Shown: positions 1-64,000 of the stretch, in pieces
How the letters are laid out: every line of letters starts with the position of its first letter
How positions within the stretch are numbered: position 1 is the stretch's first letter
Translations under genes and position numbers: made by a program
From: a virus
Virus record (IMG/VR): IMGVR_UViG_3300035142_000030
Span: 1 to 64,000 of that record
Reading direction: 5' to 3' (one strand)
Length of the DNA: 64,000 bases
Notes under the pieces: generated by a model
Seen by the model: the letters and a program-made list of their open reading frames with translations, nothing else
The model's database searches: none
What the model was told of the DNA's origin: nothing

Positions 1-1
1 C

Positions 2-2266
2 AAAGCGCAAGCTAAAGTAAAATATCATGGTACAGAATATAGAAAATATGTAGATAAATATCAAGATGTAGACGAATACCAATGGTTAAATACAGATGAT
101 ATAGACCTACATCCTATACGCACAAAGTTACCAGAATGTCCTGACTGGCATCTAATCACTAACTTCGGACAAGAACTAGAAGATCAAGTATTCGTAAGAG
201 AAAAAATTCCTTTTAAATTAGATTATCTTATTAAGAAAACTAGAGCAGATGTTCGCAAGGATAAGAAACTGGACACTATGTCTTCAAAGTATAGAGCTTT
301 CTATAATCAAGTTTGGGATGTATTAGAAGGAGATAGAAATTATTCTGATGTATTAACATGGATAGCTGAACAATGGTACTATAGGTTATATGGTAAATGG
401 TATTTTATTAATGGCAAACCAACATATATTTGCGGGTGGCATTGGTTTTATCTTAATTATTGGCATATAGAAAACTTTGGGTTACCTGAATACAGAGATA
501 GAGATAGAAGGTGGTATTGGGCTATGTGGTATTTTTATAATGATACTACAGTTCCAATTAAAGAAAATGGCAAATTAGTTTACAATGATGATGGAAGCTT
601 AAAATTAGAGGATGTAGGATACAGGACGGTTGATGGAGTAAATGGTCTTAAGGGTCGTCGTATGGGGGATACCACAAAAGCAGATGAAGCAGAGTTCTGT
701 GTGGTAAGTGCTATGCGTGAAGGTAAAGGGGGTATACAAGGAGATTCTGGAGAAACAGGTCAAAAAGCTTTTTTAGAAAAATTAATGTTTTCATATAATA
801 AATTACATTTTATATGGAAGCCTGCACAAACACAATTAAATCCTAGAAGTGAATTATTATTTGATAGTGATGATGTAGATTTTGGTTTGCAGAGTTTAAT
901 TGATTACGCAACAACAGCAGGGAAAAGTCATTATGATGGTCGCAAACTGCATTTCTATCATGGAGACGAGGTTGGGAAAGTGAAGGATCACAGTATTCAT
1001 GAAAGACACTCTGTTGTAAGACGATGTTTAAAGATAGGTAGCAAGACTGTTGGATTTGCTATATATACCACAACAGTAGATGATATGGGGCTTAAATCAG
1101 GGATGGAGTTTGAAAAGCTATCCAATAGTTCTCATTACGAAAAACGGTCAGATAGTGGATTTACTCAATCAGGGATGGTTAATTTATTTTTTCCTGCTTA
1201 TGATGGTTTTGAAGGTTTTATAGGGAAATATGGAGAAAGTATAATAGATACACCTACAGAACAGCAATTGCCATATGTAGCTACCAAGAAAAGAAACTCT
1301 GACGGAAAATATATGGGAGCTAAAGAGTATTTACAAACTGAACGTGATGCATTGACAGAAGTTGGAGACTTTGTAGAATTAGCTCATCAGAAAAGATTAT
1401 ATCCATTTACATTTGCAGAATGTTTTACTCCGCCTGCACAAAATATATTCTTTAATATGGATATATTAGAAACTAATCATATAGATTTAAAGAGAGATAA
1501 TGAAGCAGCTATACAAGGTAACTTCGAGTGGGTAGATGGACAAGACTCTTGGGTAGACTTTTTCCCTTCGTCTAATGGTAAATGGTTTGTGAGTAAAGTG
1601 TTGGACAAATCACAAGCCAATAAAAAGTTTATAAATAGAGGAGTTTATTTTCCTGCCAATGCAGATGTGTTTGTTTCGAGTTCTGATGCTTTTAGATTAG
1701 AGAAAACGCAAGGTGGTATGTCAGATGGAGGTGGAGTTGTTCGATGGAAAAGAGACCCTAAGATAGATGCTGATAATAAAGATATTTCAACATGGGAGTC
1801 GTGTCGTTCTGTTGCTGTATACAGATATAGACCAGCGTCTATAGAAGAATATTGTGAGGATATGCTTAAGCAAGATATTTATTATGGAAGCATGCAATAT
1901 CCAGAGAACAACGTAAACCATGTAGCAGATCATTACAGAAGAAGAGGATATGACGGTTATTTATTACACGATACAGACCCTAAGACAGGAAGGCTAAAAC
2001 CTAATGCAGGTTATCATAGTGGTGGAGCAATGAAACAGAAATTATTTAATTTAGTGGCAGCAGACATACAAAAGCATGGATTAAGAAACAGACACATACA
2101 AATTACAGAAGAATGTATGAAGATTAAGGGATTAGATGATATGACCAACTATGACTTATTTACTGCTTATGGAGGAACTTTACTAGCAGAAGAGTCTCAG
2201 CACTTTCAATATTTACAACAAATGCAGCATGGAGATACGTATGATATTGAAGGGTTCTTTTATTGA
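2..2266 (+). CDS. terL: Terminase large subunit (5' end before the window; the track start at 278 is internal)
   Basis: Frame is open from position 2 to the ATG at 278. Walker A-like KGRRMGDTT, Walker B FYHGDEVGK, crAss-type KPTYICGWHWFYLNY and RRGYDGYL segments; directly upstream of the portal. Confidence 0.92.
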   Translation, partial: KAQAKVKYHGTEYRKYVDKYQDVDEYQWLNTDDIDLHPIRTKLPECPDWHLITNFGQELEDQVFVREKIPFKLDYLIKKTRADVRKDKKLDTMSSKYRAFYNQVWDVLEGDRNYSDVLTWIAEQWYYRLYGKWYFINGKPTYICGWHWFYLNYWHIENFGLPEYRDRDRRWYWAMWYFYNDTTVPIKENGKLVYNDDGSLKLEDVGYRTVDGVNGLKGRRMGDTTKADEAEFCVVSAMREGKGGIQGDSGETGQKAFLEKLMFSYNKLHFIWKPAQTQLNPRSELLFDSDDVDFGLQSLIDYATTAGKSHYDGRKLHFYHGDEVGKVKDHSIHERHSVVRRCLKIGSKTVGFAIYTTTVDDMGLKSGMEFEKLSNSSHYEKRSDSGFTQSGMVNLFFPAYDGFEGFIGKYGESIIDTPTEQQLPYVATKKRNSDGKYMGAKEYLQTERDALTEVGDFVELAHQKRLYPFTFAECFTPPAQNIFFNMDILETNHIDLKRDNEAAIQGNFEWVDGQDSWVDFFPSSNGKWFVSKVLDKSQANKKFINRGVYFPANADVFVSSSDAFRLEKTQGGMSDGGGVVRWKRDPKIDADNKDISTWESCRSVAVYRYRPASIEEYCEDMLKQDIYYGSMQYPENNVNHVADHYRRRGYDGYLLHDTDPKTGRLKPNAGYHSGGAMKQKLFNLVAADIQKHGLRNRHIQITEECMKIKGLDDMTNYDLFTAYGGTLLAEESQHFQYLQQMQHGDTYDIEGFFY

Positions 2267-2283
2267 AAAATAGTGTGTTAGTT

Positions 2284-2298
2284 AATTTAGTATTTTTG
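2284..2298 (+). promoter_or_regulatory. Bacteroidota-type -7 promoter element (TATTTTTG) with AATTTAG extension
   Basis: TAnnTTTG at 2291-2298 upstream of the portal; same AATTTAGTAT(A/T)TTTGT context at 19058 and 26981. Confidence 0.6.
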
Positions 2299-2316
2299 TG
2301 GTAAACATTTTGCAGA

Positions 2317-4677
2317 ATGATATACGTAGATGAAAAGTACACGGATGCTTCTAAATTTCAGTTTCCAGATAGATATACTGATCCAAAGGAAAAGAAAAAA
2401 GAATATTGCTTAAAAAACGCACAAGCTATTTATAGCACACACGTAAGGAATAAGTCAGGAATACCAATAGACATTATTCCAGAATGGCAGAATTTAAGAC
2501 TTTATGGGAAAGGACTTCAAGATGAAAATCAATATATACGCACACTAACAGGAGGTAATGAATCCAACAATTCAAGTGTATTGGATGTTGTGTCAACAGA
2601 TTCTACTACATACAACACCAAGTTAGAAAGACGTAAAGCATGGGACAACGTTAATAAGCAAATCATATCACTTGCTCCTAAGATTAAAGATCATTTTTAT
2701 GGGATGTTTAAGAAGCAAGAATATGATGTTACCGCAAATACTATAGATGAAGATTCAGGTGCTTTAATGGAAGATATGAAGTTTAGGCTTTTAGCACAGT
2801 CTATGTTTGCTAAAGAACTAGCTTTACTTCGAAGAACAGGCAACTTACCAGAACCAAGACAAGACTTTTTACCACAAGATATGACCGAATTAGAACTATT
2901 TGAGTCAGCAGGTGGATTTAAACTTAATTACGCTATGGATATGGAAAAGCTTTTGAAGCACACATTCCATATAAGCGATTGGGATAATAATATAAAACAA
3001 AAACTTATAGATGACGCTACAGATATTGGAGTAGTGGCCACTATAGAAGATTATGATGAGGACATAGGTAAATCAAAAATACGATACGTAGATGTATGTA
3101 ATTTAGCTATTCAATATTCAACAGCTTATGATTTTGAAGATTCAGAATGGTTTGGATATATGGAATATTGGCCTGTAAGTAAATTAAGACAAAAAGGTTT
3201 TTCTAAAGACTTCCTAATGGAGCAGATAGAAAATTATGGAGGTAAGTTTGGAAATCCAGATACGGTAGGTTACGAAGAAGACTTAGGGTTTAATAGACAC
3301 AATTATGATGCATTTAAGATTCCAGTATTTATTACTTATTGGATAGATATGGATGCAGAGTACCAAGAAGTTTTTATGGACTCTCAAGGCAGAAAAAGAG
3401 TAAAACCCTTAAAGTTTGGAAAGAAAGTAGACACAGAAAAAAAAGAAACAAGGATAAAAAAGGAACGTCCATTATATACTTCAAAATGGATAGTAGGCAC
3501 AGACGAAGTGTTTGACGAAGGTAAAGCATACAATCAAACTTTTAAGGATGAAAAAGCAATACTTCCGGTACGCGTAGTTAAACTAACAGACAACTCCATA
3601 ATAAAGCGTTTAAAGCCTATATTTGATGATATGCAAATGGCATGGTTGAAGTATCAGAACGCTCAAATAATGGCAATGAACGCAGGCTACGCAATAAATG
3701 TAAGGTTATTAAACAACATTAGTTTAGGTGGTAAAAAGCTATCCATGAAAGATGTGTTTGATATTATGCGCGAAACAGGAAACTTATTCTATTCAGATAC
3801 ACCTATTTTTGGGAAATATGAAGGAGGCGCGGTGAATCCAGTAACACATTTACCTGGTGGTATGGGAAATCAGTTACAAGAGGCAGTTACTAAGTTTGAA
3901 TGGGCTATTAAAATGATAGAACACGAGACGGGGCTTACTCCTATATCAATGGGAGCGACTCCATCTCCAGAGCAAGGTAAGGCAACTACAGAGCTTTCGA
4001 TGGCAGCTACACAGAATGTAATACGTCCTATAATAGATAATATAATGGTGTTAAAGGGTCGTATAGCGGAGAACTCAATGCTTCGCATACAATTACTTAT
4101 TAGAACAAATGAACGTACTAGAAAGGCTTATACGAGGATTATAGGCAAAAAAGGAATAGAGGCATTAAGAGCAGCAGAAGGTAGGGCGGTAGCTTATGGT
4201 ATTGATCTTGAGCCAAGGCCTACGGATGAACAGAAGGCTTGGGTTATGCAATTAGTTAATGAGGCTATTGCACTTGGAAGAGATGGTGTACAGAGCCTTG
4301 AGATCAGCGATGCTTTAGCTCTTATAAATCAGTTAGAAAACGGAGGTAACCTTAAAGAAATAGGAATTAGATTAGCTTATAAAATAAAACAATATAAATT
4401 AGAGCAGCAACAGAAAGCACTGCAATCAATACAAGTCACATCGCAAGAAACTCAGAAACAGAATGCTCAGAAAGCTCAATTAGAATCTCAAAGAAAGCAA
4501 CAAGATGCTCAGATAGAATTGGGTAATATGAAGCAAGAACATAATCAGAATTTACAGATAGAAACGTTCAAAGCTAACGCTGACTATAAAGAACTATTGA
4601 CCGAATTAGCTTTTAAGGAACGCGAATTAGAATCGAAAGAAAGAATTGCTAAACAACAAAAAACAACATCTGTATAA
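2317..4677 (+). CDS. Portal protein (crAss-like)
   Basis: 786 aa after terL; LRLYGKGLQ, ISLAPKIKD, RETGNLFY motifs and Q-rich coiled-coil C-terminus typical of crAss-like portals. Confidence 0.88.
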   Translation: MIYVDEKYTDASKFQFPDRYTDPKEKKKEYCLKNAQAIYSTHVRNKSGIPIDIIPEWQNLRLYGKGLQDENQYIRTLTGGNESNNSSVLDVVSTDSTTYNTKLERRKAWDNVNKQIISLAPKIKDHFYGMFKKQEYDVTANTIDEDSGALMEDMKFRLLAQSMFAKELALLRRTGNLPEPRQDFLPQDMTELELFESAGGFKLNYAMDMEKLLKHTFHISDWDNNIKQKLIDDATDIGVVATIEDYDEDIGKSKIRYVDVCNLAIQYSTAYDFEDSEWFGYMEYWPVSKLRQKGFSKDFLMEQIENYGGKFGNPDTVGYEEDLGFNRHNYDAFKIPVFITYWIDMDAEYQEVFMDSQGRKRVKPLKFGKKVDTEKKETRIKKERPLYTSKWIVGTDEVFDEGKAYNQTFKDEKAILPVRVVKLTDNSIIKRLKPIFDDMQMAWLKYQNAQIMAMNAGYAINVRLLNNISLGGKKLSMKDVFDIMRETGNLFYSDTPIFGKYEGGAVNPVTHLPGGMGNQLQEAVTKFEWAIKMIEHETGLTPISMGATPSPEQGKATTELSMAATQNVIRPIIDNIMVLKGRIAENSMLRIQLLIRTNERTRKAYTRIIGKKGIEALRAAEGRAVAYGIDLEPRPTDEQKAWVMQLVNEAIALGRDGVQSLEISDALALINQLENGGNLKEIGIRLAYKIKQYKLEQQQKALQSIQVTSQETQKQNAQKAQLESQRKQQDAQIELGNMKQEHNQNLQIETFKANADYKELLTELAFKERELESKERIAKQQKTTSV

Positions 4678-5294
4678 TGGGACAGTTTAACGATATGCTT
4701 AATAAAATGATGATTGTGGAGAGTATGGGCTTTAATCCATATATAGAAACATATAGTTCAAGAATGGGAAAGATACCAACACAACCAACCAACGGAACAA
4801 GTTCAGATGATGATCCTGTATATAGTGGAGGACAAATATCAGAGGCATACATTACAGAAGGTTATGATGATCCTTTTGCTAACTTAGTGACCGATACAGG
4901 AGAATTAAATTTATCACAACTAAGTACAGGATACAATTTAGCTCCAGAATTAGGAATAGATCAACAACAATATATTGATTTTGTAAATAAAGAATACCAA
5001 CAAAATGTAGAAGATTATTATGGGGTTGGTAACAGAATAGAGGTACGAGAAGGAGGAGCGTTAGGTATAACAAAACCTAAAACTACTAAGCCAAATTATA
5101 GATTTGAACAGGGGGTACGTCAAGGTGATGATTTGGCAGAAGGTAAATTTAAAAAAGGTGACCCAATTTATTATAGATGGGATGACAATACAGGTAAATA
5201 CATAACATATGATACTAAAGAAGCTTACGATAAAGCTAGAGAAAACTATAAAAAGACGACAGGGGAAGAAAGTAATTTAGGCCAAGAAAAGTAG
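4677..5294 (+). CDS. Hypothetical protein, head module
   Basis: 205 aa, TAATG overlap with the portal stop. Confidence 0.6.
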   Translation: MGQFNDMLNKMMIVESMGFNPYIETYSSRMGKIPTQPTNGTSSDDDPVYSGGQISEAYITEGYDDPFANLVTDTGELNLSQLSTGYNLAPELGIDQQQYIDFVNKEYQQNVEDYYGVGNRIEVREGGALGITKPKTTKPNYRFEQGVRQGDDLAEGKFKKGDPIYYRWDDNTGKYITYDTKEAYDKARENYKKTTGEESNLGQEK

Positions 5295-5332
5295 TAAATA
5301 TTTATACCCAAAACGCACATTTACAGTTTTAT

Positions 5333-5340
5333 TATATTTG
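5333..5340 (+). promoter_or_regulatory. -7 promoter element TATATTTG
   Basis: TAnnTTTG in the intergenic gap upstream of the 5374 ORF. Confidence 0.55.
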
Positions 5341-5373
5341 CAAATAGAAAAATTAAACTAACTGAACAACGAT

Positions 5374-6618
5374 ATGAGTACTGAGAAATTTAATAGCGGA
5401 GACGCAGAATTAGATGCATTAATCAATGCAGATAAAGAACAAGCAGAAAAAAAAGTAGATGCTAAAACAGAGACTACTAATACAACAGAAGAAATAAAGA
5501 CCAAAGAAAAGGTCGAAGGTGATAAAAAAGAAGAAACAGACGTTCATATAAATACTGAAAAAAAAGATGCAGAGTCTGATACGGACAAAGTGAAAGATGA
5601 CAAAGTTGAGTTAAATATTGATGCTTTCAACAGGGTGTTTGGAACAGAATATAAATCAACAGAAGACATCAAACCTTTATTAGAGTCAAGTACTCAGTTA
5701 AAAGAACTCAGGGCGAGTTTATCAGAGAAAGAAAGCTTGATAAAAGAAAAGGAAGAACTTTTAAACAAAAAGACCGACGGGTTGAGTTTGTTTGCCGATG
5801 AGACAATGTATAAGATCAACCAAGTTTTAATCAATAATCCAGATTTGAACAAAGAAGCAGTCATTAGATTAGCTTCATCAGATTTGGATAATATGGAAGA
5901 CGTAGACGTCCTTAAACTTCAAAAGTTAGTAAAACTTAAAGGGAAAGGATACGATGAATCAACTATAGAGTATGCTATTAACAAGAAGTATGATTTAGTT
6001 GATGATCCTAGTGATTTAGAGGGGGAAGAATTAAAGCAGTATAACGCAAATAAGTTTCTAAGAAGCGAAGATGCGCAAGCTGCAAGAGATGAACTAAGCA
6101 AGATGATGAAAGTTGATGTTCCTGAAAAGATTGATTTGCTAGAAATGGATAAACAATCTAAAGAAGAGGCAAAAAAGAAATTAAAAGAAAGCTTAGATTC
6201 TTGGAAAAACAAATCCAAAGATGTGATTAAATCGCTAGACAAGTATACTGTAGAGTTTGATAAAGGAGACGAGGGGAGGTTTGATTTTGCATATGATAAT
6301 GAATTTAAGGGGTATCTTGAAAAGAATTTACCAGAATATGCAGCAAGAGTAGGGTTAGATGCTAACGATCCTAAAAGCATGGAAACATTAAAAATGGCTA
6401 TCGAAAAGGATTTTGAACATGCCTATTTACCAAAAATGTTTAAAGCTTTTCGGGAAGACTTAATAGCCAAAATGGAAGATAAAGATTATAAACGTAAGCA
6501 CAATGTAAAAGACCCTAAAGAAGAAGAAGCTCCTGTAAGGTTAAGTGAAGCGGAGAAGAAGAACAAAGAGGTTGATGAAAAAGTATTAAATGACTTAAAT
6601 AAGAATCAATATTTTTAA
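5374..6618 (+). CDS. Acidic coiled-coil protein upstream of the capsid gene (scaffold-like)
   Basis: 414 aa, E/K/D-rich, disordered N-terminus, position matches the gene preceding the crAss-like capsid gene. Confidence 0.65.
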   Translation: MSTEKFNSGDAELDALINADKEQAEKKVDAKTETTNTTEEIKTKEKVEGDKKEETDVHINTEKKDAESDTDKVKDDKVELNIDAFNRVFGTEYKSTEDIKPLLESSTQLKELRASLSEKESLIKEKEELLNKKTDGLSLFADETMYKINQVLINNPDLNKEAVIRLASSDLDNMEDVDVLKLQKLVKLKGKGYDESTIEYAINKKYDLVDDPSDLEGEELKQYNANKFLRSEDAQAARDELSKMMKVDVPEKIDLLEMDKQSKEEAKKKLKESLDSWKNKSKDVIKSLDKYTVEFDKGDEGRFDFAYDNEFKGYLEKNLPEYAARVGLDANDPKSMETLKMAIEKDFEHAYLPKMFKAFREDLIAKMEDKDYKRKHNVKDPKEEEAPVRLSEAEKKNKEVDEKVLNDLNKNQYF

Positions 6619-6631
6619 AAGATAAGAAACA

Positions 6632-8083
6632 ATGGCAGCAGATAACGAAGTAGTACAAGGATTATATAACGGATCATGGGCATCATTGCACGATTTTGAT
6701 TTTCCTTATCAGGTACAAAATAAACTTTTCCAGAAATATGGAAGAGGACAGTTCGCAATCGACATTATGCGTCGAATGGGCTTTGAATTTAACTTTGCAG
6801 GTACTCCTCACTATGCACACGAAGAAGGTAAGATGTATTCTACACTTACTACTTTTGGAGCATCAACAGGTGGAGCAACAGCAGGAGCGGAAGTAACATT
6901 TGAGTTAGCAGAAGATAGTGTTGATAGTAATGGAAATACTTTCGCTAGAGTAGGATTTACTGTATTACATAAACATACTGATAAAAAGGTATATGAATTA
7001 CTTATTAAAAGTATTGAAGCATCTTCAGGATCAGTAAGTGGTTCTACTTTTGACACTAAGACCATCACAGCAAAACCATTAGATTCTTCATTAGCTGTAG
7101 GTGTTGGTGGTATTGAAGACGGAACAGTATTAACAGTAGGAGCTTCAGCTAAAGCAGAAGACACTGATTCAGTAACAGGAACAACTAAGGGAGTGTTCCG
7201 TAGAGCTTTCTACGACAGAATATCAAGAGAAAATAAGACATTAACAGGATATCAATTAGGTAGAGAAAGATGGACTGACAAGTTGATCGGTGGAACAAGA
7301 TATTTATGGTCAGATGTTTATGCTCATGAAGATTTTTTAATGGATGCTCAAATTGAGTTAGGTTCATTTATTGGACAAAGAAATACTAATAGTGTAACAG
7401 AAACAGACAACGAAGGTAATGCAGCTCCAGTTAAGAGTGCAGATGGTTACTGGAAGTGGATGGATGGATATGCAGGTAAAATAACTTATGGGACTGGAGA
7501 TTTTGATTTCTATACTTTTGATGAAGTTCCTGAGTATCTAAGATCACAGCATGTTATTTCTAATATGGCATGGTTAGCCGTAGGCCCTAAATTGTATAAG
7601 AAAATGGAAAATGCTGGTTACGAATTTGTACAGCAAGTTTCAGGTGGAACTGATTTTACTAAGTTAGTATCAGCAGGATTTAAAGGAGATGAGCAAAGAT
7701 TGCTAGGAACTAACTTCTCAGTATTCCATAAAAATGGAATCATGTTTTACGTAACAGTTCTTGATTCATTTGGTAATCCTGACATGTTAGGTAACGACGA
7801 CTTAGACTTCCAAGAGTCAGGTTTCATTATTCCTATGGGGAATGGTATTGTTGATCCTAAGACAGGAAAGAGCTTACCAAACGTAGGATTAGGCTATAAT
7901 ATTTATGGAGATGTAAACCGTAAGAGAGTTATTGCTCCATTAGATGGTATGACAGGACGTAAAGGGGCTAGAGTTGTATCATCTAAAGATAGAACAAGCA
8001 TTGAGATGTTGTCTCACTACATGCCTTTCATGATGGGAGTTAATCAAACAATGCAATTATTACCTTTTGAGTCTTATACATAG
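6632..8083 (+). CDS. Major capsid protein
   Basis: 483 aa, strongly biased codon use, KLFQKYG N-terminal segment, synteny with portal and scaffold, followed by a hairpin. Confidence 0.8.
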   Translation: MAADNEVVQGLYNGSWASLHDFDFPYQVQNKLFQKYGRGQFAIDIMRRMGFEFNFAGTPHYAHEEGKMYSTLTTFGASTGGATAGAEVTFELAEDSVDSNGNTFARVGFTVLHKHTDKKVYELLIKSIEASSGSVSGSTFDTKTITAKPLDSSLAVGVGGIEDGTVLTVGASAKAEDTDSVTGTTKGVFRRAFYDRISRENKTLTGYQLGRERWTDKLIGGTRYLWSDVYAHEDFLMDAQIELGSFIGQRNTNSVTETDNEGNAAPVKSADGYWKWMDGYAGKITYGTGDFDFYTFDEVPEYLRSQHVISNMAWLAVGPKLYKKMENAGYEFVQQVSGGTDFTKLVSAGFKGDEQRLLGTNFSVFHKNGIMFYVTVLDSFGNPDMLGNDDLDFQESGFIIPMGNGIVDPKTGKSLPNVGLGYNIYGDVNRKRVIAPLDGMTGRKGARVVSSKDRTSIEMLSHYMPFMMGVNQTMQLLPFESYT

Positions 8084-8110
8084 ACTTTAATTAATTAATA
8101 TTATAGAGTG

Positions 8111-8140
8111 TAGCCCTCGTTCAAGCATCGGGGGCTATTC
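8111..8140 (+). terminator. Hairpin after the capsid gene
   Basis: TAGCCCTCG...CGGGGCTA stem, weak T tail. Confidence 0.45.
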
Positions 8141-8168
8141 TTGTACTTAAAAACTAAATATAAACGCT

Positions 8169-9230
8169 ATGATTTACGTAAACAACGAAAAAGCAAATTT
8201 AAAAGATCACAAATCACAGGTAGGTAAGGAATATGCGAAAGCATTAGATTACTTTAATAAAATAGGATGGCCTGTAAGATTTAAAGTAAAGAAACAAATT
8301 TTATCTCCAGATGAGACAGAGGACGGTAGAGTGTTTATGGTAATGCCAAGTTACTATATACATCACTCAGCAATTATCAATACAGAATATGGAACAGAAC
8401 AATGGAGATATAGTCCTAATCCTCCAATCGATAAAAACGTAAGAGGACAATCCGTATTGGAATGGCCTAAAGAAGGTAGAGGTAAAACATATAATCGCAA
8501 GGTTATATCCTTTAAAAAAGAACAAGCAGACCTAGTATTCTTTTTATGGTTTAAGAGCAAACCATTTCAATCTATTTATGACATTGATGACGCTAAAGCG
8601 CAAGCAGAAGCAGAAGTAAGAGCTAAAATGGATGCAGTTAAATTAGATAGTGTATTCTACAATGAGTCCTCTGTGCTTCATACGGACGAGAATAAGCTAA
8701 GAACTATTGCAAGGGCATATAATGTATCACAAGTAGACACAAAGGACAAGAATCAAGTCCTAGTAGCCTTAGATAACGTAGTAAGAAACTTAGTAAAGAG
8801 CAAAGTATTAACAGTAGATGAATTTATGGAATCATTAAGTTTAGATACTTTAACAGAGTTGTCTGCTAAGATTCAGAAAGCACATGATGATAAGCTAATC
8901 ACATTTGATGACAAGCAGAACACATGGTTCTATGTTGATGCGGGAGGTAGAGTATCTGAAGAGATTGTACGCGTTCCTATGAGTAAGACAGAACATAAAT
9001 ATAATTATTTAAGGGATTTCTTTATGACTAATACGCGTAAGTTAGAAGTTTTCTTAGAACATATCGAAAACGATTCTAACAAAGCACTAACGATAGACTT
9101 GGATAACTTAGAAAGTTTAGATTGGACTAAAGAGATACTACCATTTATTAATGCAGTAGGAATAGCAGGTACAGGAGCAGGAAGAACTAAGGCTGTTGTA
9201 TATAATGAGATCAGAGAGAAGTGTCGGTAA
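8169..9230 (+). CDS. Conserved crAss-like protein downstream of the capsid gene
   Basis: 353 aa; KLRTIARAY segment and position resemble the crAss gene following the capsid gene. Confidence 0.55.
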   Translation: MIYVNNEKANLKDHKSQVGKEYAKALDYFNKIGWPVRFKVKKQILSPDETEDGRVFMVMPSYYIHHSAIINTEYGTEQWRYSPNPPIDKNVRGQSVLEWPKEGRGKTYNRKVISFKKEQADLVFFLWFKSKPFQSIYDIDDAKAQAEAEVRAKMDAVKLDSVFYNESSVLHTDENKLRTIARAYNVSQVDTKDKNQVLVALDNVVRNLVKSKVLTVDEFMESLSLDTLTELSAKIQKAHDDKLITFDDKQNTWFYVDAGGRVSEEIVRVPMSKTEHKYNYLRDFFMTNTRKLEVFLEHIENDSNKALTIDLDNLESLDWTKEILPFINAVGIAGTGAGRTKAVVYNEIREKCR

Positions 9231-9254
9231 AAATGTGATATAATTAATATTAGG

Positions 9255-9287
9255 AAGCTTTGTCAAAAAATTGGCAAAGCTTTTTTT
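9255..9287 (+). terminator. Rho-independent terminator
   Basis: AAGCTTTGTCAA-AAAA-TTGGCAAAGCTT followed by a T run. Confidence 0.8.
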
Positions 9288-9290
9288 GTT

Positions 9291-9298
9291 TATATTTG
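9291..9298 (+). promoter_or_regulatory. -7 promoter element TATATTTG
   Basis: TAnnTTTG immediately after the terminator, upstream of the 9324 ORF. Confidence 0.5.
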
Positions 9299-9323
9299 TA
9301 CTATTATTTAAAAGAATAAAATT

Positions 9324-12300
9324 ATGGCGTTTAGTAACAGTGATCTTGATGTTTCGTTATATTTCGATTTAGATAACAATCGTTTTAGACTAAAAGATAA
9401 TTCAGACTATGCAGGAGCATCTCCAGCAATAGCATTAGCAGATGTAGTGGGGGTGTACACATTGACTGATCCTAATTCAAATATATTACACCAGAATGTA
9501 GATTTTGACAGTCCAGACATAGATTTAGACAGCAGCTTGTATAGTTCGTATGTATCTTTTACTCCTACAGATGGAGATTATACATTGTTATATTCAGTAT
9601 ATGATTCAGATACTATTACAACTTATACAAAATCATTTACATTCACATATGACGCAGATGATATTCCTGATGTAGTTATAGGCATCGAGTCGAATGTAGG
9701 ATTGGCAACTATTGAAGCGACAGATGAAACAGCATATGGAGCTACTATAACCCTAAATAGCAGAACACATACTTTAACATATCCTAGTACATGGGGAAGT
9801 ACTACATCAACAAGCATATTAGTAGACACTATATCTCTTACAGATTTATATACAGGAGAGTATTCTGATACTATTACTTCAGATATTACTATAACAGGAA
9901 CAGATAACCTTATTTTAGAGAAAACAATTACAGGAACTCAAACTCACGATGTTTGGGATCAGGATGGTTATTATGCAGTAAGAACAGCATTAGATACGTT
10001 TTATGATAGATGGACTACAGCACAAACAGATAATCCTAAAAAAGGAAGAGAATACGCAGAAAAATGGAATAAGATAAGTGCTAATTATGGGATGTATAAT
10101 GCACATAAACAGAATGGAGATTTAGAGAATGCAGGAGAGTATCTAAATAACATTAAAACATTATTAGCAGCAGAGGGTATAGATACGACTATAGACCCTA
10201 GTGTTAGCGTTCCAGTTACAGCATCTATTCCAGGATATGCAGCCCAATGGCTTAGTGGAAGCGGAGCGCCAGCCGCAAGTTTAGGTAGAATTGTAGATTT
10301 TTACTATAGAGAGGACACTAATGGGATTTATTCGAAAGCTACAGGCAGTTGGGTTTTAATTGGTACAGCAGGGGCTAATACTATTATAGAATTTAGTGCT
10401 GATGGGGCTACTGGATGGACGACGACATATGCAAATGGATTAAATTATATAAGATTTAGTGGAAATGGAGGTATAACATGGACTGTTGCAGCTAAATTTA
10501 TAGATGGATATTATTATTATGCTTATGCTAGTGATGATAGTGGTACAGATTTTATATGTAATGATAATCCAACTTTTATATTTAATCCAGTATTAGAATA
10601 TATAGCTATTAAAAAGTTTAGTTCATCTCATAATGGAGATTTAGTTGCAGGAGACTTTAGTGGATTATTTACTAAATATAGAGATAATGGGATAATAGCA
10701 TATTGCACAACTCCTTCTGTGGGAATATCTACTGATTCGGATGGTAATAATCCTATATTTCCAGCAACTAATCCAAAGGTATTAGTTCAAGATGGAGAAA
10801 ATGATGTAACAAGTAATTGGACTGTTGCTATATCTGATACTACTGGTGTTACTGCATCTATAGTTAGTGATAATCAAGTTGATATTACTGGAATATCTGC
10901 TAATGTTGGAAGTATTGAAATAACTTGCAGTAGATCAGGATATGATGATTTACAGGTTATTATAGCAGTTTTTAAGTCTAAGGATGCAGCTACAAATATT
11001 AATCTTAGTAGTATTGATAATTTAACATTGGAAATTACTGATGCTTATGGTAGAATGGGAAATATTACTAGCATTAGTGGTATGGATAAACCTTCTATTA
11101 CTAAATTAGATTACAGAACTATTGCTTATATTGATGAAGGAAATCATTTATTATCTACATATAGATATGATGTTGATTCTAAAAATTTCCAACTTGTAGG
11201 CAACACTCTTGATATAGGTGGAACTATAGTAAAGCCAGCAATTTCAGCTTTAAATTCTACTACCATTGCTTTAATAGAAGAAACAGGAGATGCGCTAACT
11301 GTGTATAGTTGGGATGGAACTGATTGGACTTCTGTTGGAACGCCTTTAGTTAGGTCTGGGTCTGATTTTGCATTAACAAAATTAGATACGAATAGAATTG
11401 TTTTAGTTGATGGAGTTAACATTGAAACTTATGATTGGGATATAGGGACAGAAACATGGTCTAAAGTAGGAAATACTTTAGATATTGAAACTGCTGGATC
11501 AGCTACTTACGGTTGGACGTTTAGCGGATTACCTTCAGTTACAGCTATAGATAGTGAAACTGTTGCATATTCTATAGATGCTCAATCAAGTTTAGGTACA
11601 GGAGTACATATAATGATAATAACATTTAATGGCACTAATTGGTCATTAAATATAGCTAGTGTTGGTACAGAAGGTCAAGAAGGGAATGTAGCTGTAGAAT
11701 ATATAGGGCAAGATTCTAGTGGTTATGATAATGTTCTTATGTCTATAGGAAGGGATGGGGTTGATTCAGATAATAAATTGGCATTATGGATTTGGGAAGG
11801 TTCTGGAATTTTTTATTTAGACGATGATGTAAATCTACAAAGTACTACTAATTGTAATGCTTCCATATCTATACTTGAGATATTAGACATTGATGCAGGA
11901 GAATTACATGTGTTACGTGCGGAAGATGGTAACAATAGGTTGGAATTTTATAACCCTTTTAATCCTTCAATAGTGTATGTAGGTAGAGAAGGGGTGAGAG
12001 AATATACGTTAAGTGATGGTGTTTTTGACGGAGAAACTATAACAAGAGATAATGATGGAAAGTTTTTAGTAGATTTTGTTGATTTAGATAAGACTTTTAA
12101 AAAGGTAAGTGATTCATCTGAAGTTTTTGAAGTTGATTACACCGAAGCTTTATTTTATGCTGGTGGTGTAGCTCCGTTAACTGAAACAAGAATAGCTATT
12201 TTATATGCAGATTCTCCTGGAGGGTTTTATCTAAAAACTATAGATTATAATAATGGTATATGGTCTATAGTAGGTAATACTTCTTCTTCTTTAACTAATT

Positions 12301-13022
12301 TCGGAACGTCAGGAATCAAGTTGGAGAATTTTGGTAAAAATAGAGTTTTAGCTTTCGGTTCACCAACTCCTAGTTGGAGTACGTTAGAGGTGTTTAGTTT
12401 TGATGGAACTAATTGGAGTAGTGATGGTTCTCAATTATTAGATTTTACTACAGGAAACTTAGCGGTTAATTGTGTAACTGTTGTTGATGATGAACATGTG
12501 ATTGTTGCTCTTGCAGATCAAAGGACAACAGGACACATTACACTTAGAAAATATCAATTTACTGGGGGAAGTTTTTCACAAGTCGGTAATGATTTTCAGA
12601 TTGTAGATACTTCTGTTACACATAGTCCTAACATAGACTTTCAAATGGAAAAAATTAATGAATCATATTTTTATATGTATTATTATATAAATGCTACAGG
12701 ATTAAATTATTTTGGAAAATTTCATTTTGATGGTACTAACTTTACGCAAGTGTCTTCTGAAAATATAGATTTAGGAGCTGGTATTTCAATAAAATGTTTA
12801 CAAGATGGCACTTTATTAATATGGAGAGATACGACAGAGAAGATATATAATTATAAGTATATAAATGGAGCTTTACATGTTCTTGATAGTGGCACAACGT
12901 TGAGAGCTTCTGTAGATTATGGTGTAATTAATCTTATGTTTGATGGGAAGATTTTAGGACATTATACTGGAACTAGTGCCGATACTCCAGTTGATTTGTA
13001 TTTTAGATATAAATTTTCATAG
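9324..13022 (+). CDS. Large virion fibre/receptor-binding protein with beta-propeller repeats
   Basis: 1232 aa, T/S/D/G-rich; WLSGSGAPAASLG fibre motif; about 8 repeats of [YF]x[FW]DG[TS]x[WF]SxVGN. Confidence 0.65.
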   Translation: MAFSNSDLDVSLYFDLDNNRFRLKDNSDYAGASPAIALADVVGVYTLTDPNSNILHQNVDFDSPDIDLDSSLYSSYVSFTPTDGDYTLLYSVYDSDTITTYTKSFTFTYDADDIPDVVIGIESNVGLATIEATDETAYGATITLNSRTHTLTYPSTWGSTTSTSILVDTISLTDLYTGEYSDTITSDITITGTDNLILEKTITGTQTHDVWDQDGYYAVRTALDTFYDRWTTAQTDNPKKGREYAEKWNKISANYGMYNAHKQNGDLENAGEYLNNIKTLLAAEGIDTTIDPSVSVPVTASIPGYAAQWLSGSGAPAASLGRIVDFYYREDTNGIYSKATGSWVLIGTAGANTIIEFSADGATGWTTTYANGLNYIRFSGNGGITWTVAAKFIDGYYYYAYASDDSGTDFICNDNPTFIFNPVLEYIAIKKFSSSHNGDLVAGDFSGLFTKYRDNGIIAYCTTPSVGISTDSDGNNPIFPATNPKVLVQDGENDVTSNWTVAISDTTGVTASIVSDNQVDITGISANVGSIEITCSRSGYDDLQVIIAVFKSKDAATNINLSSIDNLTLEITDAYGRMGNITSISGMDKPSITKLDYRTIAYIDEGNHLLSTYRYDVDSKNFQLVGNTLDIGGTIVKPAISALNSTTIALIEETGDALTVYSWDGTDWTSVGTPLVRSGSDFALTKLDTNRIVLVDGVNIETYDWDIGTETWSKVGNTLDIETAGSATYGWTFSGLPSVTAIDSETVAYSIDAQSSLGTGVHIMIITFNGTNWSLNIASVGTEGQEGNVAVEYIGQDSSGYDNVLMSIGRDGVDSDNKLALWIWEGSGIFYLDDDVNLQSTTNCNASISILEILDIDAGELHVLRAEDGNNRLEFYNPFNPSIVYVGREGVREYTLSDGVFDGETITRDNDGKFLVDFVDLDKTFKKVSDSSEVFEVDYTEALFYAGGVAPLTETRIAILYADSPGGFYLKTIDYNNGIWSIVGNTSSSLTNFGTSGIKLENFGKNRVLAFGSPTPSWSTLEVFSFDGTNWSSDGSQLLDFTTGNLAVNCVTVVDDEHVIVALADQRTTGHITLRKYQFTGGSFSQVGNDFQIVDTSVTHSPNIDFQMEKINESYFYMYYYINATGLNYFGKFHFDGTNFTQVSSENIDLGAGISIKCLQDGTLLIWRDTTEKIYNYKYINGALHVLDSGTTLRASVDYGVINLMFDGKILGHYTGTSADTPVDLYFRYKFS

Positions 13023-13382
13023 ATGAGAAAAATTATTTTATGTTTGTTATTATTATTGTTATCTTTTATAGGTTTATCCCAAGTTAGGGATACTATAATT
13101 ATTGATAACATAAAATATGAAATTATTATTAATACTATAACCCATAAGGTTAAGAGTTGTGAAATAATAGAAGAGGAAACATTTTTTGAAAAAATTTATA
13201 TTGGATTTTCTACTCCTATAAATTATGGAAATTATAAGCAAGAGATTATATACGATGCTAGTGAGTGGGGAAAACTGTCGTTGGGATATGATTTTGGACA
13301 TAAAGCAATAACTATTGGAGCTTATGTTAGTTTAGGAAGGTTACATAAAAGAGAAGACAAAATTAATGTAATATATTTTTAG
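13023..13382 (+). CDS. Hypothetical secreted/outer-membrane-like protein
   Basis: N-terminal signal peptide MRKIILCLLLLLLSFIGLSQ. Confidence 0.5.
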   Translation: MRKIILCLLLLLLSFIGLSQVRDTIIIDNIKYEIIINTITHKVKSCEIIEEETFFEKIYIGFSTPINYGNYKQEIIYDASEWGKLSLGYDFGHKAITIGAYVSLGRLHKREDKINVIYF

Positions 13383-13384
13383 AT

Positions 13385-14134
13385 ATGGCTTACACAAATA
13401 ATGATATATTAAATATAATCAACTTCACTATACGTAAAGATACTAATGGACAACCTCTAACACAAGAAAGGTTTACGAATCTATTAGATATGAGAGGATT
13501 AGAATATTTTGAGGAAATGTATGATAGATACGAACAGACTCAAGAGATGACTGATTCCTTAAAAAGATTTAAAGTGACAAATAGTTCTTTAACGCCTAGT
13601 GGTACAAATTATTTAACAATACCCACTAACTATGCTCATTCAGGATATTTATATTATAAAAAAGAAGGTATAGATATAAGGCCAGTAGAAATTGTGAGTG
13701 ACGATCAATTTATGATGAGGCAAAGTTCATCAATAGAAGTCCCTAGCTCTAGTTATCCTATTGCAAGATTTACTACTGATTATATAGAATATTTACCTGC
13801 AACATTAGATGATAATTATTTTACTCTATCTTATTTGAGGTATCCAACATCTCCAGTATATGATTATTATATAGATGCTAATGGTATTGTACAGTATTTA
13901 GAGGTGGGAGAAGGTCATAATTGGTCTGATGGAGAAACAGATTCAAGTGGAGTAGTACATAATGAAGCTAGTACGTCTGTAAGTGGATACGAATATACAT
14001 CACAAACAGTAGAGTTGGATTTTAATGAAGAAGACAAGTTAAAGATAGCGGCTAAGATATTACAATCTATGAGTATTTCGATTAATGAAGCAGGAGTGTT
14101 CCAGTACGCAGAAAAAATTAAAAACGAAAGCTAA
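13385..14134 (+). CDS. Tail ring/tubular protein
   Basis: 249 aa; LKRF and LSYLRYP motifs as in crAss-like ring proteins. Confidence 0.65.
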   Translation: MAYTNNDILNIINFTIRKDTNGQPLTQERFTNLLDMRGLEYFEEMYDRYEQTQEMTDSLKRFKVTNSSLTPSGTNYLTIPTNYAHSGYLYYKKEGIDIRPVEIVSDDQFMMRQSSSIEVPSSSYPIARFTTDYIEYLPATLDDNYFTLSYLRYPTSPVYDYYIDANGIVQYLEVGEGHNWSDGETDSSGVVHNEASTSVSGYEYTSQTVELDFNEEDKLKIAAKILQSMSISINEAGVFQYAEKIKNES

Positions 14135-14763
14135 TGATTACTAAAAAAGAATTAATAGAGCTAGTAAGGCATCGAGTGAATGGAGAATTTCAAGCCAAGC
14201 AGCTAGGTAAGGTTGGAGATCAGATGTTAGCTTATTATATAGGAAGAGCATTTAATCAGATGCTCATTGAGGTTTTTAGACGTAATCTAGCAAACTTTGA
14301 TCCTTATACAAAAGAATATACAGGTATAGCTATAAGTCAAGATGAAACTACTAATGTTTATTATTCCACATTACCAGCACCAGTAGTACAGTTACCTAGA
14401 ATAGGTGATGGAGTGTTACAGGTAAGTGGAGACACTAGCGCAAGTTTAGAATTTGTGCCAATAACAAACAATTGTTTGCAGGTTAAAGATGGATTAGATG
14501 TAGATACGATAGATGATGTTGTTGGTTATTGTTTTAAGAATGGTCGAATAGAATATCAGGGGATAACTAACACGATTGCAGAAGGAACGGTCAGAATGCT
14601 TCTTGTAATACCTTTTGAGGAATATTTAGAAGATGACTATGTTCAGATACCAACAGGTACAGATGAAGCTCTTATACGGTCTGTAATTGATCTTCTTATA
14701 GGTACTCCAGATGCAGATAGAGCTAACAACGCAAATTCACTAAATAAAAATATGATACAATAA
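14134..14763 (+). CDS. Tail ring protein (putative)
   Basis: 209 aa, TAATG-coupled, between ring-protein genes. Confidence 0.55.
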   Translation: MITKKELIELVRHRVNGEFQAKQLGKVGDQMLAYYIGRAFNQMLIEVFRRNLANFDPYTKEYTGIAISQDETTNVYYSTLPAPVVQLPRIGDGVLQVSGDTSASLEFVPITNNCLQVKDGLDVDTIDDVVGYCFKNGRIEYQGITNTIAEGTVRMLLVIPFEEYLEDDYVQIPTGTDEALIRSVIDLLIGTPDADRANNANSLNKNMIQ

Positions 14764-15482
14764 TGGCACACTCAAGTGGATGGATAAGTATAAAAAACAT
14801 GACTAAAGAAATACTTCTTGAGACAGGTCGTGATATGGGAGAATATAAGAAGTTAATGCACTATGTTATTAACGGGGTTCGAGACCTTAACATATACCAT
14901 TATGACAACGTAAAGACGGTAAAGAAAATATGCAATGATATAGGAGTTATAAACTTCCCTTCAGATTATGTGAGCTTTGTATCATTAGCTATGGCTGATG
15001 GAGGATTAATATGGACACTTACACGTAGAGATGATCTGATACGCACAACAACTGAATTAAACGGAGACGAAACTTTAGATTCTACTATTGGAGAAGGGGT
15101 AGATATAGATACAGGAACGAATTATGGATATAAAACTATCGGAGGGAAGAACGATTATTATTATACTTTAGAGGAAGAAAATAATAGGATAATAGTAAGA
15201 CCAGTTTCTACTACTAGAACATTTTTCTTACAATATATTACATCAGGAATAGATTTAGATGATGGAAACGAAACAACCATTCCAGTAAAAATTAAAGAAG
15301 CATTAAAATATTGGGTTTTATATAAAGAAGCTATGAATAGCGATAGTGGAAATAAGAATCTTGTGGCTATGTATAAGAACGAATACAGAGAAGAAGTAAG
15401 CAAATTAAGATTCTTACAGCTTCCTACAGCAGACGAATTAAGAGATATGGTATATGCTAATTATGAAAGATTAAATAGATAA
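14763..15482 (+). CDS. Tail ring/tubular protein (P22 gp4-like, putative)
   Basis: 239 aa; INFPSDYV and LQYITSG motifs; directly upstream of the stabilisation protein. Confidence 0.6.
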   Translation: MAHSSGWISIKNMTKEILLETGRDMGEYKKLMHYVINGVRDLNIYHYDNVKTVKKICNDIGVINFPSDYVSFVSLAMADGGLIWTLTRRDDLIRTTTELNGDETLDSTIGEGVDIDTGTNYGYKTIGGKNDYYYTLEEENNRIIVRPVSTTRTFFLQYITSGIDLDDGNETTIPVKIKEALKYWVLYKEAMNSDSGNKNLVAMYKNEYREEVSKLRFLQLPTADELRDMVYANYERLNR

Positions 15483-18400
15483 TGAACGATATTACAGATC
15501 AAATATTATTTACAGGTGGATTAGATCAAGACTCAGATGAGAAGTTTATACAACAGGGAGATTATGTGGATGCTAAGAATATAATTACAGTTGAAGATGG
15601 GAGTAAAGGTATAGTTATTAACATTAAAGGAAATGAGTTTATTTTTTCTGCTGGAGGATATGGAAACTATATATATGATTTACTAGGATGGACATATTAT
15701 GACAGGACAAACAGCGTTATTTTATTTCTCAAAGGAGTTCAGACAGGTTCTCCAGTTGTGGGGCAATTAGAGCAAATTATAGAATATAATCCAGAAAGTG
15801 ATTCGTCTACAGTTCTTATTGATGACACCGATGTATCTTTAGGTTTTTTAGACCCCAAAACTAATGATTATTACATTGATATAAAAGTAGCAGGAGATTG
15901 GTTGGCATGGGCAGACAATGTAAATCCTCCTCGTATGATTAATATTGAAGACGTTAGGAATGGAAATATTACTATAAATGAGGCATATCTAGATTTACAT
16001 AAAAAAAGACCAACAGCATCATCAGCAAGCAAGCATATTCCTCCATTGGTTTCGTTGGGATATGATTCCGATAAAGAATACAACAATTTAGATACAGGAT
16101 ATCAATTTAAATATAGATTTGGTTATTCAGATTTTAGATATAGCACATGGAGTCCCGCTTCTGATTTGGCTATTAATCGTAATTTAGTTAGAGCGGGAGA
16201 TAATTACAATTTGTTAGGGACAGAGAATTACATTGATGTACAATTTAATTCGGGAGATGTTAATGTAGATTATATAGATATAGCAGTTCGTGAAGGAAAT
16301 ACTGGTAATTGGTTTCGTATTATTAAGATAGATAAAAGCGATCCAGAAAAAGTATACAGTACAGGAGGTGTTTTACAAACAAGTGCATTGTCTGACGACA
16401 CAGATTATGATTATAGGTTTTATAATAATGAAGGTAGAATAGCTGTTAGTAATGACGAAGCTAATAAAGCTTATGACATCGTTCCAGATACATGTGAAAC
16501 TTTATCTTTTATTGGGGATAATAGATTAGTGTTAGGAGGATGTGTTGAGGGTAAAAATCTAATTAATATAGATGTTAGCTTATCTGCTTATGATGTTTCA
16601 ATAAACCAATTTGAGTCTTTAGGAATTAGTTCCGTTACTTTTTCTGGAAACAAAGTATATGTTGATTTTGATCTTTCTAATTGTATTTTTGATGACAACG
16701 GTGAAGCTTTAGCAGGAGACTATGTTTATTTTTATTATAGGGTTGAGGTAACCTTAACACTTGGTGCATCAGATACAGCTGAAGCTGATCCGACTTATTG
16801 TGTGTTTCCAAATAATATTACGGGGATTGATAATATAGGAAATTATTTAGCAGACAATTTAACGATTGGAGATAGTAGAAGTTACAATAGTTCAACAAAT
16901 GTATTGAGGATAACATATCAATATCCTGGATACAATGTAACAGGTGTTCAGTCTCCACCTTACACGACTGACAGTTCCTTAATATTTACTAAATCATATG
17001 ACTTAAACACCTCTACTACAGGGTACGTAAATGATTTAGGTTTTAGTGATGGAACTACTCATAAATTTGCATTAATTTATGAAGATAAATATGGAGTTAA
17101 GTATCCAGCACTAACATCTTCAGACACAGAAATAGAAATTGAACCGATATCCAGTGGTACAACTCCAAAACACAGGTCTATAAGCTATACTATAAATAAT
17201 ACAGCACCATCAGGAGCAGTTGCTTATAGATGGGCGTATGCTTACAAACAAAAGAATTTTGTACAAACAATTATAACAGATGTTAGTCAATTTGAAGACG
17301 AAACAGGAGACCTTAATACAAATATGTTAGCTTTAGATGTATCAGGTTATAGTCAAATTGATAATTTTGGATATACCTTTGAATCTGGGGATCATATTCG
17401 CATAATAAGGGAGGGAGGGAGTTATGGTTCTCTTGGATCATATGTTGATGACGCTCCTTTTTTTGTTGTTGAAGACGTTAAGAGCGTTATTAATGATGGA
17501 AGTGACGATCTTTATGGGAAATGGTTAATTATCAAACAATCTTTAGTAGACGGATATTCCATATCAAATATAGGAGACCCATCTAAATTTATGAACGCTT
17601 TTATAGAAGTGCGAAAGTTAGAAGAACAAGACCAAGATTATGTGTTTTATGAAATAGGTAGTGGAGGGTATTGTGTAGGCGGAACTACGAATCACGATGA
17701 TTGGTTTACTGGAACAAATACTGGATATCTAAATCAAGGAGACGTTTGGTATCGTAATATTGTTGGGTATAGGAGAGAAGCGTCTGGAAAGGGTTCTGTT
17801 TCAGCAGGATCACCTTTTGGGCAGTCTCCACTTCCTTATGTAAATGCGCCCCGTAGGGATGTTGGGATTGCAGATGTTAATGTTGAATTTCCAGAATCAG
17901 AAAATAAATATTTTAACATTATACGATGGTCTAATAACTTTATAGAAGATACTAAGGTAAATGGTTTGTCTACATTTGACAATTTAGATAGAGTTAAAGT
18001 ATCTGAAAATCATGGAAAGATTAAAGGATTAGAAGAATTAGGAGATAGTTTAGTTGTTATATGTGAAGAAAAGGTACTTAGTTCATATGTAGGAGCTACA
18101 GAGTATACAGATACGCAAGGAAATGTTAATGTAGTAAAAAGTACTACACCATTAAGTTACTTAAGGGCGCACAACGAAAGATATGGAACGTTCTTAAAAG
18201 AAAGCATTGTAAATACGGGTAGTTATATATACTTCTATGATTTATATAATGGAGTTGTAGTGCGCAAGTCTAAAAATGGATTATATCCTATATCTGGAAG
18301 AATAGAAACTTCTAATGGAGGGTATGACTATAAAATGAGAACATTCTTTAAACAGATATCTGATGATTTAGTTTCTACATTAGAAGATAATGACGTTTAT

Positions 18401-19030
18401 GATGTTAAATGTTTTATGGGATATGATCCATATTATGAGAACATTTACATTAAATTTTTAGATAGACAAACAGCAGCTAACAACAAATGCCTAATCTTTC
18501 ACGAGCCATCAAATAGGTGGATCGGAGAATATGAAGTAGATGATGGTAGTAATAAGTCTACATTATTCCCTTTTACTAAAAAAGATATATTTAGTTTTAT
18601 TGAATCAGATGGAGGTTTATATATATTAAACAGCGACAATGTTAATAGATGTAATATTTATGGATTAGCAAGAAGCTGTTACATCCAATTCGTAACGCAT
18701 GAAAAACCTAATCTAATAAAAGTATTTAACAGCATAGGTATACATGCAGACAGCCAATGGACAGTAGACCCTATAGAAGGGGAGGCGAATAGCAACTATC
18801 CTAATGGATTCTATTCTAAGATTATAGATAGCGAATTTATCAAAGAAGAAGGAGTGTGGAGAGTAGCTATGCCTCGAAATATGAAGACGCGTAGTTCGTC
18901 AGCAACTAATTACGATAGAATTAACGGTGATGAAGCTCGCGGATATGTATTAAAGTTTAAATTGACCAATAGTGATACTGATGAAGCTAAACTATTTAAA
19001 GTGGACATTAATTCAATAGTGAGTAAGTAA
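15482..19030 (+). CDS. Tail stabilisation/muzzle protein (P22 gp10-like)
   Basis: 1182 aa; FTGGLDQDSD...YVDAKNI N-terminus, WADNVNPPRMIN and YQFKYRF motifs typical of crAss-like tail stabilisation proteins. Confidence 0.8.
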   Translation: MNDITDQILFTGGLDQDSDEKFIQQGDYVDAKNIITVEDGSKGIVINIKGNEFIFSAGGYGNYIYDLLGWTYYDRTNSVILFLKGVQTGSPVVGQLEQIIEYNPESDSSTVLIDDTDVSLGFLDPKTNDYYIDIKVAGDWLAWADNVNPPRMINIEDVRNGNITINEAYLDLHKKRPTASSASKHIPPLVSLGYDSDKEYNNLDTGYQFKYRFGYSDFRYSTWSPASDLAINRNLVRAGDNYNLLGTENYIDVQFNSGDVNVDYIDIAVREGNTGNWFRIIKIDKSDPEKVYSTGGVLQTSALSDDTDYDYRFYNNEGRIAVSNDEANKAYDIVPDTCETLSFIGDNRLVLGGCVEGKNLINIDVSLSAYDVSINQFESLGISSVTFSGNKVYVDFDLSNCIFDDNGEALAGDYVYFYYRVEVTLTLGASDTAEADPTYCVFPNNITGIDNIGNYLADNLTIGDSRSYNSSTNVLRITYQYPGYNVTGVQSPPYTTDSSLIFTKSYDLNTSTTGYVNDLGFSDGTTHKFALIYEDKYGVKYPALTSSDTEIEIEPISSGTTPKHRSISYTINNTAPSGAVAYRWAYAYKQKNFVQTIITDVSQFEDETGDLNTNMLALDVSGYSQIDNFGYTFESGDHIRIIREGGSYGSLGSYVDDAPFFVVEDVKSVINDGSDDLYGKWLIIKQSLVDGYSISNIGDPSKFMNAFIEVRKLEEQDQDYVFYEIGSGGYCVGGTTNHDDWFTGTNTGYLNQGDVWYRNIVGYRREASGKGSVSAGSPFGQSPLPYVNAPRRDVGIADVNVEFPESENKYFNIIRWSNNFIEDTKVNGLSTFDNLDRVKVSENHGKIKGLEELGDSLVVICEEKVLSSYVGATEYTDTQGNVNVVKSTTPLSYLRAHNERYGTFLKESIVNTGSYIYFYDLYNGVVVRKSKNGLYPISGRIETSNGGYDYKMRTFFKQISDDLVSTLEDNDVYDVKCFMGYDPYYENIYIKFLDRQTAANNKCLIFHEPSNRWIGEYEVDDGSNKSTLFPFTKKDIFSFIESDGGLYILNSDNVNRCNIYGLARSCYIQFVTHEKPNLIKVFNSIGIHADSQWTVDPIEGEANSNYPNGFYSKIIDSEFIKEEGVWRVAMPRNMKTRSSSATNYDRINGDEARGYVLKFKLTNSDTDEAKLFKVDINSIVSK

Positions 19031-19057
19031 TATTTATATATTTATATGGTTGGGTTA

Positions 19058-19072
19058 AATTTAGTATATTTG
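19058..19072 (+). promoter_or_regulatory. -7 promoter element with AATTTAG extension
   Basis: AATTTAGTATATTTG, identical to 26981-26995. Confidence 0.65.
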
Positions 19073-19097
19073 TAAACAGTTTAAAATATTATAAGAT

Positions 19098-19697
19098 ATG
19101 AGTTTAGATATTGGCGCAATTGTACAAGGAGGTACTGGAATTGGCGAGATTGTTGCTGGCATGTTAATACAAGATAAAACAAGTGATAAGCTTAAATCTA
19201 ATTGGGAAGATAGACCTGTATACGAAATTCCAACAAGTATACAACAACAAGTAGAGCTGTTGAGACAAAGAGCCCAACAAGGATTACCGGGAGAAGATTT
19301 AATAAGTTCACAAATACAACAAGAGACAGCACAAGGAGTTTCGGCTAGTAGGGAAGCGGCAACGTCAGCAGCAGATTTGTTGGGAGCTACAACTAATTTA
19401 TATGGACAACAAACACAGGCTTTGACAGATTTGCAGATACAATCAGCAACGCAGAGAGCGGCTAATGAATTACAATATGCACAAGGTTTGGGGACTATGG
19501 CTCAATATGAAGATAAAGCTTGGAATTGGAACGAGAGTTTAGAGTGGCAAACTAGAAGGAATGAATTAATGGGAATACAACAATCTGCATATGATATGTT
19601 AGTAGGTGGCGTAAATACGCTAGCTCAATCAGGGGCTAATATGAGCGGTAGTGGTCAGAGCTTTAATACATCATCTAGTAACCCTAACAACTATTAA
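19098..19697 (+). CDS. Putative internal virion/ejection protein
   Basis: 199 aa, Q/A/G-rich with a hydrophobic Gly-rich N-terminus, follows the tail genes. Confidence 0.55.
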   Translation: MSLDIGAIVQGGTGIGEIVAGMLIQDKTSDKLKSNWEDRPVYEIPTSIQQQVELLRQRAQQGLPGEDLISSQIQQETAQGVSASREAATSAADLLGATTNLYGQQTQALTDLQIQSATQRAANELQYAQGLGTMAQYEDKAWNWNESLEWQTRRNELMGIQQSAYDMLVGGVNTLAQSGANMSGSGQSFNTSSSNPNNY

Positions 19698-19734
19698 TTC
19701 GAGGTCAATATATGTACAGATAAATAAACAACAT

Positions 19735-21189
19735 ATGACATCAACACCAATAATATACACAGGCAAAGAAGTAGCAGTACCTAATTGGAATGAGTTTAAT
19801 AGGAACTTCAATGCTCGTATGGCTCAAATAAGTCAACAAAGGCAACAACAGAGACAATTTGAACAACTACAAAAAGAAAGACGAAGAAAAGAGTTCTTTG
19901 AAAGTTTAGATATTGATCAGTTTAACTTTACAAGCGAGAACTTAAAATCTAAACAATATCAAGTTGTAAAGGGTGTTGAGGATTATATTACAAATACTCT
20001 TAAACAAAGTGATGGAGATTTATCTGATGAAGATTTATTAAAATCAAGAATGCTTTCAGGGAGAGCCCAACAAGAAATACAGAAATATGCTAATTGGGAA
20101 AAGAATTGGAAAGTAGACTTACAAGCAGCACAGGATAGCTTAGGAGTATTATATGACGAAGAAAAAGTTAAAGAACTTATTGCTGGTTGGGATGGTAACA
20201 CACCTTATAAAAAATCAAGATTAGAACAAGCTTTTAGAGATGTATCTCCAGAAGAAATTAGAGCAAGAAGATTCCAAAAAACACAAGACCCTAATTATAT
20301 AAATGTAGTAGGACGCATGAACGGTAAAGACGTTCAAGGAAGAGAACAATATGACGAAGCTTATTATAACAAAAGAGTAGATGAAGACGGTAATGAATAT
20401 CTTGTGCCAGACTATAGAGCTCAGGTTGGATTTTTAAAGTCAATGACAGTAGAAGAAGAAGAGCAAGGATTGTTGGCAGAGAGAGCATACGATAAACAGT
20501 TTAATTCTTTAGGGGATGATCTTAAAAAGACATATATAGAAAAAGCTAAGGGATTAGGATTAGGAGAGGATGATGCTAAATATGTATATGAATTAGATCA
20601 AGCGGGAGGAGCATATTTTTCACAGCCTACTAAATTTAAGGCTACAGAAAAACAAGACCCTAAGACAGGAGGTAAAGATAAACGAACAGTCATAGATGTA
20701 ACGTCAGGAAGTGGTCAATTTGGAGATAAGTCTATAGTATCATCAGGTACTAAAATGTACTTTGATAAAGAAGGGAATAAGAAAAAAGGAACATTTAGAA
20801 GAGGAGATTTAGTATATACAGATATTGAATGGGCAAAAAATCCAGAAACAGGAGATGAGGAATGGATGGTTAAAGGATATATCCCTAAAGCAGGAGAGAT
20901 AGACATTCCAGAAGACGCATCAGAATCAGAATTAGTAAGAGCTATACTACAAGCATCTGCTATTAAGGGTGAACGTGCAGTAGAAGAAGTAAGAATACCT
21001 TACGAGTTCATTAAAGAAGAGATGGATAGAAACTATAGGTTAGAAGGTATGGATGATTTTGAGCCACTTACAACTACCTATGTTTATAATGGTGCAGAAT
21101 ATAGTGAAGATGAAATACGACAAGCAGCAGATGCGTTAGATATGTCTGTTGATGCGTATGTAAAAAAATACAAGATAAAGACTCAATAA
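19735..21189 (+). CDS. Putative internal virion/ejection protein (start re-called to MTSTPII)
   Basis: The in-frame ATG at 19735 has an A-rich leader and avoids overlap with the upstream gene; Q-rich coiled coil. Confidence 0.55.
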   Translation: MTSTPIIYTGKEVAVPNWNEFNRNFNARMAQISQQRQQQRQFEQLQKERRRKEFFESLDIDQFNFTSENLKSKQYQVVKGVEDYITNTLKQSDGDLSDEDLLKSRMLSGRAQQEIQKYANWEKNWKVDLQAAQDSLGVLYDEEKVKELIAGWDGNTPYKKSRLEQAFRDVSPEEIRARRFQKTQDPNYINVVGRMNGKDVQGREQYDEAYYNKRVDEDGNEYLVPDYRAQVGFLKSMTVEEEEQGLLAERAYDKQFNSLGDDLKKTYIEKAKGLGLGEDDAKYVYELDQAGGAYFSQPTKFKATEKQDPKTGGKDKRTVIDVTSGSGQFGDKSIVSSGTKMYFDKEGNKKKGTFRRGDLVYTDIEWAKNPETGDEEWMVKGYIPKAGEIDIPEDASESELVRAILQASAIKGERAVEEVRIPYEFIKEEMDRNYRLEGMDDFEPLTTTYVYNGAEYSEDEIRQAADALDMSVDAYVKKYKIKTQ

Positions 21190-21192
21190 TAT

Positions 21193-24100
21193 ATGTCTAC
21201 ACAAAAGCCAATATTACCAGGATTAGAAGGAAGCAATGTTTCTAACAAACCAATATTGCCAGGCCTAGATGTAAAAAAAAAAGAATTTACAGAGGAGCAA
21301 TTAAAAGAAGCAGAAACTTCTTTAAAGGGATATTCAGTAGTGTCTCAAGAATTAAAATCAGAAGTCCCTTCTATTACTAAAGAATCCACAGAATTAGACA
21401 TTGTTCAAGAACAAATAAAAAACATAACTGATTTACGTGATAAAGCACAAGCAGAAAGAATGTCATATGCTCAGCGTAAGATATCTTTAGAAAGAGAAAA
21501 GAAACAACTAGAGAGACAACTTTCTTCATTGCGTGGATCATTAAGTTCCCCTACAGGAAGAACATCTGTTAAGATAGATAAGTCAAAACAGCAAATACAG
21601 GAGAGATTAAAAGAGATTAATGATGAATTTAAGGTATCAGACCAAGATTTACAAACAACTATAGATAAAGAAAGAGATTTAGAGCAAGCACATGACTTCC
21701 TTAAAAAGTCAGAAACACTACTAGAGCAACCTAATGACAATAGTCTAAAAACATTTAAAGAAGGGTTATTCTCTCCATTAGCTAAAGATTTTTTCACTTT
21801 AGGCGTATCGCAGATGGCTAGTCAATATAATATTATGGATATTGCTAACAAGTACAGAGAAGAGGGAGAAGAGGCTTTATCTAAAGAAGAAAGAGCCACT
21901 CTTGGTGCTTATGGTATGTTTTTATTAGCCAATCAACAGCCGCAGTCGGTTACATTTAATGTTGGTAAAGCAATCGCAGAAATGATCCCTTATATGGCTC
22001 AATTTGCGTTAACAGGTGGAGTAGGAGATTTAGCTAAAGGAGCAACCCAAACGTTACTTAAGGCTGGAACAAAAAAAGGAATACAAAAAGCACTATCTCA
22101 AGGTACTGCATTTGCAGCTGGGGCTCTAGCACGTACGCCATTAATGACAATGACGCAAGAAGGCTATGCTCGACGCAGAACGGGTTTAGTTGAACCTAAA
22201 TTAACAAATGAGGGTATTGAGGGGGAAGTGAAAGCAGGAACGGAAGATAGTGTGGGAGAAGCCGCATATAAGGCATTTGCAACTACATTTGCAGAAGTGT
22301 TTACGGAAGAATTAGGAGGAATTGTTACTAAACCATTAGGTAAATTAGCTAATAGAATAGGTATTAATAGTCTCACTAAGAATATTGATAACGCAATAAT
22401 CTCAAGAATAAAAGATGTTGCTAAATTTAATGGTGTTGTAGGAGAATATTCTGAAGAGCTTATAAATAGTTATTTACAAGCAAGTCTTACTAGAGATCAA
22501 CCTTTATCTGAGGTTTGGAATGGCAAACAGCAATTAGAAACATTATTAACTGTTGGTACTATGGGGTCTTTATTTATGGTAGCGAACGTAACACTTCCTA
22601 AATCAAAAAAGAATAAATCTAAATTATCTGATGAAAGAACAAAGTCATTTGATAAAATTAACGATCAGTATAAAGAAGAAGTTCAAAAGATTTCAGATAT
22701 AGAGGATGTTACCGAGAAGGCTACTGTTATGGAACAATACCTCTATGAAAAGAATATAGAAAGCGATCAACTAAAAAATATAGTAGAATACTTAACTTAT
22801 GATAATACGATTAAATCTATAGATGTAGTAGAGGATGAAATACGCCCAGAAACTAAAATAAAAGCCGACACAGGCACTCAAATAGTTTCCGAAGAAGAAA
22901 CTACCACAGAACAAAAAGAAGCCGTTAAGCAGGCTAAAATTAAAAAAACGGAGGTAAAAGATGTACAAGAGCAAGAAAAAATGCAAGAAGAAGCCTTACA
23001 AAAAGAGCAAGAAATACAAGCGCAAGTAGAGGTTTTAGAGAAAGAGAAAGATAGCTTACAAAAAACTTTAGAAAGAGTTCCTGAAGATCAAAAACCAAAG
23101 ATTGAACGGGAGATAAGTGATGTAAATCAACAAATTGAAACACTTAAAGAAGATGCCGAAAAAATTACACAGGTGCGTCAAGAAGTTACAGAGGAAGTGG
23201 TACAGCGAGAAGAGCAGTTGGGCGATATGCAAAAGCAGCCAAAAGAAGAAGCACAAAAAAAAGTAGAACCTTACAAAACGAAAGAAGAATTTAAAAAAGA
23301 TTTCTTATCAAATGAGGTTATTGGAGAAACAGGCAAGACTATTGCAGAGATTAACTTACAAGATACTAATGTTCCAGGTTTAAAAACTTCAGAAAAGATT
23401 TCTGCTGCTAAGAACTTGCGAGAGGGTAAGATGACTAAGCAAGCAGAGATATTGAAAGACTATCTCAATAAAGCTTTTGAATCTGGCACATTAGAAATAA
23501 TTCCTATAAAAGCAGGAGGCAAATCTGTTAAAACAAATATGCCTATTACTGAAATTGCAAGACCGCAGCAAGTGATTGAAGAAACTCCTTTAACCAACAA
23601 AAGAGCTATGGGGCAAAAAGCTTTAGATTCTAAAGTATTAAATTCAGAAGTTAAAGCTAAAATAAAACAACATGGTATTGATTATTTTGTAAGAGGAGAT
23701 CAAGTAGTAACCGAAGAAGCTAATGAGATAGCAAGAATATATCAGGTTACAGGTAATAGAGATGGATTAAAATCACTTATACTAGATACTACTAATAACA
23801 TAAAAGGCGATACTCGTACAGAATTAGCTGTTGCTTACGCAGAAGAAACTCAAAAATTAGTAGATACAGCTAAGACGGTAGAAGAAAGAAAAGTTTATGA
23901 ACAAGATATAGCTGATGTTTATATAGCAGAGATGGAAGGAGCTACGGAGACAGCAAGAGATTTAAGATCAAAAGTAAGATGGCAGCGTGTTTTACAGAAC
24001 AATCCAGATGTAGTTGTTGAGTACAAAAAGCGTCAAGTTAACAAAGAAAACCAAGAGTTTTTAGAAAAAAACAAAGACGACATAAAAACAGCTAAACAAG

Positions 24101-26958
24101 TTATTGATGAGTATTTAGAGAGTGATGACTTTAAAAAGAAAGTTAGAGAAGCTGTTAAGTTAGAAAAAGGAGAATCTATAACTAAACGTCGAGAAAGAGG
24201 ACAACAAAAAATATCTAGTGCTTTAGATAAATTAGCAAATCTTTCAGGGGCTAAAAAGAATTTTGTAGCAGATAATGATGTAAATACTAATAAGGCAGAT
24301 ATTATTGAAGCTGTTACAGAACTTGCTAGTGGGATATTAGACTTAGGAGTTGCCAATATAGAAGATTTAATTCATAAAATAAAAGTTCAAACGAGAGAAT
24401 ATCTTTCTCCAACAGTTATAGATGATATTAAGGATAAGGTAATAAAAGCCACTGATGCTGAAAACAATCTGCAAGAGAAGAAGCTAACAGCAAAAGATGT
24501 CTTAGATTCTAAAGATATTAAGAAAGTTGTTGATAAGATATATTCAAAGGCATTAAAAGCAAACAGAGCAGACCTTAAACGAATACTCTTAGAATCTATT
24601 GATGTAATATTAGAAGAAGGGAGTATAGATAGCAATGCTTTTCAAGAACTATATGCTAAAGCAGCAGGCAAACCTTATGTAGATACAGAGCTATCCAATG
24701 AAATAAGACAGTCTCAAGAAACCATAAATGATGCAAGAAAGATACGTAATAATATTGAGTCATTACTAGATGAGGCTATTGCCGAAACCAAGAAAGATAG
24801 TCCAGACACAGAGAGACTAAAAAGATTAGAAGATCAAATTAAAATACAACAAAAAGAGTACAAGAAAGCTTATAGAGAGGCAGAAAAAGCTAATGCCAAC
24901 CTATCGAGGATATTTGCTCCAGAGATGACAGGAGCGCAGAAATTAAGTTCTGGTGTCCAGGCAGGACTTATGACGTTTTCTACATTCCTATTAAACCCAT
25001 TAGCTAATATGGTATCTACTATTCCTAGAACTGTAAAGATGTATATAGAATGGGGACTCGATTATGGAATGTATAGATTAGGAACAATAAAAGAAATATG
25101 GTTAGATAAACTAGACAGAAAAAAATATCCAACACTATATAGAACGATAGCTACATTGCCCGATCCTATAATGACAAGAAATGCACCTGCCTTTAGTAAG
25201 TATTATTTTAAAAACATCCCATCAGCAGTTAAGCAATCATTTCAAGATGTACTTACAGGACAAACCCCAGATGATGCCTACGTAAGAGAAATTGCAAGGG
25301 GGCTACATCCTTTAGATGCAGCTATAAGAGTTTATGAGAGATTAATAGGCAAGCGCAAAAGAGATTTTGGAAAACTATTAGGAGATATGTGGGAGTCTAG
25401 TTTAGGAGCTTATGCAGAAGGAGTATTTAGACTTTTAAACTTAGGAGATAAACCATTTAGGATTCCTGCTATGTTAGCAAGATTAAATGAGATTGCAACC
25501 ATTAAAAAGCTAAAAGGGTTAGAGAGGGAGAAATTCTTAATAAATCCTGATGAAGAATCTTTAAACGATGCTGTGCAAACAGGATTAGAATCAACATTCC
25601 AACAAACAACAAAAGCTTCTAAGATGATTATACAAATGAAGAATTGGGGGAATGATTTACCTTCAGACAATCCATTATCTAAAGTAGCTAAAGGGTTTGC
25701 AACATTATTTACTACAACACAAATACCTTTTGTTAAGACATTAGTAAATATAGCCAATGAAGGCGCTAAATACACATTTCCTTGGTATTCTGGAGTATTA
25801 GGGACAAGAGATGTGTTGCGAGGGAATAGACGGGGAGCATTGGATAACTATTCAAAAGCTATTGTAGCAAACATTATAGGAATGGGTATTGCAGAGCTAA
25901 TGGCTACAGGTCTGATGACATTAGGACGAGGAGGAAGAGAAGAAGATGATGATAAGTATAACAGAAGAAAAGTAGAAAAAGCTGAATATGTTGGTGATTA
26001 TGGTGCAAACAGATTAAATATAACAGGTACATTAAGATATTTAGCAGGAGGCAACCCAGAGTGGAGAGATGATGATGTGACGATTAATTATCAAGGATTA
26101 GGAATTATGGGAGTTGCAGCATCAGCTAAAGCAGAAGCATATAGAGGATTATCGCCAGAGGAAATACAAGAACAAGCATGGTTTGATTATACATTAGGAA
26201 TGGCGTGGGGTACGTTGCAGGGGGTGACAGAACAACCATTTTTTACAGGGCCAGCTACATTCTTGAGAGCATTTACAGAAGGAGGATACGCATTAGATAA
26301 TTGGATTCAAAATACATTAAGTGCGTTAAAAGTAGCAGCAATACCAAATACATATGTAGCAATTAATAAATATAGAGATAATAGGATTAGAGAGGTAAGA
26401 GAAAAATATTTAGAACAAACTAAGAGCAAAGGATGGAAGGAAGTTAAGAATAGATTAATATCAGAACTAAAACCAAATTCAGACTTACCAGTTAAGGTAT
26501 CTATTTATGGAGAAGATGTAGAGAGATATAAAGATAAGCAGTGGTGGAATTTGATTGATCCGTTAAAAATTAAAAGACATGAGTCAGACTTTGCTTTTAA
26601 GGTATTTGATTTATACAATAGGACTAAAGATGAATCTGTATTCCCATCATATCCTAAAGCATCTATAAAAGATAAGGACATTAGTAATGAATATGTAAAA
26701 TTAGATGCTAATCTGTATAACAAATACGCAAAAACATTGTTGTCATTTAAAGCTACAATTCTGAAAGCAGTAGTTAATTCTGCTGACTGGGAGCAAATGT
26801 CAGATAATGATAGAGTTGCTGTTTTAAGAAAAATACATGATATGTATATGCGAGAAGGAGAAGCTGGTTACATAATGAAAAAGGTTTTTATCGCACAAAA
26901 TTATGAAGAGCTAAAATTATTAGCAGAAAAACAAAAGAAAGAAAAAGAAGATAATTAA
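21193..26958 (+). CDS. Very large internal virion (cargo/ejection) protein
   Basis: 1921 aa, coiled coils plus hydrophobic A/G-rich segments; last gene of the ejection cluster; no RNAP DxDxD motif recognised. Confidence 0.6.
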   Translation: MSTQKPILPGLEGSNVSNKPILPGLDVKKKEFTEEQLKEAETSLKGYSVVSQELKSEVPSITKESTELDIVQEQIKNITDLRDKAQAERMSYAQRKISLEREKKQLERQLSSLRGSLSSPTGRTSVKIDKSKQQIQERLKEINDEFKVSDQDLQTTIDKERDLEQAHDFLKKSETLLEQPNDNSLKTFKEGLFSPLAKDFFTLGVSQMASQYNIMDIANKYREEGEEALSKEERATLGAYGMFLLANQQPQSVTFNVGKAIAEMIPYMAQFALTGGVGDLAKGATQTLLKAGTKKGIQKALSQGTAFAAGALARTPLMTMTQEGYARRRTGLVEPKLTNEGIEGEVKAGTEDSVGEAAYKAFATTFAEVFTEELGGIVTKPLGKLANRIGINSLTKNIDNAIISRIKDVAKFNGVVGEYSEELINSYLQASLTRDQPLSEVWNGKQQLETLLTVGTMGSLFMVANVTLPKSKKNKSKLSDERTKSFDKINDQYKEEVQKISDIEDVTEKATVMEQYLYEKNIESDQLKNIVEYLTYDNTIKSIDVVEDEIRPETKIKADTGTQIVSEEETTTEQKEAVKQAKIKKTEVKDVQEQEKMQEEALQKEQEIQAQVEVLEKEKDSLQKTLERVPEDQKPKIEREISDVNQQIETLKEDAEKITQVRQEVTEEVVQREEQLGDMQKQPKEEAQKKVEPYKTKEEFKKDFLSNEVIGETGKTIAEINLQDTNVPGLKTSEKISAAKNLREGKMTKQAEILKDYLNKAFESGTLEIIPIKAGGKSVKTNMPITEIARPQQVIEETPLTNKRAMGQKALDSKVLNSEVKAKIKQHGIDYFVRGDQVVTEEANEIARIYQVTGNRDGLKSLILDTTNNIKGDTRTELAVAYAEETQKLVDTAKTVEERKVYEQDIADVYIAEMEGATETARDLRSKVRWQRVLQNNPDVVVEYKKRQVNKENQEFLEKNKDDIKTAKQVIDEYLESDDFKKKVREAVKLEKGESITKRRERGQQKISSALDKLANLSGAKKNFVADNDVNTNKADIIEAVTELASGILDLGVANIEDLIHKIKVQTREYLSPTVIDDIKDKVIKATDAENNLQEKKLTAKDVLDSKDIKKVVDKIYSKALKANRADLKRILLESIDVILEEGSIDSNAFQELYAKAAGKPYVDTELSNEIRQSQETINDARKIRNNIESLLDEAIAETKKDSPDTERLKRLEDQIKIQQKEYKKAYREAEKANANLSRIFAPEMTGAQKLSSGVQAGLMTFSTFLLNPLANMVSTIPRTVKMYIEWGLDYGMYRLGTIKEIWLDKLDRKKYPTLYRTIATLPDPIMTRNAPAFSKYYFKNIPSAVKQSFQDVLTGQTPDDAYVREIARGLHPLDAAIRVYERLIGKRKRDFGKLLGDMWESSLGAYAEGVFRLLNLGDKPFRIPAMLARLNEIATIKKLKGLEREKFLINPDEESLNDAVQTGLESTFQQTTKASKMIIQMKNWGNDLPSDNPLSKVAKGFATLFTTTQIPFVKTLVNIANEGAKYTFPWYSGVLGTRDVLRGNRRGALDNYSKAIVANIIGMGIAELMATGLMTLGRGGREEDDDKYNRRKVEKAEYVGDYGANRLNITGTLRYLAGGNPEWRDDDVTINYQGLGIMGVAASAKAEAYRGLSPEEIQEQAWFDYTLGMAWGTLQGVTEQPFFTGPATFLRAFTEGGYALDNWIQNTLSALKVAAIPNTYVAINKYRDNRIREVREKYLEQTKSKGWKEVKNRLISELKPNSDLPVKVSIYGEDVERYKDKQWWNLIDPLKIKRHESDFAFKVFDLYNRTKDESVFPSYPKASIKDKDISNEYVKLDANLYNKYAKTLLSFKATILKAVVNSADWEQMSDNDRVAVLRKIHDMYMREGEAGYIMKKVFIAQNYEELKLLAEKQKKEKEDN

Positions 26959-26980
26959 GTACAACAAACGATTAACTATT

Positions 26981-26995
26981 AATTTAGTATATTTG
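26981..26995 (+). promoter_or_regulatory. -7 promoter element with AATTTAG extension
   Basis: AATTTAGTATATTTG upstream of 27019. Confidence 0.65.
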
Positions 26996-27018
26996 TAATA
27001 ATTTTAAAATAGATAGAT

Positions 27019-27294
27019 ATGGGTAATGGATTTGGATATATTTTAGCAGGTAGAGGAGGAGTAGTTCCTTACAAAGGTACTACAGAAATAACAGAAACTT
27101 TTTATGGTTTTATTCCTCAACAAGATATGACGCCAACATCATTAAAAGAGCATGGAAGCACAGATAATGTAGTTAAAGCAGGAGTAACCTACAAACAAGG
27201 ACACTTCTATGCAGCAAGAAGCACTTACTTCACAAGTATGGTTATGGCTAATGCGGATGATGAGGTTGATATTGTATTGACTAAAGAACAATAA
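27019..27294 (+). CDS. Small hypothetical (possibly structural) protein
   Basis: 91 aa ORF after a promoter. Confidence 0.55.
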   Translation: MGNGFGYILAGRGGVVPYKGTTEITETFYGFIPQQDMTPTSLKEHGSTDNVVKAGVTYKQGHFYAARSTYFTSMVMANADDEVDIVLTKEQ

Positions 27295-27304
27295 TAGTGA
27301 TATT

Positions 27305-28213
27305 ATGCCAGGAGTTGGAATTATAAATAGAACACCAAGTATATTAAGAGCTGGGGCAGGATTACCTTACCCCACAGAAGGTTTAGAAATACAATTATTA
27401 AACTCAACCTATGAAGATGGTGGTACTACATATTACCGTAATTTATTAGGTCAAGATATTCCTGTAGTTGGAACTGATGGAGGCGATGATATACTTGATT
27501 TTTCAATTTTTAATGACGATAGATTTGATAAAGGGGCAGTAGTAGGTAATAGTTTAGGATTACCAGAATATTATAATAGTCCTTTAGATGATTATTTTTA
27601 TTACGACGACACAAGTCAAACAACAAGAAGATACTGGAAACTGAAAGATTTTCATTATTTTTATGTACAAAGGCAAACTGATATTACACCAAGATTATTA
27701 AATAACGAATTTTTCTTAAAAGCCAAAGCTACCACAGATACAAGTAATGTAATTGACAGTATAAGTGAGTTATTAATATATTCAACCGAACAAACCGATA
27801 ACAACCTTTCTAAACTTAGAAAGTATATAGGTATTCAAGATGATTTTGAAATTAATATTTATGATTTTGGCGGATTTATTACTGACAGTTGGATTGCCAG
27901 AACAGGTGGAAGTATTGATTCAGAATATACAATATCTGGAAATGGAGCGTTTACAAATAATAAAATATTTGCAAGTGGCGTAAAATATAGATTATTAGTA
28001 GCGAGTGATGATTTTTCTAATGTAAACAGTTTTTATGGTTCAGGATCAAGTGGAACAGATTGGTTTTATATAACATCGGATTTTGAAGATAATATATTTG
28101 TAGCTGGTGGTGATGGTGTAGTCGATAGAGGAATAGTTATAAATACATCTGGTCAATTTACCGTAGAAACTATATGTGTATGTCAAATATATGAAAACTA
28201 CTATAAATCATGA
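27305..28213 (+). CDS. Putative structural/fibre protein
   Basis: 302 aa, D/G/S/T/Y-rich, beta-sandwich-like C-terminus. Confidence 0.45.
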   Translation: MPGVGIINRTPSILRAGAGLPYPTEGLEIQLLNSTYEDGGTTYYRNLLGQDIPVVGTDGGDDILDFSIFNDDRFDKGAVVGNSLGLPEYYNSPLDDYFYYDDTSQTTRRYWKLKDFHYFYVQRQTDITPRLLNNEFFLKAKATTDTSNVIDSISELLIYSTEQTDNNLSKLRKYIGIQDDFEINIYDFGGFITDSWIARTGGSIDSEYTISGNGAFTNNKIFASGVKYRLLVASDDFSNVNSFYGSGSSGTDWFYITSDFEDNIFVAGGDGVVDRGIVINTSGQFTVETICVCQIYENYYKS

Positions 28214-28590
28214 GTGGAAACAGAAATTTAAGTATAGAAATAAGAATAAGTGATATATCAAATATACCGCAAACTATAATTGATAAATATGATATTCAAT
28301 TTTCAAGTAAAGAAAATTGTTATATTCTTTGGATACATCCAGATGGATATAAATCATTTGATCGTAAGTTATTACCATATATGCAATATGTAAAAAGTGC
28401 TTACAATCGAAGAACGAAATCAGACCATTTAGATTTATTTATCGAAAGCAAAGAAATTGACGAATATGGAATTATCATCGGAGAAATCAAATATAAAAAT
28501 ATTCGATGGTCAGAGATTATGAATGTTGATTTATCTAAAATATTGCTTAAAAAAGAAATTGAAACGTTACAAAAACAAATGTTTAATTAA
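28210..28590 (+). CDS. Hypothetical protein
   Basis: 126 aa, ATGA overlap. Confidence 0.5.
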   Translation: MSGNRNLSIEIRISDISNIPQTIIDKYDIQFSSKENCYILWIHPDGYKSFDRKLLPYMQYVKSAYNRRTKSDHLDLFIESKEIDEYGIIIGEIKYKNIRWSEIMNVDLSKILLKKEIETLQKQMFN

Positions 28591-28601
28591 TATTATAAAT
28601 T

Positions 28602-28697
28602 ATGAAAAATTTTAAAAAATTAGAAGACGAATTAGAAAAAGAAAAAGAGGGTGAAGATGATAAAAATAATGATGAAGTTGAGCCAGATCCTGATTAA
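28602..28697 (+). CDS. 31-aa acidic peptide MKNFKKLEDELEKEKEGEDDKNNDEVEPDPD
   Basis: Translated by hand; AAATTATG start context; below the track cutoff. Confidence 0.45.
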   Translation: MKNFKKLEDELEKEKEGEDDKNNDEVEPDPD

Positions 28698-29058
28698 TAA
28701 AAAATTAATTTTACTTTTTACTTTTTTGTTTATACTGGGAAGCTATCATTTGCTAATGACATTGGTAAAACTTAATGTATTTAATTTAAATGAAGAAGCT
28801 ATTCCAAAAGTTACGTTTATATTAATAAGATTTTACCATTTTAGTTATAGCATGTTAATAGGTTTAGGAATATCTTTTAAATGGGCAAAAAATATAAACT
28901 GGATTTGGTTATATTTAACATTTAGGATAATTTACACTTTTTCAAGGCTAATACCAATTATAGATGATATTGTTAGTAAGACATTAATAGATGGTTTAAG
29001 TTTTGGAATTTTGATAATAGTGATATTGTTAATTTTCAGAAATGAAAAAAATTGGTAA
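28651..29058 (+). CDS. Multi-pass membrane protein (start uncertain)
   Basis: 3-4 hydrophobic segments. Confidence 0.5.
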   Translation: MKMIKIMMKLSQILINKKLILLFTFLFILGSYHLLMTLVKLNVFNLNEEAIPKVTFILIRFYHFSYSMLIGLGISFKWAKNINWIWLYLTFRIIYTFSRLIPIIDDIVSKTLIDGLSFGILIIVILLIFRNEKNW

Positions 29059-29242
29059 TTTTATATTGAAAAGTTTATACATTTTCATTTTGATGATATT
29101 ATCATTAATTTTGTTTTGGGAATTATACGCTAAAAATTACGTTCAAAAATATATCGATTTTGAATACGGTCACGACATCAAAGAAACTAAGAGTAATAGT
29201 AATTTAATAATTGAAATGTTAAACGATGAGCCCGAAGGATAA
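29042..29242 (+). CDS. Small membrane protein
   Basis: Single N-terminal TM segment. Confidence 0.5.
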   Translation: MKKIGNFILKSLYIFILMILSLILFWELYAKNYVQKYIDFEYGHDIKETKSNSNLIIEMLNDEPEG

Positions 29243-29549
29243 CAGTAGATTGAAAATAATAACTTGGATAGTCGCAATATTTATGCCCTTAATGTTTGCA
29301 ATTCTTGTTGCTTATTTTCCGATAATAAACAACAATTCAAAAGCGGCTACAGAAGCGTTGGTGGGAATCAAAAATTTAGAAAAAAGTCAAGCAAAAGAAT
29401 TTGAAAATATTAACGATCAAATTAACAATGTCAAAACCGATATTAGTATAAATAAACAAAATTTTAGAATAGTTACGGATAAATTGCGAGATCAGGGATT
29501 ATTGAAAAATGTTGTAATAATCGATAGAAGTTTTATTGAAAATAATTAA
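29226..29549 (+). CDS. Membrane-anchored coiled-coil protein (holin-like)
   Basis: N-terminal TM plus coiled coil, directly upstream of the endolysin. Confidence 0.45.
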   Translation: MSPKDNSRLKIITWIVAIFMPLMFAILVAYFPIINNNSKAATEALVGIKNLEKSQAKEFENINDQINNVKTDISINKQNFRIVTDKLRDQGLLKNVVIIDRSFIENN

Positions 29550-29560
29550 AAATAAATAGC

Positions 29561-29935
29561 ATGAATTTATCAAATCATCAATTTGAATTTCTAAAAGATT
29601 TGTCGTCTTTGATTGATTTTATATCAAATGTCAAAAAAATAAAAATAACAGCTACATGGTTGCATAGACCGCAAGAAGTTCAACAACAATTATATAATGA
29701 AGGTTTAACAAAAACATTAGAATCAAATCATTTGTATAGTTGTGCGATTGATTTAAACATTTTTATTGGAAATCGAATTTTAACAAATTTAAGAAAAAAA
29801 GATTTAACAAAAGAAGAAGTTTATTTGTTAAATGAAATTGGTGCTTTTTGGGAAAATTTAAATAAATTAAATCGTTGGGGTGGTTTTTGGAAATCTATTT
29901 ATGACCCTGGTCACTTTGAACGAAATGTTAAATAA
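29561..29935 (+). CDS. Endolysin, peptidase M15 family (L-Ala-D-Glu peptidase-like)
   Basis: R...Q..LY, SNHLYSCAIDL and RWGGFW...DPGHFE Zn-peptidase motifs. Confidence 0.88.
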   Translation: MNLSNHQFEFLKDLSSLIDFISNVKKIKITATWLHRPQEVQQQLYNEGLTKTLESNHLYSCAIDLNIFIGNRILTNLRKKDLTKEEVYLLNEIGAFWENLNKLNRWGGFWKSIYDPGHFERNVK

Positions 29936-29956
29936 TATAAAAAAATATATAATGAC

Positions 29957-30166
29957 ATGAAAAACGCAATGAAGGATTGGATCACTAATATAGTAGCTAT
30001 ATTATTATGGGGAATTAGTACATATGCTTATTTCTTTACCGATAAAGAAATGAAGTTCTTAGTTTATATTGGAGTGATGATGTTAGGTTTTTCTTTTTTG
30101 TTTATAGATTCTAAACAAATAAGAGCATTAATTATTAAGTTTGTAAATAAGAGAATAGAATCATGA
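29957..30166 (+). CDS. Holin candidate
   Basis: 69 aa, two TM segments, basic C-terminus, MKNAMK possible dual start, next to the endolysin. Confidence 0.6.
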   Translation: MKNAMKDWITNIVAILLWGISTYAYFFTDKEMKFLVYIGVMMLGFSFLFIDSKQIRALIIKFVNKRIES

Positions 30167-30876
30167 AAATACTAACAAAACTACTAAACGTTTTGGCAAT
30201 GATCTTTGTGGTAATCGGCATCTATTCGACTATCATGTATTTTATATCCATAAAACCATTAAAAGAAAAACACAGTGAACTTGTGCAAAAGAAGCACAGG
30301 TTGGATAGTATAATTCAAAATAATGACAAAACAATAAATATTTTAAGGGATTCTATAGAAGTAAAAGAAGCAGAAATAAGATATTCAGAAGAGAGGATAG
30401 GAGAATTAGAAACAGACATCTATAATCTAAAGAAGAAACATAAAGAAAAACTACAAGAGTTAGAGGATTACACTTTAGAACAAGTTTTAGATTATATTTT
30501 AGATTATTATGATACAGATAGTACAGAAGCATGTATCAGAACCACAGATAAAGGTATTGAGATCGTCATACAACCACGTTTAGTGTATGAGTGGACATAT
30601 ACTATAGAAAAACTAGAAAGTACCTCAAATGAACTTATATTAACCAAAAATAAAGCATCAGAATATTCTATATTAACAGAAGACCTAAAAGATAAGATTA
30701 ATTTACTAGAAGGAAGGGATAGTGTGATGGTTAATTCGTTGGAAACGGCACAAGAAAAGAATGGAGTTCTTCAACAGTTGATTGAAAATAGAGATAAACG
30801 CATCAAACAAATCAAAACACAACGTAATATAGTTGCAGGAGTAGCAGTGATAATAATAGTAATTTCTTTAATATAG
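30163..30876 (+). CDS. Spanin-like coiled-coil protein with TM segments at both ends
   Basis: N-terminal TM, long coiled coil, C-terminal hydrophobic tail; last lysis-cluster gene. Confidence 0.5.
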   Translation: MKILTKLLNVLAMIFVVIGIYSTIMYFISIKPLKEKHSELVQKKHRLDSIIQNNDKTINILRDSIEVKEAEIRYSEERIGELETDIYNLKKKHKEKLQELEDYTLEQVLDYILDYYDTDSTEACIRTTDKGIEIVIQPRLVYEWTYTIEKLESTSNELILTKNKASEYSILTEDLKDKINLLEGRDSVMVNSLETAQEKNGVLQQLIENRDKRIKQIKTQRNIVAGVAVIIIVISLI

Positions 30877-30899
30877 TTTCTTTTTCATGATTAGTTTTG

Positions 30900-30933
30900 G
30901 CGTCTGGCTTTTAGGAGTCAGACGTTTTTTTTT
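30900..30933 (+). terminator. Rho-independent terminator ending the late operon
   Basis: GCGTCTGGCTT-TTAG-GAGTCAGACGT plus T run. Confidence 0.85.
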
Positions 30934-30978
30934 ATGAATAAATGTTAATAAATACTTGTTTATGTCAAAATTTAGTTG

Positions 30979-30986
30979 TATTTTTG
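30979..30986 (+). promoter_or_regulatory. -7 promoter element upstream of cassette array 1
   Basis: TATTTTTG, with CTTG about 20 nt upstream. Confidence 0.5.
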
Positions 30987-31026
30987 GATAAAATTAATAG
31001 GTAAAAATTATGAAAGATGAAATTTT

Positions 31027-31155
31027 ATACAACGTTAAGCTTATGATACGTTGCGTTTAATAACATAACTTTTTGATAAAAATAAAAATTATATAAAATG
31101 AATATACTTAACAAATTAGCAAAATGTAAGCAATGGATTATACGCATTGTTAGCA
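31027..31155. repeat. attC-like site; its loop contains the start of the 31098 gene
   Basis: ATACAAC...TATGATACGTTGC / GCAATGGATTATA...GTTAGCA; homologous to the site at 51269-51398. Confidence 0.7.
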
Positions 31156-31478
31156 GTAGTTTATCTGGGAGGGTTTTTTATGATAATGGTAAAAAATATA
31201 TTATTCCTAAACACGTTTGGTTTAGCACAACTTTTAAAAAATATGGGAATGTACATAAAGCAAAGTTTGTTATCAACAAATACTCAAAGTCAGAACCAAA
31301 ACGAAGAATATGTAAATACATAGATGTTACAACTGGAACATATTTTTGTTTTGTAACCGCAAAAAGCAAAATAGAAGCACAAAAATTATTTTATAAGCAA
31401 TTGTGCGAATCAGGTGTTATTTTAAATGAAGAAGAAGAATGGAATCAATTTTTTTTCGGGCATGAACAAAGCGAATAA
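31098..31478 (+). CDS. Hypothetical cassette-type protein
   Basis: N-terminus KQWIIRIVSSS is encoded by the attC arm. Confidence 0.6.
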   Translation: MNILNKLAKCKQWIIRIVSSSLSGRVFYDNGKKYIIPKHVWFSTTFKKYGNVHKAKFVINKYSKSEPKRRICKYIDVTTGTYFCFVTAKSKIEAQKLFYKQLCESGVILNEEEEWNQFFFGHEQSE

Positions 31479-31489
31479 AATTTGACATT

Positions 31490-31762
31490 ATGGATATAGT
31501 AGAACATGCCATTAATAGAATTGAGTTTAATGAACACAAAATAAATGAATCTTTAAAAGAATTAAAAGAACTTAAAGATAATTTAATTGTAAAATATAAA
31601 CATCCTGAAATTGATATTAAGAGATTACTTCAAGATGAAAAATATAGATACATTATAGCACTTAAATTATCGAAAAATAATGTAGAAACTGCTAAATTAT
31701 TAGGAACTACTGAAAGAACATTTTATAGAAAAATGAATGAATTTAATTTACATAACCAATAA
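31490..31762 (+). CDS. Fis-type HTH protein
   Basis: C-terminal ALKLSKNNVETAKLLGTTERTFYRKM matches HTH_8. Confidence 0.75.
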   Translation: MDIVEHAINRIEFNEHKINESLKELKELKDNLIVKYKHPEIDIKRLLQDEKYRYIIALKLSKNNVETAKLLGTTERTFYRKMNEFNLHNQ

Positions 31763-31774
31763 AAATTAGAAATT

Positions 31775-31984
31775 ATGAGACAAGAAGTAAAATTTAGAGC
31801 ACCAATTAAAGTAATTGAAAGCGACAACTATTATTTGGTAATAGAGGATGCCGTTGGAGTTACGCATTATTTTCACAAAGAACATGATAATAAGTATGGA
31901 AAATTTAAACAAGGCGAATATGATGGATGGAGTAAACAAATTCGTAGTTTAAATGATAATACGAAAAAATGTTGTGGATTTTAA
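31775..31984 (+). CDS. Hypothetical protein
   Basis: 69 aa, AAATTATG start. Confidence 0.55.
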   Translation: MRQEVKFRAPIKVIESDNYYLVIEDAVGVTHYFHKEHDNKYGKFKQGEYDGWSKQIRSLNDNTKKCCGF

Positions 31985-32078
31985 TGTCCCGTTTAGAGGT
32001 ATATCCCGAAATAAAAAAAAAACTCGTAGAGTTTTGGGGGTACGGGATGGGTTGTGGGAATACCGAGCAAGCAATGGT

Positions 32079-32151
32079 TTATAACACAGCGGGATTTATG
32101 GGACGGTTTGGGGCTTTTGCCCCAAAATGGACTATGAAATCACAGTTAGGC
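32079..32151. repeat. attC-like site B
   Basis: TTATAAC...GATTTATGG / CTATGAAATC (extrahelical G)...GTTAGGC with an internal TTTGGGGC-TTTT-GCCCCAAA hairpin. Confidence 0.75.
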
Positions 32152-32166
32152 ATAAAATTTTTTGAT

Positions 32167-32367
32167 ATGGAATTTATAGTAGAATTAGAAGAAGGTGTTT
32201 ATTTGGCTACTTGGTCTGGCGACCCTGGGCGAACACTAAAGATTGAAAACGCACAAGTATTTGTCCGCGATAAAGATGCTGATAATGCTCTTGTTAGAGC
32301 CAGATATTATAGACCATTTAAGTATGCCAAAGTGCGAAGGCAAAAGGAAGGGTTGCGAAGCAGCTAA
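32167..32367 (+). CDS. Cassette gene, hypothetical (MEFIVELEEGVYLATWSGDPG...)
   Basis: Start re-called downstream of site B; lies in a body with 13-bp complementary ends. Confidence 0.65.
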   Translation: MEFIVELEEGVYLATWSGDPGRTLKIENAQVFVRDKDADNALVRARYYRPFKYAKVRRQKEGLRSS

Positions 32368-32386
32368 GGATGGGGGGGATTTTTAT

Positions 32387-32479
32387 GCCTAACGGTTTGG
32401 CTATGTTTAGTAGCCTAACCACTAACTTTGAAATATTTACTAAATTTGCATAGGCTATTAAATATAGCTTTTGTTATAA
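32387..32479. repeat. attC-like site C
   Basis: GCCTAAC...GCTATGTTTAGTAGCCTA / TAGGCTATTAAATATAGC...GTTATAA; 18-bp stem with two G-T pairs on the + strand. Confidence 0.8.
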
Positions 32480-32483
32480 ACTT

Positions 32484-32638
32484 TTAAGGGGGCTTCTTCG
32501 GAAGTATCAGCAGAAGGGGAACTTCGATAGCACAGTTGGTATGAGGCAACGACTTCAAACATCGTATATCGTAGGTTCGATTCCTACCGAATGACTTAAA
32601 ACGAGGCGTTACTGCACGCCTACCCTCTGCCCCCTTAA
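32484..32638 (+). ncRNA. Structured RNA with an embedded degenerate tRNA domain
   Basis: Terminal 10-bp stem TTAAGGGGGC/GCCCCCTTAA, C(UUCG)G hairpin, D-loop AGTTGGTA, anticodon arm ACGA..TCGT, T arm GTAGG-TTCGATT-CCTAC, extra AGGCGT/ACGCCT hairpin. Confidence 0.6.
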
Positions 32639-32745
32639 TTGTTTTATAACTATTAAATAAACACACCTGCATTAAAACTATTATATTTAATATAAATTTT
32701 AATATAAAAATCAAGAATTACCATAAAATTAGGGGAAATTTTTAT

Positions 32746-32753
32746 TATATTTG
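32746..32753 (+). promoter_or_regulatory. -7 promoter element TATATTTG
   Basis: TAnnTTTG four nt before the 32758 ATG (near-leaderless transcript possible). Confidence 0.45.
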
Positions 32754-32757
32754 TATT

Positions 32758-33111
32758 ATGAAAACACTAATATTATTTCTATTATTATTTCCTATCTATT
32801 CTTATTCGCAACAGGTAGGAGAAAAACTAACCCAAAAAGAATCATTAGCTCTTGTAGAAAAAGATCATTGTAACAAGTACTATTATACCTCAGAAGATAG
32901 TATCATTACTATTAGGACAAGAAAGTCAGATGATCTTATATGGGATATAGACTATCAAGTAAAGAGGACAAGTAAACTTTCATGGGTAACACAATACACT
33001 CAAATAGGAAGAAACGTATTCTATGATGAAGGAGATTATTATTTTGTATTTATTATAGGAGAATATTATTTAATACAGATTAGGAATGCGGAGAAAGTGT
33101 CGTCCTTATAA
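32758..33111 (+). CDS. Secreted hypothetical protein
   Basis: Bacteroidota-type signal peptide ending SYS-Q. Confidence 0.55.
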   Translation: MKTLILFLLLFPIYSYSQQVGEKLTQKESLALVEKDHCNKYYYTSEDSIITIRTRKSDDLIWDIDYQVKRTSKLSWVTQYTQIGRNVFYDEGDYYFVFIIGEYYLIQIRNAEKVSSL

Positions 33112-33775
33112 TTATGTTAATGTACATGAAATTATTAAAAGTGATAAGGTTTATGTGCCTAAGTTGAAATGGAAATTTGAATATGAAAGCTATTTTTTAA
33201 GTGGTGATAGGCAGCAAATATTGGATGCTATGTTTCAGCCCAAAAGTAAGGTTGTAAGAACAAATACAAGTTTTATCAGGAAGTTGGTTATAGAGATAGG
33301 GATTCAGGAGTTAAAGATTCGTAAGATAGTAGAAGGTAAAACAGCTAAAGGGTATCCTAAGATTATAGTATCTTGGCATAAACATCCTGGAAAGTATATG
33401 ATAGATGGGGAGGAGTTTAATAATTCTAGCGCTAGCAATAAGGACAACATTTATGATACTATAGACTGTTTGCATTTAGTACAAGATAAAGATAGAGCTT
33501 CTTTTGCAAAATATTGGTTTAGACCATTTACTAATTCATTTTCAAGGGAAACATTATTAAGAATCCCTAAGGGAAGGAAGTTTAAATGTATAGTTGCTCA
33601 TGTAGAAGAAGCTTTTAAGGAAAGAGACAAGCAGATGTATTACAAACAAGGGAACAGAATAGGGCAGCCAATAGTATTATTAAAGCCAGAGATAGTTAAG
33701 GTTTATCCATTAGAAACTCCCAATAAGGATATAAAAATAGATTATTTTAAATTATATAAACCTATAAAATTATAA
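33086..33775 (+). CDS. Hypothetical protein
   Basis: 229 aa basic ORF in the operon. Confidence 0.55.
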   Translation: MRRKCRPYNYVNVHEIIKSDKVYVPKLKWKFEYESYFLSGDRQQILDAMFQPKSKVVRTNTSFIRKLVIEIGIQELKIRKIVEGKTAKGYPKIIVSWHKHPGKYMIDGEEFNNSSASNKDNIYDTIDCLHLVQDKDRASFAKYWFRPFTNSFSRETLLRIPKGRKFKCIVAHVEEAFKERDKQMYYKQGNRIGQPIVLLKPEIVKVYPLETPNKDIKIDYFKLYKPIKL

Positions 33776-33778
33776 AAC

Positions 33779-34120
33779 ATGGAACAAATAATAGAGTATG
33801 AAGCTTTAGAAAGGAAAACAATATCTCGTGTTGTATGGTTAGACATGGATAGAGTGTTTTTTATTTTTAACGATGATTCTTTTTGTATTATTAAAGGAAG
33901 CGGGTGGGAAGAACCATATGCTGAAATAGATACAAATGAATATAATTTAGAACCTTACGAATGGAACTATAATGATTTATATAAATTAGGATTCATATCG
34001 AAAGAAGAATATAAGAAAATAGCTAATAATGCTAAGGATATGCACAGAAAGAGAATAGAAGAAGCAGATTTAGAAAAAATAAACATACTAAAACAAAAAT
34101 ACCCACAATATTTTAAATAA
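33779..34120 (+). CDS. Hypothetical protein
   Basis: 113 aa. Confidence 0.55.
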   Translation: MEQIIEYEALERKTISRVVWLDMDRVFFIFNDDSFCIIKGSGWEEPYAEIDTNEYNLEPYEWNYNDLYKLGFISKEEYKKIANNAKDMHRKRIEEADLEKINILKQKYPQYFK

Positions 34121-34121
34121 C

Positions 34122-35405
34122 ATGGATACACAATTTTTTACAATAGATGAAATATCAGCCAAAAACTTTAAAGGGCTTAAAGATTTTAAAGCTGACCTAA
34201 ATAATGTTTCTGTAATATTATCAGGATCAGAAGGAGTAGGCAAGTCTAATATCTATCATTTGGTTGAAGGATTAAGAAAATTTAAAGGAGCTAAAATTAC
34301 TAAAGGGGAAAAAGAAGGTAGTGGAGAGATCAGCATAAGTAAAGGGGACACTAACTATCGATTCTGCTTTAGTTTTACAGAGGACAATAAACATAAACTA
34401 ACAACATATGTAGATGGAGAAGCTAAACCGATAACAAAAGCAAGGCAAGCTTATATTTTAGAACAACTATTAGCTCCAACATTTGATATTGATGCCTTAT
34501 TAAACTCTTCAGGACAGAAACAAGCAGAAATGGTAAAAGAGGCTTTACGGATAGATACTGTAAAAGAAGAGGCATACTACCAACAGAAGTTTGAAGAAAG
34601 AAGAGATTTAAAAAGGGATTTATCTAAAAATCCTAAACCAGAAGAAGTGCCGGAAGCTAAAGAGGTAGACATAAATGATCTTTTAAAGCAGAAAAAGGCG
34701 ATAGAAGAATTTAATGCTGAACAAGACGCTAAACAAAAGATTATAGATTTCTATTTATCTATGAGTAAGAAGTTAGATAAACAGATTACCGATCCTGGTT
34801 CAGATGCTTACCTTAAACATATAGCTACCTCTAAAAACATGCATAAAGATATTATTAAGTTTATCACAGAAAACATTTTCAAGTTAGATCAACCTAAAAA
34901 ACATAAAACGCTTGAAGATGTAAATAGAAGCCTTGAGGGTGCGCAAAAGACTAACGAGAACGCTTTAGCTTATAAAAAATATTTGAGCTCTATAAAGGCT
35001 TTTAATGAGCTTAAAATAAAAGTTGATAAAGCAGAAGATGAAGTAAAGGAGGCTAGAGAAAGATTGTTAAACAAGATGAAGCAAGTGGACATTCCTGTGG
35101 ACGGGCTTGAACTAGATATGCAGATGTCAGATAGTGGAAAGATAAGCACTACATTAACTTATAATGGGCTAGAGATGAACGATGCTAATATTAATACGAG
35201 TAAAAAATACGCCATTGCAGCTTACTTACAAATGAATTTATTTAAAGAAGGGAATCTAGGAGTATTCCATGTTAATTCTTCATTTATGAGTAATTCTACA
35301 TTGCAAGATATAGCAAGGGAGTGTAGAAGATTAAATTTACAATGTCTTTTTGAGATAACTAGTAGAAAAGCTAATGAACCACTTAAAGTTGAATCTATTT
35401 TATAA
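34122..35405 (+). CDS. SMC/SbcC/RecN-like P-loop ATPase
   Basis: ISAKNFKGLKD, Walker A GSEGVGKS, central coiled coil. Confidence 0.75.
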   Translation: MDTQFFTIDEISAKNFKGLKDFKADLNNVSVILSGSEGVGKSNIYHLVEGLRKFKGAKITKGEKEGSGEISISKGDTNYRFCFSFTEDNKHKLTTYVDGEAKPITKARQAYILEQLLAPTFDIDALLNSSGQKQAEMVKEALRIDTVKEEAYYQQKFEERRDLKRDLSKNPKPEEVPEAKEVDINDLLKQKKAIEEFNAEQDAKQKIIDFYLSMSKKLDKQITDPGSDAYLKHIATSKNMHKDIIKFITENIFKLDQPKKHKTLEDVNRSLEGAQKTNENALAYKKYLSSIKAFNELKIKVDKAEDEVKEARERLLNKMKQVDIPVDGLELDMQMSDSGKISTTLTYNGLEMNDANINTSKKYAIAAYLQMNLFKEGNLGVFHVNSSFMSNSTLQDIARECRRLNLQCLFEITSRKANEPLKVESIL

Positions 35406-35417
35406 AACAATTGCTAA

Positions 35418-35618
35418 ATGAGAATAAATAAGTGTAAACTATTTGGTCATAAATGGATTCCTGTATTTATTAAAGGAGAATATAATGGAAAAACCATTAA
35501 ATTTATTGCTTGCTTTTGTGATAGATGCAGGAAAGGATATAATGAGGCACATGATATTAATAAGGCAGCAATAAATAGAGAATATGGAACTTATAGTGAG
35601 AAATATTTTAAGGATTAA
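35418..35618 (+). CDS. DUF1660-like small protein
   Basis: CKLFGHKW...CDRC motif. Confidence 0.55.
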   Translation: MRINKCKLFGHKWIPVFIKGEYNGKTIKFIACFCDRCRKGYNEAHDINKAAINREYGTYSEKYFKD

Positions 35619-35621
35619 GTA

Positions 35622-35891
35622 ATGACCCAACAAAAGAAAACATTTCTAATTAAATATACGGCTTTTGACAAGAAAGGGAAGGTTCTTAAAGCTAATGGTG
35701 AAATGAAGGTCAAGAATAAGGTTAGTAAATTTGAAGCTCAATGTAGCTTTGAAGAACATCTTAAAAAGAAGTATAATGATTTTGGAAGACTTGTGATTCA
35801 TGGTTGCACTGAAGATATTGTGAGTAATATGTTTGGCGATATCGATTCGAATGCAATGGATATTTTCAATAAAATGTTTGGAGGATTATGA
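35622..35891 (+). CDS. Hypothetical protein
   Basis: 89 aa. Confidence 0.55.
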   Translation: MTQQKKTFLIKYTAFDKKGKVLKANGEMKVKNKVSKFEAQCSFEEHLKKKYNDFGRLVIHGCTEDIVSNMFGDIDSNAMDIFNKMFGGL

Positions 35892-36035
35892 AATGATACT
35901 ACTATGGATATTATTTATATTAATCATTGTTTACTATATCTTTAAACCAGATATAGATATAACAAGAGAGAAGGATGTAATTCTCTATTATAATTGGTAT
36001 AATACCAGAAAGTACATAATAGTGTTTAGATTGTA

Positions 36036-36446
36036 ATGGAGCTAAAAATATACGACGAACAGTGTAAATTAGATTTGTATAATGAACTAAAACGTAGGCG
36101 GCTGCCCTATAAGGTTAAAATAGCTCCTATATTTCAGAATAGAACTCCTACACAAAATAAATATTACTGGAGTGTTGTGGTTAGGGGGCTTTCAGAAGAA
36201 CTTGGGTACTATCCACATGAGATACACCAACTACTGTTAAGTATGTTTGCTATGTTAGAAGAAAAAATAGATGAATATGGGAAAGCATACATAGTAGTTG
36301 AAAGTACAGCAAACATGGATAGCGTAAGAATGGAAATCTACTTAGATGACATTAGAAACTTCTTTTTGGCTGACTTTAATATTTACATACCAATGCCAGG
36401 AGAAGTTATTATAGAAGAAGTAACAGAGAAAATAATATATAAATAA
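36036..36446 (+). CDS. NinB/YbcN-like recombination-associated protein
   Basis: RTPTQNKYYW...LG...EIH...STANM motifs. Confidence 0.7.
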   Translation: MELKIYDEQCKLDLYNELKRRRLPYKVKIAPIFQNRTPTQNKYYWSVVVRGLSEELGYYPHEIHQLLLSMFAMLEEKIDEYGKAYIVVESTANMDSVRMEIYLDDIRNFFLADFNIYIPMPGEVIIEEVTEKIIYK

Positions 36447-36448
36447 TT

Positions 36449-36922
36449 ATGGAAAACAGAAAATCTAAAACAAAAGAAAGAAAGTTTTATAAGGAAAGCG
36501 AATATAACGGAAGATCACAATTTACTTTCTTAATAAAATTTGAAGGTGATGACAAACAATATGTTTATAATTCATCTGTGAAAGAACCTAAATATTTTAA
36601 AGAGGGGGAGGAACAAGAATATACCTATGAACATAAGACAGGAACAAAAAAAGATGGCACATCATGGGAGATGCATGTAGTAAAGCCCGTATACCCTAAA
36701 CCTAATTTTGGAGGAAAAGGAGGATTCCAGCAGATGACTATTGAGGATTACATTCAAAGACAGAAAGTAGATTCTGTAGGATATGCTATGAGCTATGCAG
36801 AGAAGTTAGCAGAAGCTAAAGCAATAGAAATAAATAATCTATCGGAATACGCTAAGATAGTCCTTAACTGGATGTTAGCAGAAATAGATGAAGTAGCTAA
36901 AACTTTTAAAGAAAACGAATAA
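36449..36922 (+). CDS. Putative ssDNA-binding (OB-fold) protein
   Basis: Beta-rich N-terminus, GGKGGF linker, located in the recombination cluster. Confidence 0.4.
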   Translation: MENRKSKTKERKFYKESEYNGRSQFTFLIKFEGDDKQYVYNSSVKEPKYFKEGEEQEYTYEHKTGTKKDGTSWEMHVVKPVYPKPNFGGKGGFQQMTIEDYIQRQKVDSVGYAMSYAEKLAEAKAIEINNLSEYAKIVLNWMLAEIDEVAKTFKENE

Positions 36923-37590
36923 TGGAAGATTACACAGAACAAAGATTAATAAATGTCCTTACTTTGGATATTGAAACGCTGCCATCGGGTAATCGCTTGA
37001 CAGTTGATGAAATGAGAGAGAACGCCCCCAAAAACTATAAGAAAGAAGACACCATAGTTAAATGGTGTGAGGAAAATATAGAAAATGAATATAGAGGTAG
37101 ATCGTTAGATAGTTTAAAAGGGCGCATTTTATGTATTGGAATGAAATATAATGACGAAGAACCTATCATTATTCCTTATTATAAAGATGAGAGAGACTTA
37201 ATGGATGATTTTACAGAGAAGCTTAACTCAATAGGTAAAGAAATCTATTCATGCGCTATTATGGGACATAACATTCGCAAATTTGATCTTCCTTGGCTTA
37301 TACAGAGAGGTTTTAAATATGGTTTAAAAGATATTATAAGATTACTTCCTACAGATAAGTTTGATAAAAGATTAGTAGATACTAATGAATTGTTTAATGT
37401 GGGAGTGTATGCTCATTATACGAAATTAAAAGATATGTGTATGTTCTTGGGGGTAGATACTCCGAAAGATGATATTGACGGCTCAGAAGTATATGATGTG
37501 TTTATGAAAGGAGAATTAGACAGAATCTATACTTACTGCAAAAAAGATGTAGTTGCTACTTATGAATGCTATCAAAAGATGTTACCATAA
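36922..37590 (+). CDS. DEDD 3'-5' exonuclease (PolB exonuclease-like)
   Basis: LDIETLP (ExoI), GHNIRKFDLP (ExoII), YCKKDV (ExoIII). Confidence 0.88.
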   Translation: MEDYTEQRLINVLTLDIETLPSGNRLTVDEMRENAPKNYKKEDTIVKWCEENIENEYRGRSLDSLKGRILCIGMKYNDEEPIIIPYYKDERDLMDDFTEKLNSIGKEIYSCAIMGHNIRKFDLPWLIQRGFKYGLKDIIRLLPTDKFDKRLVDTNELFNVGVYAHYTKLKDMCMFLGVDTPKDDIDGSEVYDVFMKGELDRIYTYCKKDVVATYECYQKMLP

Positions 37591-37789
37591 TGAATATACA
37601 CTACAAAAAGGGAAAGCGTGCCAAAGAGTTATTAAATATATATAAGAATCCTTATAGACAAAATACTTATGAACACGAACAATGGAAGAAAGGATTTGAT
37701 GAGGGCATACATGAACCTATAGATTATGAAGTAGAGATTCCTGATTGTGATGATGTATTAATTGAATATGAACCCTTAAATATAGATAA

Positions 37790-38077
37790 ATGACAGAACA
37801 GCTATATAGGAAGAAAGGACGTAGATATGTACCAATAGGATATTCGGATGGCTTTAATGGCTTTCCTAGTGATGGATTTTGGTTAGTTCAGCAACGAGAT
37901 GGGGTTAAGTCTTCAGAATGCATTATTAAGATAGATGATTTAGAAAACTTAAAACCTGCTGCTAATTTTATATATGCATATAAGGATAGAATAGTCGACT
38001 TTATGTTGAAAAATGAGGTAAGTAGCAACAGTCTTAATCAATATGTTTTACAAATGATAAAGAATATTACAAAATGA
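37790..38077 (+). CDS. Hypothetical protein
   Basis: 95 aa, LYRKKGRRYVP motif. Confidence 0.55.
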   Translation: MTEQLYRKKGRRYVPIGYSDGFNGFPSDGFWLVQQRDGVKSSECIIKIDDLENLKPAANFIYAYKDRIVDFMLKNEVSSNSLNQYVLQMIKNITK

Positions 38078-38373
38078 GTATGGGAAAAATATTTAATATT
38101 AACGATGATTATAGAATAACATCAGATAAATATCAGTATATCGTACAGAAACGATTCATTATTGATAAAGAAGGATCAAAGAATCATGGACAAGTGGACT
38201 GGCGTAATGAAGTTTACTTACCTAAAATAGAAGATGTATTAGAATATTTTATGGATTTAGGAATTAAAGACCACATAGAGCACATCCATATGATTAATGA
38301 ATATTTTAAAGATATGAGTGGTAAGTTTAAAGAGTTCTTAGATGCTTATAAAGATAGGAAGGGAAGGAAATGA
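38074..38373 (+). CDS. DUF5405-like protein
   Basis: YRITSDKYQYIVQK motif. Confidence 0.5.
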   Translation: MSMGKIFNINDDYRITSDKYQYIVQKRFIIDKEGSKNHGQVDWRNEVYLPKIEDVLEYFMDLGIKDHIEHIHMINEYFKDMSGKFKEFLDAYKDRKGRK

Positions 38374-38882
38374 TAAAAATAGGAATCGATCCAGGAAAGA
38401 ATGGATTTATATGCATAATGGACGATATATCTGATATTGGATATATAGAGTGTAGATACTATCCTATTCCAGTTATTGGCAAGGAAATAGACTTAAAGGG
38501 ATTAAATATTATATTTGAGAACCCTAAATTGAAAATGGGAAATATACATTGCGTAATAGAAGATGTACATGCTATATTTGGTTCATCAGCTAAAGCTACA
38601 TTTAGCTTTGGATGGATAGTAGGAGTATTAGAAGCTATGTTAGTGGCACATCAAATTTCTTATACTAAAGTTAAACCTAAAGATTGGCAAAAAGTAATGT
38701 GGGAAGGTATACCTAAACAAAAGAAACCTAATGGCAGAACAGACACTAAAGCTATGAGCTTATTAGCTGCAAAGAGATTGTTCCCTAATGAGGATTTAAC
38801 AGCTACAGAAAGATCAATTAAACCTCACGATGGAAAAATAGATGCTTTATTGTTAGCTGAATATTGTAGGAGGAAATTCTAA
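38370..38882 (+). CDS. ruvC: RuvC-like Holliday junction resolvase
   Basis: IGIDPGKNG, VIEDVH, TFSFG, P..WQK, DGKIDALLLAEY. Confidence 0.88.
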   Translation: MIKIGIDPGKNGFICIMDDISDIGYIECRYYPIPVIGKEIDLKGLNIIFENPKLKMGNIHCVIEDVHAIFGSSAKATFSFGWIVGVLEAMLVAHQISYTKVKPKDWQKVMWEGIPKQKKPNGRTDTKAMSLLAAKRLFPNEDLTATERSIKPHDGKIDALLLAEYCRRKF

Positions 38883-39376
38883 TGCCCAAACAATGTAAAT
38901 ATCCTGGATGTACAAATATTCCTTTCAGCAACACGCATGGATATTGCCTGTTTCACATGCCTAGAGCTCGTATAAAGAAAAAAAACATTTCTAAAGGGGA
39001 AAGTATTACAAAAAAGAGAAAGTCGATAAAAAACGCTTATTTTGGCTTTAAAACGCAAATGGAAATGTTTGACTATATATGGAACACAAGACCACACATT
39101 TGTTGGATGACACGAAGGCAATTAAAATATGGCAAAGGAGATAGTAAATGGAAAAATCAGTTTGCACATGGTCTTCGTAAAGGAACTTACACATATTTTA
39201 AGTTGAATCCTGACAACATAAAACTACTTGATCCAATAATACATGATCTTGTAGATAATTTTAAAGAGGAATATAGACAACAACTTCCACATATAGATTT
39301 TGATAAATGGTTTAGTTACCAAGCAGAAATGAAAATTAAATACAAAGATTTTAAAGATAAAAATTTATTGGCATGA
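38882..39376 (+). CDS. Zn-finger/NinG- or HNH-like nuclease
   Basis: CKYPGC...YCLFH zinc finger; FAH...NI.LL...H. Confidence 0.5.
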   Translation: MPKQCKYPGCTNIPFSNTHGYCLFHMPRARIKKKNISKGESITKKRKSIKNAYFGFKTQMEMFDYIWNTRPHICWMTRRQLKYGKGDSKWKNQFAHGLRKGTYTYFKLNPDNIKLLDPIIHDLVDNFKEEYRQQLPHIDFDKWFSYQAEMKIKYKDFKDKNLLA

Positions 39377-39648
39377 GAACTCCAAGAACAGACTTCGAAA
39401 AATTATTATTTGCTCATAATTATATTAAGATACTCAAAAAACAAGTAAAAGATTTAGAGTATAAGGTGTATTGCCTTAGTTATTTAGAGAATGAAAAAGA
39501 AGTTAATATAGAGTCTAATAAGTTTAAAAAATATAATAGGAATCTAATTAAACAGAATAAGGATTTAATAAAAAAGAATAAACAGCAAAAGGATAATATT
39601 AACCAATTGCAAATAGCAATTAATAAATTAAAGAAGGAAAAAGTATGA
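39373..39648 (+). CDS. Coiled-coil hypothetical protein
   Basis: 91 aa, overlapping start and stop. Confidence 0.5.
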   Translation: MRTPRTDFEKLLFAHNYIKILKKQVKDLEYKVYCLSYLENEKEVNIESNKFKKYNRNLIKQNKDLIKKNKQQKDNINQLQIAINKLKKEKV

Positions 39649-39830
39649 AAATAAGCAAAACAATTAAAGAAGGCAAGATAACATCATTCTCTATCACATT
39701 TGAAGATGACGAGGAGGTAGGATGTGCTGAAGATATGACTATATTCTCGGAAAGAGCATTGGTTAATCATTTTGAATATAGAAATAAACTACCAGATATT
39801 GTGTCACGCATTAAAAAGGAACTACAATGA
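39645..39830 (+). CDS. Hypothetical protein
   Basis: 61 aa, ATGA coupling. Confidence 0.5.
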   Translation: MKISKTIKEGKITSFSITFEDDEEVGCAEDMTIFSERALVNHFEYRNKLPDIVSRIKKELQ

Positions 39831-40009
39831 AAGAATATGAGCAATTTTTATTGGATGAATTTAATAATCTTAAAGAAGAATATCCAGCATTAATAAACAC
39901 AGCAAAGGAATACAAAGAAGGATTTAATATAGTCCTTGCAGCAATAGAACGTAGAACAAAAGCACATAAAGCAGTACTTACAAAATGGCTAAAGCAAAAA
40001 CTATCATAG
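39827..40009 (+). CDS. Hypothetical protein
   Basis: 60 aa, ATGA coupling. Confidence 0.5.
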   Translation: MKEYEQFLLDEFNNLKEEYPALINTAKEYKEGFNIVLAAIERRTKAHKAVLTKWLKQKLS

Positions 40010-40452
40010 AAGACCCTAAAATAGATTCTATATGGAAAGTTATAGAATCTACAGTGTTGGGCGCATTGAATAAAGAACCTATGCTATTTGGTTCTCCTAA
40101 ACATATCGTAACAGTAGATATGTTACGCAATAAAGGGCGTAAAAAGGAAATAGTTGTATCTCGACAGTTGTGTTATTATTTTGCTATGTATGTTTTTAAC
40201 GATGTACTAAACGATCAACCGGGACGTAATAAAGTTAATTATATGGCATTAGCATCCAGATACGATCAAGATCATGCTACAGTTATTCATTCAATAGAGA
40301 CTATAAAAAAATATCGTGACACAGAACGTCAAATATTACGTCTTATTCTTTCTTGTATAGACAAAATATTGGGTAAAATTAAAGACGGAAGTATAAGACA
40401 GCCAGCCCATAAATACTACGATTGGTTGTATCCTAAAAGCGAAATATATTAA
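39985..40452 (+). CDS. Stand-alone DnaA C-terminal (domain IV) DNA-binding protein
   Basis: RKKEIVVSRQLCYY and DHATVIHSIETI match the DnaA domain IV signature. Confidence 0.8.
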   Translation: MAKAKTIIEDPKIDSIWKVIESTVLGALNKEPMLFGSPKHIVTVDMLRNKGRKKEIVVSRQLCYYFAMYVFNDVLNDQPGRNKVNYMALASRYDQDHATVIHSIETIKKYRDTERQILRLILSCIDKILGKIKDGSIRQPAHKYYDWLYPKSEIY

Positions 40453-40529
40453 TACATTTGTTTTGTTAAATTATTATTCGTATATTAGCCCCTTTAAAAT
40501 TAACCAAATGTTAAACGAAATTAAAAGTA

Positions 40530-41054
40530 ATGAAATGCGTAATAATAACTTTAATAGTCATTTTTATTAATTTAAGCACATTTAAAGGACTTTATACCCC
40601 GAATCTATCTAACTATGTCACGGAACAAAAAGAGTCGAATATAGAGCGTAAAATACGCTTAAACGAAATTTTAAATCAAAAAGAGTTCTCTGAGCAAGCC
40701 TTAAGAGAACTTTTAGTATTATTAGAAGTACCTGATCCTAAAATTTCTTTTAATCAAGCAAGACTTGAAACAGGAAACTTTACATCAAGAGTTTTTAAAG
40801 AGGGGAATAACTTATTTGGCATGCACATGCCAAGAGTGAGAGACACTTATGCTTTTGAATATATGATAGCTGATAATAATAGAAGGGTAGCAAAGTATAG
40901 AAGTTGGCAATCAGGAGTGCTTGACTATGTACTTCTTATTAAATATTACTCTGATTTGGGGTACGACACTACTTGTTTTTATACATTTTTAATAAATATA
41001 AATTATTGCGAGTTAGGGGGAGGGTATCTAGATATTCTCAAACAAATGACGTAA
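40530..41054 (+). CDS. GH73 glucosaminidase-like muralytic enzyme with N-terminal anchor
   Basis: QARLETGNFTS...NNLFGM...Y..W..GV.DY. Confidence 0.78.
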   Translation: MKCVIITLIVIFINLSTFKGLYTPNLSNYVTEQKESNIERKIRLNEILNQKEFSEQALRELLVLLEVPDPKISFNQARLETGNFTSRVFKEGNNLFGMHMPRVRDTYAFEYMIADNNRRVAKYRSWQSGVLDYVLLIKYYSDLGYDTTCFYTFLININYCELGGGYLDILKQMT

Positions 41055-41065
41055 AAAAGGGAAGA

Positions 41066-41284
41066 CTAATCATCTTCCCTTCCTTTTAATACATTTCGTA
41101 ATACTACGACATCTTCATTCTGTGTAAGCACCTTTCTAATCTTTCTAAAATCACCTGTTTTACTTTTGAAGTTATTGCGCTCTATACATAGCTCTACTGC
41201 TTGAGCTTCTTCTACAGGGTTTAACTTATAACTAAATTCAGGAAAATCTTGCATTACGCTTTCTAATTGTACTGTATCAATCAT
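41066..41284 (-). CDS. Hypothetical protein
   Basis: 72 aa; last gene of the converging minus-strand block. Confidence 0.5.
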   Translation of the reverse strand: MIDTVQLESVMQDFPEFSYKLNPVEEAQAVELCIERNNFKSKTGDFRKIRKVLTQNEDVVVLRNVLKGREDD

Positions 41285-41347
41285 ATATGTTTATAGGTTT
41301 TAAATAAAGTAAAAATGGATTGTAAATATACTTCAAAAAAGGTTACA

Positions 41348-41620
41348 CTATTGCTCTATATTTTCTTCCTTAAAAACAAATAGTTGACCTGATTTTATAT
41401 ATTTAAGCAGATGTTCGTCTGTGGTGTGTTCGGTTATTTCATAAAGCTCATATCTTTTTGAGAGACATCCATAGATAAGATATTTCATTCCTATATTACG
41501 CCTGTGATAGTTCCATTCATTAGGGTCTATGGTTACAAAAGCCCATATACTTTTACATGGGCTTGCGTTGTCTGGTAGTTCATTGTAGAACTCTAATCCT
41601 AGAAAGTCTGTTTTATGCAT
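41348..41620 (-). CDS. Hypothetical protein
   Basis: 90 aa. Confidence 0.5.
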   Translation of the reverse strand: MHKTDFLGLEFYNELPDNASPCKSIWAFVTIDPNEWNYHRRNIGMKYLIYGCLSKRYELYEITEHTTDEHLLKYIKSGQLFVFKEENIEQ

Positions 41621-41666
41621 CTTTATTTCTTATTTCTTTTTATTAAAACGCAATCTTTGTTATCTT

Positions 41667-41945
41667 TCATATCTTAGTATATTTAATTAATTCTTGAGGA
41701 AGTCTATATAGTGTAATAAGAATATCATCATGAAAGAAAAATACATTCTCTCCATATATTCTAGGATTATTACATACTTTATGTATCTTCCATTTTCTGT
41801 TTAAATATTTTGTTAGTTTACTTTTTGTGTCAGCATGAGTCATGCCTTCTTCAAATGCTTTCTTAGCCATTCTTTCTAATGTCTTGTTCTTCCATTTGAA
41901 GCGTTCTTTTGCCTTATCTTTGGCGTGAGATGTTATTTGTATCAT
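41667..41945 (-). CDS. Hypothetical protein (ITSHAKDKAKER, RelE/DUF4258-like N-terminus)
   Basis: Likely start MIQITSHA. Confidence 0.45.
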   Translation of the reverse strand: MIQITSHAKDKAKERFKWKNKTLERMAKKAFEEGMTHADTKSKLTKYLNRKWKIHKVCNNPRIYGENVFFFHDDILITLYRLPQELIKYTKI

Positions 41946-42273
41946 AATATAATTCTTTTTTATCCGATTTCCCTTTAATGGCATATACTACTTGATCTCC
42001 TTTTTGAGTTTTAGGAATAGTGAATTCAGCAATAGCTAAGATAGTAAACTCATCAACTTTTGTAATGGACATTAAATACTCATCTATTTGTTTTATTTCG
42101 TATTCTCTTATTTCTTCCCAATATTTATCTAATACAATTTCTTCATCAAACATAGGAATATTTTCTCCTTTAGGAGTCATCCAGAAGAAACTATTAGGGT
42201 CTAATATGGGCTTTGTATATATCTTAACAACAATATCCCCATCTTTTATTTCATTTCCTTGCCAGTCTTTCAT
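41914..42273 (-). CDS. YopX-like hypothetical protein
   Basis: MKDWQGNEIKDGDIV motif. Confidence 0.45.
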   Translation of the reverse strand: MKDWQGNEIKDGDIVVKIYTKPILDPNSFFWMTPKGENIPMFDEEIVLDKYWEEIREYEIKQIDEYLMSITKVDEFTILAIAEFTIPKTQKGDQVVYAIKGKSDKKELYYDTNNISRQR

Positions 42274-42938
42274 AATATAGCCATTACATCTTTACGTTGA
42301 AAATAAACATATTGATTACCATCTAATCTTAATTGGTATTCAGCTTCTAAAACAGGATAATTTTTAGCTTTAGTAATTACTTTACTTCCTTCAGTAATTA
42401 TAGGATCATCGGTTATGTTGTCATCCTTGTAGGCAGTGTTATGAACTCCTGCTACTTTTATTTCAAATCTATCCTCGTAAAAGGATTCCTTAATCTCCAA
42501 TTCAGATCCCTTTGTTTTAGGTAGTTTTTGAGCCAATACAAAGCCGTTTAACATCTCTGTGGTATCAGTGTCCATATTGGGATTTAATTGCAATATGAGG
42601 CTTCTATATGGTAATACGTAGTATATTATATTATCACATACTACTTTTTCACAGGTTATGCCTTCGAGGTAACCGAAATAAACAATGTTACCTATTCTAG
42701 GGACAGTAGGGTTATGCCAGGGAGTTCCTGCTTCGTCATAAGTAACGCTTTCTGGTAACTTAGTTATATAACCACGCCTTACGCTATGCTCACCAGCGTC
42801 CCAGTCTAATCCATCCTTTGTTTTGCCTAACTTTATTTCTACGTCTCCTATGTTTAGCTTATCAGTATCATCAATGATTTTTACTAAAACATAGTTCTTT
42901 CTTATTTTAGCTTTTTCTATATCTGTTATTTGTATCAT
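42270..42938 (-). CDS. GroES-like protein, probably two tandem domains
   Basis: NYVLVK...IGNIVYF and NGFVL...EGSKVI...QRKDVMAIL. Confidence 0.6.
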   Translation of the reverse strand: MIQITDIEKAKIRKNYVLVKIIDDTDKLNIGDVEIKLGKTKDGLDWDAGEHSVRRGYITKLPESVTYDEAGTPWHNPTVPRIGNIVYFGYLEGITCEKVVCDNIIYYVLPYRSLILQLNPNMDTDTTEMLNGFVLAQKLPKTKGSELEIKESFYEDRFEIKVAGVHNTAYKDDNITDDPIITEGSKVITKAKNYPVLEAEYQLRLDGNQYVYFQRKDVMAIL

Positions 42939-43168
42939 ATTTTAGTTTTTATATATTCTTTAACATCTCGTAAAATAGTTCCATTATGCTTACATACAAT
43001 ATCAGCTATTTGTATATCATGCTCAAGTTCGTCATCATATTGAACATGTTCGATACTGTTATTTAATTGAGCCTCCAATGGATATACTAATAAGGCAGCT
43101 AATAAATCATTGTATTTGCCTAATAGTACCTCCATATACTTTTTATTAAAATATTCTTGTTTTGTCAT
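42935..43168 (-). CDS. Hypothetical protein
   Basis: 77 aa. Confidence 0.5.
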   Translation of the reverse strand: MTKQEYFNKKYMEVLLGKYNDLLAALLVYPLEAQLNNSIEHVQYDDELEHDIQIADIVCKHNGTILRDVKEYIKTKI

Positions 43169-43170
43169 AA

Positions 43171-43401
43171 TTAATATTGTTTTAATGGTTCTTTAGAGTC
43201 TGGCCTTCTCATAAAATTTAAATCGTTTATCAACTCTTTTGGTAAATGATCTAACATATGCATTTCAAAAACATTGTCCTCGATATGTTCAAACCAATAG
43301 GATAAAAATCTATATTTTATTATACCCTCATGCGATATTTTAGTTCCGTGATTGATTAATAAATTCACTACATCTTCAGATAATTTTATTGTATATTTCA
43401 T
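43171..43401 (-). CDS. Hypothetical protein
   Basis: 76 aa. Confidence 0.5.
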   Translation of the reverse strand: MKYTIKLSEDVVNLLINHGTKISHEGIIKYRFLSYWFEHIEDNVFEMHMLDHLPKELINDLNFMRRPDSKEPLKQY

Positions 43402-44336
43402 AACATATTTGAATTAAATTCTTCTGCTCTGCTTTCGAGCCTAAATATACGCATAAAGACACCTAACTCTTTGTATAAATATTCTTTTTTATTAGAGTCA
43501 TTATTTATTACATAATTAAATTCTGTGTCTTTCATGTTAAAGCGTCCTTTGTCCCTATCTACTCTTTCGTCTCCTACAGATTCTCTACGATCAAATTCTC
43601 CTCTGTGTATACGTACACTATATATATCATACACTTCTCCCCATTCTTTTTGTAACATCTCTAATCCATCTTCAGTAATAAGATAAGTATTTATATGACT
43701 CATATCATTAGTTAAAGAACAATAGCTATATTGCTCTTTACCTTTTTCCCCAAAAGTAGTTTCTGCTAATTTTTCTCCTAAAAGATCATTATATTCTTTT
43801 GTAGATAGAAATATATGATCGGTATCTTCTGGATTACGTTGTTTTCTGTTTGTGTAGCTATTAACTAGATTAATATTATAATGATTATATAGATATTTAG
43901 CGGCTAGAGATTTTCCAGCTCCACTCTCACCAATAATACATATAATACAAGGTTTCTCTATAAATTCAAATTGTTTTAATGATGTATTCCAGAGTTGATT
44001 GTTATAATTCTCTAAACCAATCATCTTTTTAAGGGTCACATCATTTAAGCTCTTATCATCTATATACACATCAGCGCTTATCTTTCTTGTGTCCGTACCA
44101 TAACGTTCTATCAATAATGAATCGTTCTCGTTAAAGTAATCGTACTTGATTCCTTCTGCTTCTAACCATATCTTAGCCTGTTCTGCATAATGTAAAGCAC
44201 GACAAGTGTTGATTACAATTGTATGTCCCCTATTATATAAATAGTTAATACAATATTTTGCATTAGGCAATATGTCCCCTATAAAAGGATATTCTTGTTT
44301 ACAAATAGTTCCGTCAAAATCACAAGATATTACCAT
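43398..44336 (-). CDS. HAD phosphatase fused to a guanylate-kinase-like P-loop domain
   Basis: DFDGTI...NTCR...KISADVYIDDK, then IIGESGAGKS and SYTNRKQR. Confidence 0.8.
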   Translation of the reverse strand: MVISCDFDGTICKQEYPFIGDILPNAKYCINYLYNRGHTIVINTCRALHYAEQAKIWLEAEGIKYDYFNENDSLLIERYGTDTRKISADVYIDDKSLNDVTLKKMIGLENYNNQLWNTSLKQFEFIEKPCIICIIGESGAGKSLAAKYLYNHYNINLVNSYTNRKQRNPEDTDHIFLSTKEYNDLLGEKLAETTFGEKGKEQYSYCSLTNDMSHINTYLITEDGLEMLQKEWGEVYDIYSVRIHRGEFDRRESVGDERVDRDKGRFNMKDTEFNYVINNDSNKKEYLYKELGVFMRIFRLESRAEEFNSNML

Positions 44337-44338
44337 AA

Positions 44339-44635
44339 CTATTTTAATTTAGTTTCTAATATTCCTATTAAGTTACGACAATGTATCAGAATACCATCTT
44401 CAGTATCTTTTGCCCCAGATGTTGTAAAAGTTACCACATCTCCGGGTTCAACTTTTTTTTCTGTCCATTCTCCCTTTACAGCTAACTTTAATATAAGTAC
44501 ATATACATCATCTTTTATAGCTAATACAGTACCCTTACGCTCCTTTTTAAGATATTGTTTAGGTATATATATAGAAGAATTATTTTCTTGCTTATTTACT
44601 TTTAATAATACATATTTTCCTGTAGGCTTTATCAT
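44339..44635 (-). CDS. groES: Co-chaperonin GroES
   Basis: MIKPTGKYVLLK...IYIP...GTVLAI...VEPGDVVTF...LIGIL. Confidence 0.75.
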   Translation of the reverse strand: MIKPTGKYVLLKVNKQENNSSIYIPKQYLKKERKGTVLAIKDDVYVLILKLAVKGEWTEKKVEPGDVVTFTTSGAKDTEDGILIHCRNLIGILETKLK

Positions 44636-44786
44636 AATAGTTTTAAATTAAATTCTTTAATAAGCCCCAGAAGTTGCTTATTCTTTTTATACATGATAAT
44701 TATCTTCTCCTGGGGCGTTAGTTCTTTACCTTCTTTAGGTGTATGTTTCTTGTTTTTCATATAAGTCCTCAAAATATATTACCATT

Positions 44787-45149
44787 TTAGAATGGTAAAG
44801 GATCATTATCATTATCTTCCACAGGTGGTATTTCTTCATTAGCAGAAGTTTTATTTGCTTCTACATGTGTTAGACGCCACGCTTGAAGACTATTAAAATA
44901 ACCAACCCTACCATCTTTTTCCCACTTTCTGCCTCTTACATTAAATTCTACTTTAATGCCTTCTCCTACGGAAAAACTATCTAATGCAGATACGTTATTT
45001 TGGGTTATCTCAAACTTAATATAGTCAACAAATTCTTTTTGTCCCACTAGCTCTGTTTTAGTAATTACAAACTCTCTTTTCTTAAATTTGTCAGATATTA
45101 CTATAACATCTGTTTTCATTTCTAATTTTCCTTCAATTGAATAATTCAT
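44787..45149 (-). CDS. DUF3127 family ssDNA-binding protein (start MNYSIEGK)
   Basis: FKKREFVI...IKFE...FNVRGRKW...YFNSLQAW; acidic DPLPF tail. Confidence 0.85.
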   Translation of the reverse strand: MNYSIEGKLEMKTDVIVISDKFKKREFVITKTELVGQKEFVDYIKFEITQNNVSALDSFSVGEGIKVEFNVRGRKWEKDGRVGYFNSLQAWRLTHVEANKTSANEEIPPVEDNDNDPLPF

Positions 45150-45540
45150 TTTTTTCTTTTTTATATTTATAATTAAACCATGCTTCAAATTCTTTTTCTG
45201 AAAACTCTCCACTTAATTCTTTTACGTCTCTATAACATTCTTTTAGCTCTTCTTTTAAAAGTTTTTCAATATCTTCTTCTATTCGATAATACCTTAAAAG
45301 GTCTACTCTATAACCAGTGTTGGATTTCTCCTTGTATTTGTAGAGTATGTTATCAATTTTATCCTCTATCATTAAAATTTTAGATTCTACATCAACAACA
45401 TCAGATATATTTAAATCTTCTGCTTGTGTAGTCATAGGATAAAATTCCCATTTAACTTCAGGGTTAAATTCATTCATTTTGCTTAAGAAGTTATCTAAAG
45501 CAACTTTATTTTCTGGATTTAAGTTTTTTATATTTGCCAT
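45133..45540 (-). CDS. Hypothetical protein
   Basis: 135 aa. Confidence 0.55.
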   Translation of the reverse strand: MANIKNLNPENKVALDNFLSKMNEFNPEVKWEFYPMTTQAEDLNISDVVDVESKILMIEDKIDNILYKYKEKSNTGYRVDLLRYYRIEEDIEKLLKEELKECYRDVKELSGEFSEKEFEAWFNYKYKKEKNELFN

Positions 45541-45603
45541 AATAATAAATTTTTATTGGTTATTAATTCTAATATATATTTGTACTGCTCTCAGCGCAAC
45601 AAT

Positions 45604-45702
45604 TTATAACTACGTATAAATTCAAAAACCATGTGATAAGCTCATAAACTTTAAGATTACTCCGTAATCCAGTTTCTGAACTTATACGTTTGAACGTTAG
45701 GC
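45604..45702. repeat. attC-like site D (left edge of array 2)
   Basis: TTATAAC-T-ACGTATAAATTCAAAAAC / GTTTCTGAACTTATACGT-TTGAAC-GTTAGGC; A/C mismatches become G-T pairs on the minus strand. Confidence 0.8.
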
Positions 45703-46010
45703 TCAATCGCTTGCACTCCTTCCCTCATTTAAAATTGTATCAATTTGTTATTTTAAATGCTAAAATATCAACAGTTAATCGGATTTAATACGGTTAATTG
45801 CTTATATTTAAACAATTTTAAATTCCATCCTTACAACCCTCAAAATGCCAAATATTATTTTGCCTAACAATTTGGAAAATAAGCCTTCACACAAGTCCTT
45901 TAACGTCTCTTCTATCTGTTGCATTTTACCTAATATTACAATGCCTAACTAGTAAATAAAGTCCATAAAAATCAAAACTCTGTGTTTATAAAAAATAAAA
46001 CCACCGCACA

Positions 46011-46307
46011 CTACCAACTGTTATAGAATCTGATTTTATGCACACCTTTAGGTAAATCTTTAATAAATATCTCATATCCAGAAGAAGCATCGTCATCATA
46101 TTCTTTATAATGTTTTCCTGCTTCTAAGTTTATTTCTAATTTTTCATCCAATAAGTATTCTTCTGGATATTCACTGCCAAAATATTCAGCAGTAGCCTTT
46201 GGTAAATCTACATCAGCTTCTAAACAGGCTAATAATACTTTTTTGTGTTTTTGGTAAGTTTCATCCGTATCAGGTATGAATGCTTGTACATGTGTTGACA
46301 TTCCCAT
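46011..46307 (-). CDS. Hypothetical phage protein
   Basis: 98 aa, ends IRFYNSW. Confidence 0.6.
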   Translation of the reverse strand: MGMSTHVQAFIPDTDETYQKHKKVLLACLEADVDLPKATAEYFGSEYPEEYLLDEKLEINLEAGKHYKEYDDDASSGYEIFIKDLPKGVHKIRFYNSW

Positions 46308-46358
46308 CTCTTTTTATTTTTCCGTCAAACATATTTTTAATTTTTCATAACGTTCAAA

Positions 46359-46595
46359 TTAACAACACAAAAATTCAATCGCATCTTGTTCTTTTTTAAA
46401 GGGGCTTTCACATCCTTCAATTAAAAAAGATGATTTATATGGGTAAATAACACCAATAACAGATAAGCATCCTTTATTTGCTACAATTAATTTATTTCCA
46501 CATCTTTTAAATAAGAATTTAGGAAGTTTAATTTCTTCTTCTTCTTCTACATTATTATTTTTAATAAAATCTAATGACAAAATTTCTTCTTTCAT
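46359..46595 (-). CDS. Hypothetical protein
   Basis: 78 aa. Confidence 0.5.
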   Translation of the reverse strand: MKEEILSLDFIKNNNVEEEEEIKLPKFLFKRCGNKLIVANKGCLSVIGVIYPYKSSFLIEGCESPFKKEQDAIEFLCC

Positions 46596-46748
46596 AATAG
46601 TAAGTTTTAAAGTCTAATCAAATGTATGGTAAATATTTTTAATATGCAAATTATATCCCTAAAAAGATTAATATAATTACTACAGATTTAATAAAAAGAA
46701 ATCCTCCTATTATCCAAAGTAGTGCTACTGCTAGTAATTTTAACTTTT

Positions 46749-47051
46749 TCATAGTTTTCTATTTAAAAATGTAAATAATGCTGGTATATTCTCTCTAAAT
46801 ATAGAAGCATTTAACTCAGTACCCTCTATTTCTTCATATAAAGCTGTATAGTCGTCTTTCAATACTTTCATATATATTTGCCCCAAATTAAGACCATTAT
46901 ACTCCTGAGCGAGTATATCTGCCTTTAAAATGAATTGATTAAATTTAACTTGCTTGTCCATAATTCTATGTTTTATGAGTTGTTTTCTTTTTAGTTCTTT
47001 TAGATGTTTATGGTTTAACATCTCTAAGTGATCACATATAAAATCATTCAT
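46749..47051 (-). CDS. Hypothetical protein (start likely MNDFICD or MDKQVKF)
   Basis: The track start overlaps the HNH gene heavily. Confidence 0.4.
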   Translation of the reverse strand: MNDFICDHLEMLNHKHLKELKRKQLIKHRIMDKQVKFNQFILKADILAQEYNGLNLGQIYMKVLKDDYTALYEEIEGTELNASIFRENIPALFTFLNRKL

Positions 47052-47466
47052 TGTTTTTATTAATATCCGATAATTTTTCAAAATAAAAAACTCCATCAAA
47101 AGGTTTATTCTCAGTAATTCCAAAATATTCAGCAACTTTTAATAAATACTTTTTACGCTTAATAGACTTTTCAGTTTTTGGATTTTTAGGTAACTTTCTA
47201 AGTCTTTTATGTAAGCCGCCTAAATACCAAGTTCTGAAAGTTTCTAAATCTAGTGATCCTTTATAATGGTTTATTATTTTTTGAACGGGAAACATATTTT
47301 CAATATTATGCGCTCTTTCATTCATAGCCGTATTAGTCCACCAATTTCTAATTAGTGGTTCAACATGGTCTACTTGCCAATCATCTTCCAGATCAGTTCC
47401 TGAATAGGCACATTTACCATTGAATTTTGGTCTTATAATTTCTCTATTCTTTTTTGAAATGTACAT
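47044..47466 (-). CDS. HNH endonuclease family protein
   Basis: GKCAYSG...WQVDHVEP...NMFP...NHYK. Confidence 0.8.
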   Translation of the reverse strand: MYISKKNREIIRPKFNGKCAYSGTDLEDDWQVDHVEPLIRNWWTNTAMNERAHNIENMFPVQKIINHYKGSLDLETFRTWYLGGLHKRLRKLPKNPKTEKSIKRKKYLLKVAEYFGITENKPFDGVFYFEKLSDINKNNE

Positions 47467-47524
47467 ATATTACAAAGTTTTCGAATGCTATTAATAAGTT
47501 CTATTTGGTAAAGTCTAAGTAAAA

Positions 47525-47770
47525 TCATACAATCATTTTTTCAATAATAAAAAAAGTTTTTCCAAGTATTAAATAAGGAATTTTACCTGATTCAATTCTG
47601 TTTCTAACAGTTTTATCATTTACTTTATATTTTTTCACATATTCTGATATTTCAATTAATTCATATTGATTAAACATAAATACAATTAATTGTAAATATT
47701 CAGAATAATCGAGATGCTTATTTACAATTTTTTGTATATCAAATAGACAATACTTTCTTATATTGTTCAT
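47525..47770 (-). CDS. Small HTH/excisionase-like protein
   Basis: ISEYVKKYKVNDKTVRNRIESGKIP resembles HTH_17. Confidence 0.5.
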   Translation of the reverse strand: MNNIRKYCLFDIQKIVNKHLDYSEYLQLIVFMFNQYELIEISEYVKKYKVNDKTVRNRIESGKIPYLILGKTFFIIEKMIV

Positions 47771-47830
47771 AATATCAATTAGTTAAAATTTATGTTCCAC
47801 CTATCGATTAGTTAGCTGTAATAAAATTTA

Positions 47831-48100
47831 CTATCGTTCTACCCAAAAAGGATATTCCCCTGTATAAACTACTTTATTGCCAGCATTTGGCACGTATTCC
47901 CCTCGCTCGGTTTTCATCCAGTTCATTAGTGGTTCAAATGATGTTTTAGTTTCGTAACCGAAGCATCCATATTTAAACTTTATCTCCTTTTTGAAACCTT
48001 CATTTTCAGTTAAATCTCCAAATGGTGTAACATAAGGGAATACTACCATATCACCCTCGCACACTTCAATTCCGTTTTTATCAAATATATTACTTTTCAT
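47831..48100 (-). CDS. YopX-family cassette protein (start re-called to MKSNIFDKNG)
   Basis: DKNGIEVCEGD motif; the upstream part of the track ORF is attC sequence. Confidence 0.7.
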   Translation of the reverse strand: MKSNIFDKNGIEVCEGDMVVFPYVTPFGDLTENEGFKKEIKFKYGCFGYETKTSFEPLMNWMKTERGEYVPNAGNKVVYTGEYPFWVER

Positions 48101-48118
48101 GCCGTAAATTTTACATAC

Positions 48119-48218
48119 CGCTAACAAGCGGTCATAGTTAATAAAGCCAATTAAGTTTAGTTCGTTGTAGGTTGCGGTAGTGGGTGGCTTTACTAACCAT
48201 ACCGCATCTACGTTACAG
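48119..48218. repeat. attC-like site F
   Basis: CGCTAAC-AA-GCGGTCATAGTTAATAAAGCCA / TGGCTTTACTAACCATACCGC-ATCTAC-GTTACAG, with an extra C in the left arm. Confidence 0.82.
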
Positions 48219-48266
48219 ACAATTGCCCGCACGGCATTCCGCACGGGCTATCGCTCACAACCCACT

Positions 48267-48623
48267 CTAAATTTTGTTTAGAATTTGTTCCAACGCCCAA
48301 TACTCTGGATTTGCAAGAGCAGTAACTACATTATTAATATCACAAATACTAATAATCAGCCAAATACATAAAATGATTGCAAGTATAACAATTGCAATCC
48401 AATGTCCAACTTCAGTATCATTATCATAGCATTTTTGATAATTTTTAGCAAACCATTTTATGTATCGCACATATGGTATAATTAAGAGAAAAGAAATAAT
48501 GATTAAGGTAATTCCCACAAATGCATCAATAGGTGCTTGCTTAATCATAACTCCCCACAAGTATTCGGTCGTTGTACCAAGCTTACTTGCTAAGCTTTCT
48601 AATAATGTTGTTAATTCATTCAT
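48267..48623 (-). CDS. Two-TM cassette protein
   Basis: LASKLGTTTEYLW...NPEYWAL; body ends GTTACAGACAATTG / CAATTGTCTGTAAC. Confidence 0.7.
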   Translation of the reverse strand: MNELTTLLESLASKLGTTTEYLWGVMIKQAPIDAFVGITLIIISFLLIIPYVRYIKWFAKNYQKCYDNDTEVGHWIAIVILAIILCIWLIISICDINNVVTALANPEYWALEQILNKI

Positions 48624-48666
48624 TTTAATATAATTTAGTTAAACAAAATTTTCTAATGTCAATTGT

Positions 48667-48814
48667 CTGTAACAGTCGCCTAAATACAGCATTCGTCGCA
48701 GCTTCGTATCAAATTGGTTCATATCGTATTGAAACCCTAAGGCAACTATCTGTAACTACTAAATACAAGCCAGCGAGACAAGCTCGCCATCGTGTATTTA
48801 GGCGACTGTTAGAT
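48667..48814. repeat. attC-like site G with perfect 19-bp arms
   Basis: TAACAGTCGCCTAAATACA / TGTATTTAGGCGACTGTTA. Confidence 0.8.
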
Positions 48815-49001
48815 TCCATACTCCCACGGCATTCCCACAAACCCCGCTACGCCCCACCGCACAAAAACCATCGTATGAAATCTAATGGTACGGCAAGTAG
48901 TACCACTCGCTCAATACCATTTACGTATCTGAATCTTATTACTTCCTCCAACGTACAGAATCTAACTGTCAAGTCAGAGGAAAGTAATTTTAGAACTCAT
49001 T

Positions 49002-49226
49002 CTAAACAATACGTTTACAGCTTAATTCCCAATGTACTTGTTCGGCAACTTTTAATCTACGAACTGAACTTTTTCCAGTTTCAGGTAATTTGCCTTCATT
49101 TAACCATAATAATATCATTTGTATAAAGTTGCCTGCTGGCAATTCTACTTTTTGACCTTTACCATCTATATAATAAACTGTATCAGTCAATTCGCTGTAA
49201 ACTAATTCTTTTTTTTGCTCAATCAT
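49002..49226 (-). CDS. Hypothetical protein enclosed by an 18-bp inverted repeat
   Basis: 74 aa; arms at 48884-48901 and 49276-49293. Confidence 0.6.
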   Translation of the reverse strand: MIEQKKELVYSELTDTVYYIDGKGQKVELPAGNFIQMILLWLNEGKLPETGKSSVRRLKVAEQVHWELSCKRIV

Positions 49227-49396
49227 TTCTATATAATTTTATCTGTTAATAAACAATGTTCTAAAATTCCCATCCACTACTTGCCGTACCATTGTAACTC
49301 AATTGACAGCTCTCCATCCGCACAAGGCTTCCCATCCGCCCCGCAAAATACCAAAGCAATTGAGTTACAACGCTCGGAGTTCATTCGATGTAAAAA

Positions 49397-49651
49397 TTAT
49401 GAAACACCGAGTTTATGAGCTTCTTCATCAAATGCAATTTTTATATTTGTAATTTCAGTTTGAATTTCTAATAAAAGTTCATGAAATTCTTGTTGCTTAT
49501 CTTCAATTTGTTTGTCAGCAAATTGCATTTTTGAAATTATGTTCTCCTTATAAGCATAAGCAGAGTTCAAATCATTTTTTAATTTTGTGTGCTTAGCTTT
49601 AAGAACATCAAGTCTATTTAAGTAATTACCATACTGTTCTTGAAAATTCAT
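49397..49651 (-). CDS. Coiled-coil cassette protein
   Basis: 84 aa. Confidence 0.6.
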   Translation of the reverse strand: MNFQEQYGNYLNRLDVLKAKHTKLKNDLNSAYAYKENIISKMQFADKQIEDKQQEFHELLLEIQTEITNIKIAFDEEAHKLGVS

Positions 49652-49700
49652 AATTTTTACCTTTCTATATTTAAGTTTATAATGTTCGATACGTCACAGC

Positions 49701-49810
49701 GTACAACTACGTGTAATGCAGAATTGCTACAATCGAATGATGCCGATTTACGGCTTTACTTTGCCTTGCGGCAAATCGCCGCAACTCAGCATACACTCCG
49801 AGCGTTATGC
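49701..49810. repeat. attC-like site
   Basis: GTACAAC-TAC-GTGTAATGCAGAATTGC / GCAACTCAGCATACAC-TCCGAGC-GTTATGC. Confidence 0.75.
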
Positions 49811-49842
49811 GTAAAAATACCCGCATCCTAGTTCGCTAACGC

Positions 49843-49938
49843 TCACCCATCCGCATCCTCCCACTTATCAATATACAATTTTAGCTTATAAATAAGTATT
49901 CCTATTACAATTCCGATTCCTATTAATATTAAATTCAT
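49843..49938 (-). CDS. 31-aa single-TM micropeptide cassette gene
   Basis: MNLILIGIGIVIGILIYKLKLYIDKWEDADG; fills a body with 16-bp complementary ends. Confidence 0.55.
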   Translation of the reverse strand: MNLILIGIGIVIGILIYKLKLYIDKWEDADG

Positions 49939-50095
49939 ATCCAAATATTTTTACGCATAACACCAGAGAAAATATACCGTCCCGCAGGAGACGTTCTCCA
50001 GTATCTGCAAGTTTATATTCCTAATATTTCTACTCATAACTAAAAAATCATAGCACATTAAAATCAAAACTCTGTGTTTAATAAAATAAAGCCAA

Positions 50096-50446
50096 TTAAT
50101 ATATATTCTTTCTACCCCTGTCAGCGTGCAATGGTACTAAATGATCACACGAACCGCAAAAATGTTTAGCTTTAGTCTCCCAGTAAATTCCTTCAGAATG
50201 TGTATCAAAAAGCGAATTACAATTGCTACACATCTCAATATGGTCTGGTAGTAAAGGAAAATGTTCTTGTAAATAATAAATTATTGCAAACGCTTTTTTA
50301 GCTGTCATCTTTGGCTGATGCCCACGCTTAAAAGAAAGTTGTTCAGGTAATTCACCTTGTAAAAAATTGTAAAATTCTTCTATCCATTCAAGGTCTGTAT
50401 CAATCCTCTGATCATTATTTTTAAGCAATTTTATTTCATTGTACAT
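50096..50446 (-). CDS. Zn-binding hypothetical protein
   Basis: CSNC...CGSC; enclosed by an 18-bp inverted repeat. Confidence 0.6.
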   Translation of the reverse strand: MYNEIKLLKNNDQRIDTDLEWIEEFYNFLQGELPEQLSFKRGHQPKMTAKKAFAIIYYLQEHFPLLPDHIEMCSNCNSLFDTHSEGIYWETKAKHFCGSCDHLVPLHADRGRKNIY

Positions 50447-50586
50447 AAGGCTTTATTTTTAATTAGTACTAAATTTATAATCATATTTTACCTGTAATTT
50501 CATCAAGTTTCAATCAATGTTTTAATTTTACCGTCCCATATTTTCTCTGGTGTTAGAAAACATGCCGTTTCGAACGGACGCAAAAA

Positions 50587-50868
50587 TCATTTTGCTTTCT
50601 TATATTTAGAGCCTTTACTATTACAAAAATCACATATTGCATTGTTAGGTTTGTTAGATATACATGAACTGCAAAATTTCCATTTTTGCTCATGTTTTCT
50701 AACGGTTTCACGTTCGTTTGATATTAAAATTTGATTGATAAAGTCATTCAATTGGACTATAGCGTATTCAACAGACAACATATCTAATGTGTCTTCATCT
50801 CCAATTGTATCAAGTCTATCCATTAATATCTTACGTATTCCATCAGTATAATCTTTTTTATGTTTCAT
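50587..50868 (-). CDS. Cassette protein with Cys-rich C-terminus
   Basis: CSSC...CDFC. Confidence 0.6.
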   Translation of the reverse strand: MKHKKDYTDGIRKILMDRLDTIGDEDTLDMLSVEYAIVQLNDFINQILISNERETVRKHEQKWKFCSSCISNKPNNAICDFCNSKGSKYKKAK

Positions 50869-50926
50869 AATATCAAATTTTAATTATTAATACTAATTTA
50901 GTTTATCAATTCTCAACGTCACGATT

Positions 50927-51036
50927 TTCTAACCAACGTTTATGCTTAATTAAAGCTATCAAACGATGCTCCGTTAAAGCTTTTCTTGCGTTTCACGCAA
51001 CCGCTTTAACAAAGCATACACGTGAAACCGTTAGAG
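50927..51036. repeat. attC-like site
   Basis: TTCTAAC-CA-ACGTTTATGCTTAATTAAAGC / GCTTTAACAAAGCATACACGT-GAAACC-GTTAGAG. Confidence 0.8.
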
Positions 51037-51041
51037 TGCAT

Positions 51042-51329
51042 TTAATCCAAGTGAATAAGCATTTCTCCCCACGCACTTCTACCTTTCACTTTCGGTAGTG
51101 ATGTGTAGTGTAGTGTCATTCCTGTAAATTCACACTCTTTGTTATTTAAACTTTTTTTAACCATCCAGTCTTTTGCTTCTTTCCTTATAATATCATCTTC
51201 ATTGTTTCGATGCCAGCCCACGCTAATTATCAAATTACCAATTCTAATTTTACTAAGTGAAAAACGCACTCTAACAATAGATAAAATCCATTGCTTAAAA
51301 TGTGCTAATTCGTTACGTAAGTATTTCAT
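51042..51329 (-). CDS. Cassette protein starting inside an attC loop (MKYLRNELAHFKQWILSIVRVR)
   Basis: N-terminus homologous to that of the 31098 protein. Confidence 0.6.
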   Translation of the reverse strand: MKYLRNELAHFKQWILSIVRVRFSLSKIRIGNLIISVGWHRNNEDDIIRKEAKDWMVKKSLNNKECEFTGMTLHYTSLPKVKGRSAWGEMLIHLD

Positions 51330-51398
51330 ATCAATGTTTTTATAAGTTTGAAAATTCAGTTCATTAAATCGCAACGTATCTTATCAGAGCCGTTGCAC
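51269..51398. repeat. attC-like site homologous to 31027-31155
   Basis: CTCTAAC-AATA-GATAAAATCCATTGC / GCAACGTATCTTATC-AGAGCC-GTTGCAC. Confidence 0.8.
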
Positions 51399-51485
51399 AC
51401 AATGCCCCATCTAGGGGACGTGCGACTCGCTATCGCTCCTGTCGCACTCATTGTGTGCAACAGTTTGGCGTTAGCTTGTAAATAA

Positions 51486-51662
51486 TTATTCGCTCAGTAC
51501 TTCTAAACTATAAGATGATACATAATCAATCTTTTTACCAACTATTACAACTGCATACGGTATATCATCAGCTCCCCGCACGTATCCATCAATGTATCCA
51601 ACATCTCCAACCTTAAACATCATATGTTGGTATTCTTTAATAATTTTAACTTTTGTCTTCAT
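51486..51662 (-). CDS. 58-aa hypothetical cassette protein (MKTKVKIIKEY...)
   Basis: Translated by hand; below the track cutoff. Confidence 0.6.
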   Translation of the reverse strand: MKTKVKIIKEYQHMMFKVGDVGYIDGYVRGADDIPYAVVIVGKKIDYVSSYSLEVLSE

Positions 51663-51697
51663 AATTATTTATTTAGTTATTTGTTAATTTCTGCTTA

Positions 51698-51868
51698 CTA
51701 GATGGTGCACAATGTGCAACTAGCGTTTATGCGTAATTGTAATAGGCAATTTCCAATCTCCCAGTAACTTGCGCCTAAACGTTCCAATATCATTTCAGCT
51801 TTCTCAAAGCTCCAACTTTTATAACATTGATAAAAGTTCCCTTTATAGGTATACATTATATGAATCAT
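51698..51868 (-). CDS. Hypothetical protein (start MIHIMYTYKG)
   Basis: AAATTATG context; C-terminus reads through an attC-like arm. Confidence 0.45.
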   Translation of the reverse strand: MIHIMYTYKGNFYQCYKSWSFEKAEMILERLGASYWEIGNCLLQLRINASCTLCTI

Positions 51869-51985
51869 AATTTTATATTTAAAGTTTGTACTAAATTTTA
51901 ACAATACCCTAAAAATCCTTCCCATATCTTTCGGAGTGTTATGGCTCAATTTCGCTACGCTCTACGATGACTTCATTTAATTGAG

Positions 51986-52171
51986 CCATAACGAGACAAC
52001 GTATGAAGTACAGGCTCAGTGTACTATATTAATTCTATTTTAATTTATCCGCTCAACTAGAGCATAACTACATATAAGCGTAATACTATGAGCCTTACTT
52101 CAAAGCTCTCAGAATATTTCACCGATAAAAATCGGCTCATATTCCTACGCTTATACGTTGTCTCGTTAGTA
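51986..52171. repeat. attC-like site with perfect 16-bp outer arms (right edge of array 2)
   Basis: TAACGAGACAACGTAT / ATACGTTGTCTCGTTA, plus inner TGAAGTA..AGGCTCA / TGAGCCTTACTTCA pairing. Confidence 0.75.
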
Positions 52172-52253
52172 GCAAGCGGGTTCAGTTCTCGTATCAAACA
52201 TTGTGCGTATTTGAAAGAAAAAGAAAAGCCCCGCCCGCTTTTGGCAAAGCCAA

Positions 52254-52868
52254 TTAGGATAAAGCTGCAAGTAGTTCAGTTACCCACTTATTTGAATCTT
52301 CACATCTTTTCAATTCTGCATTGTGTTCTTTTGTGTGGTATTCAATATCCCAGTTGGCATCTGCAATCATATCCTTTCTAATATCAGCAGCATTTATGTT
52401 TTCTAATTGAGAATCTATCTTGCTTAACTCATCATCGTGGTACTTTGTGTCTCCATCGTGGTCAATAGTTGTCACTATCTGTTCAATCATAAATTTAGCA
52501 ATTCCTTCGTGGTCTTTTGTTGGTGGTTTGAAATCCCTTGCTTTAATTAAAAACTCATCAAGTTTAACCCTTGCTTTTTTTATTTCCTTAATTCTTTCGG
52601 TGTGATAGGTTCTACTTTCTTTTATCTGTTTTTTGCGAGAGGCAATTATTTCAGAATCGGTAAGTTTCTCAGCTTGATTTAATTTTTCATTAGCTGTTTT
52701 TAACGCTTTAATATGGTAATCGCTCGGCGTTCTTGGCACGTACTCTTTATTCATACTTTCATCTCTCATATGTATAGTTGCTCCAAAAGCTCTCATACAT
52801 TGTTTTGCAAAATCTTGGAATGTTTCGGTTGTGCCGTCAATAATTCCTGCTGTGTAACCTGTTGGCAT
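52254..52868 (-). CDS. Conserved-looking phage protein (MPTGYTA...)
   Basis: 204 aa, helical. Confidence 0.65.
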   Translation of the reverse strand: MPTGYTAGIIDGTTETFQDFAKQCMRAFGATIHMRDESMNKEYVPRTPSDYHIKALKTANEKLNQAEKLTDSEIIASRKKQIKESRTYHTERIKEIKKARVKLDEFLIKARDFKPPTKDHEGIAKFMIEQIVTTIDHDGDTKYHDDELSKIDSQLENINAADIRKDMIADANWDIEYHTKEHNAELKRCEDSNKWVTELLAALS

Positions 52869-52914
52869 AATTTCTAATATTTAGTTATTAATAAAATTCT
52901 TTTTCCCACAAGCA

Positions 52915-53262
52915 TCAATCAAAATAAATGACTTGCTTAAATTTAGGTTCAACAAACTCAACTTTATATTCCGTATGTGGAAATTTAGATTGAACTTTTA
53001 TGTATTTGTCATTTATTTTTAATATGCTAAAATCATAATGTTCAAATGTTTCAACGTATAACTCTTTTAAATAAGTCTTATCCATAGCCCACACACAAAC
53101 TTCTTCTAACATCCACATAGCTGTATATAAGTCATTAGCTACATAAGTCAAAAACTTATTTTTAGTATCAGTTAAACTACATTTATCTCTATCAATTTTA
53201 TCCCAATGTTTATTTGCAAATTCATACATATATTCACAAATAAGTTTTTCTTCTGGTTTCAT
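52915..53262 (-). CDS. Hypothetical protein
   Basis: 115 aa. Confidence 0.55.
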   Translation of the reverse strand: MKPEEKLICEYMYEFANKHWDKIDRDKCSLTDTKNKFLTYVANDLYTAMWMLEEVCVWAMDKTYLKELYVETFEHYDFSILKINDKYIKVQSKFPHTEYKVEFVEPKFKQVIYFD

Positions 53263-53295
53263 AATTCTATAATATTTTATTTTTAGTTTAATAAA

Positions 53296-53553
53296 TCATA
53301 AATTTCGTTGTTTCTGAATGTTAATGTCAGATTTACGCTGTGTTCTGTACTCTCCATCTATTTCAAATATTTCTAGATTATTATATATTTTATGTTTAGG
53401 CTTAATCCCATCACGTACTCTAAACCATCCCATAATAGTATCACGAGGTATATTTAATAAATCCCTTAAAACACCTTTATTTTTACATAGATATTGTTCT
53501 CCTGTACTACGGTCTCTTACAAATACTTTAGTAGTTCTTCTAAATATTATCAT
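53296..53553 (-). CDS. Hypothetical HTH-like protein
   Basis: 85 aa, LRDLLNIPRDTIMGWF. Confidence 0.45.
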   Translation of the reverse strand: MIIFRRTTKVFVRDRSTGEQYLCKNKGVLRDLLNIPRDTIMGWFRVRDGIKPKHKIYNNLEIFEIDGEYRTQRKSDINIQKQRNL

Positions 53554-54080
53554 TTTCTTATTTGTGTAAGTGGATTAATATACTTTAGTCCCTCTTTCAT
53601 CCTATCGTGGAATTGCCTATTAAGGTATGATTGCCTGGGGTTGTTCCCAAATTTAGCAATTATCATTGCCCTCACTGCTTCTTTTGATATGCCAAGCTCT
53701 TTACCTATTTTAGTATACCACCAACGCTTATTGGTAAATAGATGATATGCCTTCTCTTTAATATCGTTGGGTATCTCTTTACCTTCAATGTTAAGTGTTA
53801 GATTCTCTTTATCGTTGTTTTGGATATCTCCGTCTTTATGTATCACTTTAGCGTGAGGGTTGAATATTCCATAAAACATCAAATATTTGAACTCATCTAC
53901 CGACACATCCACACGAAGCGAATAACCGAGCATTAATCGGTAGATGTATTTCTTATTTATAAACATCACTTTTACGGGTCTTTTCTGCTTTGTATTTAAT
54001 AGCTCTTCTTTTTTAGTGTCAAAGGTATACTTACCGATAGAAAGTGCCCCTAAACAAACGTACTGAGTTTTTAAATCCAT
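53550..54080 (-). CDS. Degenerate HNH plus HTH protein
   Basis: VIHKDGDIQNNDKENL; IGKELGISKEAVR. Confidence 0.6.
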   Translation of the reverse strand: MDLKTQYVCLGALSIGKYTFDTKKEELLNTKQKRPVKVMFINKKYIYRLMLGYSLRVDVSVDEFKYLMFYGIFNPHAKVIHKDGDIQNNDKENLTLNIEGKEIPNDIKEKAYHLFTNKRWWYTKIGKELGISKEAVRAMIIAKFGNNPRQSYLNRQFHDRMKEGLKYINPLTQIRK

Positions 54081-54081
54081 G

Positions 54082-54531
54082 TTATTTATTTAAAGTTTTA
54101 ATTACTTGTCTGTAGATCTCTTTAAGAGATTCTACAGGAACGTATTTTCTCCATTTATCTCCGAATATATCAGGAAAAATATTTATTCCTTTAAAATATA
54201 AAGAGCACGCATCAGAGAATAGATAGTCACTATCAAAGTGTTTATGGAACTCCTGTTTTTCATCCATAAACCCCCTATAAAAGTTAAATAGTATAGATTT
54301 TCTATTATATACTTTGCAAGGATCAAGATTACATCCTTTTAATATTCCTTTCTCATACACAAATCTTGCATAGTCACCAAGCTCATGCATATCAGTAAAA
54401 AAAACCTTTGGATGTGTCTGTTTAGAAGATATGAACTTAAAGATTTCGCTCCAGCAATGAGAAATTACAGTCTTAGGAATATCTTTTCTTCTGGATACTA
54501 TTTGAATAGTTGTTGGATGTAGTAGCCTCAT
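54082..54531 (-). CDS. Hypothetical protein
   Basis: 149 aa. Confidence 0.5.
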   Translation of the reverse strand: MRLLHPTTIQIVSRRKDIPKTVISHCWSEIFKFISSKQTHPKVFFTDMHELGDYARFVYEKGILKGCNLDPCKVYNRKSILFNFYRGFMDEKQEFHKHFDSDYLFSDACSLYFKGINIFPDIFGDKWRKYVPVESLKEIYRQVIKTLNK

Positions 54532-54583
54532 AACTATAATTTTTGTGCAAGATACAATTAATTTTCATAAAAGTCAAATAGTA

Positions 54584-54796
54584 TTACAAATAATCTAAAA
54601 TTAACTTAAACATTATCTGACTATTAAAGTTGTTTAAAGAGTCTTTATTCCTATAAACATAGACTAAGAATTGTTTTCTCTGTAGGACATTTAATTGAGA
54701 TACCCCCATCTCAAATCCTATATAATCTTGATCCTTAAAAATATCAATTAAAGAATCAAAATATAAATCCTGTTGTTCTTTTGAATCGAATCTCAT
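54584..54796 (-). CDS. Hypothetical early protein
   Basis: 70 aa. Confidence 0.5.
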   Translation of the reverse strand: MRFDSKEQQDLYFDSLIDIFKDQDYIGFEMGVSQLNVLQRKQFLVYVYRNKDSLNNFNSQIMFKLILDYL

Positions 54797-54988
54797 AAAA
54801 TGCTTTTTTAATAGTTAGTATTTTTATTTTGCTTTTTATATTCCTTTTAAAATATTAGTTTCATTGTTAATATTAAGAAGAACGCATTAAATTCTAATTT
54901 GCGTTTAAAATTATTAACCATCTCTTATTGTCAATATGTAATTTTGCGTCATTGTTAAGTATTATAATCAAATCTTAGTTACCTTTAT

Positions 54989-55186
54989 TTACCCATTAGA
55001 ACGTATATAATACAAGTTAGTGCATTTTGATATATACATACTACTTTCAATAGTTATTGGATTAGAAGCGTTAAAATGTGCCTTAATTAGTTTACTAAAC
55101 ATATAACTATCTATTTTATGATATTCTGGTATTAAATGCCCATATATAGATAGTATCTTTTTTATATGTTCCTTATCTAGTTTCAT
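54989..55186 (-). CDS. Hypothetical early protein
   Basis: 65 aa. Confidence 0.45.
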   Translation of the reverse strand: MKLDKEHIKKILSIYGHLIPEYHKIDSYMFSKLIKAHFNASNPITIESSMYISKCTNLYYIRSNG

Positions 55187-55238
55187 AATCTGAGAATTAT
55201 AATTCTTTTGCGTTTCCCATTTTATCGATGATTTTTAG

Positions 55239-55445
55239 TTAATATTTAAGTAATTCATTATTTAAGCCGTCTATACGACCTTTACAAAACTTAATCTGCT
55301 CGTTTATTTTGTGATATGTATCACAAGCAAAATTACCGTGAAGATTTACGTCAGTATTATATATTCCTTTTATTTTTTTCAAAGCAGCAATACTTTTTTC
55401 ATATTTTCGAATATTTTCTTTAATAATTAATTTTCTTGGTTTCAT
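55239..55445 (-). CDS. Hypothetical early protein
   Basis: 68 aa, AAAATTATGAAA start. Confidence 0.5.
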   Translation of the reverse strand: MKPRKLIIKENIRKYEKSIAALKKIKGIYNTDVNLHGNFACDTYHKINEQIKFCKGRIDGLNNELLKY

Positions 55446-55588
55446 AATTTTAATATTTAAATTTATTTTTAGTTAATACTTCGGTTATAGATATAACGGT
55501 TTCTATTCGTTAATATATAGTATATAACAATTAATTGAATAGTGTATCAATTCAGAGGGTTTAAACGTCCTTTATTCGTAAAGGCAGA

Positions 55589-55852
55589 TTAATAAAATTT
55601 AACTATATTTATACAATACATTAACGACCAAGTTTTGAAACCGTAACAAATTGCCTGGATTTTGCTTTTAATCTGATTTTTTAGCCTCTTTTCTGTCTCT
55701 TTTGGTTTAGTTTCGATATAATCAAACTCTGCTGTGCTAGACAATAAACAGCTATGTGTTATTGGGGTGAGATTAAAGCCAAAACAATGCAACATTGGAA
55801 AGGATTTTTCCAATAACACAAGCTGAATATTTAGTTTCTTTGTATTCTGCAT
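55589..55852 (-). CDS. Hypothetical early protein
   Basis: 87 aa; TATATTTG on the minus strand at 55875-55882. Confidence 0.45.
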   Translation of the reverse strand: MQNTKKLNIQLVLLEKSFPMLHCFGFNLTPITHSCLLSSTAEFDYIETKPKETEKRLKNQIKSKIQAICYGFKTWSLMYCINIVKFY

Positions 55853-55978
55853 TATTTTAACTTAATCTCAAATGCAAATATACAAAATATATCAATACCC
55901 TATTTTTTAGTAAATGTAAGAACGTTTGTTTAATATTTTTTATCTGTTCATTGTCGCTGAACAAACAAAATAAATGAA

Positions 55979-56167
55979 CTAATAAGCTAAATTATAATAA
56001 ATAGATGGTTCGCTAGTCACATTATATATATAACTTCCACACTTAACAAGAAGAACATCTTTACCATAATATTTATCTTTCATTCCTTTTATACTGCCTG
56101 ATGCGCTAAAATTAGGTAAATCCTTTACTTTGTCGTAAAATTCAGCTTTTAAATATTTTGTTTTCAT
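55979..56167 (-). CDS. Hypothetical early protein
   Basis: 62 aa, AAATTATGAAA start. Confidence 0.55.
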   Translation of the reverse strand: MKTKYLKAEFYDKVKDLPNFSASGSIKGMKDKYYGKDVLLVKCGSYIYNVTSEPSIYYNLAY

Positions 56168-56194
56168 AATTTCATAATTTTAGTTAATAATTTT

Positions 56195-56256
56195 GCGCCC
56201 CTATACCGAATCGAACGGCCTTCCTTATTATTTCGGACACTCCAAGTATTAGAGGC
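56195..56256 (-). ncRNA. Minimal tRNA-like element
   Basis: Acceptor GCCTCTA/TAGGGGC, D-like ATAC-TTGGA-GTGT, T arm GCCG-TTCGATT-CGGT; anticodon arm degenerate. Confidence 0.5.
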
Positions 56257-56365
56257 TTATTTTTAGCCTAAATAATGAACCATTAAACCAAACAGATATA
56301 AAACTATCAGAATAGATAAAAATATCATTAAATAGGCTAATATATAGTTAAATTTGTGTTTCATT

Positions 56366-56644
56366 TTATAACATCTTACTTTTGCATCCTTGATAAGTAT
56401 AATTTGTGTGTAGTAATTCGTCTTCTGATACTTCAAACACAGCTACGTGATTTGTGTCTTCACAAAAGTGCTTATACTCCCAAGCTTGTTTTGCTGTTTC
56501 TGGTTCGTTGTCCGTGCCTTCCGGGCAGAAGTCTGTTTCTTCATACATTCTTTTAAATTCCTGTTCAATTTCTTGTAAATTATCACTTGCAAACACTTCT
56601 TTTGCAATTTGTTGTCCCGATTTATAAATTCCTATTTTATACAT
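56366..56644 (-). CDS. Hypothetical early protein
   Basis: 92 aa. Confidence 0.55.
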   Translation of the reverse strand: MYKIGIYKSGQQIAKEVFASDNLQEIEQEFKRMYEETDFCPEGTDNEPETAKQAWEYKHFCEDTNHVAVFEVSEDELLHTNYTYQGCKSKML

Positions 56645-56846
56645 AACATTAAATCTTTTAAGGGTTAAAAAATAATACTAAGAATAGTTAAGCCAATTAT
56701 AAATGATAATACAATAGCTTTTAATGTACGAACATTCTTTTTAGTAATTAGTTCGTGTTGCTTTTTGAGTTCCATAACAGATATATTATTGTTATCTGCT
56801 ATAATTCTTAATTCTTGTTTAGTTAAGTTTTTCATAGTTGTATAGT

Positions 56847-57071
56847 TTAGTGTAAAACTTTATGTAATATTTTACCATTCCTTAAATAATTAAAATAGTT
56901 ATCGTGAGAATCGTAAGGAAATAAACTATTTCCTTTATTGTCCTGTGTAATTTTACAACCACATACATAGTCTATATGTATTTGTAGTTGTTTTAAACTA
57001 AATTTTGGATGTACATTGTCGTTAAAACTATCAAGACAATCAATAATGTGTTTATCGTTTATAATTTTCAT
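56847..57071 (-). CDS. Hypothetical early protein
   Basis: 74 aa, TAATG-coupled. Confidence 0.5.
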   Translation of the reverse strand: MKIINDKHIIDCLDSFNDNVHPKFSLKQLQIHIDYVCGCKITQDNKGNSLFPYDSHDNYFNYLRNGKILHKVLH

Positions 57072-57733
57072 TATATTTTAGATATTTCAAAAACATCAAA
57101 AGTTTTTCCGCTTGCAATAGTTTTAAAACTAAAACCTACTTTTTGCATAATATCATCATAACAAGAAACGCCTACACCACCTTCTAAATGTGGTAAAATA
57201 CCATAACCAATACCATAACTAAATAATTCATGATTTTTAGTCTCAATATTAATATCTTTTAAAGTATAAAGTAATTTTCTAAAAGATAAACTTTGATTTA
57301 CTGCTTTTGCTACTGCTACACTTTCCTTGTCATAGCCGCACCCAGAAATAGAACCAGAGTTAAAATGCTCGCATGTTCCATCGGTATAAAATACTGTTGC
57401 TTCTGCTGTTGGATTTTTCCCCCACATTTGGGACTTTTTCCACTCAACACTAATTGTAATGATTTTTAATTCTTTTGCGCTTTTAACTTGTTCAATGTGG
57501 CTTAATTGATCATTTAGTTTTTTAGCAGCTTTTTTATTTAATCTTTTAATTAAATAGTCTTTTAATTGGTCAACATTTTCCCAATCTCTATTCCTACTAC
57601 TTGCAGGTATTAAATTATTGTAATACCATTTATTAAGAATATCCTTTATTGATGTTTCTTTTTTAAGATCGCTTAAACTCTCGTTTAACTCTCTTTTATT
57701 TTCTTCTGTGATGTGATTAATTAAATTTTTCAT
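57071..57733 (-). CDS. Conserved-looking phage early protein
   Basis: 220 aa; SISGCGYDKESVAVA and EGGVGVSC motifs; first gene of the leftward block. Confidence 0.6.
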   Translation of the reverse strand: MKNLINHITEENKRELNESLSDLKKETSIKDILNKWYYNNLIPASSRNRDWENVDQLKDYLIKRLNKKAAKKLNDQLSHIEQVKSAKELKIITISVEWKKSQMWGKNPTAEATVFYTDGTCEHFNSGSISGCGYDKESVAVAKAVNQSLSFRKLLYTLKDINIETKNHELFSYGIGYGILPHLEGGVGVSCYDDIMQKVGFSFKTIASGKTFDVFEISKI

Positions 57734-58044
57734 AGCTGTAAATTTTAGTTGTTTAAATCTTTAGCAATATTACAACCGATATTTCAAAAAAACAAATTTA
57801 TTTTTAATGATTTTGTAAAATATTTTAAGGCCATTAATTAAAATACGCATAAATAAAGGCTTTAAACCATAAACATAGAATGATTTTAAATTAATAAATC
57901 TTTAAGGGACATAAACACACCTTATATATATAAGAACTAATACGCATGAAAAAATAATGCCCTGAAACCATTATAAAGTATAAAAAAATGAAAATAAATT
58001 AAAAATAATTAATAAAATACTTGACTTATATAATAATTTATTTA

Positions 58045-58052
58045 TACATTTG
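58045..58052 (+). promoter_or_regulatory. -7 promoter element TACATTTG
   Basis: TAnnTTTG with CTTG about 25 nt upstream. Confidence 0.55.
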
Positions 58053-58090
58053 CAGAATAAAACTAAATATTAATTTAAAACTATAGAGAT

Positions 58091-58378
58091 ATGAAACAAG
58101 AAGAGATTATACAAAACAATAAACTTATTGCTGAGTTTATGACAGGACAAAGCAAAGAATCGACAGTATTTATGGATTTGAACCGTTCTGCAAATGATTT
58201 AGAATATCATTCATCTTGGGATTGGTTAATGCCTGTAATTAATAAAATATATGAAATTCCTTTAAATCATGGGTGGTTTAGAATTAAATATATTATAGAC
58301 TCTTTTTATCCTATGGATATTGAAAAGACTTATAAAGAAGTTGTGGAGTATATTGAATGGTATAACGAAAACAAATAA
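58091..58378 (+). CDS. Hypothetical phage protein
   Basis: NKLIAEFM...YHSSWDWLMPV..KI motif. Confidence 0.65.
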   Translation: MKQEEIIQNNKLIAEFMTGQSKESTVFMDLNRSANDLEYHSSWDWLMPVINKIYEIPLNHGWFRIKYIIDSFYPMDIEKTYKEVVEYIEWYNENK

Positions 58379-58414
58379 TTAATTTATTTAAAAAAATTTT
58401 AAACATATAAGGAT

Positions 58415-58579
58415 ATGAAGACAAAAAAAGAACTACAAAAAGAAAATAAAGAATTAAAAGAATCTTTAAAAGATATAATTCGACAAGTAGAATATCCACA
58501 AAGATCATTAAGTGACAGGAATGGAATTATGATACAAAAACCAATATTAAAGATAAAAATATTAGATTTAGTTTCATAG
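58415..58579 (+). CDS. 54-aa hypothetical protein
   Basis: Translated by hand (MKTKKELQKENKEL...). Confidence 0.45.
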   Translation: MKTKKELQKENKELKESLKDIIRQVEYPQRSLSDRNGIMIQKPILKIKILDLVS

Positions 58580-58605
58580 TTTAATAGTTAATTTTAGTTG
58601 ATTTA

Positions 58606-58636
58606 AAGGCCTGTATTTAATCGTACAGGCTTTTTT
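58606..58636 (+). terminator. Rho-independent terminator
   Basis: AAGGCCTGTA...TACAGGCTTTTTT. Confidence 0.7.
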
Positions 58637-58891
58637 AATATAATATACCTCATAGGATATAAAATAGCCTTAAAAGCCTTAAATTATATCTTTTCGGGTA
58701 TAATTACACGCATAAACTAGGAATTAACAATAATTATAACTATATTTGTAACTCTATTAGTAATAGTACCCAGAACCAAATAACAATTAATATGAATTAA
58801 CGAGATGTAGACCGGCCTGGCGATAAATCCAGAAGAACACACAAGAAAAGGAATTATAAAAACAAGTGTTAAACTTATTTTTATTGTACAA

Positions 58892-58925
58892 ATAGCCTGG
58901 TTTAAATTAGATCAGGTTATTTTTT
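58892..58925 (+). terminator. Rho-independent terminator-like hairpin
   Basis: ATAGCCTGGTTTAA-A-TTAGATCAGGTTAT plus T run. Confidence 0.55.
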
Positions 58926-59771
58926 ATGCTTAAAGATTAAGTTTATTAAGTCTAAATAAACGTTAAAAGCCTAGATATTAAGATTTAAACCCTCTGAGAA
59001 TTGAATATTTGAAACGCTCATGCACTATGATACTGTACAGATTACTCTCAAGGACTTAAATATTAAGAACTTAAACAAATAACACGCATAAACCATAAAT
59101 CAAACATAAAATCCTTTCAAGGATATTACATATATAAGAAAGAGACAATAACAAAAAAAAACATCAATATAATAAATAATAAATACCAGCAAACTATTTA
59201 ACAATTATTATATATTTCTGTTTGCTGGATAGAATAGAGTAAGTATTTGGACAGGAAATAGATATAAATAGTATTTTAACTCCGTTAGAATTGGATATTC
59301 ATATCTATTGTGTAATATGATAGATGATATTATAAAGAATCTGTATTAAATAGATAGAATATAGTGTTATTTCAGCTAAAATATACCTTTTTGACTCACA
59401 TTTTTAGTTAAAATATCATATTTAATAATCAGGCACTTATATAATTTTGGTCTCAGTTCCACACAGCGCGAAGACCAACTTTTGAAGATTTAATATACCT
59501 CAGTTATTATCTTAGATATATAGAGAGGATTTTAACAGGATATTAGTATTATTAAAGAATGGGCAAGCTCATCAACTAATAATATATAGCATACTACTAT
59601 GTTATACCAAGTGTTTCAAAATGGAACACTTTTAGGTAAAATAAACCCAACCTATTTTTTAGGTTGGGAACAAAAAAGGCTGTAAGGCTTATAAATACTA
59701 AAGAATTGTGAAAAACGATAAATTGATTATTTGTCCAATAATTAGTATTTTGTTAATATGATTATGAGACA

Positions 59772-60368
59772 TTATAGCACATCAGGCTTGAACTCAAAGA
59801 TATATGCTTTATGCCTAGTTTCATCTTTTAAATATCGATTAATTGTTTTGCGATCTACACCGAAATGTTTAGCCGCATCGACAACAGAATCAAACTGTAA
59901 TTGTTCCCTGGTTTGTATGTGTGTGGTTAATATAGGTTTTTTCTTTGCATTTGACATTTTTATGCGTGTTTCAAGGTTGTGCGGAGGTTTTATTTTGCCT
60001 TTCCAATAACTATTCCTTTGTCCTGTCTGAAAGGATTTTAATATGTTTTCGCTATGAGTTACCCACTCTAAGTTAGATATATGATTATTTAACTTATCGT
60101 GGTCAATATGGTTAACCTCTTTCTTATATTTATTGTCGCTATATCCCTTGAAAGTGATTAATACGAGCCTATGAGCGAAGAATATCTTTGTGCGTGGTTT
60201 ATCTCTGTTCTCTTCTGTCTTCTCTTGCGTAAGATGGTATAATATATAGCCACAACTATTTAGTTGAGGTTTTAAGAATCTTTGCTTTCTGATAGAATAC
60301 ACATCACCGTTTTCATATATATAATATAAGTTTTCAAATCCTGGTAACATTATTGTTTTTCTTTTCAT
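59772..60368 (-). CDS. Free-standing HNH homing endonuclease (NUMOD4-HNH-NUMOD3/NUMOD1 type)
   Basis: PGFENLYYI.ENG, AHRLV, EVNHIDHDKLNNHISNLEWVTHSEN, ETRIKMS, FDSVVDAAKHFG. Confidence 0.88.
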   Translation of the reverse strand: MKRKTIMLPGFENLYYIYENGDVYSIRKQRFLKPQLNSCGYILYHLTQEKTEENRDKPRTKIFFAHRLVLITFKGYSDNKYKKEVNHIDHDKLNNHISNLEWVTHSENILKSFQTGQRNSYWKGKIKPPHNLETRIKMSNAKKKPILTTHIQTREQLQFDSVVDAAKHFGVDRKTINRYLKDETRHKAYIFEFKPDVL

Positions 60369-60744
60369 AATGAATTATTTAATTAATATTGATGTGTGAC
60401 AAATGTACAAAATATAATTAATATATACAAATTGCTTTTTCTTTGGCTCAAACATTTAGGAAGGAAATAATACTAGGAGTATGTTTATTTACTTAATACA
60501 GACGATCTGATGCACTTTTATAGTATGAGCGGATACTTTTTCATTTTCAATAAGTTAATGTCTTTAAAGGGGTTAATTTTAAAGGGGGTAGGTTCGCAAA
60601 TTTCGTTTTAGGTTAGCAAGTGACACCCCTCATTTTATATCTTTAAGCCCATATAGAGAATAGTACAAACATTTTAAATCCTTAAAATATACACTATTAG
60701 CTATAATAATCAGTAATAAATTATGATATTAACTATTTTATCCT

Positions 60745-60752
60745 TATATTTG
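60745..60752 (+). promoter_or_regulatory. -7 promoter element upstream of cassette array 3
   Basis: TATATTTG about 80 nt before the first attC-like arm. Confidence 0.5.
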
Positions 60753-60929
60753 TATAAAATAAAATATAATATGTGAATGTACTAAGTTTATTTGATGAGA
60801 TATCATCAAAGCTACTTCATCTTAATGGAGTCTAATGGTTGAGTATATGAGTAGTGTCCCAAACGTACAGTGGGACGCACATAAATTTTAAAAAATGTAC
60901 AAACGAGAATATAAACTATAAAAACACGA

Positions 60930-61346
60930 GTGATGAAAAATTTAAAACAGGCATTAATTGAAAATATCGCTGACATTTTAGATAGTGAAGATGTACGGTG
61001 TGAAGAGGTGTTAAACGGAATTTCCGACCCGATAAAAAGAGAAAAAAGCGAGTTGCATATAAGGATGGCAGAAGCTGCACTTGCTGAATACAAAAGAACG
61101 TGCGAGGACAGGGCAATGGAATTAGATATTGAAATATTTGACAAAAACAGAAAGGTATTACATATAGGTAGTATTATAAGCCGTTATTTATTTAAACTTG
61201 CAGAAAAGCACGATAAAGATGTTGAAGATTTACTACTAGGTATAGAACTAAGCCAACCAATTAGAGATGATGGAAAGAACATCATAGAATTAGTGGACTT
61301 AGACCTTAATAGAATTGACAAGGTTTTATGTTCTAATGGCTTATAA
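60930..61346 (+). CDS. Cassette-type protein spanning an attC-like arm (KVLHIGSIISRY)
   Basis: Stop TAA lies inside the TTATAAC core of the next site. Confidence 0.55.
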   Translation: MMKNLKQALIENIADILDSEDVRCEEVLNGISDPIKREKSELHIRMAEAALAEYKRTCEDRAMELDIEIFDKNRKVLHIGSIISRYLFKLAEKHDKDVEDLLLGIELSQPIRDDGKNIIELVDLDLNRIDKVLCSNGL

Positions 61347-61623
61347 CGTTGAATGTATGGGTAGGGCGTGAAATACCTGCAGCCCTACACGCGATAGATA
61401 AACATTAAATAACATAAATAGCGAACGATTATGAAACACGTAATAGAATTACTTACAGAACAATTAGAATTGATTAGTGACGAAATAAGATATGCAGAAG
61501 GTGAAGAACTGAAACAGTTAGACTGCAGAAACACAGAAATAGGGACTGCTCTTAAAATACTGCAGTTAGTGAGCGGTGTAAATACGGAGAACGAACAAGC
61601 CTTACCTATACATATTGTTAGGG
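61341..61623. repeat. Large attC-like site whose loop holds the start and about 55 codons of the 61431 gene
   Basis: TTATAAC-GTTGA-ATGTATGGGTAGGGCGTG / CAAGCCTTACCTATACAT-ATT-GTTAGGG (17 of 18 paired, two G-T on +). Confidence 0.8.
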
Positions 61624-61826
61624 TTTGTGCTTGGGAGGATGCTGCAGACGAGGATAAAGTACCATTTTTAGAAAAAGCTGCAGAACTTGCAGGTGATTCA
61701 ATGTTTTGTACGCGCGTTTGGAGTGCGTGGGGAGTTGGAACTATGAGCGAGAACGACTTTGTTGATGCTGCAGATGATGATGATTACGTATACGAAATAG
61801 CAAAAGCGATTTGGGAGGGGTATTAA
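61431..61826 (+). CDS. Two-part cassette protein (junction ALPIHIVRVC)
   Basis: 131 aa; C-terminal half lies in the body GTTAGGGTT...AACCCTAAC. Confidence 0.65.
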   Translation: MKHVIELLTEQLELISDEIRYAEGEELKQLDCRNTEIGTALKILQLVSGVNTENEQALPIHIVRVCAWEDAADEDKVPFLEKAAELAGDSMFCTRVWSAWGVGTMSENDFVDAADDDDYVYEIAKAIWEGY

Positions 61827-61924
61827 CCCTAACGCCTTAAAGCGTAAACTCCGTTACATGGAGAACGTAGTTCGGGAATGTAACGAGTTTAAAATGCTGT
61901 AATGGAGTTTACGCATAGTTACAA
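61827..61924. repeat. attC-like site
   Basis: CCCTAAC-GCCTTAAA-GCGTAAACTCCGTTACA / TGTAATGGAGTTTACGC-ATA-GTTACAA. Confidence 0.82.
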
Positions 61925-61976
61925 ACCGTGCCAATGGCACAAAGATTATTAGAATGTTGAACTTAAAATAAATTTT

Positions 61977-62126
61977 ATGAAACGTTTATGTAAAATGAAA
62001 CCATATTATGTAATACCAAGAGTATTTTATATATATGCTGGCTATACTGGATTAGATAATGGATTAGCAATAGGTTGGCTTGGCAGAATGTTTATTATAA
62101 TTATTCCTGTTAATGAAAGGGAATAA
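61977..62126 (+). CDS. 49-aa hydrophobic cassette protein
   Basis: Translated by hand (MKRLCKMKPYYVIPRVFYIY...). Confidence 0.45.
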   Translation: MKRLCKMKPYYVIPRVFYIYAGYTGLDNGLAIGWLGRMFIIIIPVNERE

Positions 62127-62465
62127 AATTTATGCATTTTAGCTTTAAGGCGTTACAAAACCATAGGCAAACAGTGGAAACGGTGAGCGAAGCGAATAAG
62201 TTTCGTTTGCCGTGCCTCGATGGCATGGTTTTGTAACGTACGTGTATACGCCTGTTGGTATGATTATTAATAGTATAAACTTAAATTAATAAATAATAAA
62301 ATTACGTAAATTCGCAAAAATAATAAAGACAACGAAAACAGATTTGCAGAAATGATAATACCCAGAAAAGATATTGATATAATAATTAAGAGACAAAGAT
62401 CAATATTATAACAAAGTGTTAATCAAAAATTGAATGAATAATAAACGTATTAAATATATAATATT

Positions 62466-62633
62466 ATGATAGAGCGATTTGAAGCTTTAATAGGACAATA
62501 TGAAGCTGAACTAAAGAAATTACTTAATGAATTTCGAAAAGCTGAACCATCTCCACATAAATCTGAATTAGAGATTATGATTAGGGAAAAAAAAAGAGTA
62601 ATTTCTGATTTAAAGTGGGTTTTAGTTTATTAG
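62466..62633 (+). CDS. 55-aa hypothetical protein
   Basis: Translated by hand (MIERFEALIGQYEAEL...). Confidence 0.5.
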   Translation: MIERFEALIGQYEAELKKLLNEFRKAEPSPHKSELEIMIREKKRVISDLKWVLVY

Positions 62634-62681
62634 AATAACAAACTTTAAAAAATTATTAAAAATTTATAAAAAATATGAGCG

Positions 62682-62855
62682 ATGGTAACAAGCGACAATT
62701 ATTACGAAAAGAAAATTAAAAACAGTATTGGGAAAAGATTCACACAAAAAGAAGCAATTGAATTTGAAAGAGAAATGATTAATTCCCCAACTGGCACTAA
62801 CAATTATACATGGTTTGATAGTAAAACAAAACAGCCAATTGCGTTTAATTATTGA
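62682..62855 (+). CDS. 57-aa hypothetical protein
   Basis: Translated by hand (MVTSDNYYEKK...); stops 2 nt before an attC-like core. Confidence 0.5.
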   Translation: MVTSDNYYEKKIKNSIGKRFTQKEAIEFEREMINSPTGTNNYTWFDSKTKQPIAFNY

Positions 62856-62856
62856 G

Positions 62857-62920
62857 CGGTAACGGTGGCAATAAGATTAAGCGTAGCGACCCGTAGGGTT
62901 AATTTTATTGCGTGTTATAC
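62857..62920. repeat. attC-like site upstream of the methyltransferase
   Basis: CGGTAAC-GGTG-GCAATAAGATTAA / TTAATTTTATTGC-GT-GTTATAC. Confidence 0.8.
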
Positions 62921-62951
62921 ACTAGCACGAATTATTACTAAAGATGATTAA

Positions 62952-63932
62952 ATGAACGAAAGTAGCAATAACAGTTTTTTGAGCGTTGGTGGAAAAGCCG
63001 AAGGGATAAATGTAGTAAGTATGTTTGATGGTGCAAGCTGTGGACAAATAGCTTTAGAAAAAGCAAAAGTAATGGTAAAAAATTATGTTGCTTCTGAAAT
63101 AAAGCCACATGCTATAGTAACATCTAAATTACATTACCCAAACACTATACATGTTGGAGATGTTAGATACTTGCATGTAGTAAATACGGGTGTTGAAGTT
63201 AATATTAATAGAGCACAATATAGAACAATAGGAATTGGATTAATTGATTTAATAATCGGTGGTAGCCCCTGCAAAGGGATAAGCAGATTAAACAAAAATC
63301 AAGAAGGGTTAAAGCACAAGGAAAGTATTTTATTTTGGGAGTTTGTGAGGGTTTTAGAACAAGCTAAACTGTGTAACCCAGATGTATATTTTTTACTTGA
63401 AAATACGCACGGAAATAAAGAAGCAACTCAAATAATAACTGAGACATTAGGCGTTAAACCTATTAGCATTAACAGTAAACTTGTTACAGCACAAAATAGA
63501 CCTAGATACTATTGGACAAATATACCAGGCATTGAGCAACCAAAAGACAAAGGAATAACGACCAACGATGTTTTTAAATACAACGGGGACATAGTAGATG
63601 ATTGTAGGGTAAAATGGCTTAATAACGATAGTGGTAAAAACTCTGTAAAAAAAGGATACACAAGAATAAACCCTTACCCTAAAAGTGGTTGCTTAACTGC
63701 CAATGGACATAAAAAATGGAACGAGAATTATTTGTATAAAGATGGTGTGTACAGATATTTATCTAAAGAAGAGCTAGAGGTATTGCAAACATTTCCAATT
63801 GGATATACAAAACATTTAAGTTATGATGATGCTTATGATTTAATTGGCGAGGCTTGGACGATTGATATTATAGCACATATATTTTCTTATTTGCCGATAG
63901 GCAAAAGAGGGGGAGAAAAAGATGTATGTTAA
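62952..63932 (+). CDS. C5-cytosine DNA methyltransferase
   Basis: SMFDG (motif I), GGSPC (IV), FLLENT (VI), QNRPRYYW (VIII), LQTFP and IGEAWT (IX/X). Confidence 0.9.
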   Translation: MNESSNNSFLSVGGKAEGINVVSMFDGASCGQIALEKAKVMVKNYVASEIKPHAIVTSKLHYPNTIHVGDVRYLHVVNTGVEVNINRAQYRTIGIGLIDLIIGGSPCKGISRLNKNQEGLKHKESILFWEFVRVLEQAKLCNPDVYFLLENTHGNKEATQIITETLGVKPISINSKLVTAQNRPRYYWTNIPGIEQPKDKGITTNDVFKYNGDIVDDCRVKWLNNDSGKNSVKKGYTRINPYPKSGCLTANGHKKWNENYLYKDGVYRYLSKEELEVLQTFPIGYTKHLSYDDAYDLIGEAWTIDIIAHIFSYLPIGKRGGEKDVC

Positions 63933-64000
63933 TAGCAGCGGCTATTAGACCAGATGTTTTTATTGATGCCGGGATTATTTTTGTTGTCATGATTATTGGA

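Follow-up and report, generated by a model that had tools for sequence, protein, structure and literature searches.

A probable recombinase-less array of integron-type gene cassettes in the genome of a phage with a Bacteroidota-type host

The window, by which we mean the whole stretch of DNA analysed, covers 64,000 nt of a complete 76.7-kb phage genome, and the host of the phage is of Bacteroidota type. The feature under study spans positions 31,027-62,920. Its main part lies at 45.6-52.2 kb, where at least 16 modules with GTT/AAC cores could be delimited, the GTT..AAC ends being complementary over 10-16 nt. Eleven successive modules, from 48212 to 51275, interlock without gaps, each GTT/AAC core being common to two neighbours, and three further modules are found at 51392-52168. 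The genes of this array are small, co-oriented and mostly without a promoter of their own; on the minus (coding) strand, only three TAnnTTTG promoter motifs were found in 45.4-52.4 kb, and none in 48.2-52.2 kb.

An imperfect attC-like hairpin is present at 45605..45701 (R'' TTATAAC, spacer TAC, L'' GTATAA, L' TTATAC, spacer GTTTGAAC, R' GTTAGGC), with the same box layout as the sites of Polaribacter phages, and an arm pair at 45689..46358 (TTTGAACGTTA / TAACGTTCAAA) encloses gene 46011-46307 (-). The gapless chain begins with S1 (48212..48673, GTT..AAC), whose arms GTTACAGACAATTG / CAATTGTCTGTAAC surround gene 48267-48623 (-), encoding a 118-aa membrane protein (phrog_1486). S2 (48670..48811, AAC..GTT) has a 19-bp perfect stem and a 104-nt loop, and S3 (48808..48886, GTT..AAT) is 79 nt long with two mismatches in its arms; neither contains a gene. 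S4 (48884..49293), a compensated core variant of the form AAT..ATT, has 18-bp perfect arms around gene 49002-49226 (-). It is followed by the geneless S5 (49292..49370, TT..AA; 14-bp perfect arms, 51-nt loop) and by S6 (49369..49806, AAC..GTT), with 12-bp perfect arms around gene 49397-49651 (-) and, in the same region, an imperfect attC-like hairpin at about 49706-49811.

S7 (49804..49961, GTT..AAC) has 16-bp perfect arms and a tiny ORF of 31 aa at 49843-49938 (-), and S8 (49958..50555, AAC..GTT) has 18-bp perfect arms around gene 50096-50446 (-), of 116 aa. Next, ORF 50587-50868 (-) is divided between two modules: its C-terminal CxxC..CxxC tail lies in S9a (50552..50703, GTT..AAC, 13-bp arms) and its head in S9b (50698..51035, AAC..GTT, 16-bp perfect arms), which also contains an imperfect attC-like hairpin at 50927-51036. 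The segment GTTAGAAAA at 50552 can pair with two partners, TTTTCTAAC (50925-50933) and the longer CATGTTTTCTAAC (50691-50703). The chain ends with S11 (51030..51275, GTT..AAC, arms GTTAGAGTGC / GCACTCTAAC), which overlaps gene 51042-51329 (-). The three modules beyond it are two short GTT..AAC hairpins with perfect arms of 13 bp (51392..51461) and 14 bp (51938..51992), and a geneless AAC..GTT hairpin (51989..52168) with a 16-bp perfect stem and an inner 28-nt imperfect hairpin.

Perfect inverted repeats with a loop of at most 800 nt were counted in the regions 45501-52400 and 1-30000 (virion) and compared with dinucleotide shuffles. In 45501-52400, there were 18 repeats of at least 12 nt, against a mean of 0.9 and a maximum of 3 after shuffling, an excess far above expectation. 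Ten were at least 14 nt long (shuffled 0.09), 6 at least 16 nt (0.01), and 8 started with GTTA/TAAC (0.13). For the same four classes, the virion region gave 1, 0, 0 and 0, and no interlocking modules of this kind are present in the virion half. The GTTA/TAAC tetranucleotides are not enriched as such; the non-random part is their position at arm ends.

The original prediction had described imperfect hairpins in three arrays. As a general description, the first term is inappropriate: many of the structures are perfect arms set 50-560 nt apart, and module stems are mostly perfect and continuous, without unpaired spacer or extrahelical bases. An attC is defined by precisely an unpaired central spacer and extrahelical bases. 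Four sites fit the attC architecture (an imperfect R''-L''..L'-R' hairpin of about 55-150 nt), namely 45605-45701, about 49706-49811, 50927-51036 and 61830-61921, the dominant arms being perfect, continuous and separated by loops of 50-560 nt. Only some units (for example GTTAGAT and GTTAGGC) obey the RRRY/RYYY portion of the cassette-end consensus, and beyond the 3-4 nt common part (GTT/AAC) the arms are unique to every module. A covariance model, R1, was built from six Polaribacter/Cellulophaga sites; it detects a canonical attC in the contig L089 (E 0.011), and on the window it found no site, the best E value being 0.36, at an unrelated place. An Rfam search gave no match.

As for the three arrays, one is strong (45.6-52.2 kb), but the other two clusters comprise only one to three units each. 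The first contains a unit at 32145..32393 (GTTAGGCATAAAA / TTTTATGCCTAAC) around ORF 32167-32367 (+), with a weaker pair, 32077/32481, for surroundings. The third contains an AAC..GTT module with 14-bp arms (61830..62155), an imperfect attC-like hairpin (61830-61921; R'' CCCTAAC, L'' GCGTAAACTCC, L' GGAGTTTACGC, R' GTTACAA) and a short GTT..AAC hairpin, also with 14-bp arms (62151..62238). All six end-complementary pairs listed originally are present, except that the last begins at 61616 and not at 61617; this weak 9-nt pair (GTTAGGGTT / AACCCTAAC, 61616..61833), whose left arm is within ORF 61431-61826 (+), falls below the search threshold.

The S4 variant gives an indication of where units may have been joined. 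Its core, AAT (48884) / ATT (49291), pairs internally but mismatches G48808 and C49371 of the adjoining modules, so that AAC..GTT domains carry the G:C pair and GTT..AAC domains the TT:AA pairs. The domain boundary N|TT read from this variant corresponds to the integron cut G|TT. In L112, a sequence from another metagenome, a segment 86% identical to 48660-48811 (S2 plus its outer arm, 48660-48669) begins at the outer arm and stops exactly at GTTA, with different genes on both sides. In the Polaribacter phages P12002L and P12002S, which are 97-99% identical, differing units lose homology right after GTT. The S4 core, the end of the L112 match and the Polaribacter breaks point indirectly to the G|TT step of R' as the place where strands are exchanged. 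One break is of another kind: the single relative of ORF 50587-50868 has the same tail, junction included, so that this break is not at G|TT.

Breaks of this kind might need no site-specific enzyme and come from ordinary recombination, homologous or microhomology-based, between short motifs conserved at the boundaries. In phages, the joints of mosaics are frequently located at gene boundaries, as between Cellulophaga phi18:3 and phi13:2, where most breaks are at start codons, and modular shuffling is documented for PeSLs, the mobile promoter-terminator stem-loops of T4-type phages that are thought to drive it (PMC2839356, PMC4122927). Like PeSLs, the present elements bound accessory genes in phage hyperplastic regions. 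Unlike PeSLs, which have a conserved sequence and act by homology, they have only GTT/AAC in common, and unit ends are self-complementary. A conserved part of 3-4 nt is too short for homologous exchange, no promoter-terminator motif is common to the junctions, and complementary ends are not predicted by such recombination, which we regard as very improbable here. PeSL regulatory cassettes were also rejected as an identity for the modules, given the lack of a common motif beyond GTT/AAC and the presence of only three TAnnTTTG motifs on the array coding strand.

The gene families of the array were then considered in other genomes, and both of the two tested were found as GTT...AAC-bounded units. 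Homologs of gene 48267-48623 occupy GTT-x..x'-AAC units in L007 (60-70/441-451), L033 (486/928) and L060, in contigs of 29-65% GC. Genes adjacent to members of this family score above the TIGR02249 cut-off of 265 bits in L080 (1177-2127, 270.8 bits) and L079 (1447-2544, 412.7 bits); judging by these scores, some relatives of the array cassette genes adjoin genuine integron integrases. In L033, the homolog lies in an array directly followed by a gene for a 267-aa Xer-like recombinase (L033:1371-2171). Gene 50096-50446 has homologs in L089 and L090 (cassettes GTTATGCGT..ACGCATAAC) and in L085 (cassette GTTATCGCT..), where canonical imperfect attCs flank them, and the cassette ends of the homolog in L089 are the same as the arms of the neighbouring module S7.

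Could the stems act in RNA instead? A long-range helix would close each gene or spacer of a polycistronic transcript, for RNase III-type processing, to insulate translation or to protect the ends, and GTT/AAC would be a leftover or a recognition motif. The units look co-transcribed, the predicted structure is strong (z = -6.6 for the RNA fold of 48600-49420), every gene has a tight inner AT-rich inverted repeat (48269/48651, 48986/49268, 49390/49660, 50083/50459), and the coding strand alone can form a local hairpin at 48226-48250, which depends on G-U pairs. In four site regions, the coding strand also has the more stable fold, by 2-5 kcal/mol; however, the G-richness of this strand is in itself enough for a better fold. 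Perfect Watson-Crick helices make up the arms, without the G-U pairs expected of selected RNA helices, and a role in RNA leaves unexplained the fixed GTT/AAC core, the N|TT boundary, the finding of these gene families in integron cassettes beside IntI and the reuse of 48660-48811. We hold it to be unlikely.

Another observation concerns S8, where a flush 8-bp direct repeat, ACCGTCCC, lies just inside both arms (49976-49983 and 50530-50537), as if an 8-nt loop target had been duplicated on insertion. The modules might then be non-autonomous transposable elements, or genes inserted in hairpin loops, with the perfect hairpins as landing pads. Genes do occur in both GTT..AAC and AAC..GTT modules, and L112 retains the arms with another gene alongside. 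Such a direct repeat is nevertheless seen in only one of 16 modules, arms differ between modules and offer no common ends for a transposase to recognise, no transposase of the families searched is present in the genome, and transposition does not by itself produce a domino chain with shared cores. This explanation seems quite unlikely. IS200/IS605-type or REP/RAYT hairpin elements were rejected on separate grounds, there being no PF01797 match and the arms being unique per module rather than conserved hairpins.

Searches of the whole 76.7-kb genome gave no match to Phage_integrase (PF00589, nothing at E 1), TIGR02249, Resolvase or Y1_Tnp (PF01797), and tblastn detected no remnant of the L033 recombinase even at E 10. 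An Xer-type array with its recombinase gene at the end was rejected on this basis; the TAAC..GTTA core and the low-GC phage context are shared with such arrays of Bacteroidota phages, as is, in L033, the homologous cassette gene, but the Xer-like gene is not. The claim that an IntI-type recombinase shuffles the phage genes is not supported: the genome contains neither IntI nor another tyrosine, serine or Y1 recombinase of the families searched, and no evidence of current shuffling of units was found; among the genomes searched, no close relatives of the phage exist that show gain or loss of units.

The integron-like interpretation is largely supported, and the original prediction as a whole partly. 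The complementary-end domino chain, the N|TT boundary, the cassette homologs elsewhere and the reused site 48660-48811 stand in its favour, but the sites are mostly not canonical attCs. As in classical or sedentary chromosomal integrons, cassette ends are complementary (GTT..AAC), the exchange point is probably G|TT, ORFs are small, promoterless and co-oriented, and the same gene families are cassettes beside genes above the TIGR02249 cut-off. In contrast to integrons, no intI, attI or Pc was identified, so this is not a complete integron (intI with adjacent attI and promoter), and its stems have neither an unpaired central spacer nor extrahelical bases. Complementarity runs 9-12 nt past the core on the outer side, so that the cut would fall in mid-stem. 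ORFs read through junctions, and genes are found inside the 300-560-nt 'loops' of five AAC..GTT modules, where standard cassette insertion does not put them.

We consider it likely, on balance, that integron-type gene cassettes make up a recombinase-less array consisting of the 45.6-52.2 kb region and the small groups, of one to three units, at 32.1 kb and at 61.8 kb. Circular units, each with a folded recombination site of GTT/AAC core, would have been inserted serially by a tyrosine recombinase cutting between G and TT. Each insertion would leave the outer half of the site stem at the 5' end of the unit and the remainder at its 3' end, and hence a chain, in which each junction pairs on the left with one neighbour and on the right with the other. 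Being small, co-oriented and mostly promoterless, the cassettes would depend on an upstream promoter for their transcription. The enzyme may be supplied in trans, either as the integrase of a host integron or as one of the small Xer-like recombinases that adjoin such arrays in other low-GC contigs; alternatively, the array may be a fossil. The chain, its cores, the N|TT boundary, the modular nature elsewhere of cassette gene families and of one site, and the lack of a recombinase are demonstrated; the single-stranded DNA hairpin mechanism, the enzyme and any present-day activity are what we infer. As a conjecture, near-palindromes corrected by template switching while the phage replicates could account for the unusually perfect stems.

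More tentatively, and with rather less confidence, the chain might be the product of a phage-specific cousin of integrons and not of IntI, with sites made of long, perfectly paired composite stems that are cut in their middle at N|TT, a gene in either loop, in-frame sites within ORFs swapping protein tails, and a small Xer-like recombinase from the host or a co-infecting phage. If true, this would be a general route by which Bacteroidota phages trade accessory genes.

Arrays of this sort in phages are not new. CALINs (attC clusters without integron integrase) were reported in phage genomes by Qi, Rajabal, Ghaly, Tetu and Gillings (2023, Front Microbiol 14:1091391, PMC9892861), including the Flavobacteriia phage Polaribacter P12002L; two of the sites by which P12002L and P12002S differ were cloned and assayed with IntI1 (attC x attI1), and recombination was seen at one. 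The phages of that study have 2-4 predicted attC sites each, which are short, imperfect hairpins and were detected with IntegronFinder or HattCI (PMC9892861). Ours resembles them as an integrase-less array with GTT/AAC cores and small cassettes, and, with at least two attC-type sites close together and no integron integrase in the 76.7-kb genome, agrees with a CALIN in this respect. It is set apart by its oddly perfect, interlocking stems: at least 16 modules form an interlocking chain, and arms are mostly perfect, 12-19 nt long, up to 560 nt apart and missed by the Polaribacter-type model R1. The P12002L sites and four sites of the window have a common TAAC..GTTA core and GTATA/TATAC inner boxes.

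The original prediction had placed attC-like sites in three arrays and quoted six pairs of reverse-complementary ends, all of which are present in the sequence. Between 45.5 and 52.4 kb, 18 perfect inverted repeats of at least 12 nt (loop of at most 800 nt) were found, compared to 0.9 expected from dinucleotide shuffles; there were six of at least 16 nt (0.01 expected) and eight starting with GTTA/TAAC (0.13 expected). The shuffles rule out a chance origin of these repeats. By the same count they are absent from the 30-kb virion block, bar one of at least 12 nt. The tetranucleotides GTTA and TAAC are not enriched per se, and the signal lies in their placement at arm ends.

Laid out core by core, the segment 48212-51275 consists of 11 modules in succession (S1 to S11). 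Over 10 to 19 nt, what lies to the right of a core is complementary to what precedes the next one, and GTT..AAC modules alternate with AAC..GTT modules, with cores in common. Three more modules are present at 51392-52168. The main array is thereby confirmed, but the other two proved much thinner: cluster 1 comprises the inverted-repeat pair 32145/32393 nested in 32077/32481, and cluster 3 the pairs 61830/62155 and 62151/62238, plus one 9-nt pair.

Such a chain can be explained by serial cassette insertion. A circle would carry the stem (x-AAC-y)/(y'-GTT-x'), be cut at G|TT and be ligated to a resident site at its own G|TT, which would leave x' at the start of the unit and x-AAC-y..y'-G at its end, followed by the next unit. 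Repeated insertion at G|TT would yield exactly the pattern in question, a chain in which two different stems contribute one half each to every junction. A core variant indicates where the exchange may have taken place. In S4 (48884-49293), AAT at 48884 and ATT at 49291 replace AAC and GTT. Within S4 these altered bases pair together, and they mismatch G48808 and C49371, their would-be partners in the neighbouring modules. The AAC..GTT domain therefore includes the G:C pair and the GTT..AAC domain the TT:AA pairs, which places the domain boundary, as judged from these pairings, at N|TT, the position known from integrons.

Polaribacter phages P12002L and P12002S are 97 to 99% identical, and their differing blocks lose homology right after GTT (..CCGTTGTT|AGGCAC, |ACCCAC and |CTATGT; also ..ACACGTT|AGCCAC versus ..ACGTT|GTGCAT). 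The intergenic sites of the two phages are 55- to 70-nt hairpins, of the form xxxTAAC-ACC-GTATATAA..CATATAC-AAGTAC-GTTAxxx. Two of these sites have been cloned, and one of them recombined with IntI1 (Qi et al. 2023, PMC9892861). In Cellulophaga phage phi18:3, gp035 is flanked by ATTGTTAGGCAC/GTGCCTAACAAT, and homology with three sister phages starts at that TAAC. In phi13:2 and phi18:3 (L004, 12.4-16.4 kb; L003, 14.7-16.7 kb), GTTA/TAAC sites are clustered immediately upstream of the gene for a 428-aa tyrosine recombinase; this enzyme, beside the small array of phi18:3 and likewise in phi13:2, was rejected as an IntI, as it is not IntI-like.

Relatives of the cassette genes are modular as well. 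For the gene 48267-48623, which encodes a membrane protein of 118 aa (phrog_1486), 185 relatives were found, and among 71 viral loci with a gene of this type, several, of widely differing GC, hold a GTT-x..x'-AAC unit around the gene: unit 60-70/441-451 around gene 93-440 in contig L007, unit 486/928 around gene 545-904 in L033, and four such units in L060. In the L007 and L060 contigs, the adjoining recombinase genes reach 270.8 and 412.7 bits with the integron integrase model TIGR02249 (cut-off 265 bits). L033 is a viral contig of low GC in which a canonical attC array is immediately followed by the gene for an Xer-like recombinase of 267 aa (L033:1371-2171); no publication on such an Xer-like variant of these phage arrays turned up in a search of the literature. 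Relatives of the gene 50096-50446 are cassettes, GTTATGCGT..ACGCATAAC in contigs L089/L090 and GTTATCGCT..AGCGATAAC in L085, which sit between canonical imperfect attCs; no IntI was found in these records. Finally, an exact search with one arm retrieved L112, a metagenome contig of 1,033 bp (GC 30%) with 86% identity to 48660-48811, from the outer arm CAATTGTCTG to GTTA, both the upstream gene and the downstream sequence being different. For the arm of S2 (48670-48811), two of three metagenome matches were due to chance, and exact 18-mers of two arms matched only unrelated coding sequence in IMG/VR. Two segments, 60833-60860 and 49780-49819 (minus strand), resemble the 5' half of the attC L089:3247-3342, which is suggestive, each being non-significant individually.

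The prediction that the variable genes are mobile cassettes is thus partly supported, by the chain, the N|TT boundary and the modular relatives, but the recombinase is absent and the sites are non-canonical. No tyrosine, serine or Y1 recombinase is encoded in the 76.7-kb genome, nor any remnant of the Xer-like gene of L033. Most stems are paired without mismatch or interruption. In five AAC..GTT modules, a loop of 300 to 560 nt contains a gene (S4; S6, 49369-49806; S8, 49958-50555; S9b, 50698-51035; and 61830/62155), and seven GTT..AAC modules are short hairpins (55 to 158 nt) without a normal gene. S6, S9b and the 61830 module have an ordinary-looking imperfect hairpin at one end, whose long spacer and GTT are perfectly complemented by the far arm, across the gene. 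The ends of the L089 homolog's cassette (GTTATGCGT/ACGCATAAC, then G.TCG.A-GTGTATG) recur as the arms of S7 (49804-49961, 158 nt), and so bracket this neighbouring module, not the gene 50096-50446 itself. The ORF 50587-50868 spans the junction 50701, and its sole relative has the same tail, including the junction-coded residues, with a different head.

R1, a covariance model built from six Polaribacter/Cellulophaga sites, recovered a canonical attC in L089 (E 0.011) and gave no match in the window, even when filters were disabled. Comparison of 32 canonical attCs with the genome by blastn-short yielded no meaningful match, shuffled sequence contained the loose box pattern AAC..GTAT..ATAC..GTT at least as often, and screening for TAAC..GTTA hairpins by energy lacked selectivity. 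A joint MAFFT alignment of high-GC and low-GC attCs was not achievable. Because of the perfect stems, the loop genes, the R1 result and the absent recombinase, among other points, the sites are not classed as canonical attC. The same misfits leave some room for two other readings. That the stems act in RNA, as helices, we consider unlikely. That genes entered the loops of hairpins is likewise unlikely; within the arms of S8 there is indeed a flush 8-bp direct repeat, such as an insertion into a hairpin loop would leave, but no other module has one, and the idea of a target duplication was dropped on this account.

Phage accessory regions are usually attributed to illegitimate or homology-driven mosaicism. 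Under the cassette reading, the array would be a case of site-specific, integron-style cassette capture also shaping phage genomes, and it ties phage gene pools to those of bacterial integrons, since the same gene families are present in both. Integrase-less attC clusters have been described in phages, virulent ones included (Qi et al. 2023, PMC9892861); the window, likewise recombinase-less, is a further member of this group, distinguished by its clean chain, its N|TT marker and its non-canonical stem design. Because the chain has no gaps and includes a compensated core variant, the exchange point can be read straight from the sequence. Perfect sites with a predicted mid-stem cut and with genes in their loops depart from the attC rules established for IntI1, and for this reason they form a concrete set of substrates for enzyme testing.

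The virus record is complete (76,721 bp, with direct terminal repeats; the window is its first 64 kb), with a GC content of about 31%. Terminase, portal and virion genes occupy 0.3-30.9 kb on the + strand, small genes about 41 to 60 kb on the - strand, and + strand genes resume from 60.8 kb. The host is probably a member of the Bacteroidota, because the portal is similar (about 23% identity) to those of Cellulophaga, Maribacter and Flavobacterium podoviruses and TAnnTTTG promoter-like motifs are common. INPHARED and IMG/VR yielded no close relative of the phage: a blastn search of INPHARED with the array gave no match, the 312-aa gene 43398-44336 and the portal retrieved no relative from IMG/VR, and the flanking gene 52254-52868 retrieved a single contig, unrelated and ending too early. 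There were no variant joints in the contigs of the probable source run, the sole sequencing run with the stretch, and no RNA runs containing it are listed. The 204-aa product of 52254-52868 (- strand, phrog_8905) is 66% identical to L002:10001-10612, in an otherwise unrelated IMG/VR contig; the homology begins close to a TAAC that precedes the start codon by about 24 nt, and L002 also has GC-rich intergenic elements containing TAAC.

Several other elements were observed. A C-5 cytosine DNA methyltransferase gene (62952-63932, + strand) directly follows cluster 3; methyltransferase genes are cargo of site-bounded units in P12002L and also lie near such units in phi18:3. HNH endonuclease-like ORFs are found in or near accessory regions, on the - strand, at 47044-47466 (phrog_2118, 1e-22) and 59772-60368 (phrog_59, 2e-37). 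At 32484-32638 (+ strand), a 155-nt structured element with a tRNA-like core is closed by GGGGGC/GCCCCC (fold z = -3.9). It has D, anticodon and T arms, lacks a normal acceptor stem, and its anticodon loop could read UCA; the Rfam tRNA score at 32528-32587 is 25.2 bits (E 0.0042), under the gathering score of 29, and ARAGORN called no tRNA in the element. At the left end of the array, a stretch of 470 nt (45541-46010) is non-coding. A promoter of Bacteroidota type on the + strand (TATATTTG, at 45575) faces into this stretch, antisense to the cassette genes, and the stretch may specify a non-coding or antisense RNA. The two copies of a direct repeat, about 30 nt long (AAAATCAAAACTCTGTGTTTA..AAAATAAA), at 45967-46000 and 50060-50093, lie immediately 3' of the cassette genes 46011-46307 and 50096-50446, respectively; the repeat may be a common terminator or 3' element. 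Tracts of 40 to 50 nt that are G-rich on the coding strand (48226-48262, 48822-48870, 49306-49345, 49820-49862 and 32020-32060) contain recurring GCGGATGGG/GGGATGGG-like motifs immediately ahead of many x-AAC arms; at 48226-48250, a hairpin forms on the coding strand only, via G-U pairs.

Follow-up and report, generated by a model that had tools for sequence, protein, structure and literature searches.

Probable integron-like gene cassettes with an inverted site-gene order in a crAss-like phage genome

Three gene clusters of a crAss-like phage are probably integron-like cassette arrays devoid of a recombinase: they carry sites of the type described by our covariance model R1, their genes lie on the strand of the sites, and exchange would be catalyzed by a recombinase acting in trans. 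The clusters, at 31.0-32.5 kb (+), 45.6-52.2 kb (-) and 61.8-62.9 kb (+), lie in the window, i.e., the stretch of 64,000 nucleotides that was analyzed (positions 1 to 64,000 of the IMG/VR record IMGVR_UViG_3300035142_000030); the complete phage genome comprises 76.7 kb. The cassette sites at the R1-matched coordinates are real, and the data support a design inverted relative to classical integrons, in which the sites sit on the 5' side of the genes they belong to.

R1 was trained solely on cassette arrays of other phages that adjoin a small Xer-like recombinase. Its matches in the window are visible with the search filters off (the default filters lose all window sites), and its E-values are rough. 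When both orientations were scored with it, a check that an earlier sequence-only reading of this DNA had proposed for an attC covariance model, six sites were matched at E < 0.01 with 25-53 bits, all on the local coding strand, as were 7/7 of the top matches when the borderline one at 62857 is included. Five of the six start exactly where that reading had placed a site (31027, 32387, 45604, 48119 and 51269), and the sixth, at 50927-51036 (-), was absent from its list. Its remaining sites fared less well: 61827 scores at noise level, and 32079 and 61341 gave no match at E ≤ 10. The negative controls (window positions 1-30000 and the genome between 64 and 76.7 kb) reached a maximum of 17.1 bits. 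No site had an Rfam match at the gathering score, and four weak, unrelated sub-threshold matches at E ≤ 5, one of them a tRNA-like core, fell outside the claimed sites. Every site has AAC and GTT triplets. Exact inverted repeats of at least 14 nt within 1.5 kb numbered 15, as compared to 2.1 ± 1.3 in shuffled sequences, and those of at least 16 nt numbered 6 versus 0.13. Hairpins that arose by chance around TAAC, in a genome that is AT-rich and GC-skewed, can hardly account for these sites: the heterogeneity of the sites in free folding and a genome-wide coding-strand folding bias would suit such an origin, but it is refuted by the shuffle controls, E-values down to 4.5e-8, clean negative controls and conservation in a metagenome contig, L074.

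Table 1. Cassette sites, cassette bodies and related repeats in the three clusters.
Feature	Coordinates	Strand	Details
Cassette site AAC...GTT	31027-31155	+	R1 47.9 bits, E 4.6e-7
Claimed site, status uncertain	32079-32151	+	AAC...GTT with internal GGGGC/GCCCC hairpin, inside ORF 31969-32367; no R1 match at E ≤ 10
Cassette body around 66-codon frame 32169-32367	32145-32393	+	Private inverted repeat GTTAGGCATAAAA / TTTTATGCCTAAC
Best cassette site	32387-32479	+	R1 53.4 bits, E 4.5e-8
Cassette site	45604-45702	-	R1 25.7 bits, E 0.0063; spacer 6 vs 1
Cassette body GTT...AAC, 86-aa gene 47831-48091 (phrog_98)	47811-48125	-	Arms 10 nt, 1 mismatch
Cassette site	48119-48218	-	R1 25.0 bits, E 0.0086
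Cassette body, 118-aa membrane protein gene 48267-48623 and trailer hairpin	48212-48673	-	14-nt perfect private arms
Gene-less AAC...GTT hairpin	48670-48811	-	19-bp perfect arms
Chain of six core-sharing tiles	48808-50555	-	Perfect arms 12-18 nt
Tiles of chain	48808-48886; 48884-49293 (74-aa gene); 49291-49371	-	
Tiles of chain	49369-49806 (84-aa gene); 49804-49961 (31-codon frame); 49958-50555 (116-aa gene)	-	
Cassette body, 93-aa gene 50587-50868	50552-50933	-	Internal junction-like copy inside the ORF
Cassette site	50927-51036	-	R1 26.4 bits, E 0.0047
Cassette body, codons 19-95 of gene 51042-51329	51030-51275	-	Arms 14 nt, one T-G pair on - strand
Cassette site	51269-51398	-	R1 48.8 bits, E 3.1e-7; paralogue of 31027-31155
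Further hairpin tiles	51392-51461 and 51938-51992	-	13-14 nt arms, loop motif AGCG(N)TAGCG
Further tile	51989-52168	-	16-nt arms
Site-like hairpin	61827-61924	+	R1 14.3 bits (noise level); 17-bp stem, spacer 8 vs 3
Interlocked 14-nt perfect repeats	61830-43/62142-55 and 62151-64/62225-38, in 61827-62238	+	Exact repeats
Short cassette site, borderline	62857-62920	+	R1 18.6 bits, E 0.13; spacer 4 vs 2

Two of the sites contain the start of their gene, with ATGs 31098 and 51329 falling inside them. The site at 31027-31155 supplies gene 31098-31478 with its 5' UTR, its ATG and its first ~19 codons, and that at 51269-51398 holds the ATG and the first 19 codons of gene 51042-51329. About 125 nt of the former are paralogous to 51271-51398 (-); the similarity stops at the GTTAG core, and the protein bodies beyond it are unrelated. 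The best-scoring site (32387-32479) consists of GCCTAAC, a spacer of 5 nt versus 3 nt, a 19-bp stem with 3 G-T pairs, and GTTATAA. The site at 45604-45702 has 4 G-T pairs on the - strand and occupies a 470-nt gap between genes 46011-46307 and 45133-45540, and the short site at 62857-62920 (13-bp stem, one G-T pair) abuts the stop of 62682-62855 and is followed by a C5 DNA methylase gene (62952-63932, PF00145).

Between 47.8 and 52.2 kb, private inverted repeats with perfect arms of 12-19 bp follow one another without a break, an unusual chain with shared AAC/GTT cores. Complementarity between a cassette's own two ends (the hybrid R' box) is present here, and the private GTT..AAC repeat signature is common to the real cassettes of our positive control, a Vibrio chromosomal integron fragment carried by phage MK672802; the arms measure 13-16 nt here versus 9-13 nt in that array. 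The repeat of body 32145-32393 is exact over 13 nt and extends to 15 nt with one mismatch, and ORF 50587-50868 contains an internal junction-like copy, ACGTGAAACC-GTTA-GAAAACATG. Several tiles enclose whole genes in AAC...GTT arms, a rare arrangement in the reference arrays described below (10 cases in 470 kb); if the more tentative reading given further below holds, this 4.4-kb chain with whole genes in site loops would represent the system in a more extreme form than those arrays do. Transposon-like or MITE elements, shufflons or invertons, IS200/IS605 hairpins and hairpin telomere fusion were considered and rejected as a misfit with the private arms, the shared core of 3-4 nt and the link to a tyrosine recombinase.

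That link comes from a reference set of 80 recombinase loci, in which about 40 phage arrays stop ~52 nt short of the recombinase ATG, at a conserved junction between YTAAC and TACTATATGTA. These arrays are laid out as (site-gene)n, an attI-like spacer and the recombinase, and it is a gene body, rather than a site, that adjoins the conserved spacer of ~52 nt leading to the recombinase ATG. In 49 of 139 cassettes, the start codon falls within the loop of the site. The enzyme, a 267-aa Xer-like tyrosine recombinase, is encoded directly downstream of the sites in many other Bacteroidota-type phages and scores 148.8 bits with TIGR02249, below the IntI cut-off of 265. Homologues of the 118-aa cassette gene of the window are flanked alike in 3 of 71 phage loci versus 1 of 355 control windows; in all three (L002, L028 and L055) the array abuts a tyrosine recombinase, and the remaining 68 loci showed no repeat chains. 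In L055, the adjoining enzyme is a true IntI.

In classical integrons, the non-coding bottom strand folds and recombines, attC lies downstream of the ORF, and promoterless genes on the attC top strand are read from one platform promoter. The large recombinase-linked phage family does the reverse: each gene comes after a site of its own and may have its start within that site. The order in the window likewise departs from the classical one, in which attC follows an ORF of the top strand, as its sites lie on the coding strand, upstream of the genes. Across the ~40 reference phage arrays, 179 cassette genes lie on the model strand versus 4 on the other, and two bacterial arrays with sites of this family (L186 and L172) have their genes on the opposite strand, as in classical integrons. 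This orientation, together with the coding-strand position of all R1 matches, supports the inverted design with the site at the gene's 5' end that the sequence-only reading had put forward.

The sites of the window are probably not classical attC/IntI sites, which we took as R'' RYYYAAC and R' GTTRRRY bounding an imperfect hairpin of 57-141 nt. Strict RYYYAAC..GTTRRRY pairs numbered 0 between 31 and 63 kb versus 3.5 ± 2.4 expected, in a scan of low sensitivity that recovers 3 of ~15 Vibrio attC sites. It is therefore a weak test of whether ordinary attC sites (a CALIN) were acquired from a host integron that is driven by a true IntI, an origin that we regard as very improbable. It would fit with the AAC/GTT triplets, the private cassette-end repeats, the IntI beside the L055 array, and the presence in virulent phages of CALINs usable by IntI1 (PMC9892861). 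Against it stand, besides the scan, the lack of bulged extrahelical bases in the sites, the low TIGR02249 score of the linked enzyme and the mere 16-21 bits that real Vibrio attCs reach with R1.

Which strand folds is a separate question. The coding-strand position of G-T pairs claimed earlier held as a count, 11 versus 0 in eight scored sites, and the ratio is 271:76 in the reference arrays; as an argument for the folding strand, G-T pairs and folding energy are partly compositional, because 413 of 533 arbitrary 120-nt windows (77%) fold better on the coding strand. In such windows, the G-T share of pairs is 3.5% versus 2.5%. When the two strands of every site were folded freely, another check proposed at the outset, the sites looked heterogeneous, and unconstrained fold energies misjudge real attC sites, with the top strand more stable in 8 of 10. 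A further mark is the spacer: as that reading had noted, the longer one sits at the gene-upstream end, beside AAC at the 5' end of the coding strand, in 7/7 scorable sites, and it does so in 149 of 152 sites of the reference arrays. The extra unpaired bases thus form a one-sided spacer on the AAC arm of the model strand, whereas those of classical bottom strands are extrahelical bases on the arm opposite AAC (PMC5027507).

This placement bears on an unlikely reading, in which gene orientation is inverted and yet the non-coding strand folds and recombines as in classical integrons. On the non-coding strand, the longer spacer would fall on the arm opposite AAC, the place of the classical extrahelical bases (PMC5027507), and the coding-strand G-T excess, being partly compositional, is weak in the bacterial arrays (11:7). 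However, the platform read on the model strand shows the classical bottom-strand order, (site-body)n-attI-recombinase. In the Vibrio integron, the AACG...TGTT flank pattern, found also at sites here, and all four weak R1 matches lie on the bottom strand. In L055, with its true IntI, a bulged T and G lie on the coding strand's GTT arm. By analogy of layout and from these four weak matches, we infer that the coding strand is the one that folds and recombines.

The hairpins could instead be mainly RNA elements acting as 5' UTRs, terminators or processing sites, with cassette exchange a by-product of conserved regulatory flanks; we consider this improbable, more so than folding of the non-coding strand. 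It would agree with G-U pairs on the coding strand, start codons in site loops, terminator-like hairpins in trailers and the loop motif AGCG(N)WAGCG, whose 5 copies in the genome are on the coding strand every time. In L186 and L172, however, the polarity marks stay with the site in 9/9 cases and thus lie on the non-coding strand; since they stay with the site while the bacterial genes switch strand, they are features of DNA and not of mRNA. The tight association of sites with a tyrosine recombinase and a fixed junction, the perfect arms with almost no wobble pairs, and breakpoints exactly at the cores also argue against this reading.

Such breakpoints were seen both between the internal paralogues and against L074, a 1-kb contig and the one close relative covered by the comparison: the hairpin 48670-48811 is 86% identical in L074, and the similarity halts exactly at the GTTA core. 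L073 and L075 share 27 nt with the 48664-48690 junction and were treated as chance matches. Megablast and blastn against the phage collection gave no match, searches with single proteins (61431-61826, 31969-32367 and the terminase) retrieved no relatives, and an exact junction search in viral contigs found none. Contigs of one DNA run, probably from the source sample, contained no alternative joints at the 47.8-52.2 kb cassette cores. These contigs reproduce the region; two joints elsewhere in the stretch are low-depth or spurious.

The complete genome contains no tyrosine or serine recombinase (TIGR02249, PF00589, PF00239 and PF01797 were unmatched), and the arrays are therefore orphan; it also contains no recombinase remnant and no attI-like junction motif. 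These absences, the lack of alternative joints and the weak or missing matches at 62857, 61827, 32079 and 61341 count against the explanation as a whole. So do the whole genes within AAC...GTT arms, the unpaired bases that occupy the AAC arm in contrast to classical bottom strands, the rough R1 E-values and a comparison that spans a single close relative, L074.

The explanation that we favor, a set of recombinase-less integron-like cassette arrays, would give each cassette two parts: a folding site AAC...GTT that has a long stem and, on one side only, a spacer next to AAC, and a body GTT...AAC closed by its own private inverted repeat. In these phage arrays the gene lies on the site-model strand, preceded by a site that often supplies its start codon. 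Exchange would take place on the folded coding strand, at the AAC core that lies 5' of the site, and the recombinase would be provided in trans by a co-infecting phage or the host. More tentatively, and at somewhat less than even odds in our judgment, Bacteroidota phages may possess an integron-like system of their own, in which the coding strand is folded and recombined, promoter, start codon and the first ~15-20 codons are all part of the site, and this phage is a recombinase-less client of an enzyme acting in trans. If the coding strand recombines and the sites carry promoters, start codons and leader codons, recombination at GTT/AAC cores can swap genes, N-terminal leaders and protein parts. 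If recombination works in this way, lytic crAss-like phages would have a pool of swappable accessory genes in common, both among themselves and with Flavobacteriia-type hosts; the shared genes would probably serve host takeover or anti-defence, and standard integron tools would miss such arrays. Since genes of either orientation occur with this site family, the choice of strand can be tested directly.

Overall, these results favor integron-like cassettes with an orientation inverted relative to classical integrons. They share with the latter the AAC/GTT triplets, structure-defined sites and complementary cassette ends and, in the arrays of the family, a fixed junction by which the array abuts the 5' end of the tyrosine recombinase gene. 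They differ in the opposite direction of the genes relative to site polarity, in an upstream site that may hold the start codon, in a one-sided spacer without bulged bases, and in a linked enzyme that is a 267-aa Xer-like protein and is lacking in this phage. Integrons of the "inverted integrase" (Treponema denticola) type and the Croceivirga radicis array L186 have the same or a similar site family and a recombinase that points in the direction of the cassette genes. Their genes keep the classical relation, in which the site comes downstream of the gene as read on the top strand; here, this relation is reversed. PeSLs, reportedly described by Arbiol and colleagues in 2010 as mobile regulatory cassettes of T4-type phages, also involve small accessory genes of phages that lie between stem-loops and are shuffled in modular fashion; they are repeated homologous sequences that serve homologous recombination, whereas the arms here are private and the shared core is 3-4 nt. 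CALINs, attC clusters without an integrase found in virulent phages, including a Bacteroidota phage (Qi et al. 2023, PMC9892861), resemble our arrays as recombinase-less site clusters in lytic phages and in having a DNA methylase gene beside a site. Those CALINs were called by classical attC models and recombined by IntI1, whereas the sites described here have their closest relatives beside Xer-like enzymes and a systematically inverted gene orientation.

An exact search revealed twelve perfect inverted-repeat pairs of 12–19 nt between positions 48212 and 52168, each pair with its own sequence and with adjacent arms sharing a 3–4 nt TAAC/GTTA core; further pairs lie at 61830–62238 and 32145–32393. 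Along the resulting chain, GTT...AAC tiles and AAC...GTT tiles take turns without exception; both kinds hold genes, and certain tile junctions fall inside ORFs. The sites were initially read as chance hairpins, a reading dropped after the exact, interlocking repeats exceeded block shuffles: 15 inverted repeats of at least 14 nt were observed (2.1 ± 1.3 in the shuffles) and 6 of at least 16 nt (0.13 in the shuffles). A loop motif, AGCG(N)[AT]AGCG, is present in five copies in the 76.7-kb genome, all on the coding strand.

We searched the window, with filters off, using R1, a covariance model built from 60 cassette sites of recombinase-linked arrays in other phages. All listed matches lie on the local coding strand, and nothing in the two control regions, the part of the window with the structural genes (about half of it) and the final 12.7 kb of the genome, scored above 17.1 bits with R1. 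Except for the added site at 50927, the matches begin where the sequence-only reading had placed its sites, while its sites at 32079 and 61341 were not found. That reading had also put the longer spacer at the gene-upstream end, and in every scored site the longer spacer indeed lies beside AAC on the coding strand; the same spacer is the longer one in 149 of 152 reference-array sites. G-T pairs fell on the coding strand, as claimed, by 11:0 in the scored window sites, and the corresponding ratio in the reference arrays was 271:76.

Sites matched by R1 and copies of the loop motif in the window
Feature	Position	Strand	R1 score (bits)	E-value	Location
Site	32387–32479	+	53.4	4.5e-8	
Site	51269–51398	-	48.8	3.1e-7	
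Site	31027–31155	+	47.9	4.6e-7	
Site	50927–51036	-	26.4	0.0047	
Site	45604–45702	-	25.7	0.0063	
Site	48119–48218	-	25.0	0.0086	
Site	62857–62920	+	18.6	0.13	
Site	61827–61924	+	14.3	0.84	
Loop motif	62186, 62880	+			short hairpin tile or site loop
Loop motif	51961, 51437, 49843	-			short hairpin tile or site loop
Relaxed loop motif	48852, 48254	-			

Directly 3' of the best-scoring site lies a strongly folding 165-nt element (32479–32643, +; -55.6 kcal/mol, z -4.1). Its core resembles a tRNA, with a D arm, an anticodon-like arm and the perfect T arm GTAGG-TTCGATT-CCTAC. The element lacks an acceptor stem and is enclosed by a 10-bp helix between AAC and GTT; the Rfam tRNA model scored it at 25.2 bits, where 29 is needed for gathering, and ARAGORN made no call.

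The argument for the coding strand from G-T pairs and folding energy is partly compositional, because any 120-nt window of this genome tends to fold better on that strand (413 of 533 arbitrary windows, mean difference -0.95 kcal/mol). G-T pairs in such windows amounted to 3.5% on the coding versus 2.5% on the other strand. Free folding revealed no common shape among the nine claimed sites, and its energies do not tell top from bottom strand even on real Vibrio attC sites. A strict RYYYAAC..GTTRRRY pair was absent from 31–63 kb in a scan that is insensitive, recovering 3 of ~15 real Vibrio attC.

As a positive control, we used the true integron of Vibrio phage MK672802, whose integrase, IntIA, reaches 494 bits on TIGR02249. 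Each of its cassettes lies between the arms of a private perfect repeat (GTT-x...x'-AAC, 9–13 nt), a signature common to these integron cassettes and the window. R1 gave four weak matches on the real Vibrio array (16–21 bits), all on the bottom strand, which the AACG...TGTT flanks fit as well.

The 118-aa gene at 48267–48623 (-), which encodes a membrane protein, has many homologues, and a private GTT..AAC repeat flanked a homologue in 3 of 71 phage loci versus 1 of 355 control windows. All three flanked homologues sit in arrays of 3–7 such units with 45–93-nt hairpins between them, and in 3/3 array contigs the array is followed immediately, on the strand of the genes, by a tyrosine recombinase gene. 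Another homologue, in an unrelated phage contig (L058:3526–4465), is surrounded by a 30-bp perfect inverted repeat, with a third copy of the repeat 50 nt beyond.

The recombinase of one array contig, L028 (L028:1371–2174), is a 267-aa Xer-like protein that scored under every cut-off. It has 80 relatives in viral contigs, ~40 of them with an array of 3–12 cassettes that stops ~52 nt 5' of the recombinase ATG, where the junction YTAAC|TACTATATGTA is conserved. Across these ~40 arrays, 179 cassette ORFs lie on the recombinase strand, 4 are opposite and 30 are unclear; 49 of 139 reference cassettes have their ATG inside the loop of the site. The private arms are longer in our phage (13–16 nt versus a family median of 10), and perfect AAC...GTT arms of 12–18 nt enclosing whole genes, present here, are seldom seen in the reference arrays, with 10 cases across 470 kb. 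Further relatives of the small recombinase, at 37–40% identity and in many copies per genome, occur in Acidobacteriaceae/Terriglobales (L192–L198 and other loci), eight of them in a single Terriglobales MAG. These probably represent a different element, since their surroundings yielded no cassette arrays.

The complete phage genome contains neither a tyrosine recombinase, nor a recombinase remnant, nor the junction motif. The full record spans 76,721 bp, of which the window covers the first 64 kb, has 127-bp direct terminal repeats at its ends and is rated 100% complete; the phage is crAss-like, as its terminase (phrog_6681), its portal (phrog_6547) and a match to PF25729, the crAss muzzle domain, show. 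GC content is ~30%, with a genome-wide GC skew of ~+0.25 on the coding strand. Genes occupy the + strand up to 41 kb, the - strand from 41 to 57.7 kb and the + strand from 58 kb onward. Near the right end lies a cluster of five tRNA genes (Leu-TAA, Leu-TAG, Ser-TGA, Gln-TTG, Ile-GAT; genome 74183–75014, L001:14183–15014), and genome positions 73431–73904 encode a T5orf172/MUG113 protein. A free-standing HNH_3 and NUMOD1/NUMOD4 homing endonuclease gene (59772–60368, -) adjoins a 1.2-kb stretch at 58.6–59.7 kb without an ORF of at least 50 aa. A 76-nt direct repeat of 80% identity (50020–50094 and 45929–46003), just 3' of two - strand genes, resembles a 3' UTR module common to both.

Similarity breaks at the cores in two comparisons, which speaks for exchange at these points. 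A ~125-nt module comprising the 5' UTR and first 19 codons occurs at 31042–31153 (+) and 51271–51398 (-) and ends at a GTTAG core, past which the protein bodies are unrelated. Metagenome contig L074 retains 48660–48811 at 86% identity with intact arms, and its similarity stops exactly at a GTTA core; the gene beside this tile is replaced, the enclosing arms are conserved, and L074 carries additional private GTT..AAC tiles of its own. Contigs of the source run, a wetland metagenome and the only run with this DNA, contained no alternative joints at the cassette cores of the 47.8–52.2 kb chain.

The proposed inversion of gene orientation was borne out by comparison with two bacterial arrays whose sites are of this family, in Croceivirga radicis (L186) and a MAG contig (L172). 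There, R1 matches the strand that does not carry the genes, a stop codon precedes every site, which is the classical integron arrangement, and the asymmetry of the spacers goes with the site (9/9). Taken together, the polarity comparisons show that genes in the phage arrays are truly inverted relative to classical integrons and that the marks of polarity belong to the DNA, not to the mRNA. We infer that the coding strand is probably the strand that recombines. Because the model strand, unlike classical bottom strands, carries its extra unpaired bases on the AAC arm, we retain recombination of the non-coding strand as an unlikely alternative.

In the literature searched, neither Xer-like-linked arrays nor a systematic inversion of the genes turned up; virulent phages are reported to carry attC clusters that lack an integrase (PMC9892861). 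Another of the three array contigs, L055 (IMGVR_UViG_3300049489_000585, viral, 54.9 kb, GC 0.65; L055:138–5789), combines seven cassettes and classical-looking attC hairpins with a true IntI (412.7 bits, TIGR02249 cut-off 265). On its coding strand, the GTT arm carries the bulged T and G, which is the classical bottom-strand geometry (PMC5027507), and GC3 assigns all its ORFs to the strand with this geometry, pointing toward intI. On the model strand, the phage platform reads (site–body)n, junction, recombinase, the same order that the bottom strand of a classical integron shows.

Follow-up and report, generated by a model that had tools for sequence, protein, structure and literature searches.

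The stretch from 32146 to 32473 of this phage genome is probably a single gene cassette of an integron-like system that is common to Bacteroidota and their phages. The cassette would consist of a small gene and its own folded recombination site (the hairpin H2, 32391-32475), and in the free circle the 13-nt right and left arms would pair with each other to form the outer stem (the R box) of one site. Integration by strand exchange at G|TT would split this stem and leave the gene bracketed in the array by its own complementary arms. The enzyme would be a Xer-type tyrosine recombinase, encoded beside chromosomal arrays of Bacteroidota, and the phage, which has no recombinase gene, would carry a CALIN-type cluster whose cassettes are gained or exchanged in infected cells. 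What our alignments show is that homology breaks exactly at AAC and GTT, and that arm and hairpin stay together with cargo that is unrelated from case to case; the recombination itself, its enzyme and strand, the circular intermediate, and the place and time of the arrival of the cassette are what we infer. Against this reading stand the lack of a recombinase in the phage, the lack of an empty allele or circle, a left hairpin (H1) without a match to our site model R1, and the layout of a second array in the same genome.

The phage is a complete IMG/VR virus record (IMGVR_UViG_3300035142_000030), 76,721 bp long, with a G+C content of 31% and direct terminal repeats, and the window, that is the whole stretch of 64,000 nucleotides that was analysed, is its first 64 kb. 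No close relative was found among GenBank phages. We read the large same-strand ORFs at 1-27 kb as the virion module; the cassette region is a 770-nt stretch in which G+C is raised to 0.36-0.46, amid small genes (Table 1). The cassette region and the 125-nt site described below had no blastn match in GenBank phages, and a 69-aa and a 427-aa protein encoded near the cassette had no match in IMG/VR. Five tRNA genes (Leu-TAA, Leu-TAG, Ser-TGA, Gln-TTG, Ile-GAT) lie past the window, at 74183-75014 of the genome (L108:10183-11014). Models of tyrosine recombinases (PF00589), serine recombinases and Y1-HUH transposases matched nothing in the phage even at E<=1, and three other phage fragments, which are incomplete, likewise gave no tyrosine recombinase match. 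Hairpin ends of the IS200/IS605 type were considered and dropped because the phage has no Y1 transposase, and a group I intron or large ornate RNA around the ORF was dropped for want of Rfam support; in an Rfam scan of the window no family reached its gathering score.

Table 1. Features discussed in the text (positions are those of the window, except for the bacterial recombinase genes)
Feature	Position	Strand	Remarks
M15 peptidase (endolysin-like)	29561-29935
125-nt site, copy 1	31031-31151	+	R1 match; ATG + about 20 codons
HTH protein	31490-31762
Outer left arm GTTTATAACA	32077-32086	+	10/10 complementary to 32472-32481; ends in the AAC core that opens H1
Left hairpin H1 (AAC...GTT)	32083-32147	+	65 nt; DNA fold -11.4 kcal/mol, z -3.1
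Cassette left arm GTTAGGCATAAAA	32145-32157	+	core GTTRRRY; 13/13 complementary to 32381-32393; presumed crossover G|TT at 32145/32146
Cargo gene	32170-32367	+	65 aa + stop, small protein; motif W.GDP.RTL...NAQ.F.
Cassette right arm TTTTATGCCTAAC	32381-32393	+	inverse core RYYYAAC; runs straight into H2
Right hairpin H2	32391-32475	+	85 nt core to core; R1 match; DNA fold z -2.7
Outer right arm TGTTATAAAC	32472-32481	+	also start of the next cassette's left arm; presumed crossover G|TT at 32473/32474
GTT...AAC unit with tRNA-like RNA	32473-32650	+	178 nt; RNA fold -58.6 kcal/mol, z -4.9
AAA ATPase	34122-35405
Small-ORF unit, bracketed by GTTATGCGTAAAAATA and its complement	49804-49961	-	33-codon hydrophobic ORF, 49843-49944
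125-nt site, copy 2	51273-51394	-	R1 match; ATG + about 20 codons
376-aa recombinase, Bacteroidota genomes	L126:4355-5485; L127:5018-6148		N-terminal extension of about 100 aa

An earlier, sequence-only reading of this DNA had described two nested pairs of complementary ends around one gene, and both pairs are confirmed at the positions given there (Table 1). The inner arms extend to 16 nt with one mismatch (32142-32157 against 32381-32396) and fit the integron core consensus exactly, GTTAGGC (32145-32151) as GTTRRRY and GCCTAAC (32387-32393) as RYYYAAC. When two 100-nt windows were compared at the same spacing across the genome, an exact inverted repeat of at least 13 nt was seen in 10/2062 window pairs, a count that includes the phage's own arrays; the inner repeat is solid, well outside what chance would give. 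Neither of the outer motifs, TTATAAC and GTTATAA, agrees with the core consensus, and a repeat of at least 10 nt was reached in 16/2000 flank shuffles and in 57/2062 genome-wide window pairs (p ~0.01-0.03). The outer 9-mer GTTTATAAC is not enriched in the window, two further perfect AT-rich inverted repeats of 10-11 nt lie within the same 900 nt, and a third, direct copy of the outer motif is found at 32640-32650. The outer repeat, 10 nt long and AT-rich, is probably real, with modest significance. A pattern search of IMG/VR with GTTANGCNTAAAA...GATATG gave 66 matches, which we set aside as chance because none has the partner arm.

Small one-ORF mobile elements with short inverted ends are found in mycobacteriophages, and the 13-nt terminal inverted repeats that bound the gene could in principle belong to a small transposon or MITE-like element at 32145-32393, or be a chance pair. 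We regard this as very improbable: the flanks (...CACA and GGTT...) hold no target-site duplication, the genome has no second copy and no tyrosine, serine or Y1-HUH recombinase, and the AAC/GTT cores of the arms recur in a whole series of further, private inverted repeats. The count of 10/2062 window pairs rules out chance for the inner repeat.

The hairpin downstream of the gene, H2, runs from AAC through a 5-nt spacer (GGTTT), an 18-bp stem, a loop and a 4-nt spacer (TTTT) to GTT. This is the layout of an attC site, for which an imperfect hairpin of 57-141 nt is expected, with the R and L boxes paired and the central spacer unpaired. As to the extrahelical bases that mark the recombining strand of attC sites, H2 has two G.T pairs on the gene strand and spacers of unequal length (5 and 4 nt), and no clear bulged base. 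For comparison with bacterial sites we used R1, a covariance model made from 14 chromosomal array sites alone, with no phage sequences; the sites come from a Bacteroidetes MAG, from Pseudotamlana agarivorans and from one scaffold labelled Pacearchaeota, and the stem was named by hand on the 14 aligned sites before its pairs were counted. The stem of this family is real and co-varying. Compensatory changes on both sides occur in 13/17 pairs among the 14 sequences, 78% of cells pair as against 36-50% with the partner slid, and the observed values were reached in 0/500 shuffles; the family also has one unpaired column, and a conserved G.U pair in 10/14 sequences. R1 matches H2 over its full length (1-125), core to core, with 35.8 bits (E 1.3e-6 in 124 kb; E 9.5e-9 in a local search with filters off), and H2 is a member of this family of Bacteroidota array sites. 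It would be best explained as the cassette's own folded recombination site, attC-like in kind. The model also matches the two window sites at 31031-31151 and 51273-51394, three sites in the locus L115, one in L114 and two in L002. The R1 sites at 31031-31151 and 32391-32475 are 1.2 kb apart in a phage without integrase, which by R1 makes them a CALIN (at least two sites). H1, an imperfect stem with one bulged base and a GGGGC-TTTT-GCCCC hairpin on top, had no match to R1 with filters off, and because of this we do not place it in the Bacteroidota array-site family.

That H2 belongs to the cassette is suggested by its occurrence in other DNA. When metagenome contigs were scanned for TTATGCCTAAC followed by an H2-type stem, 11 contigs were found, and the same combination is present in L115 (one of the 11, L132, is the same sequence as this IMG/VR locus, and L129 and L137 carry identical sites). 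In the contigs with enough upstream sequence to align, similarity begins at the right arm and stops at the closing GTT, with unrelated DNA on both sides. In 4 contigs, a left arm of the type GTTAGGC.TA lies 158-1480 nt upstream and encloses unrelated cargo, and the start of the left arm, GTTAGGCATA, is found again in metagenome cassettes with other cargo. As arm and hairpin are constant in the 11 contigs while their surroundings change, the right arm and the downstream hairpin appear to form one unit with exchange at GTT, and the left arm would therefore be the complement of the outer stem of that unit. This supports a cassette of about 32146-32473, 328 bp long (the distance from GTT 32145 to GTT 32473), arranged as in integron cassettes, which are cut at G|TT on integrating. 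The sequence-only reading had asked which of the two hairpins, and hence which core, marks the crossover: according to the 11 contigs H2 travels with the cassette, and the crossover would be at its closing GTT. By comparison only, G|TT is the likely exchange point, in that homology among sites sets in at AAC or immediately before it and goes no further than the closing GTT.

The same breaks are seen in a longer, 125-nt AAC...GTT site that holds, besides a hairpin and an AT-rich stretch, an ATG with about 20 codons. Its two copies in the phage are 75% identical, and it is also present in the phage contigs L114 and L115, which are otherwise unrelated to this phage. Homology sets in right after AAC and ends at GTTAG, after which four different gene bodies follow, three of them bracketed by complementary arms of their own. 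At the protein level, the N-terminus that they share (..LA..KQWI..IV) is followed, from GTTAG on, by two unrelated bodies in this phage and by a further two in L114 and L115.

The gene between the inner arms had been described as a single gene of 66 aa. There is indeed one ORF; its length is 66 codons, that is 65 residues and a stop. The protein has no Pfam or PHROG match, and a word-index protein search gave no candidates; a full HMMER profile search, with a two-sequence profile, found a family of 468 cluster representatives at E<=1e-3. The family members are 61-81 aa long and share the same starting motif, ..IVELE.GVW.A.W.GDP.RTL, which fixes the start at 32170, 13 nt past the left arm. Judged by these homologues, the ORF is a real gene of a broad small-protein family. 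Among 37 IMG/VR loci that encode a relative, a bracketing repeat was found in only one, L069 on the record G001, where GTTAGAAATCT and AGATTTCTAAC enclose the homologue in the same position with respect to the gene as the arms here. By tblastx, the cargo gene is the only thing that G001 and this phage have in common. A third homologue, in L002, is flanked by two R1 sites. We count this pattern for the cassette reading, as a sign that the gene may move as a unit.

The sequence-only reading had gone further and proposed a nested insertion, with one prior self-complementary site made up of GTTTATAAC, H1 and GTTATAAAC, into which the 328-bp cassette entered at G|TT, H1 being the hairpin of the target and H2 that of the cassette. 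We consider this unlikely, though well within consideration. The observed order of target arm, target hairpin, cassette, cassette hairpin and target arm is the expected product of an integron-type insertion, H2 is tied to the right arm of the cassette in other DNA, as this history requires, and the outer arms, complementary at 10/10 positions (p ~0.01-0.03), abut AAC/GTT cores; the outer left arm is possibly an R''-like right arm, either of the preceding unit or of the former target site. Set against this, H1 falls outside the site family, the significance of the outer repeat is no more than modest, and the right outer arm pairs better with 32629-32650, in the 22-nt imperfect stem that closes the neighbouring tRNA-like unit. 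The left outer copy (32077-32086) is moreover a direct repeat of 32640-32650, and therefore the outer complementarity may only reflect neighbouring units with similar cores. In bacterial arrays the arms across a site are not complementary, which makes the pattern unusual, and one case of it proves nothing. The empty allele that had been suggested as a check was found neither in the source run nor in the metagenome or virus collections. The one run that holds the phage, consisting of assembled contigs (which drop rare variants) and probably the sample from which the phage was assembled, contained no circular form, empty allele, variant joint or other letters. No RNA dataset was listed as containing the phage. 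Of the earlier proposal, a one-gene cassette joined at G|TT holds up, on the consensus cores, the R1 match and the 11 contigs, and so does the 328-bp unit; its entry into a single pre-existing palindromic site, which its removal would restore, is the less likely part.

With the 3' end of the 125-nt site as a pattern, chromosomal matches were obtained in the Bacteroidetes MAG, in P. agarivorans and in the one "Pacearchaeota"-labelled scaffold. The arrays there are long. Their cassettes, of 230-1500 nt, are bracketed by 13-15-nt arms (GTT and about 10 nt ... AAC, with one fixed mismatch), sites of 117-127 nt or 184-189 nt come between one cassette and the next, and the strand with the G.T pairs runs antisense to the genes of the cassettes. 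The cargo includes RDD family, DMP19-like, PLD nuclease, choloylglycine hydrolase, thioredoxin-like and Lcl_C proteins. In two Bacteroidota genomes, a 376-aa Xer-type tyrosine recombinase is encoded upstream of the arrays, at a distance of 0.6 kb in one and 2.6 kb in the other; the proteins share 55% identity. Their best family is the Xer-type model NF040815 (223 and 221 bits, cut-off 220). Against the integron-integrase model TIGR02249 they score 204 and 188 bits (cut-off 265) and leave unmatched the model positions 179-240, which we take to be the place of the IntI-specific extra domain; by that test, the recombinase is thus not IntI. It is the likely candidate for the enzyme of the system. 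An IntI with attI beside the array, one criterion for an integron, was found neither for the phage nor for the bacterial arrays.

The complementary ends could also act in RNA, as long-range stems that enclose each cistron or small RNA in the transcript and serve its processing, its stability or the control of its translation, much as processing stems bracket rRNAs. In the phage, 15/18 segments fold better as the gene strand than as the antisense strand, arm mismatches are mostly G.U on the gene strand, loops are G-rich on that strand, and the adjoining unit at 32473-32650 is a structured RNA. As the main explanation we find this improbable. The genes of the bacterial arrays lie opposite the G.T strand, and therefore the conserved fold cannot be a feature of the mRNA there; homology between unrelated genomes stops exactly at the cores, a recombinase gene adjoins the bacterial arrays, and a site of the cluster in the Polaribacter phage P12002L recombines with IntI1 as single-stranded DNA (PMC9892861). 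DNA and RNA roles could coexist, with a second, RNA-level use in phages.

The adjoining unit has a core that resembles a tRNA, with 25.2 bits to the Rfam tRNA model (positions 8-63), under the gathering score of 29, and ARAGORN found no tRNA in it. The T arm and D loop are intact, the acceptor stem is broken, there is no CCA, and a UUCG hairpin is present. The unit is closed by a 22-nt imperfect stem whose 5' half is the outer right arm and whose partner is 32629-32650; in it, GTTATAAA... of the outer right arm pairs with ...TTTATAAC at 32643-32650. The tRNA-like RNA is placed in its GTT...AAC unit as if it were cassette cargo. Its T arm and the CGAA that follows resemble some phage tRNA genes, its T-arm pattern found ordinary tRNA genes only, and a 22-nt piece of it had no match in metagenome contigs.

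A scan of the genome for exact arms revealed private inverted repeats, 12-19 nt long and for the most part perfect, that form a chain in which neighbours overlap by 3-4 nt at TAAC/GTTA cores (with the variants AAT/ATT and CAAC/GTTG). The chain is near-gapless from 48212 to 51275, with more pairs to 52168 and a separate segment pair at 61830-62238. The cassette fits the same pattern, with AAC 32083...GTT 32147 (H1), GTT 32145...AAC 32393 (the gene), AAC 32391...GTT 32475 (H2) and GTT 32473...AAC 32650 (the tRNA-like unit). In the second array (48-52 kb), genes lie as often in AAC...GTT as in GTT...AAC segments, and many stems are perfect and spacerless. About 30 nt at each end of the small-ORF unit at 49804-49961 resemble the ends of the cassette, with two compensated arm changes. 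A third, degenerate copy of the 5' end, followed by a 6-codon stub, was noticed at 45826-45868. Elsewhere in the array, at 49958-49983 and 50530-50555, 18-nt arms are each followed, further inside, by the same 8-nt direct repeat, ACCGTCCC, and the pair resembles the outcome of a gene's entry, with duplication, into a simple hairpin loop; as this is one pair only, the repeat was dropped as a sign of insertion into hairpin loops. In the short segments of the chain, the loops are rich in G on the gene strand. G-rich runs on that strand fit a G-quadruplex pattern at 32027-32073 (+), 48808-48886 (-) and 49291-49371 (-), for example GGGGG-TAC-GGG-AT-GGG-TTGT-GGG; motifs such as GGATGGG and GTGGGAAT.CCG are repeated beside arms, and GGA motifs like those of CsrA were also remarked in G-rich loops.

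The cassette belongs to a kind that is already published. CALINs, that is attC clusters without an integrase, have been described in virulent phages including the Polaribacter phage P12002L, with methyltransferase genes (Qi et al. 2023, PMC9892861), and IntI1 recombines one P12002L site at G|TTRRRY, on the bottom strand only and as single-stranded DNA; 2-3 sites per phage were reported, found with general attC tools (PMC9892861). R1 has five matches in P12002L (E<=4e-4), all in the accessory-gene region beside methyltransferase genes, and we link them to the published CALIN by this shared neighbourhood rather than by site coordinates. On these matches we assign the cassette to the kind in print: like P12002L, our phage lacks an integrase and has small genes between folded AAC...GTT sites that match R1. 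The 13-14-nt complementary arms of each cargo, the private repeat chain and the start-codon sites are described here and are absent from that report (PMC9892861). A limited literature search brought up no publication that deals with the Xer-type enzyme, with the 13-14-nt arms or with the start-codon sites.

With classical and sedentary chromosomal integrons, the system shares GTTRRRY/RYYYAAC cores at the ends of the cargo, sites of 85-127 nt that fold into imperfect hairpins with the spacers next to the cores unpaired, the loss of homology at GTT and, in the bacterial arrays, a recombinase gene at one end of long and diverse arrays of accessory genes. There are clear differences as well. The outer complementary stem is 13-14 nt here and 7 in the classical case, fixed G.T mismatches stand where attC has extrahelical bases, and the recombinase beside the bacterial arrays is Xer-like and below the integron-integrase cut-off. 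The phage genes share a strand with the G.T pairs, in contrast to those of the bacterial arrays, and the second array of the phage, with genes in both segment orientations and perfect spacerless stems, is unlike classical attC sites. Another comparison is with the PeSL cassettes of T4-type phages, which are direct repeats of one promoter and stem-loop motif that work by homologous recombination (Arbiol et al. 2010, PMC2839356). Both have small accessory phage genes with structured intergenic flanks that mediate gene shuffling, and one site type here also carries a start codon and about 20 codons. In PeSL terms, however, the two hairpins here are unrelated in sequence, the arms are inverted rather than direct and each cargo has its own, with only the 3-4-nt cores in common.

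Beyond the single cassette, we tentatively propose a wider picture, to which we give slightly less than an even chance. Integron-like exchange would extend across Bacteroidota, with a 376-aa Xer-type recombinase that lacks the extra domain of integron integrases and with sites marked by a 13-14-nt outer stem and fixed G.T pairs; virulent phages would draw on the cassette pool and feed it, their cargo flipped onto the folding strand. Some sites would serve as translation starts that place one N-terminus on many bodies, and the cargo could be a structured RNA, such as the tRNA-like unit.

The accessory genes of phages are mosaic. The cassette described here ties a wetland phage to a site family of flavobacterial chromosomes and of a cultured Polaribacter phage; the footprint of a nested insertion would in itself add little to this. 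The cassette supplies concrete parts for experiment, namely a site, a crossover point and a candidate enzyme, and the shared site family points to site-specific exchange of single genes between hosts and virulent phages.

Follow-up and report, generated by a model that had tools for sequence, protein, structure and literature searches.

Interlocking inverted repeats in a phage genome and their place in a family of hairpin arrays

The viral genome of IMG/VR record IMGVR_UViG_3300035142_000030 is 76.7 kb long, and its positions 1 to 64,000 are the window considered here. A sequence-only reading of the window had reported that inverted repeats follow one another almost without a break over about 4.3 kb of small genes, and had proposed that segments of this chain could be excised. 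Two questions arise: whether the chain is real, and whether it is a row of mobile gene cassettes.

An exceptional density of inverted repeats

The interval 47.7-52.3 kb contains 16 perfect inverted repeats of at least 12 nt with arms within 800 nt of each other, compared with a mean of 0.46 and a maximum of 3 in 300 Markov-1 shuffles. Eight links join abutting repeats, while the shuffles produced none. The structural genes, where the sequence-only reading had proposed looking for a comparable density, served as a control: nine 4.6-kb tiles over 1-41.4 kb held a single such repeat altogether and no links. The virion module is thus essentially free of these repeats, which are limited to the accessory-gene blocks of the phage genome. 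Chance and low complexity are ruled out by the shuffles and by the comparison with the remaining genome. An assembly artefact is unlikely, since a second, independent Logan assembly of the same run is identical across 45-63 kb; the chain repeats are below the assembly k-mer length. Among the Logan contigs of the probable source run, which cannot reveal rare forms, we found no alternative joints or rearranged forms of the chain. We conclude that the chain of inverted repeats is confirmed.

Seventeen arm pairs had been listed. On direct inspection, 13 of them are perfect inverted repeats of 9-19 nt that start at a GTTR or YAAC core, counting 48808/48886, which pairs at 13 of 14 positions. The pair 47811/48125 matches imperfectly (6+3+9, a small bulge intervening), and three more (48119/48218, 50927/51036 and 51269/51398) make poor plain repeats, yet they are the top minus-strand matches of the family-hairpin covariance model described below. 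Two pairs had been overlooked, 50552/50703 (13 nt) and 50698/51035 (16 nt), which meet within ORF 50587-50868. The chain comprises about 18 segments in a row.

Segments, cores and genes

All genes of the chain have one orientation, and on their sense (minus) strand two kinds of segment alternate, as had been noticed: hairpins of the form AAC...GTT (H) and bodies of the form GTT...AAC, each closed by its own stem (B). There are nine such alternations between 52168 and 47811. Adjacent segments have a core of 3-4 nt in common, so that every segment has self-complementary ends and the two kinds must alternate. Beyond this core each arm pair has its own sequence. The fit of the cores, and of the full 7-nt boxes, to GTTRRRY / RYYYAAC of integrons is loose; elsewhere in the window, 32145/32393 has the canonical GTTAGGC / GCCTAAC. 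The ideas of HpaI/HincII half-sites and of a TTAA-type target duplication were dropped because each junction holds one core only.

Read from upstream to downstream on the minus strand, the chain begins with an H of 180 nt (51989..52168) whose 16-bp stem is perfect from the core. It holds no ORF, its loop bears a ATAGAATTA motif resembling family hairpin loops, and its outer AAC, at 52165-52168, is the upstream end of the array. There follow an empty 55-nt B with a 14-bp perfect stem (51938..51992) and a stretch between AAC and GTT cores that has no closing stem (51462..51937), whose small ORFs (51698-51871 and 51486-51662) have no Pfam or PHROG match. Next come an empty, GC-rich B of 70 nt with a 13-bp perfect stem (51392..51461) and an H of the ordinary family type (51269..51398), with an unpaired spacer after AAC, an imperfect stem and a match to the family model R1. 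The loop of this hairpin contains the start codon (51329) of a 95-aa ORF (51042-51329) that crosses the core, with GTT as an in-frame codon, so that its C-terminal part lies in the next B (51030..51275). This body is closed by the usual stem of the family, consisting of 10 bp, G.T at position 11 and 3 bp more. Another ordinary H with an R1 match (50927..51036) precedes a B with 9-bp arms (50552..50933), which carries ORF 50587-50868 (93 aa) and two copies of GTTAGAAAA. In an alternative, nested parse of this region, 50698/51035 (16 bp) and 50552/50703 (13 bp) join at an in-frame GTT inside the ORF, the second junction found in frame within a gene.

The next three hairpins have whole genes in their loops, and each is followed by a body. 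The largest, 598 nt long (49958..50555), has an 18-bp perfect stem, the entire 116-aa gene 50096-50446 and, immediately inside both arms, the 9-nt direct repeat GGGACGGTA; the B after it (49804..49961; 158 nt, 16-bp perfect stem) contains a hydrophobic mini-ORF of 31 aa (49843-49938) and is G-rich in its 3' part. The second (49369..49806) combines a 12-bp perfect stem with the 84-aa gene 49397-49651 and is followed by an empty 81-nt B with a 14-bp perfect stem and a G-rich loop (49291..49371). The third (48884..49293), which has the variant core AAT...ATT and an 18-bp perfect stem, encloses the 74-aa gene 49002-49226; its neighbour (48808..48886) is a 79-nt B, empty and G-rich, with 13 of 14 bp paired and one minus-strand G.T. 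A 142-nt H with a 19-bp perfect stem and without a long ORF (48670..48811) then leads to a B (48212..48673; 14-bp perfect stem) with the 118-aa membrane-protein gene 48267-48623 (phrog_1486). An ordinary H with an R1 match (48119..48218) and the last cassette body (47811..48125), which has an imperfect closing stem and the 89-aa gene 47831-48100 (phrog_98), complete the chain. Ten chain proteins gave no Pfam match, PHROGs returned just the membrane protein and one family of unknown function, and no Rfam family matches the region.

Hairpins of 55-180 nt bounded by AAC and GTT are thus present in the chain, and most of its stems are perfect from the core, without the unpaired spacer or the G.T break of the family; the spacer occurs in only three chain hairpins (48119-48218, 50927-51036 and 51269-51398). 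The family closing stem (10 bp, G.T at 11, at least 3 bp) is present at 51030/51275 and nearly so at 47811/48125 and 61617/61833, whereas six window bodies instead have 13-16 perfect bp, with A-T where the family has G.T.

As a single strand the region had been predicted to fold into alternative sets of hairpins sharing each core. The core-sharing stem-loops do form in a minimum free energy (MFE) fold of the complete 4.4-kb sense strand, but because 13 of the 19 stems tested, including gene-length closures, are present in that one structure, the stems are predicted mostly to coexist, competing for the 3-4 core bases only, rather than to form two exclusive sets. Folding is more stable on the sense strand than on the antisense strand, and it is the gene-sense strand that has the wobble pairs of both bodies and hairpins. 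The suggestion that either segment type is excisable is not supported in that form: a single segment, whether GTT...AAC or AAC...GTT, is flanked by inverted cores, so that recombination there would invert it. If a cassette consists of two adjacent segments, the occurrence of genes in both types, which is indeed seen, simply reflects where the ORF lies within the cassette.

A family of hairpin arrays and its recombinase

The chain follows the grammar of a family of arrays in Bacteroidota phages and Flavobacteriaceae, in which AAC...GTT hairpins alternate with GTT...AAC bodies on the gene-sense strand, and which we define by a body-end consensus and the covariance model R1, built from 13 aligned family hairpins. 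Compensatory changes affect 17 of the 18 stem pairs in this alignment, which also has two conserved G.U pairs on the sense strand. Of 253 distinct bodies whose arm is perfect for 10 bp, 240 have a 5'G/3'T break, on one strand, at position 11. Searching IMG/VR with the junction pattern gave more than 120 stretches; at least three bodies are present in 31 of the 80 that were examined. One contig (L048) has seven, separated by six hairpins.

Three R1 matches fall in the chain: 51273-51394(-) at 28.1 bits (E 8e-5 in 8 kb), 48123-48214(-) at 22.4 bits (E 0.0015) and 50932-51032(-) at 20.1 bits (E 0.0045). Others in the window are at 45608-45698 (-) and, on the plus strand, at 32391-32475 and 31031-31151; all matches in the window are on the gene-sense strand. 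None of the perfect-stem hairpins of the chain matches R1. Among about 170 loci, chained perfect stems of both classes occur in this genome only, with eight links compared with at most one elsewhere. The phage copy is unusual, with perfect 12-19 bp stems from the core and several whole genes in hairpin loops.

Comparison with relatives shows where homology ends. A relative found in a metagenome scan (L038), 88% identical in the 204-aa gene flanking the chain, aligns over this gene and a further 86 nt and becomes unrelated exactly past ...ACTAAC at 52168, the first core. This gene has relatives at 88% and 77% (P0002 and P0006). The cassette 47811-48125 recurs in three other phage contigs, with homology running from GTT to AAC and ending at the cores; two of these contigs (L043/L046 and L045/L048) carry R1 hairpins or a regular array, and the third has no inverted arm. 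In the former two the arms have changed on both sides and are still complementary, giving a different closing stem. Two further arrays (L177 and L178) have common DNA, at 82-89% identity, from the AAC at a hairpin start to the AAC that ends the next body. These alignments support the cores as recombination boundaries and suggest that the exchanged unit, where clean DNA sharing is visible, is a hairpin plus the following body, from AAC core to AAC core.

Only one cassette of the chain has demonstrable homologs in other arrays. The sole homolog of the 93-aa protein (P0122) is alike in the C-terminal module and in the residues over the arm inside the ORF, and unlike in the N-terminal part. The 118-aa membrane protein has a 41% homolog in contig L106 that is not bounded by such arms. 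Searches found no relatives of the 116-aa protein or of the portal, and no match to the flanking gene in genome contigs; its 34 distant relatives (L004-L037) have no chains. In one of these (L007), family hairpins surround the copy of the flanking gene. The region has no blastn match, and the 89-aa cassette protein no tblastn match, in isolated phages, nor do the cassette proteins of the window match 80 recombinase loci by tblastn.

Five of 30 array-bearing phage records contain a Phage_integrase match, and in four of these a recombinase gene of 275-294 aa begins 45-515 nt past the last body, on the same strand. The enzyme, a small Xer/IntI-like tyrosine recombinase, is without the IntI insert and scores below IntI cut-offs. 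Its relatives adjoin R1 hairpins in MAGs of Flavobacterium and Chitinophaga and in the genomes of cultured Gaetbulibacter, Lutibacter, Robiginitalea and Maribacter. Neither a tyrosine or serine recombinase nor a Y1 transposase is present anywhere in the 76.7-kb genome studied here: PF00589 had no match with E values up to 1, a tblastn search with the recombinases of the family found neither a match nor a remnant, and the resolvase and IS200-type transposase families are absent. This is true of most such phages, as seven of eight near-complete array-bearing records have no recombinase.

Explanations and known systems

We consider it probable that the chain is a set of about eight one-gene mobile cassettes belonging to an integron-like system of Bacteroidota phages and Flavobacteriaceae chromosomes. 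On the sense strand a cassette would consist of H (AAC, stem, loop, stem, GTT) followed by B (GTT, arm, body, complementary arm, AAC), the same arrangement as in integrons when the opposite strand is read. The B arms would be the counterpart of an extended integron R box and, once a circle is excised, would lie on either side of H and make its stem longer. Crossover would take place at the AAC core that forms the 5' foot of H, with one strand, here the sense strand, folded by itself, and the catalyst would be the small Xer/IntI-like tyrosine recombinase that heads such arrays elsewhere. Since this phage has no recombinase, the enzyme would have to come in trans, perhaps from the host or a co-infecting phage. 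The chain would recombine at the DNA level by this single-strand route, and this copy of the array may still be active. Several observations were counted against the cassette reading: the sense-strand wobble pairs would equally suit a role in mRNA, two junctions lie within ORFs, the genome has no recombinase, most stems lack the spacer and the G.T break, a single cassette has homologs in other arrays, and a published family-type site (P12002L_attC1, below) failed with IntI1.

The missing enzyme could also mean that nothing moves now, the cassettes having arrived by an integron-like route, or as a block from a recombinase-bearing phage, and their stems having been perfected by templated (quasi-palindrome) repair rather than by selection. 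The single form seen in the contigs of the source run fits this history, as do stems more perfect than the family norm, which template switching within a strand would give. We nevertheless regard such an inactive fossil as unlikely: decay normally erodes stems rather than perfecting 13 of them, the relative differs exactly at the first core, and the lack of the enzyme in most complete array-bearing phages suggests that supply in trans is the normal state. The wobble pairs in bodies and hairpins, the greater stability of the sense-strand fold and the way arrays track gene orientation on either DNA strand could point instead to RNA, where the stems would close each cistron of an early polycistronic transcript for processing, stability or translation control, and boundaries would match stems merely because self-contained units survive shuffling. 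As a full explanation we find this quite unlikely, given the dedicated tyrosine recombinase adjoining such arrays, the DNA homology breaks at cores, and stems in the chain that are perfect Watson-Crick rather than G.U-tolerant. Moreover, cleavage at the two in-frame junctions inside ORFs would destroy the message, Rfam offers no match, and the sense strand is the one expected to fold in integron terms. A role in RNA is compatible with the cassette explanation and does not exclude it. Very improbable, finally, is either a shufflon- or inverton-like system of multiple inversions or a series of miniature transposons bearing terminal inverted repeats. Inverted repeats do flank every segment, the insert in 49958-50555 lies between copies of a 9-nt direct repeat, and 50552-50933 has GTTAGAAAA twice; but each arm pair is unique, so the segments are not copies of one element and no protein could recognise the arms by sequence, the genes all point the same way, neither an invertase nor a transposase is present in the genome, and no target duplications flank the segment ends.

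If the cassette reading is right, the array connects a phage of lytic type with a pool of folded-site cassettes that it has in common with Flavobacteriaceae chromosomes. Tentatively, we propose that Bacteroidota phages and their hosts share a cassette exchange parallel to integrons, in which an Xer-like recombinase without the domain thought necessary for single-strand recombination would act on the folded gene-sense strand. The array would have been caught in an unusual state, possibly one of cassette making or enlargement: its stems fold back perfectly, loops enclose whole genes, two inserts have 9-nt direct repeats, and one junction lies within an ORF and joins two protein halves. This bears on how phages swap small accessory genes and on the origin of integron cassettes and attC sites. 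Should the enzyme act on folded DNA without the IntI insert, ideas on the evolution of single-strand recombination would need revision, and the chain offers clean substrates for recombination assays in its perfect stems, empty bodies and genes in loops.

Among known systems, pdif modules abut and share the intervening site, and their sites alternate in orientation, so that module ends are inverted; any module may carry genes, and Xer-type recombinases are implicated. XerC and XerD bind a single 28-bp double-stranded consensus common to all pdif sites, whereas the arm pairs of the chain are each unique with only the 3-4 nt core in common, which points to recognition of a fold. These pdif (Xer) modules, found in Acinetobacter plasmids, are among the closest systems known (PMC7399989).

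Integrons, with IntI, attI and attC-bounded cassettes, and CALINs, which are attC clusters lacking an integrase, share with the chain co-oriented one-gene cassettes, sites conserved in structure rather than sequence, ...AAC / GTT... box boundaries, at which the chain too would cross over, and a cassette start complementary to the box at the far end. An Xer-related tyrosine recombinase adjoins family arrays elsewhere, as in integrons, and the absence of an enzyme from this phage is permitted for a CALIN. In contrast to integrons, the family recombinase has no IntI-specific insert and is never divergent across an attI; in phages it is downstream of the array and co-oriented with it, and the Flavobacteriaceae chromosomes examined have enzyme and array in convergent orientation. 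The family hairpin precedes its gene, the better-pairing strand is the gene-sense strand, loops hold start codons or whole genes, and end complementarity extends over 10-16 bp rather than 7. Integron attC sites are imperfect hairpins of about 55-150 nt in which an unpaired central spacer, together with extrahelical bases, determines which strand is used. Unlike these, most stems in the window are perfect from the core, without an unpaired spacer or extrahelical bases.

CALINs have been reported in virulent phages, and that of Polaribacter phage P12002L has two sites from attC predictors that were assayed with IntI1, of which P12002L_attC2 recombined and P12002L_attC1 failed (Qi et al. 2023, PMC9892861). 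The oligo sequence of P12002L_attC1 maps in NC_028924 to a family-type hairpin between two GTT...AAC bodies; it is the one published site clearly of this type, and attC2 is its neighbour. That report (PMC9892861) is silent on the hairpin/body grammar, on a dedicated recombinase, on the G.T at position 11 and on chained perfect stems. The P12002L cluster and the chain belong to one family, having the hairpin type and the host group, Flavobacteriaceae, in common, and an isolated attC report is now tied to a much larger family with its own recombinase.

The inverted-repeat chain

The phage record, from a wetland metagenome, is 76,721 bp long with direct terminal repeats, and the window is its first 64 kb (G+C about 31%). 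The plus strand carries a virion module at 0-27 kb, and small minus-strand genes form a block at about 41-58 kb. Inside that block lies the stretch at 47811-52171 that the sequence-only reading described as a chain of interlocking inverted repeats. We read each of its listed pairs directly: 13 are inverted repeats that match perfectly over 9-19 nt, starting at a GTTR or YAAC core. The pair 47811/48125 is present but imperfect, and 48119/48218, 50927/51036 and 51269/51398 are poor as plain repeats, yet all three coincide with matches of R1, a covariance model built from hairpins of the array family described below. An unbiased scan added two further pairs to the chain (50552/50703 and 50698/51035) and found the same pair type outside it, at 61617/61833, 61830/62155, 62151/62238 and 32145/32393.

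The repeat chain is real and non-random. In a 4.6-kb stretch there are 16 perfect repeats of at least 12 nt and eight abutting links, where 300 shuffles give an expectation of 0.46 repeats and no link at all. The structural region had been set in advance as the decisive comparison, and its density is not comparable: the first 41 kb contain one such repeat and no links. Adjacent pairs overlap by a 3-4 nt core, so that GTT...AAC and AAC...GTT segments must alternate, as had been claimed. Parsed on the minus (gene-sense) strand from 52168 to 47811, hairpin segments (H, AAC...GTT) and body segments closed by their own stems (B, GTT...AAC) alternate strictly, giving eight H+B units, each 231-752 nt long. 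A single ORF is present in six of them, a 116-aa gene plus a 31-aa mini-ORF in another, and no ORF in the remaining one; outside these units are a stemless stretch (51462-51937) with two small ORFs, and one lone empty body. Folding into a row of hairpins also appears in the MFE fold of the entire sense strand, which has 13 of 19 tested stems. AT-rich inverted repeats of 10-14 nt at 49390/49660 and 51475/51670 (minus strand) bracket two ORFs from stop to start codon; composed of GTAAAAATTATGAA and its complement, without a GTT/AAC core, they may be simply palindromic start and stop contexts.

Membership of a family of cassette arrays

The chain is an integron-like cassette array in the CALIN state (an attC cluster without an integrase), a perfect-stem variant of a family found in phages and Flavobacteriia, of which the literature has so far given only glimpses. 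The family plan is visible in another contig, L048, where six hairpins (88-126 nt) lie between seven GTT...AAC bodies. Each of these hairpins opens with AAC and some five unpaired bases, followed by a 3-4 bp stem that a 1x1 mismatch separates from a longer stem of about 15 bp; a loop comes next, and the element ends in TGTT. The L048 junction pattern matched more than 120 IMG/VR stretches; 80 of these were examined, and 31 of the 80 have at least three bodies. Among 13 aligned hairpins from five records, compensatory changes occur in 17 of 18 stem pairs, and two further conserved pairs are G.U on the gene-sense strand. Of 253 distinct bodies whose arm is perfect for 10 bp, 240 break at position 11 with 5'G/3'T on one strand, and in the arrays that were oriented this is the strand of the hairpin matches and genes. 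In the loops of family hairpins there is a conserved motif together with a start codon. The ORF beginning there continues across the 3' arm and enters the body, GTT being an in-frame codon; window ORFs starting at 51329 and 61431 are arranged in the same way.

R1 matches in the window fall on gene-sense strands only: 31031-31151 and 32391-32475 on the plus strand, 51273-51394 on the minus strand and, with filters off, 45608-45698, 48123-48214 and 50932-51032, also on the minus strand. The window holds two more arrays of the same system on the plus strand. That at 31027-32650 includes a weaker R1 match (31337-31418, E 0.003) and a body at 32145-32393; that at 60830-62240 includes a hairpin at about 61345-61619 whose loop contains the start of ORF 61431-61826, a body at 61617-61833 and the perfect pairs 61830/62155 and 62151/62238.

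This copy is unusual within the family, where perfect arms of at least 12 nt are rare. Chained perfect stems of both classes occur only in this genome among about 170 loci (eight links, against at most one elsewhere). Whole genes lie within three hairpins (49958-50555, 49369-49806 and 48884-49293), and a fourth (50698-51035) contains a gene's N-terminal part. The bodies of these four measure 79-158 nt: two are empty and G-rich, one has a mini-ORF, and one has the C-terminal end of the gene divided by the fourth hairpin. At 50552-51036 the ordinary parse and the perfect-stem parse are nested, the inner junction lying in frame inside a 93-aa ORF whose sole homolog matches it from the inner-junction arm onward and has an unlike N-terminus. 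A 9-nt direct repeat, GGGACGGTA, brackets the insert in 49958-50555 (minus strand), one copy lying immediately inside each arm of the 598-nt hairpin; another, GTTAGAAAA, stands at 50933 and again at 50703 (minus strand), at the edges of inserted material; these could be target duplications or chance. G-rich sense-strand motifs such as GCGGATGGG and GGAATGCCGTG are shared by the short bodies that are empty and by some 3' untranslated stretches (48230-48260, 48825-48870, 49305-49350 and 49815-49860). Candidate causes of the stem perfection are selection for closing large loops, templated repair and recent formation.

Proposed mobile unit and associated recombinase

Directly upstream of the chain in the sense direction is a 204-aa gene (52254-52868) with many homologs. 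The protein from contig L038 is 88% identical, and its DNA aligns over the gene and the next 86 nt, becoming unrelated right after ...ACTAAC, the chain's first core; the break falls at an AAC that opens a hairpin. In relatives this gene is itself a cassette, lying between R1 hairpins in L007 (2408-3336) and closed by an imperfect stem in L038 (123-932); the window copy has lost its 5' arm. At the other end, homologs of the last cassette (47811-48125), which encodes an 89-aa protein, occur in three further phage contigs, and at the DNA level the alignment runs from GTT to AAC. In two of the three (L043/L046 and L045/L048) each contig has closing arms of its own sequence that nevertheless match each other, which argues that the stems are selected for pairing; no inverted arm was found for the homolog in L044. 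Because alignments start and stop at cores, the cores are the points where contexts change. Two arrays, L177 and L178, share DNA of 82-89% identity from a hairpin-opening AAC to the AAC closing the next body and, with the L038 break, this identifies H+B as the mobile unit. The suggestion that either segment type could be excisable is thus supported as regards the cores as boundaries and not supported for the single segment, the shared unit being two adjacent segments.

Recombination at the DNA level is supported, on comparative grounds, by these breaks and by an enzyme associated with arrays in other records; for this phage it is inferred. A tyrosine recombinase occurs in 5 of 30 array-bearing phage records (only one of the eight near-complete ones), and in four records a gene of 275-294 aa starts 45-515 nt past the last body on the same strand. 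Examples of the family recombinase are the ORFs L177:3480-4364 and L175:4615-5448. The best scores of these array-end proteins are to XerA, XerD and IntI models, all under cut-off; the integron-integrase model matches in two pieces, skipping profile positions of about 181-238, the place of the IntI-specific insert. This genome has no match to Phage_integrase, Resolvase or Y1_Tnp and no trace of the family recombinase. Relatives with adjoining R1 hairpins occur in Flavobacterium, Chitinophaga and other MAG contigs, and relatives of 355-395 aa in cultured Gaetbulibacter aestuarii, Lutibacter litoralis, Robiginitalea and Maribacter genomes, which makes it plausible that the enzyme is supplied to this phage in trans.

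Comparison with published systems

Virulent phages, Polaribacter phage P12002L among them, have been reported to carry clusters of attC sites without an integrase (Qi et al. 2023, PMC9892861). IntI1 recombined five of six sites tested, P12002L_attC1 being the one that failed (PMC9892861); its oligo maps in NC_028924 to a family-type hairpin between two bodies. Our search of the literature, incomplete in coverage, found no description of the H/B grammar or of a dedicated recombinase. DNA methyltransferase genes lie in or right after arrays in this phage (62952-63932, plus strand), L048 (3677-4644) and P12002L (NC_028924, 29237-30011), in line with PMC9892861, which reports methyltransferases as cargo. 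A 140-aa protein encoded immediately downstream of the array (47044-47466, minus strand) matches PHROG HNH endonuclease and endonuclease VII families and is 30% identical to P12002L gp59, whose gene lies between two weak R1 matches; further HNH genes lie at 59772-60368 (HNH_3 with NUMOD1/4), adjoining the third array, and, weakly, at 53550-54080.

Judged by layout, the antisense strand would correspond to the integron top strand and the sense strand, which has the wobble pairs, to the recombining bottom strand. An integron cassette has complementary 7-bp R boxes, and family body ends are likewise complementary. Were a cassette excised as a circle, its two body arms would lie on either side of the hairpin and lengthen the hairpin stem, which would explain this complementarity as for the R boxes.
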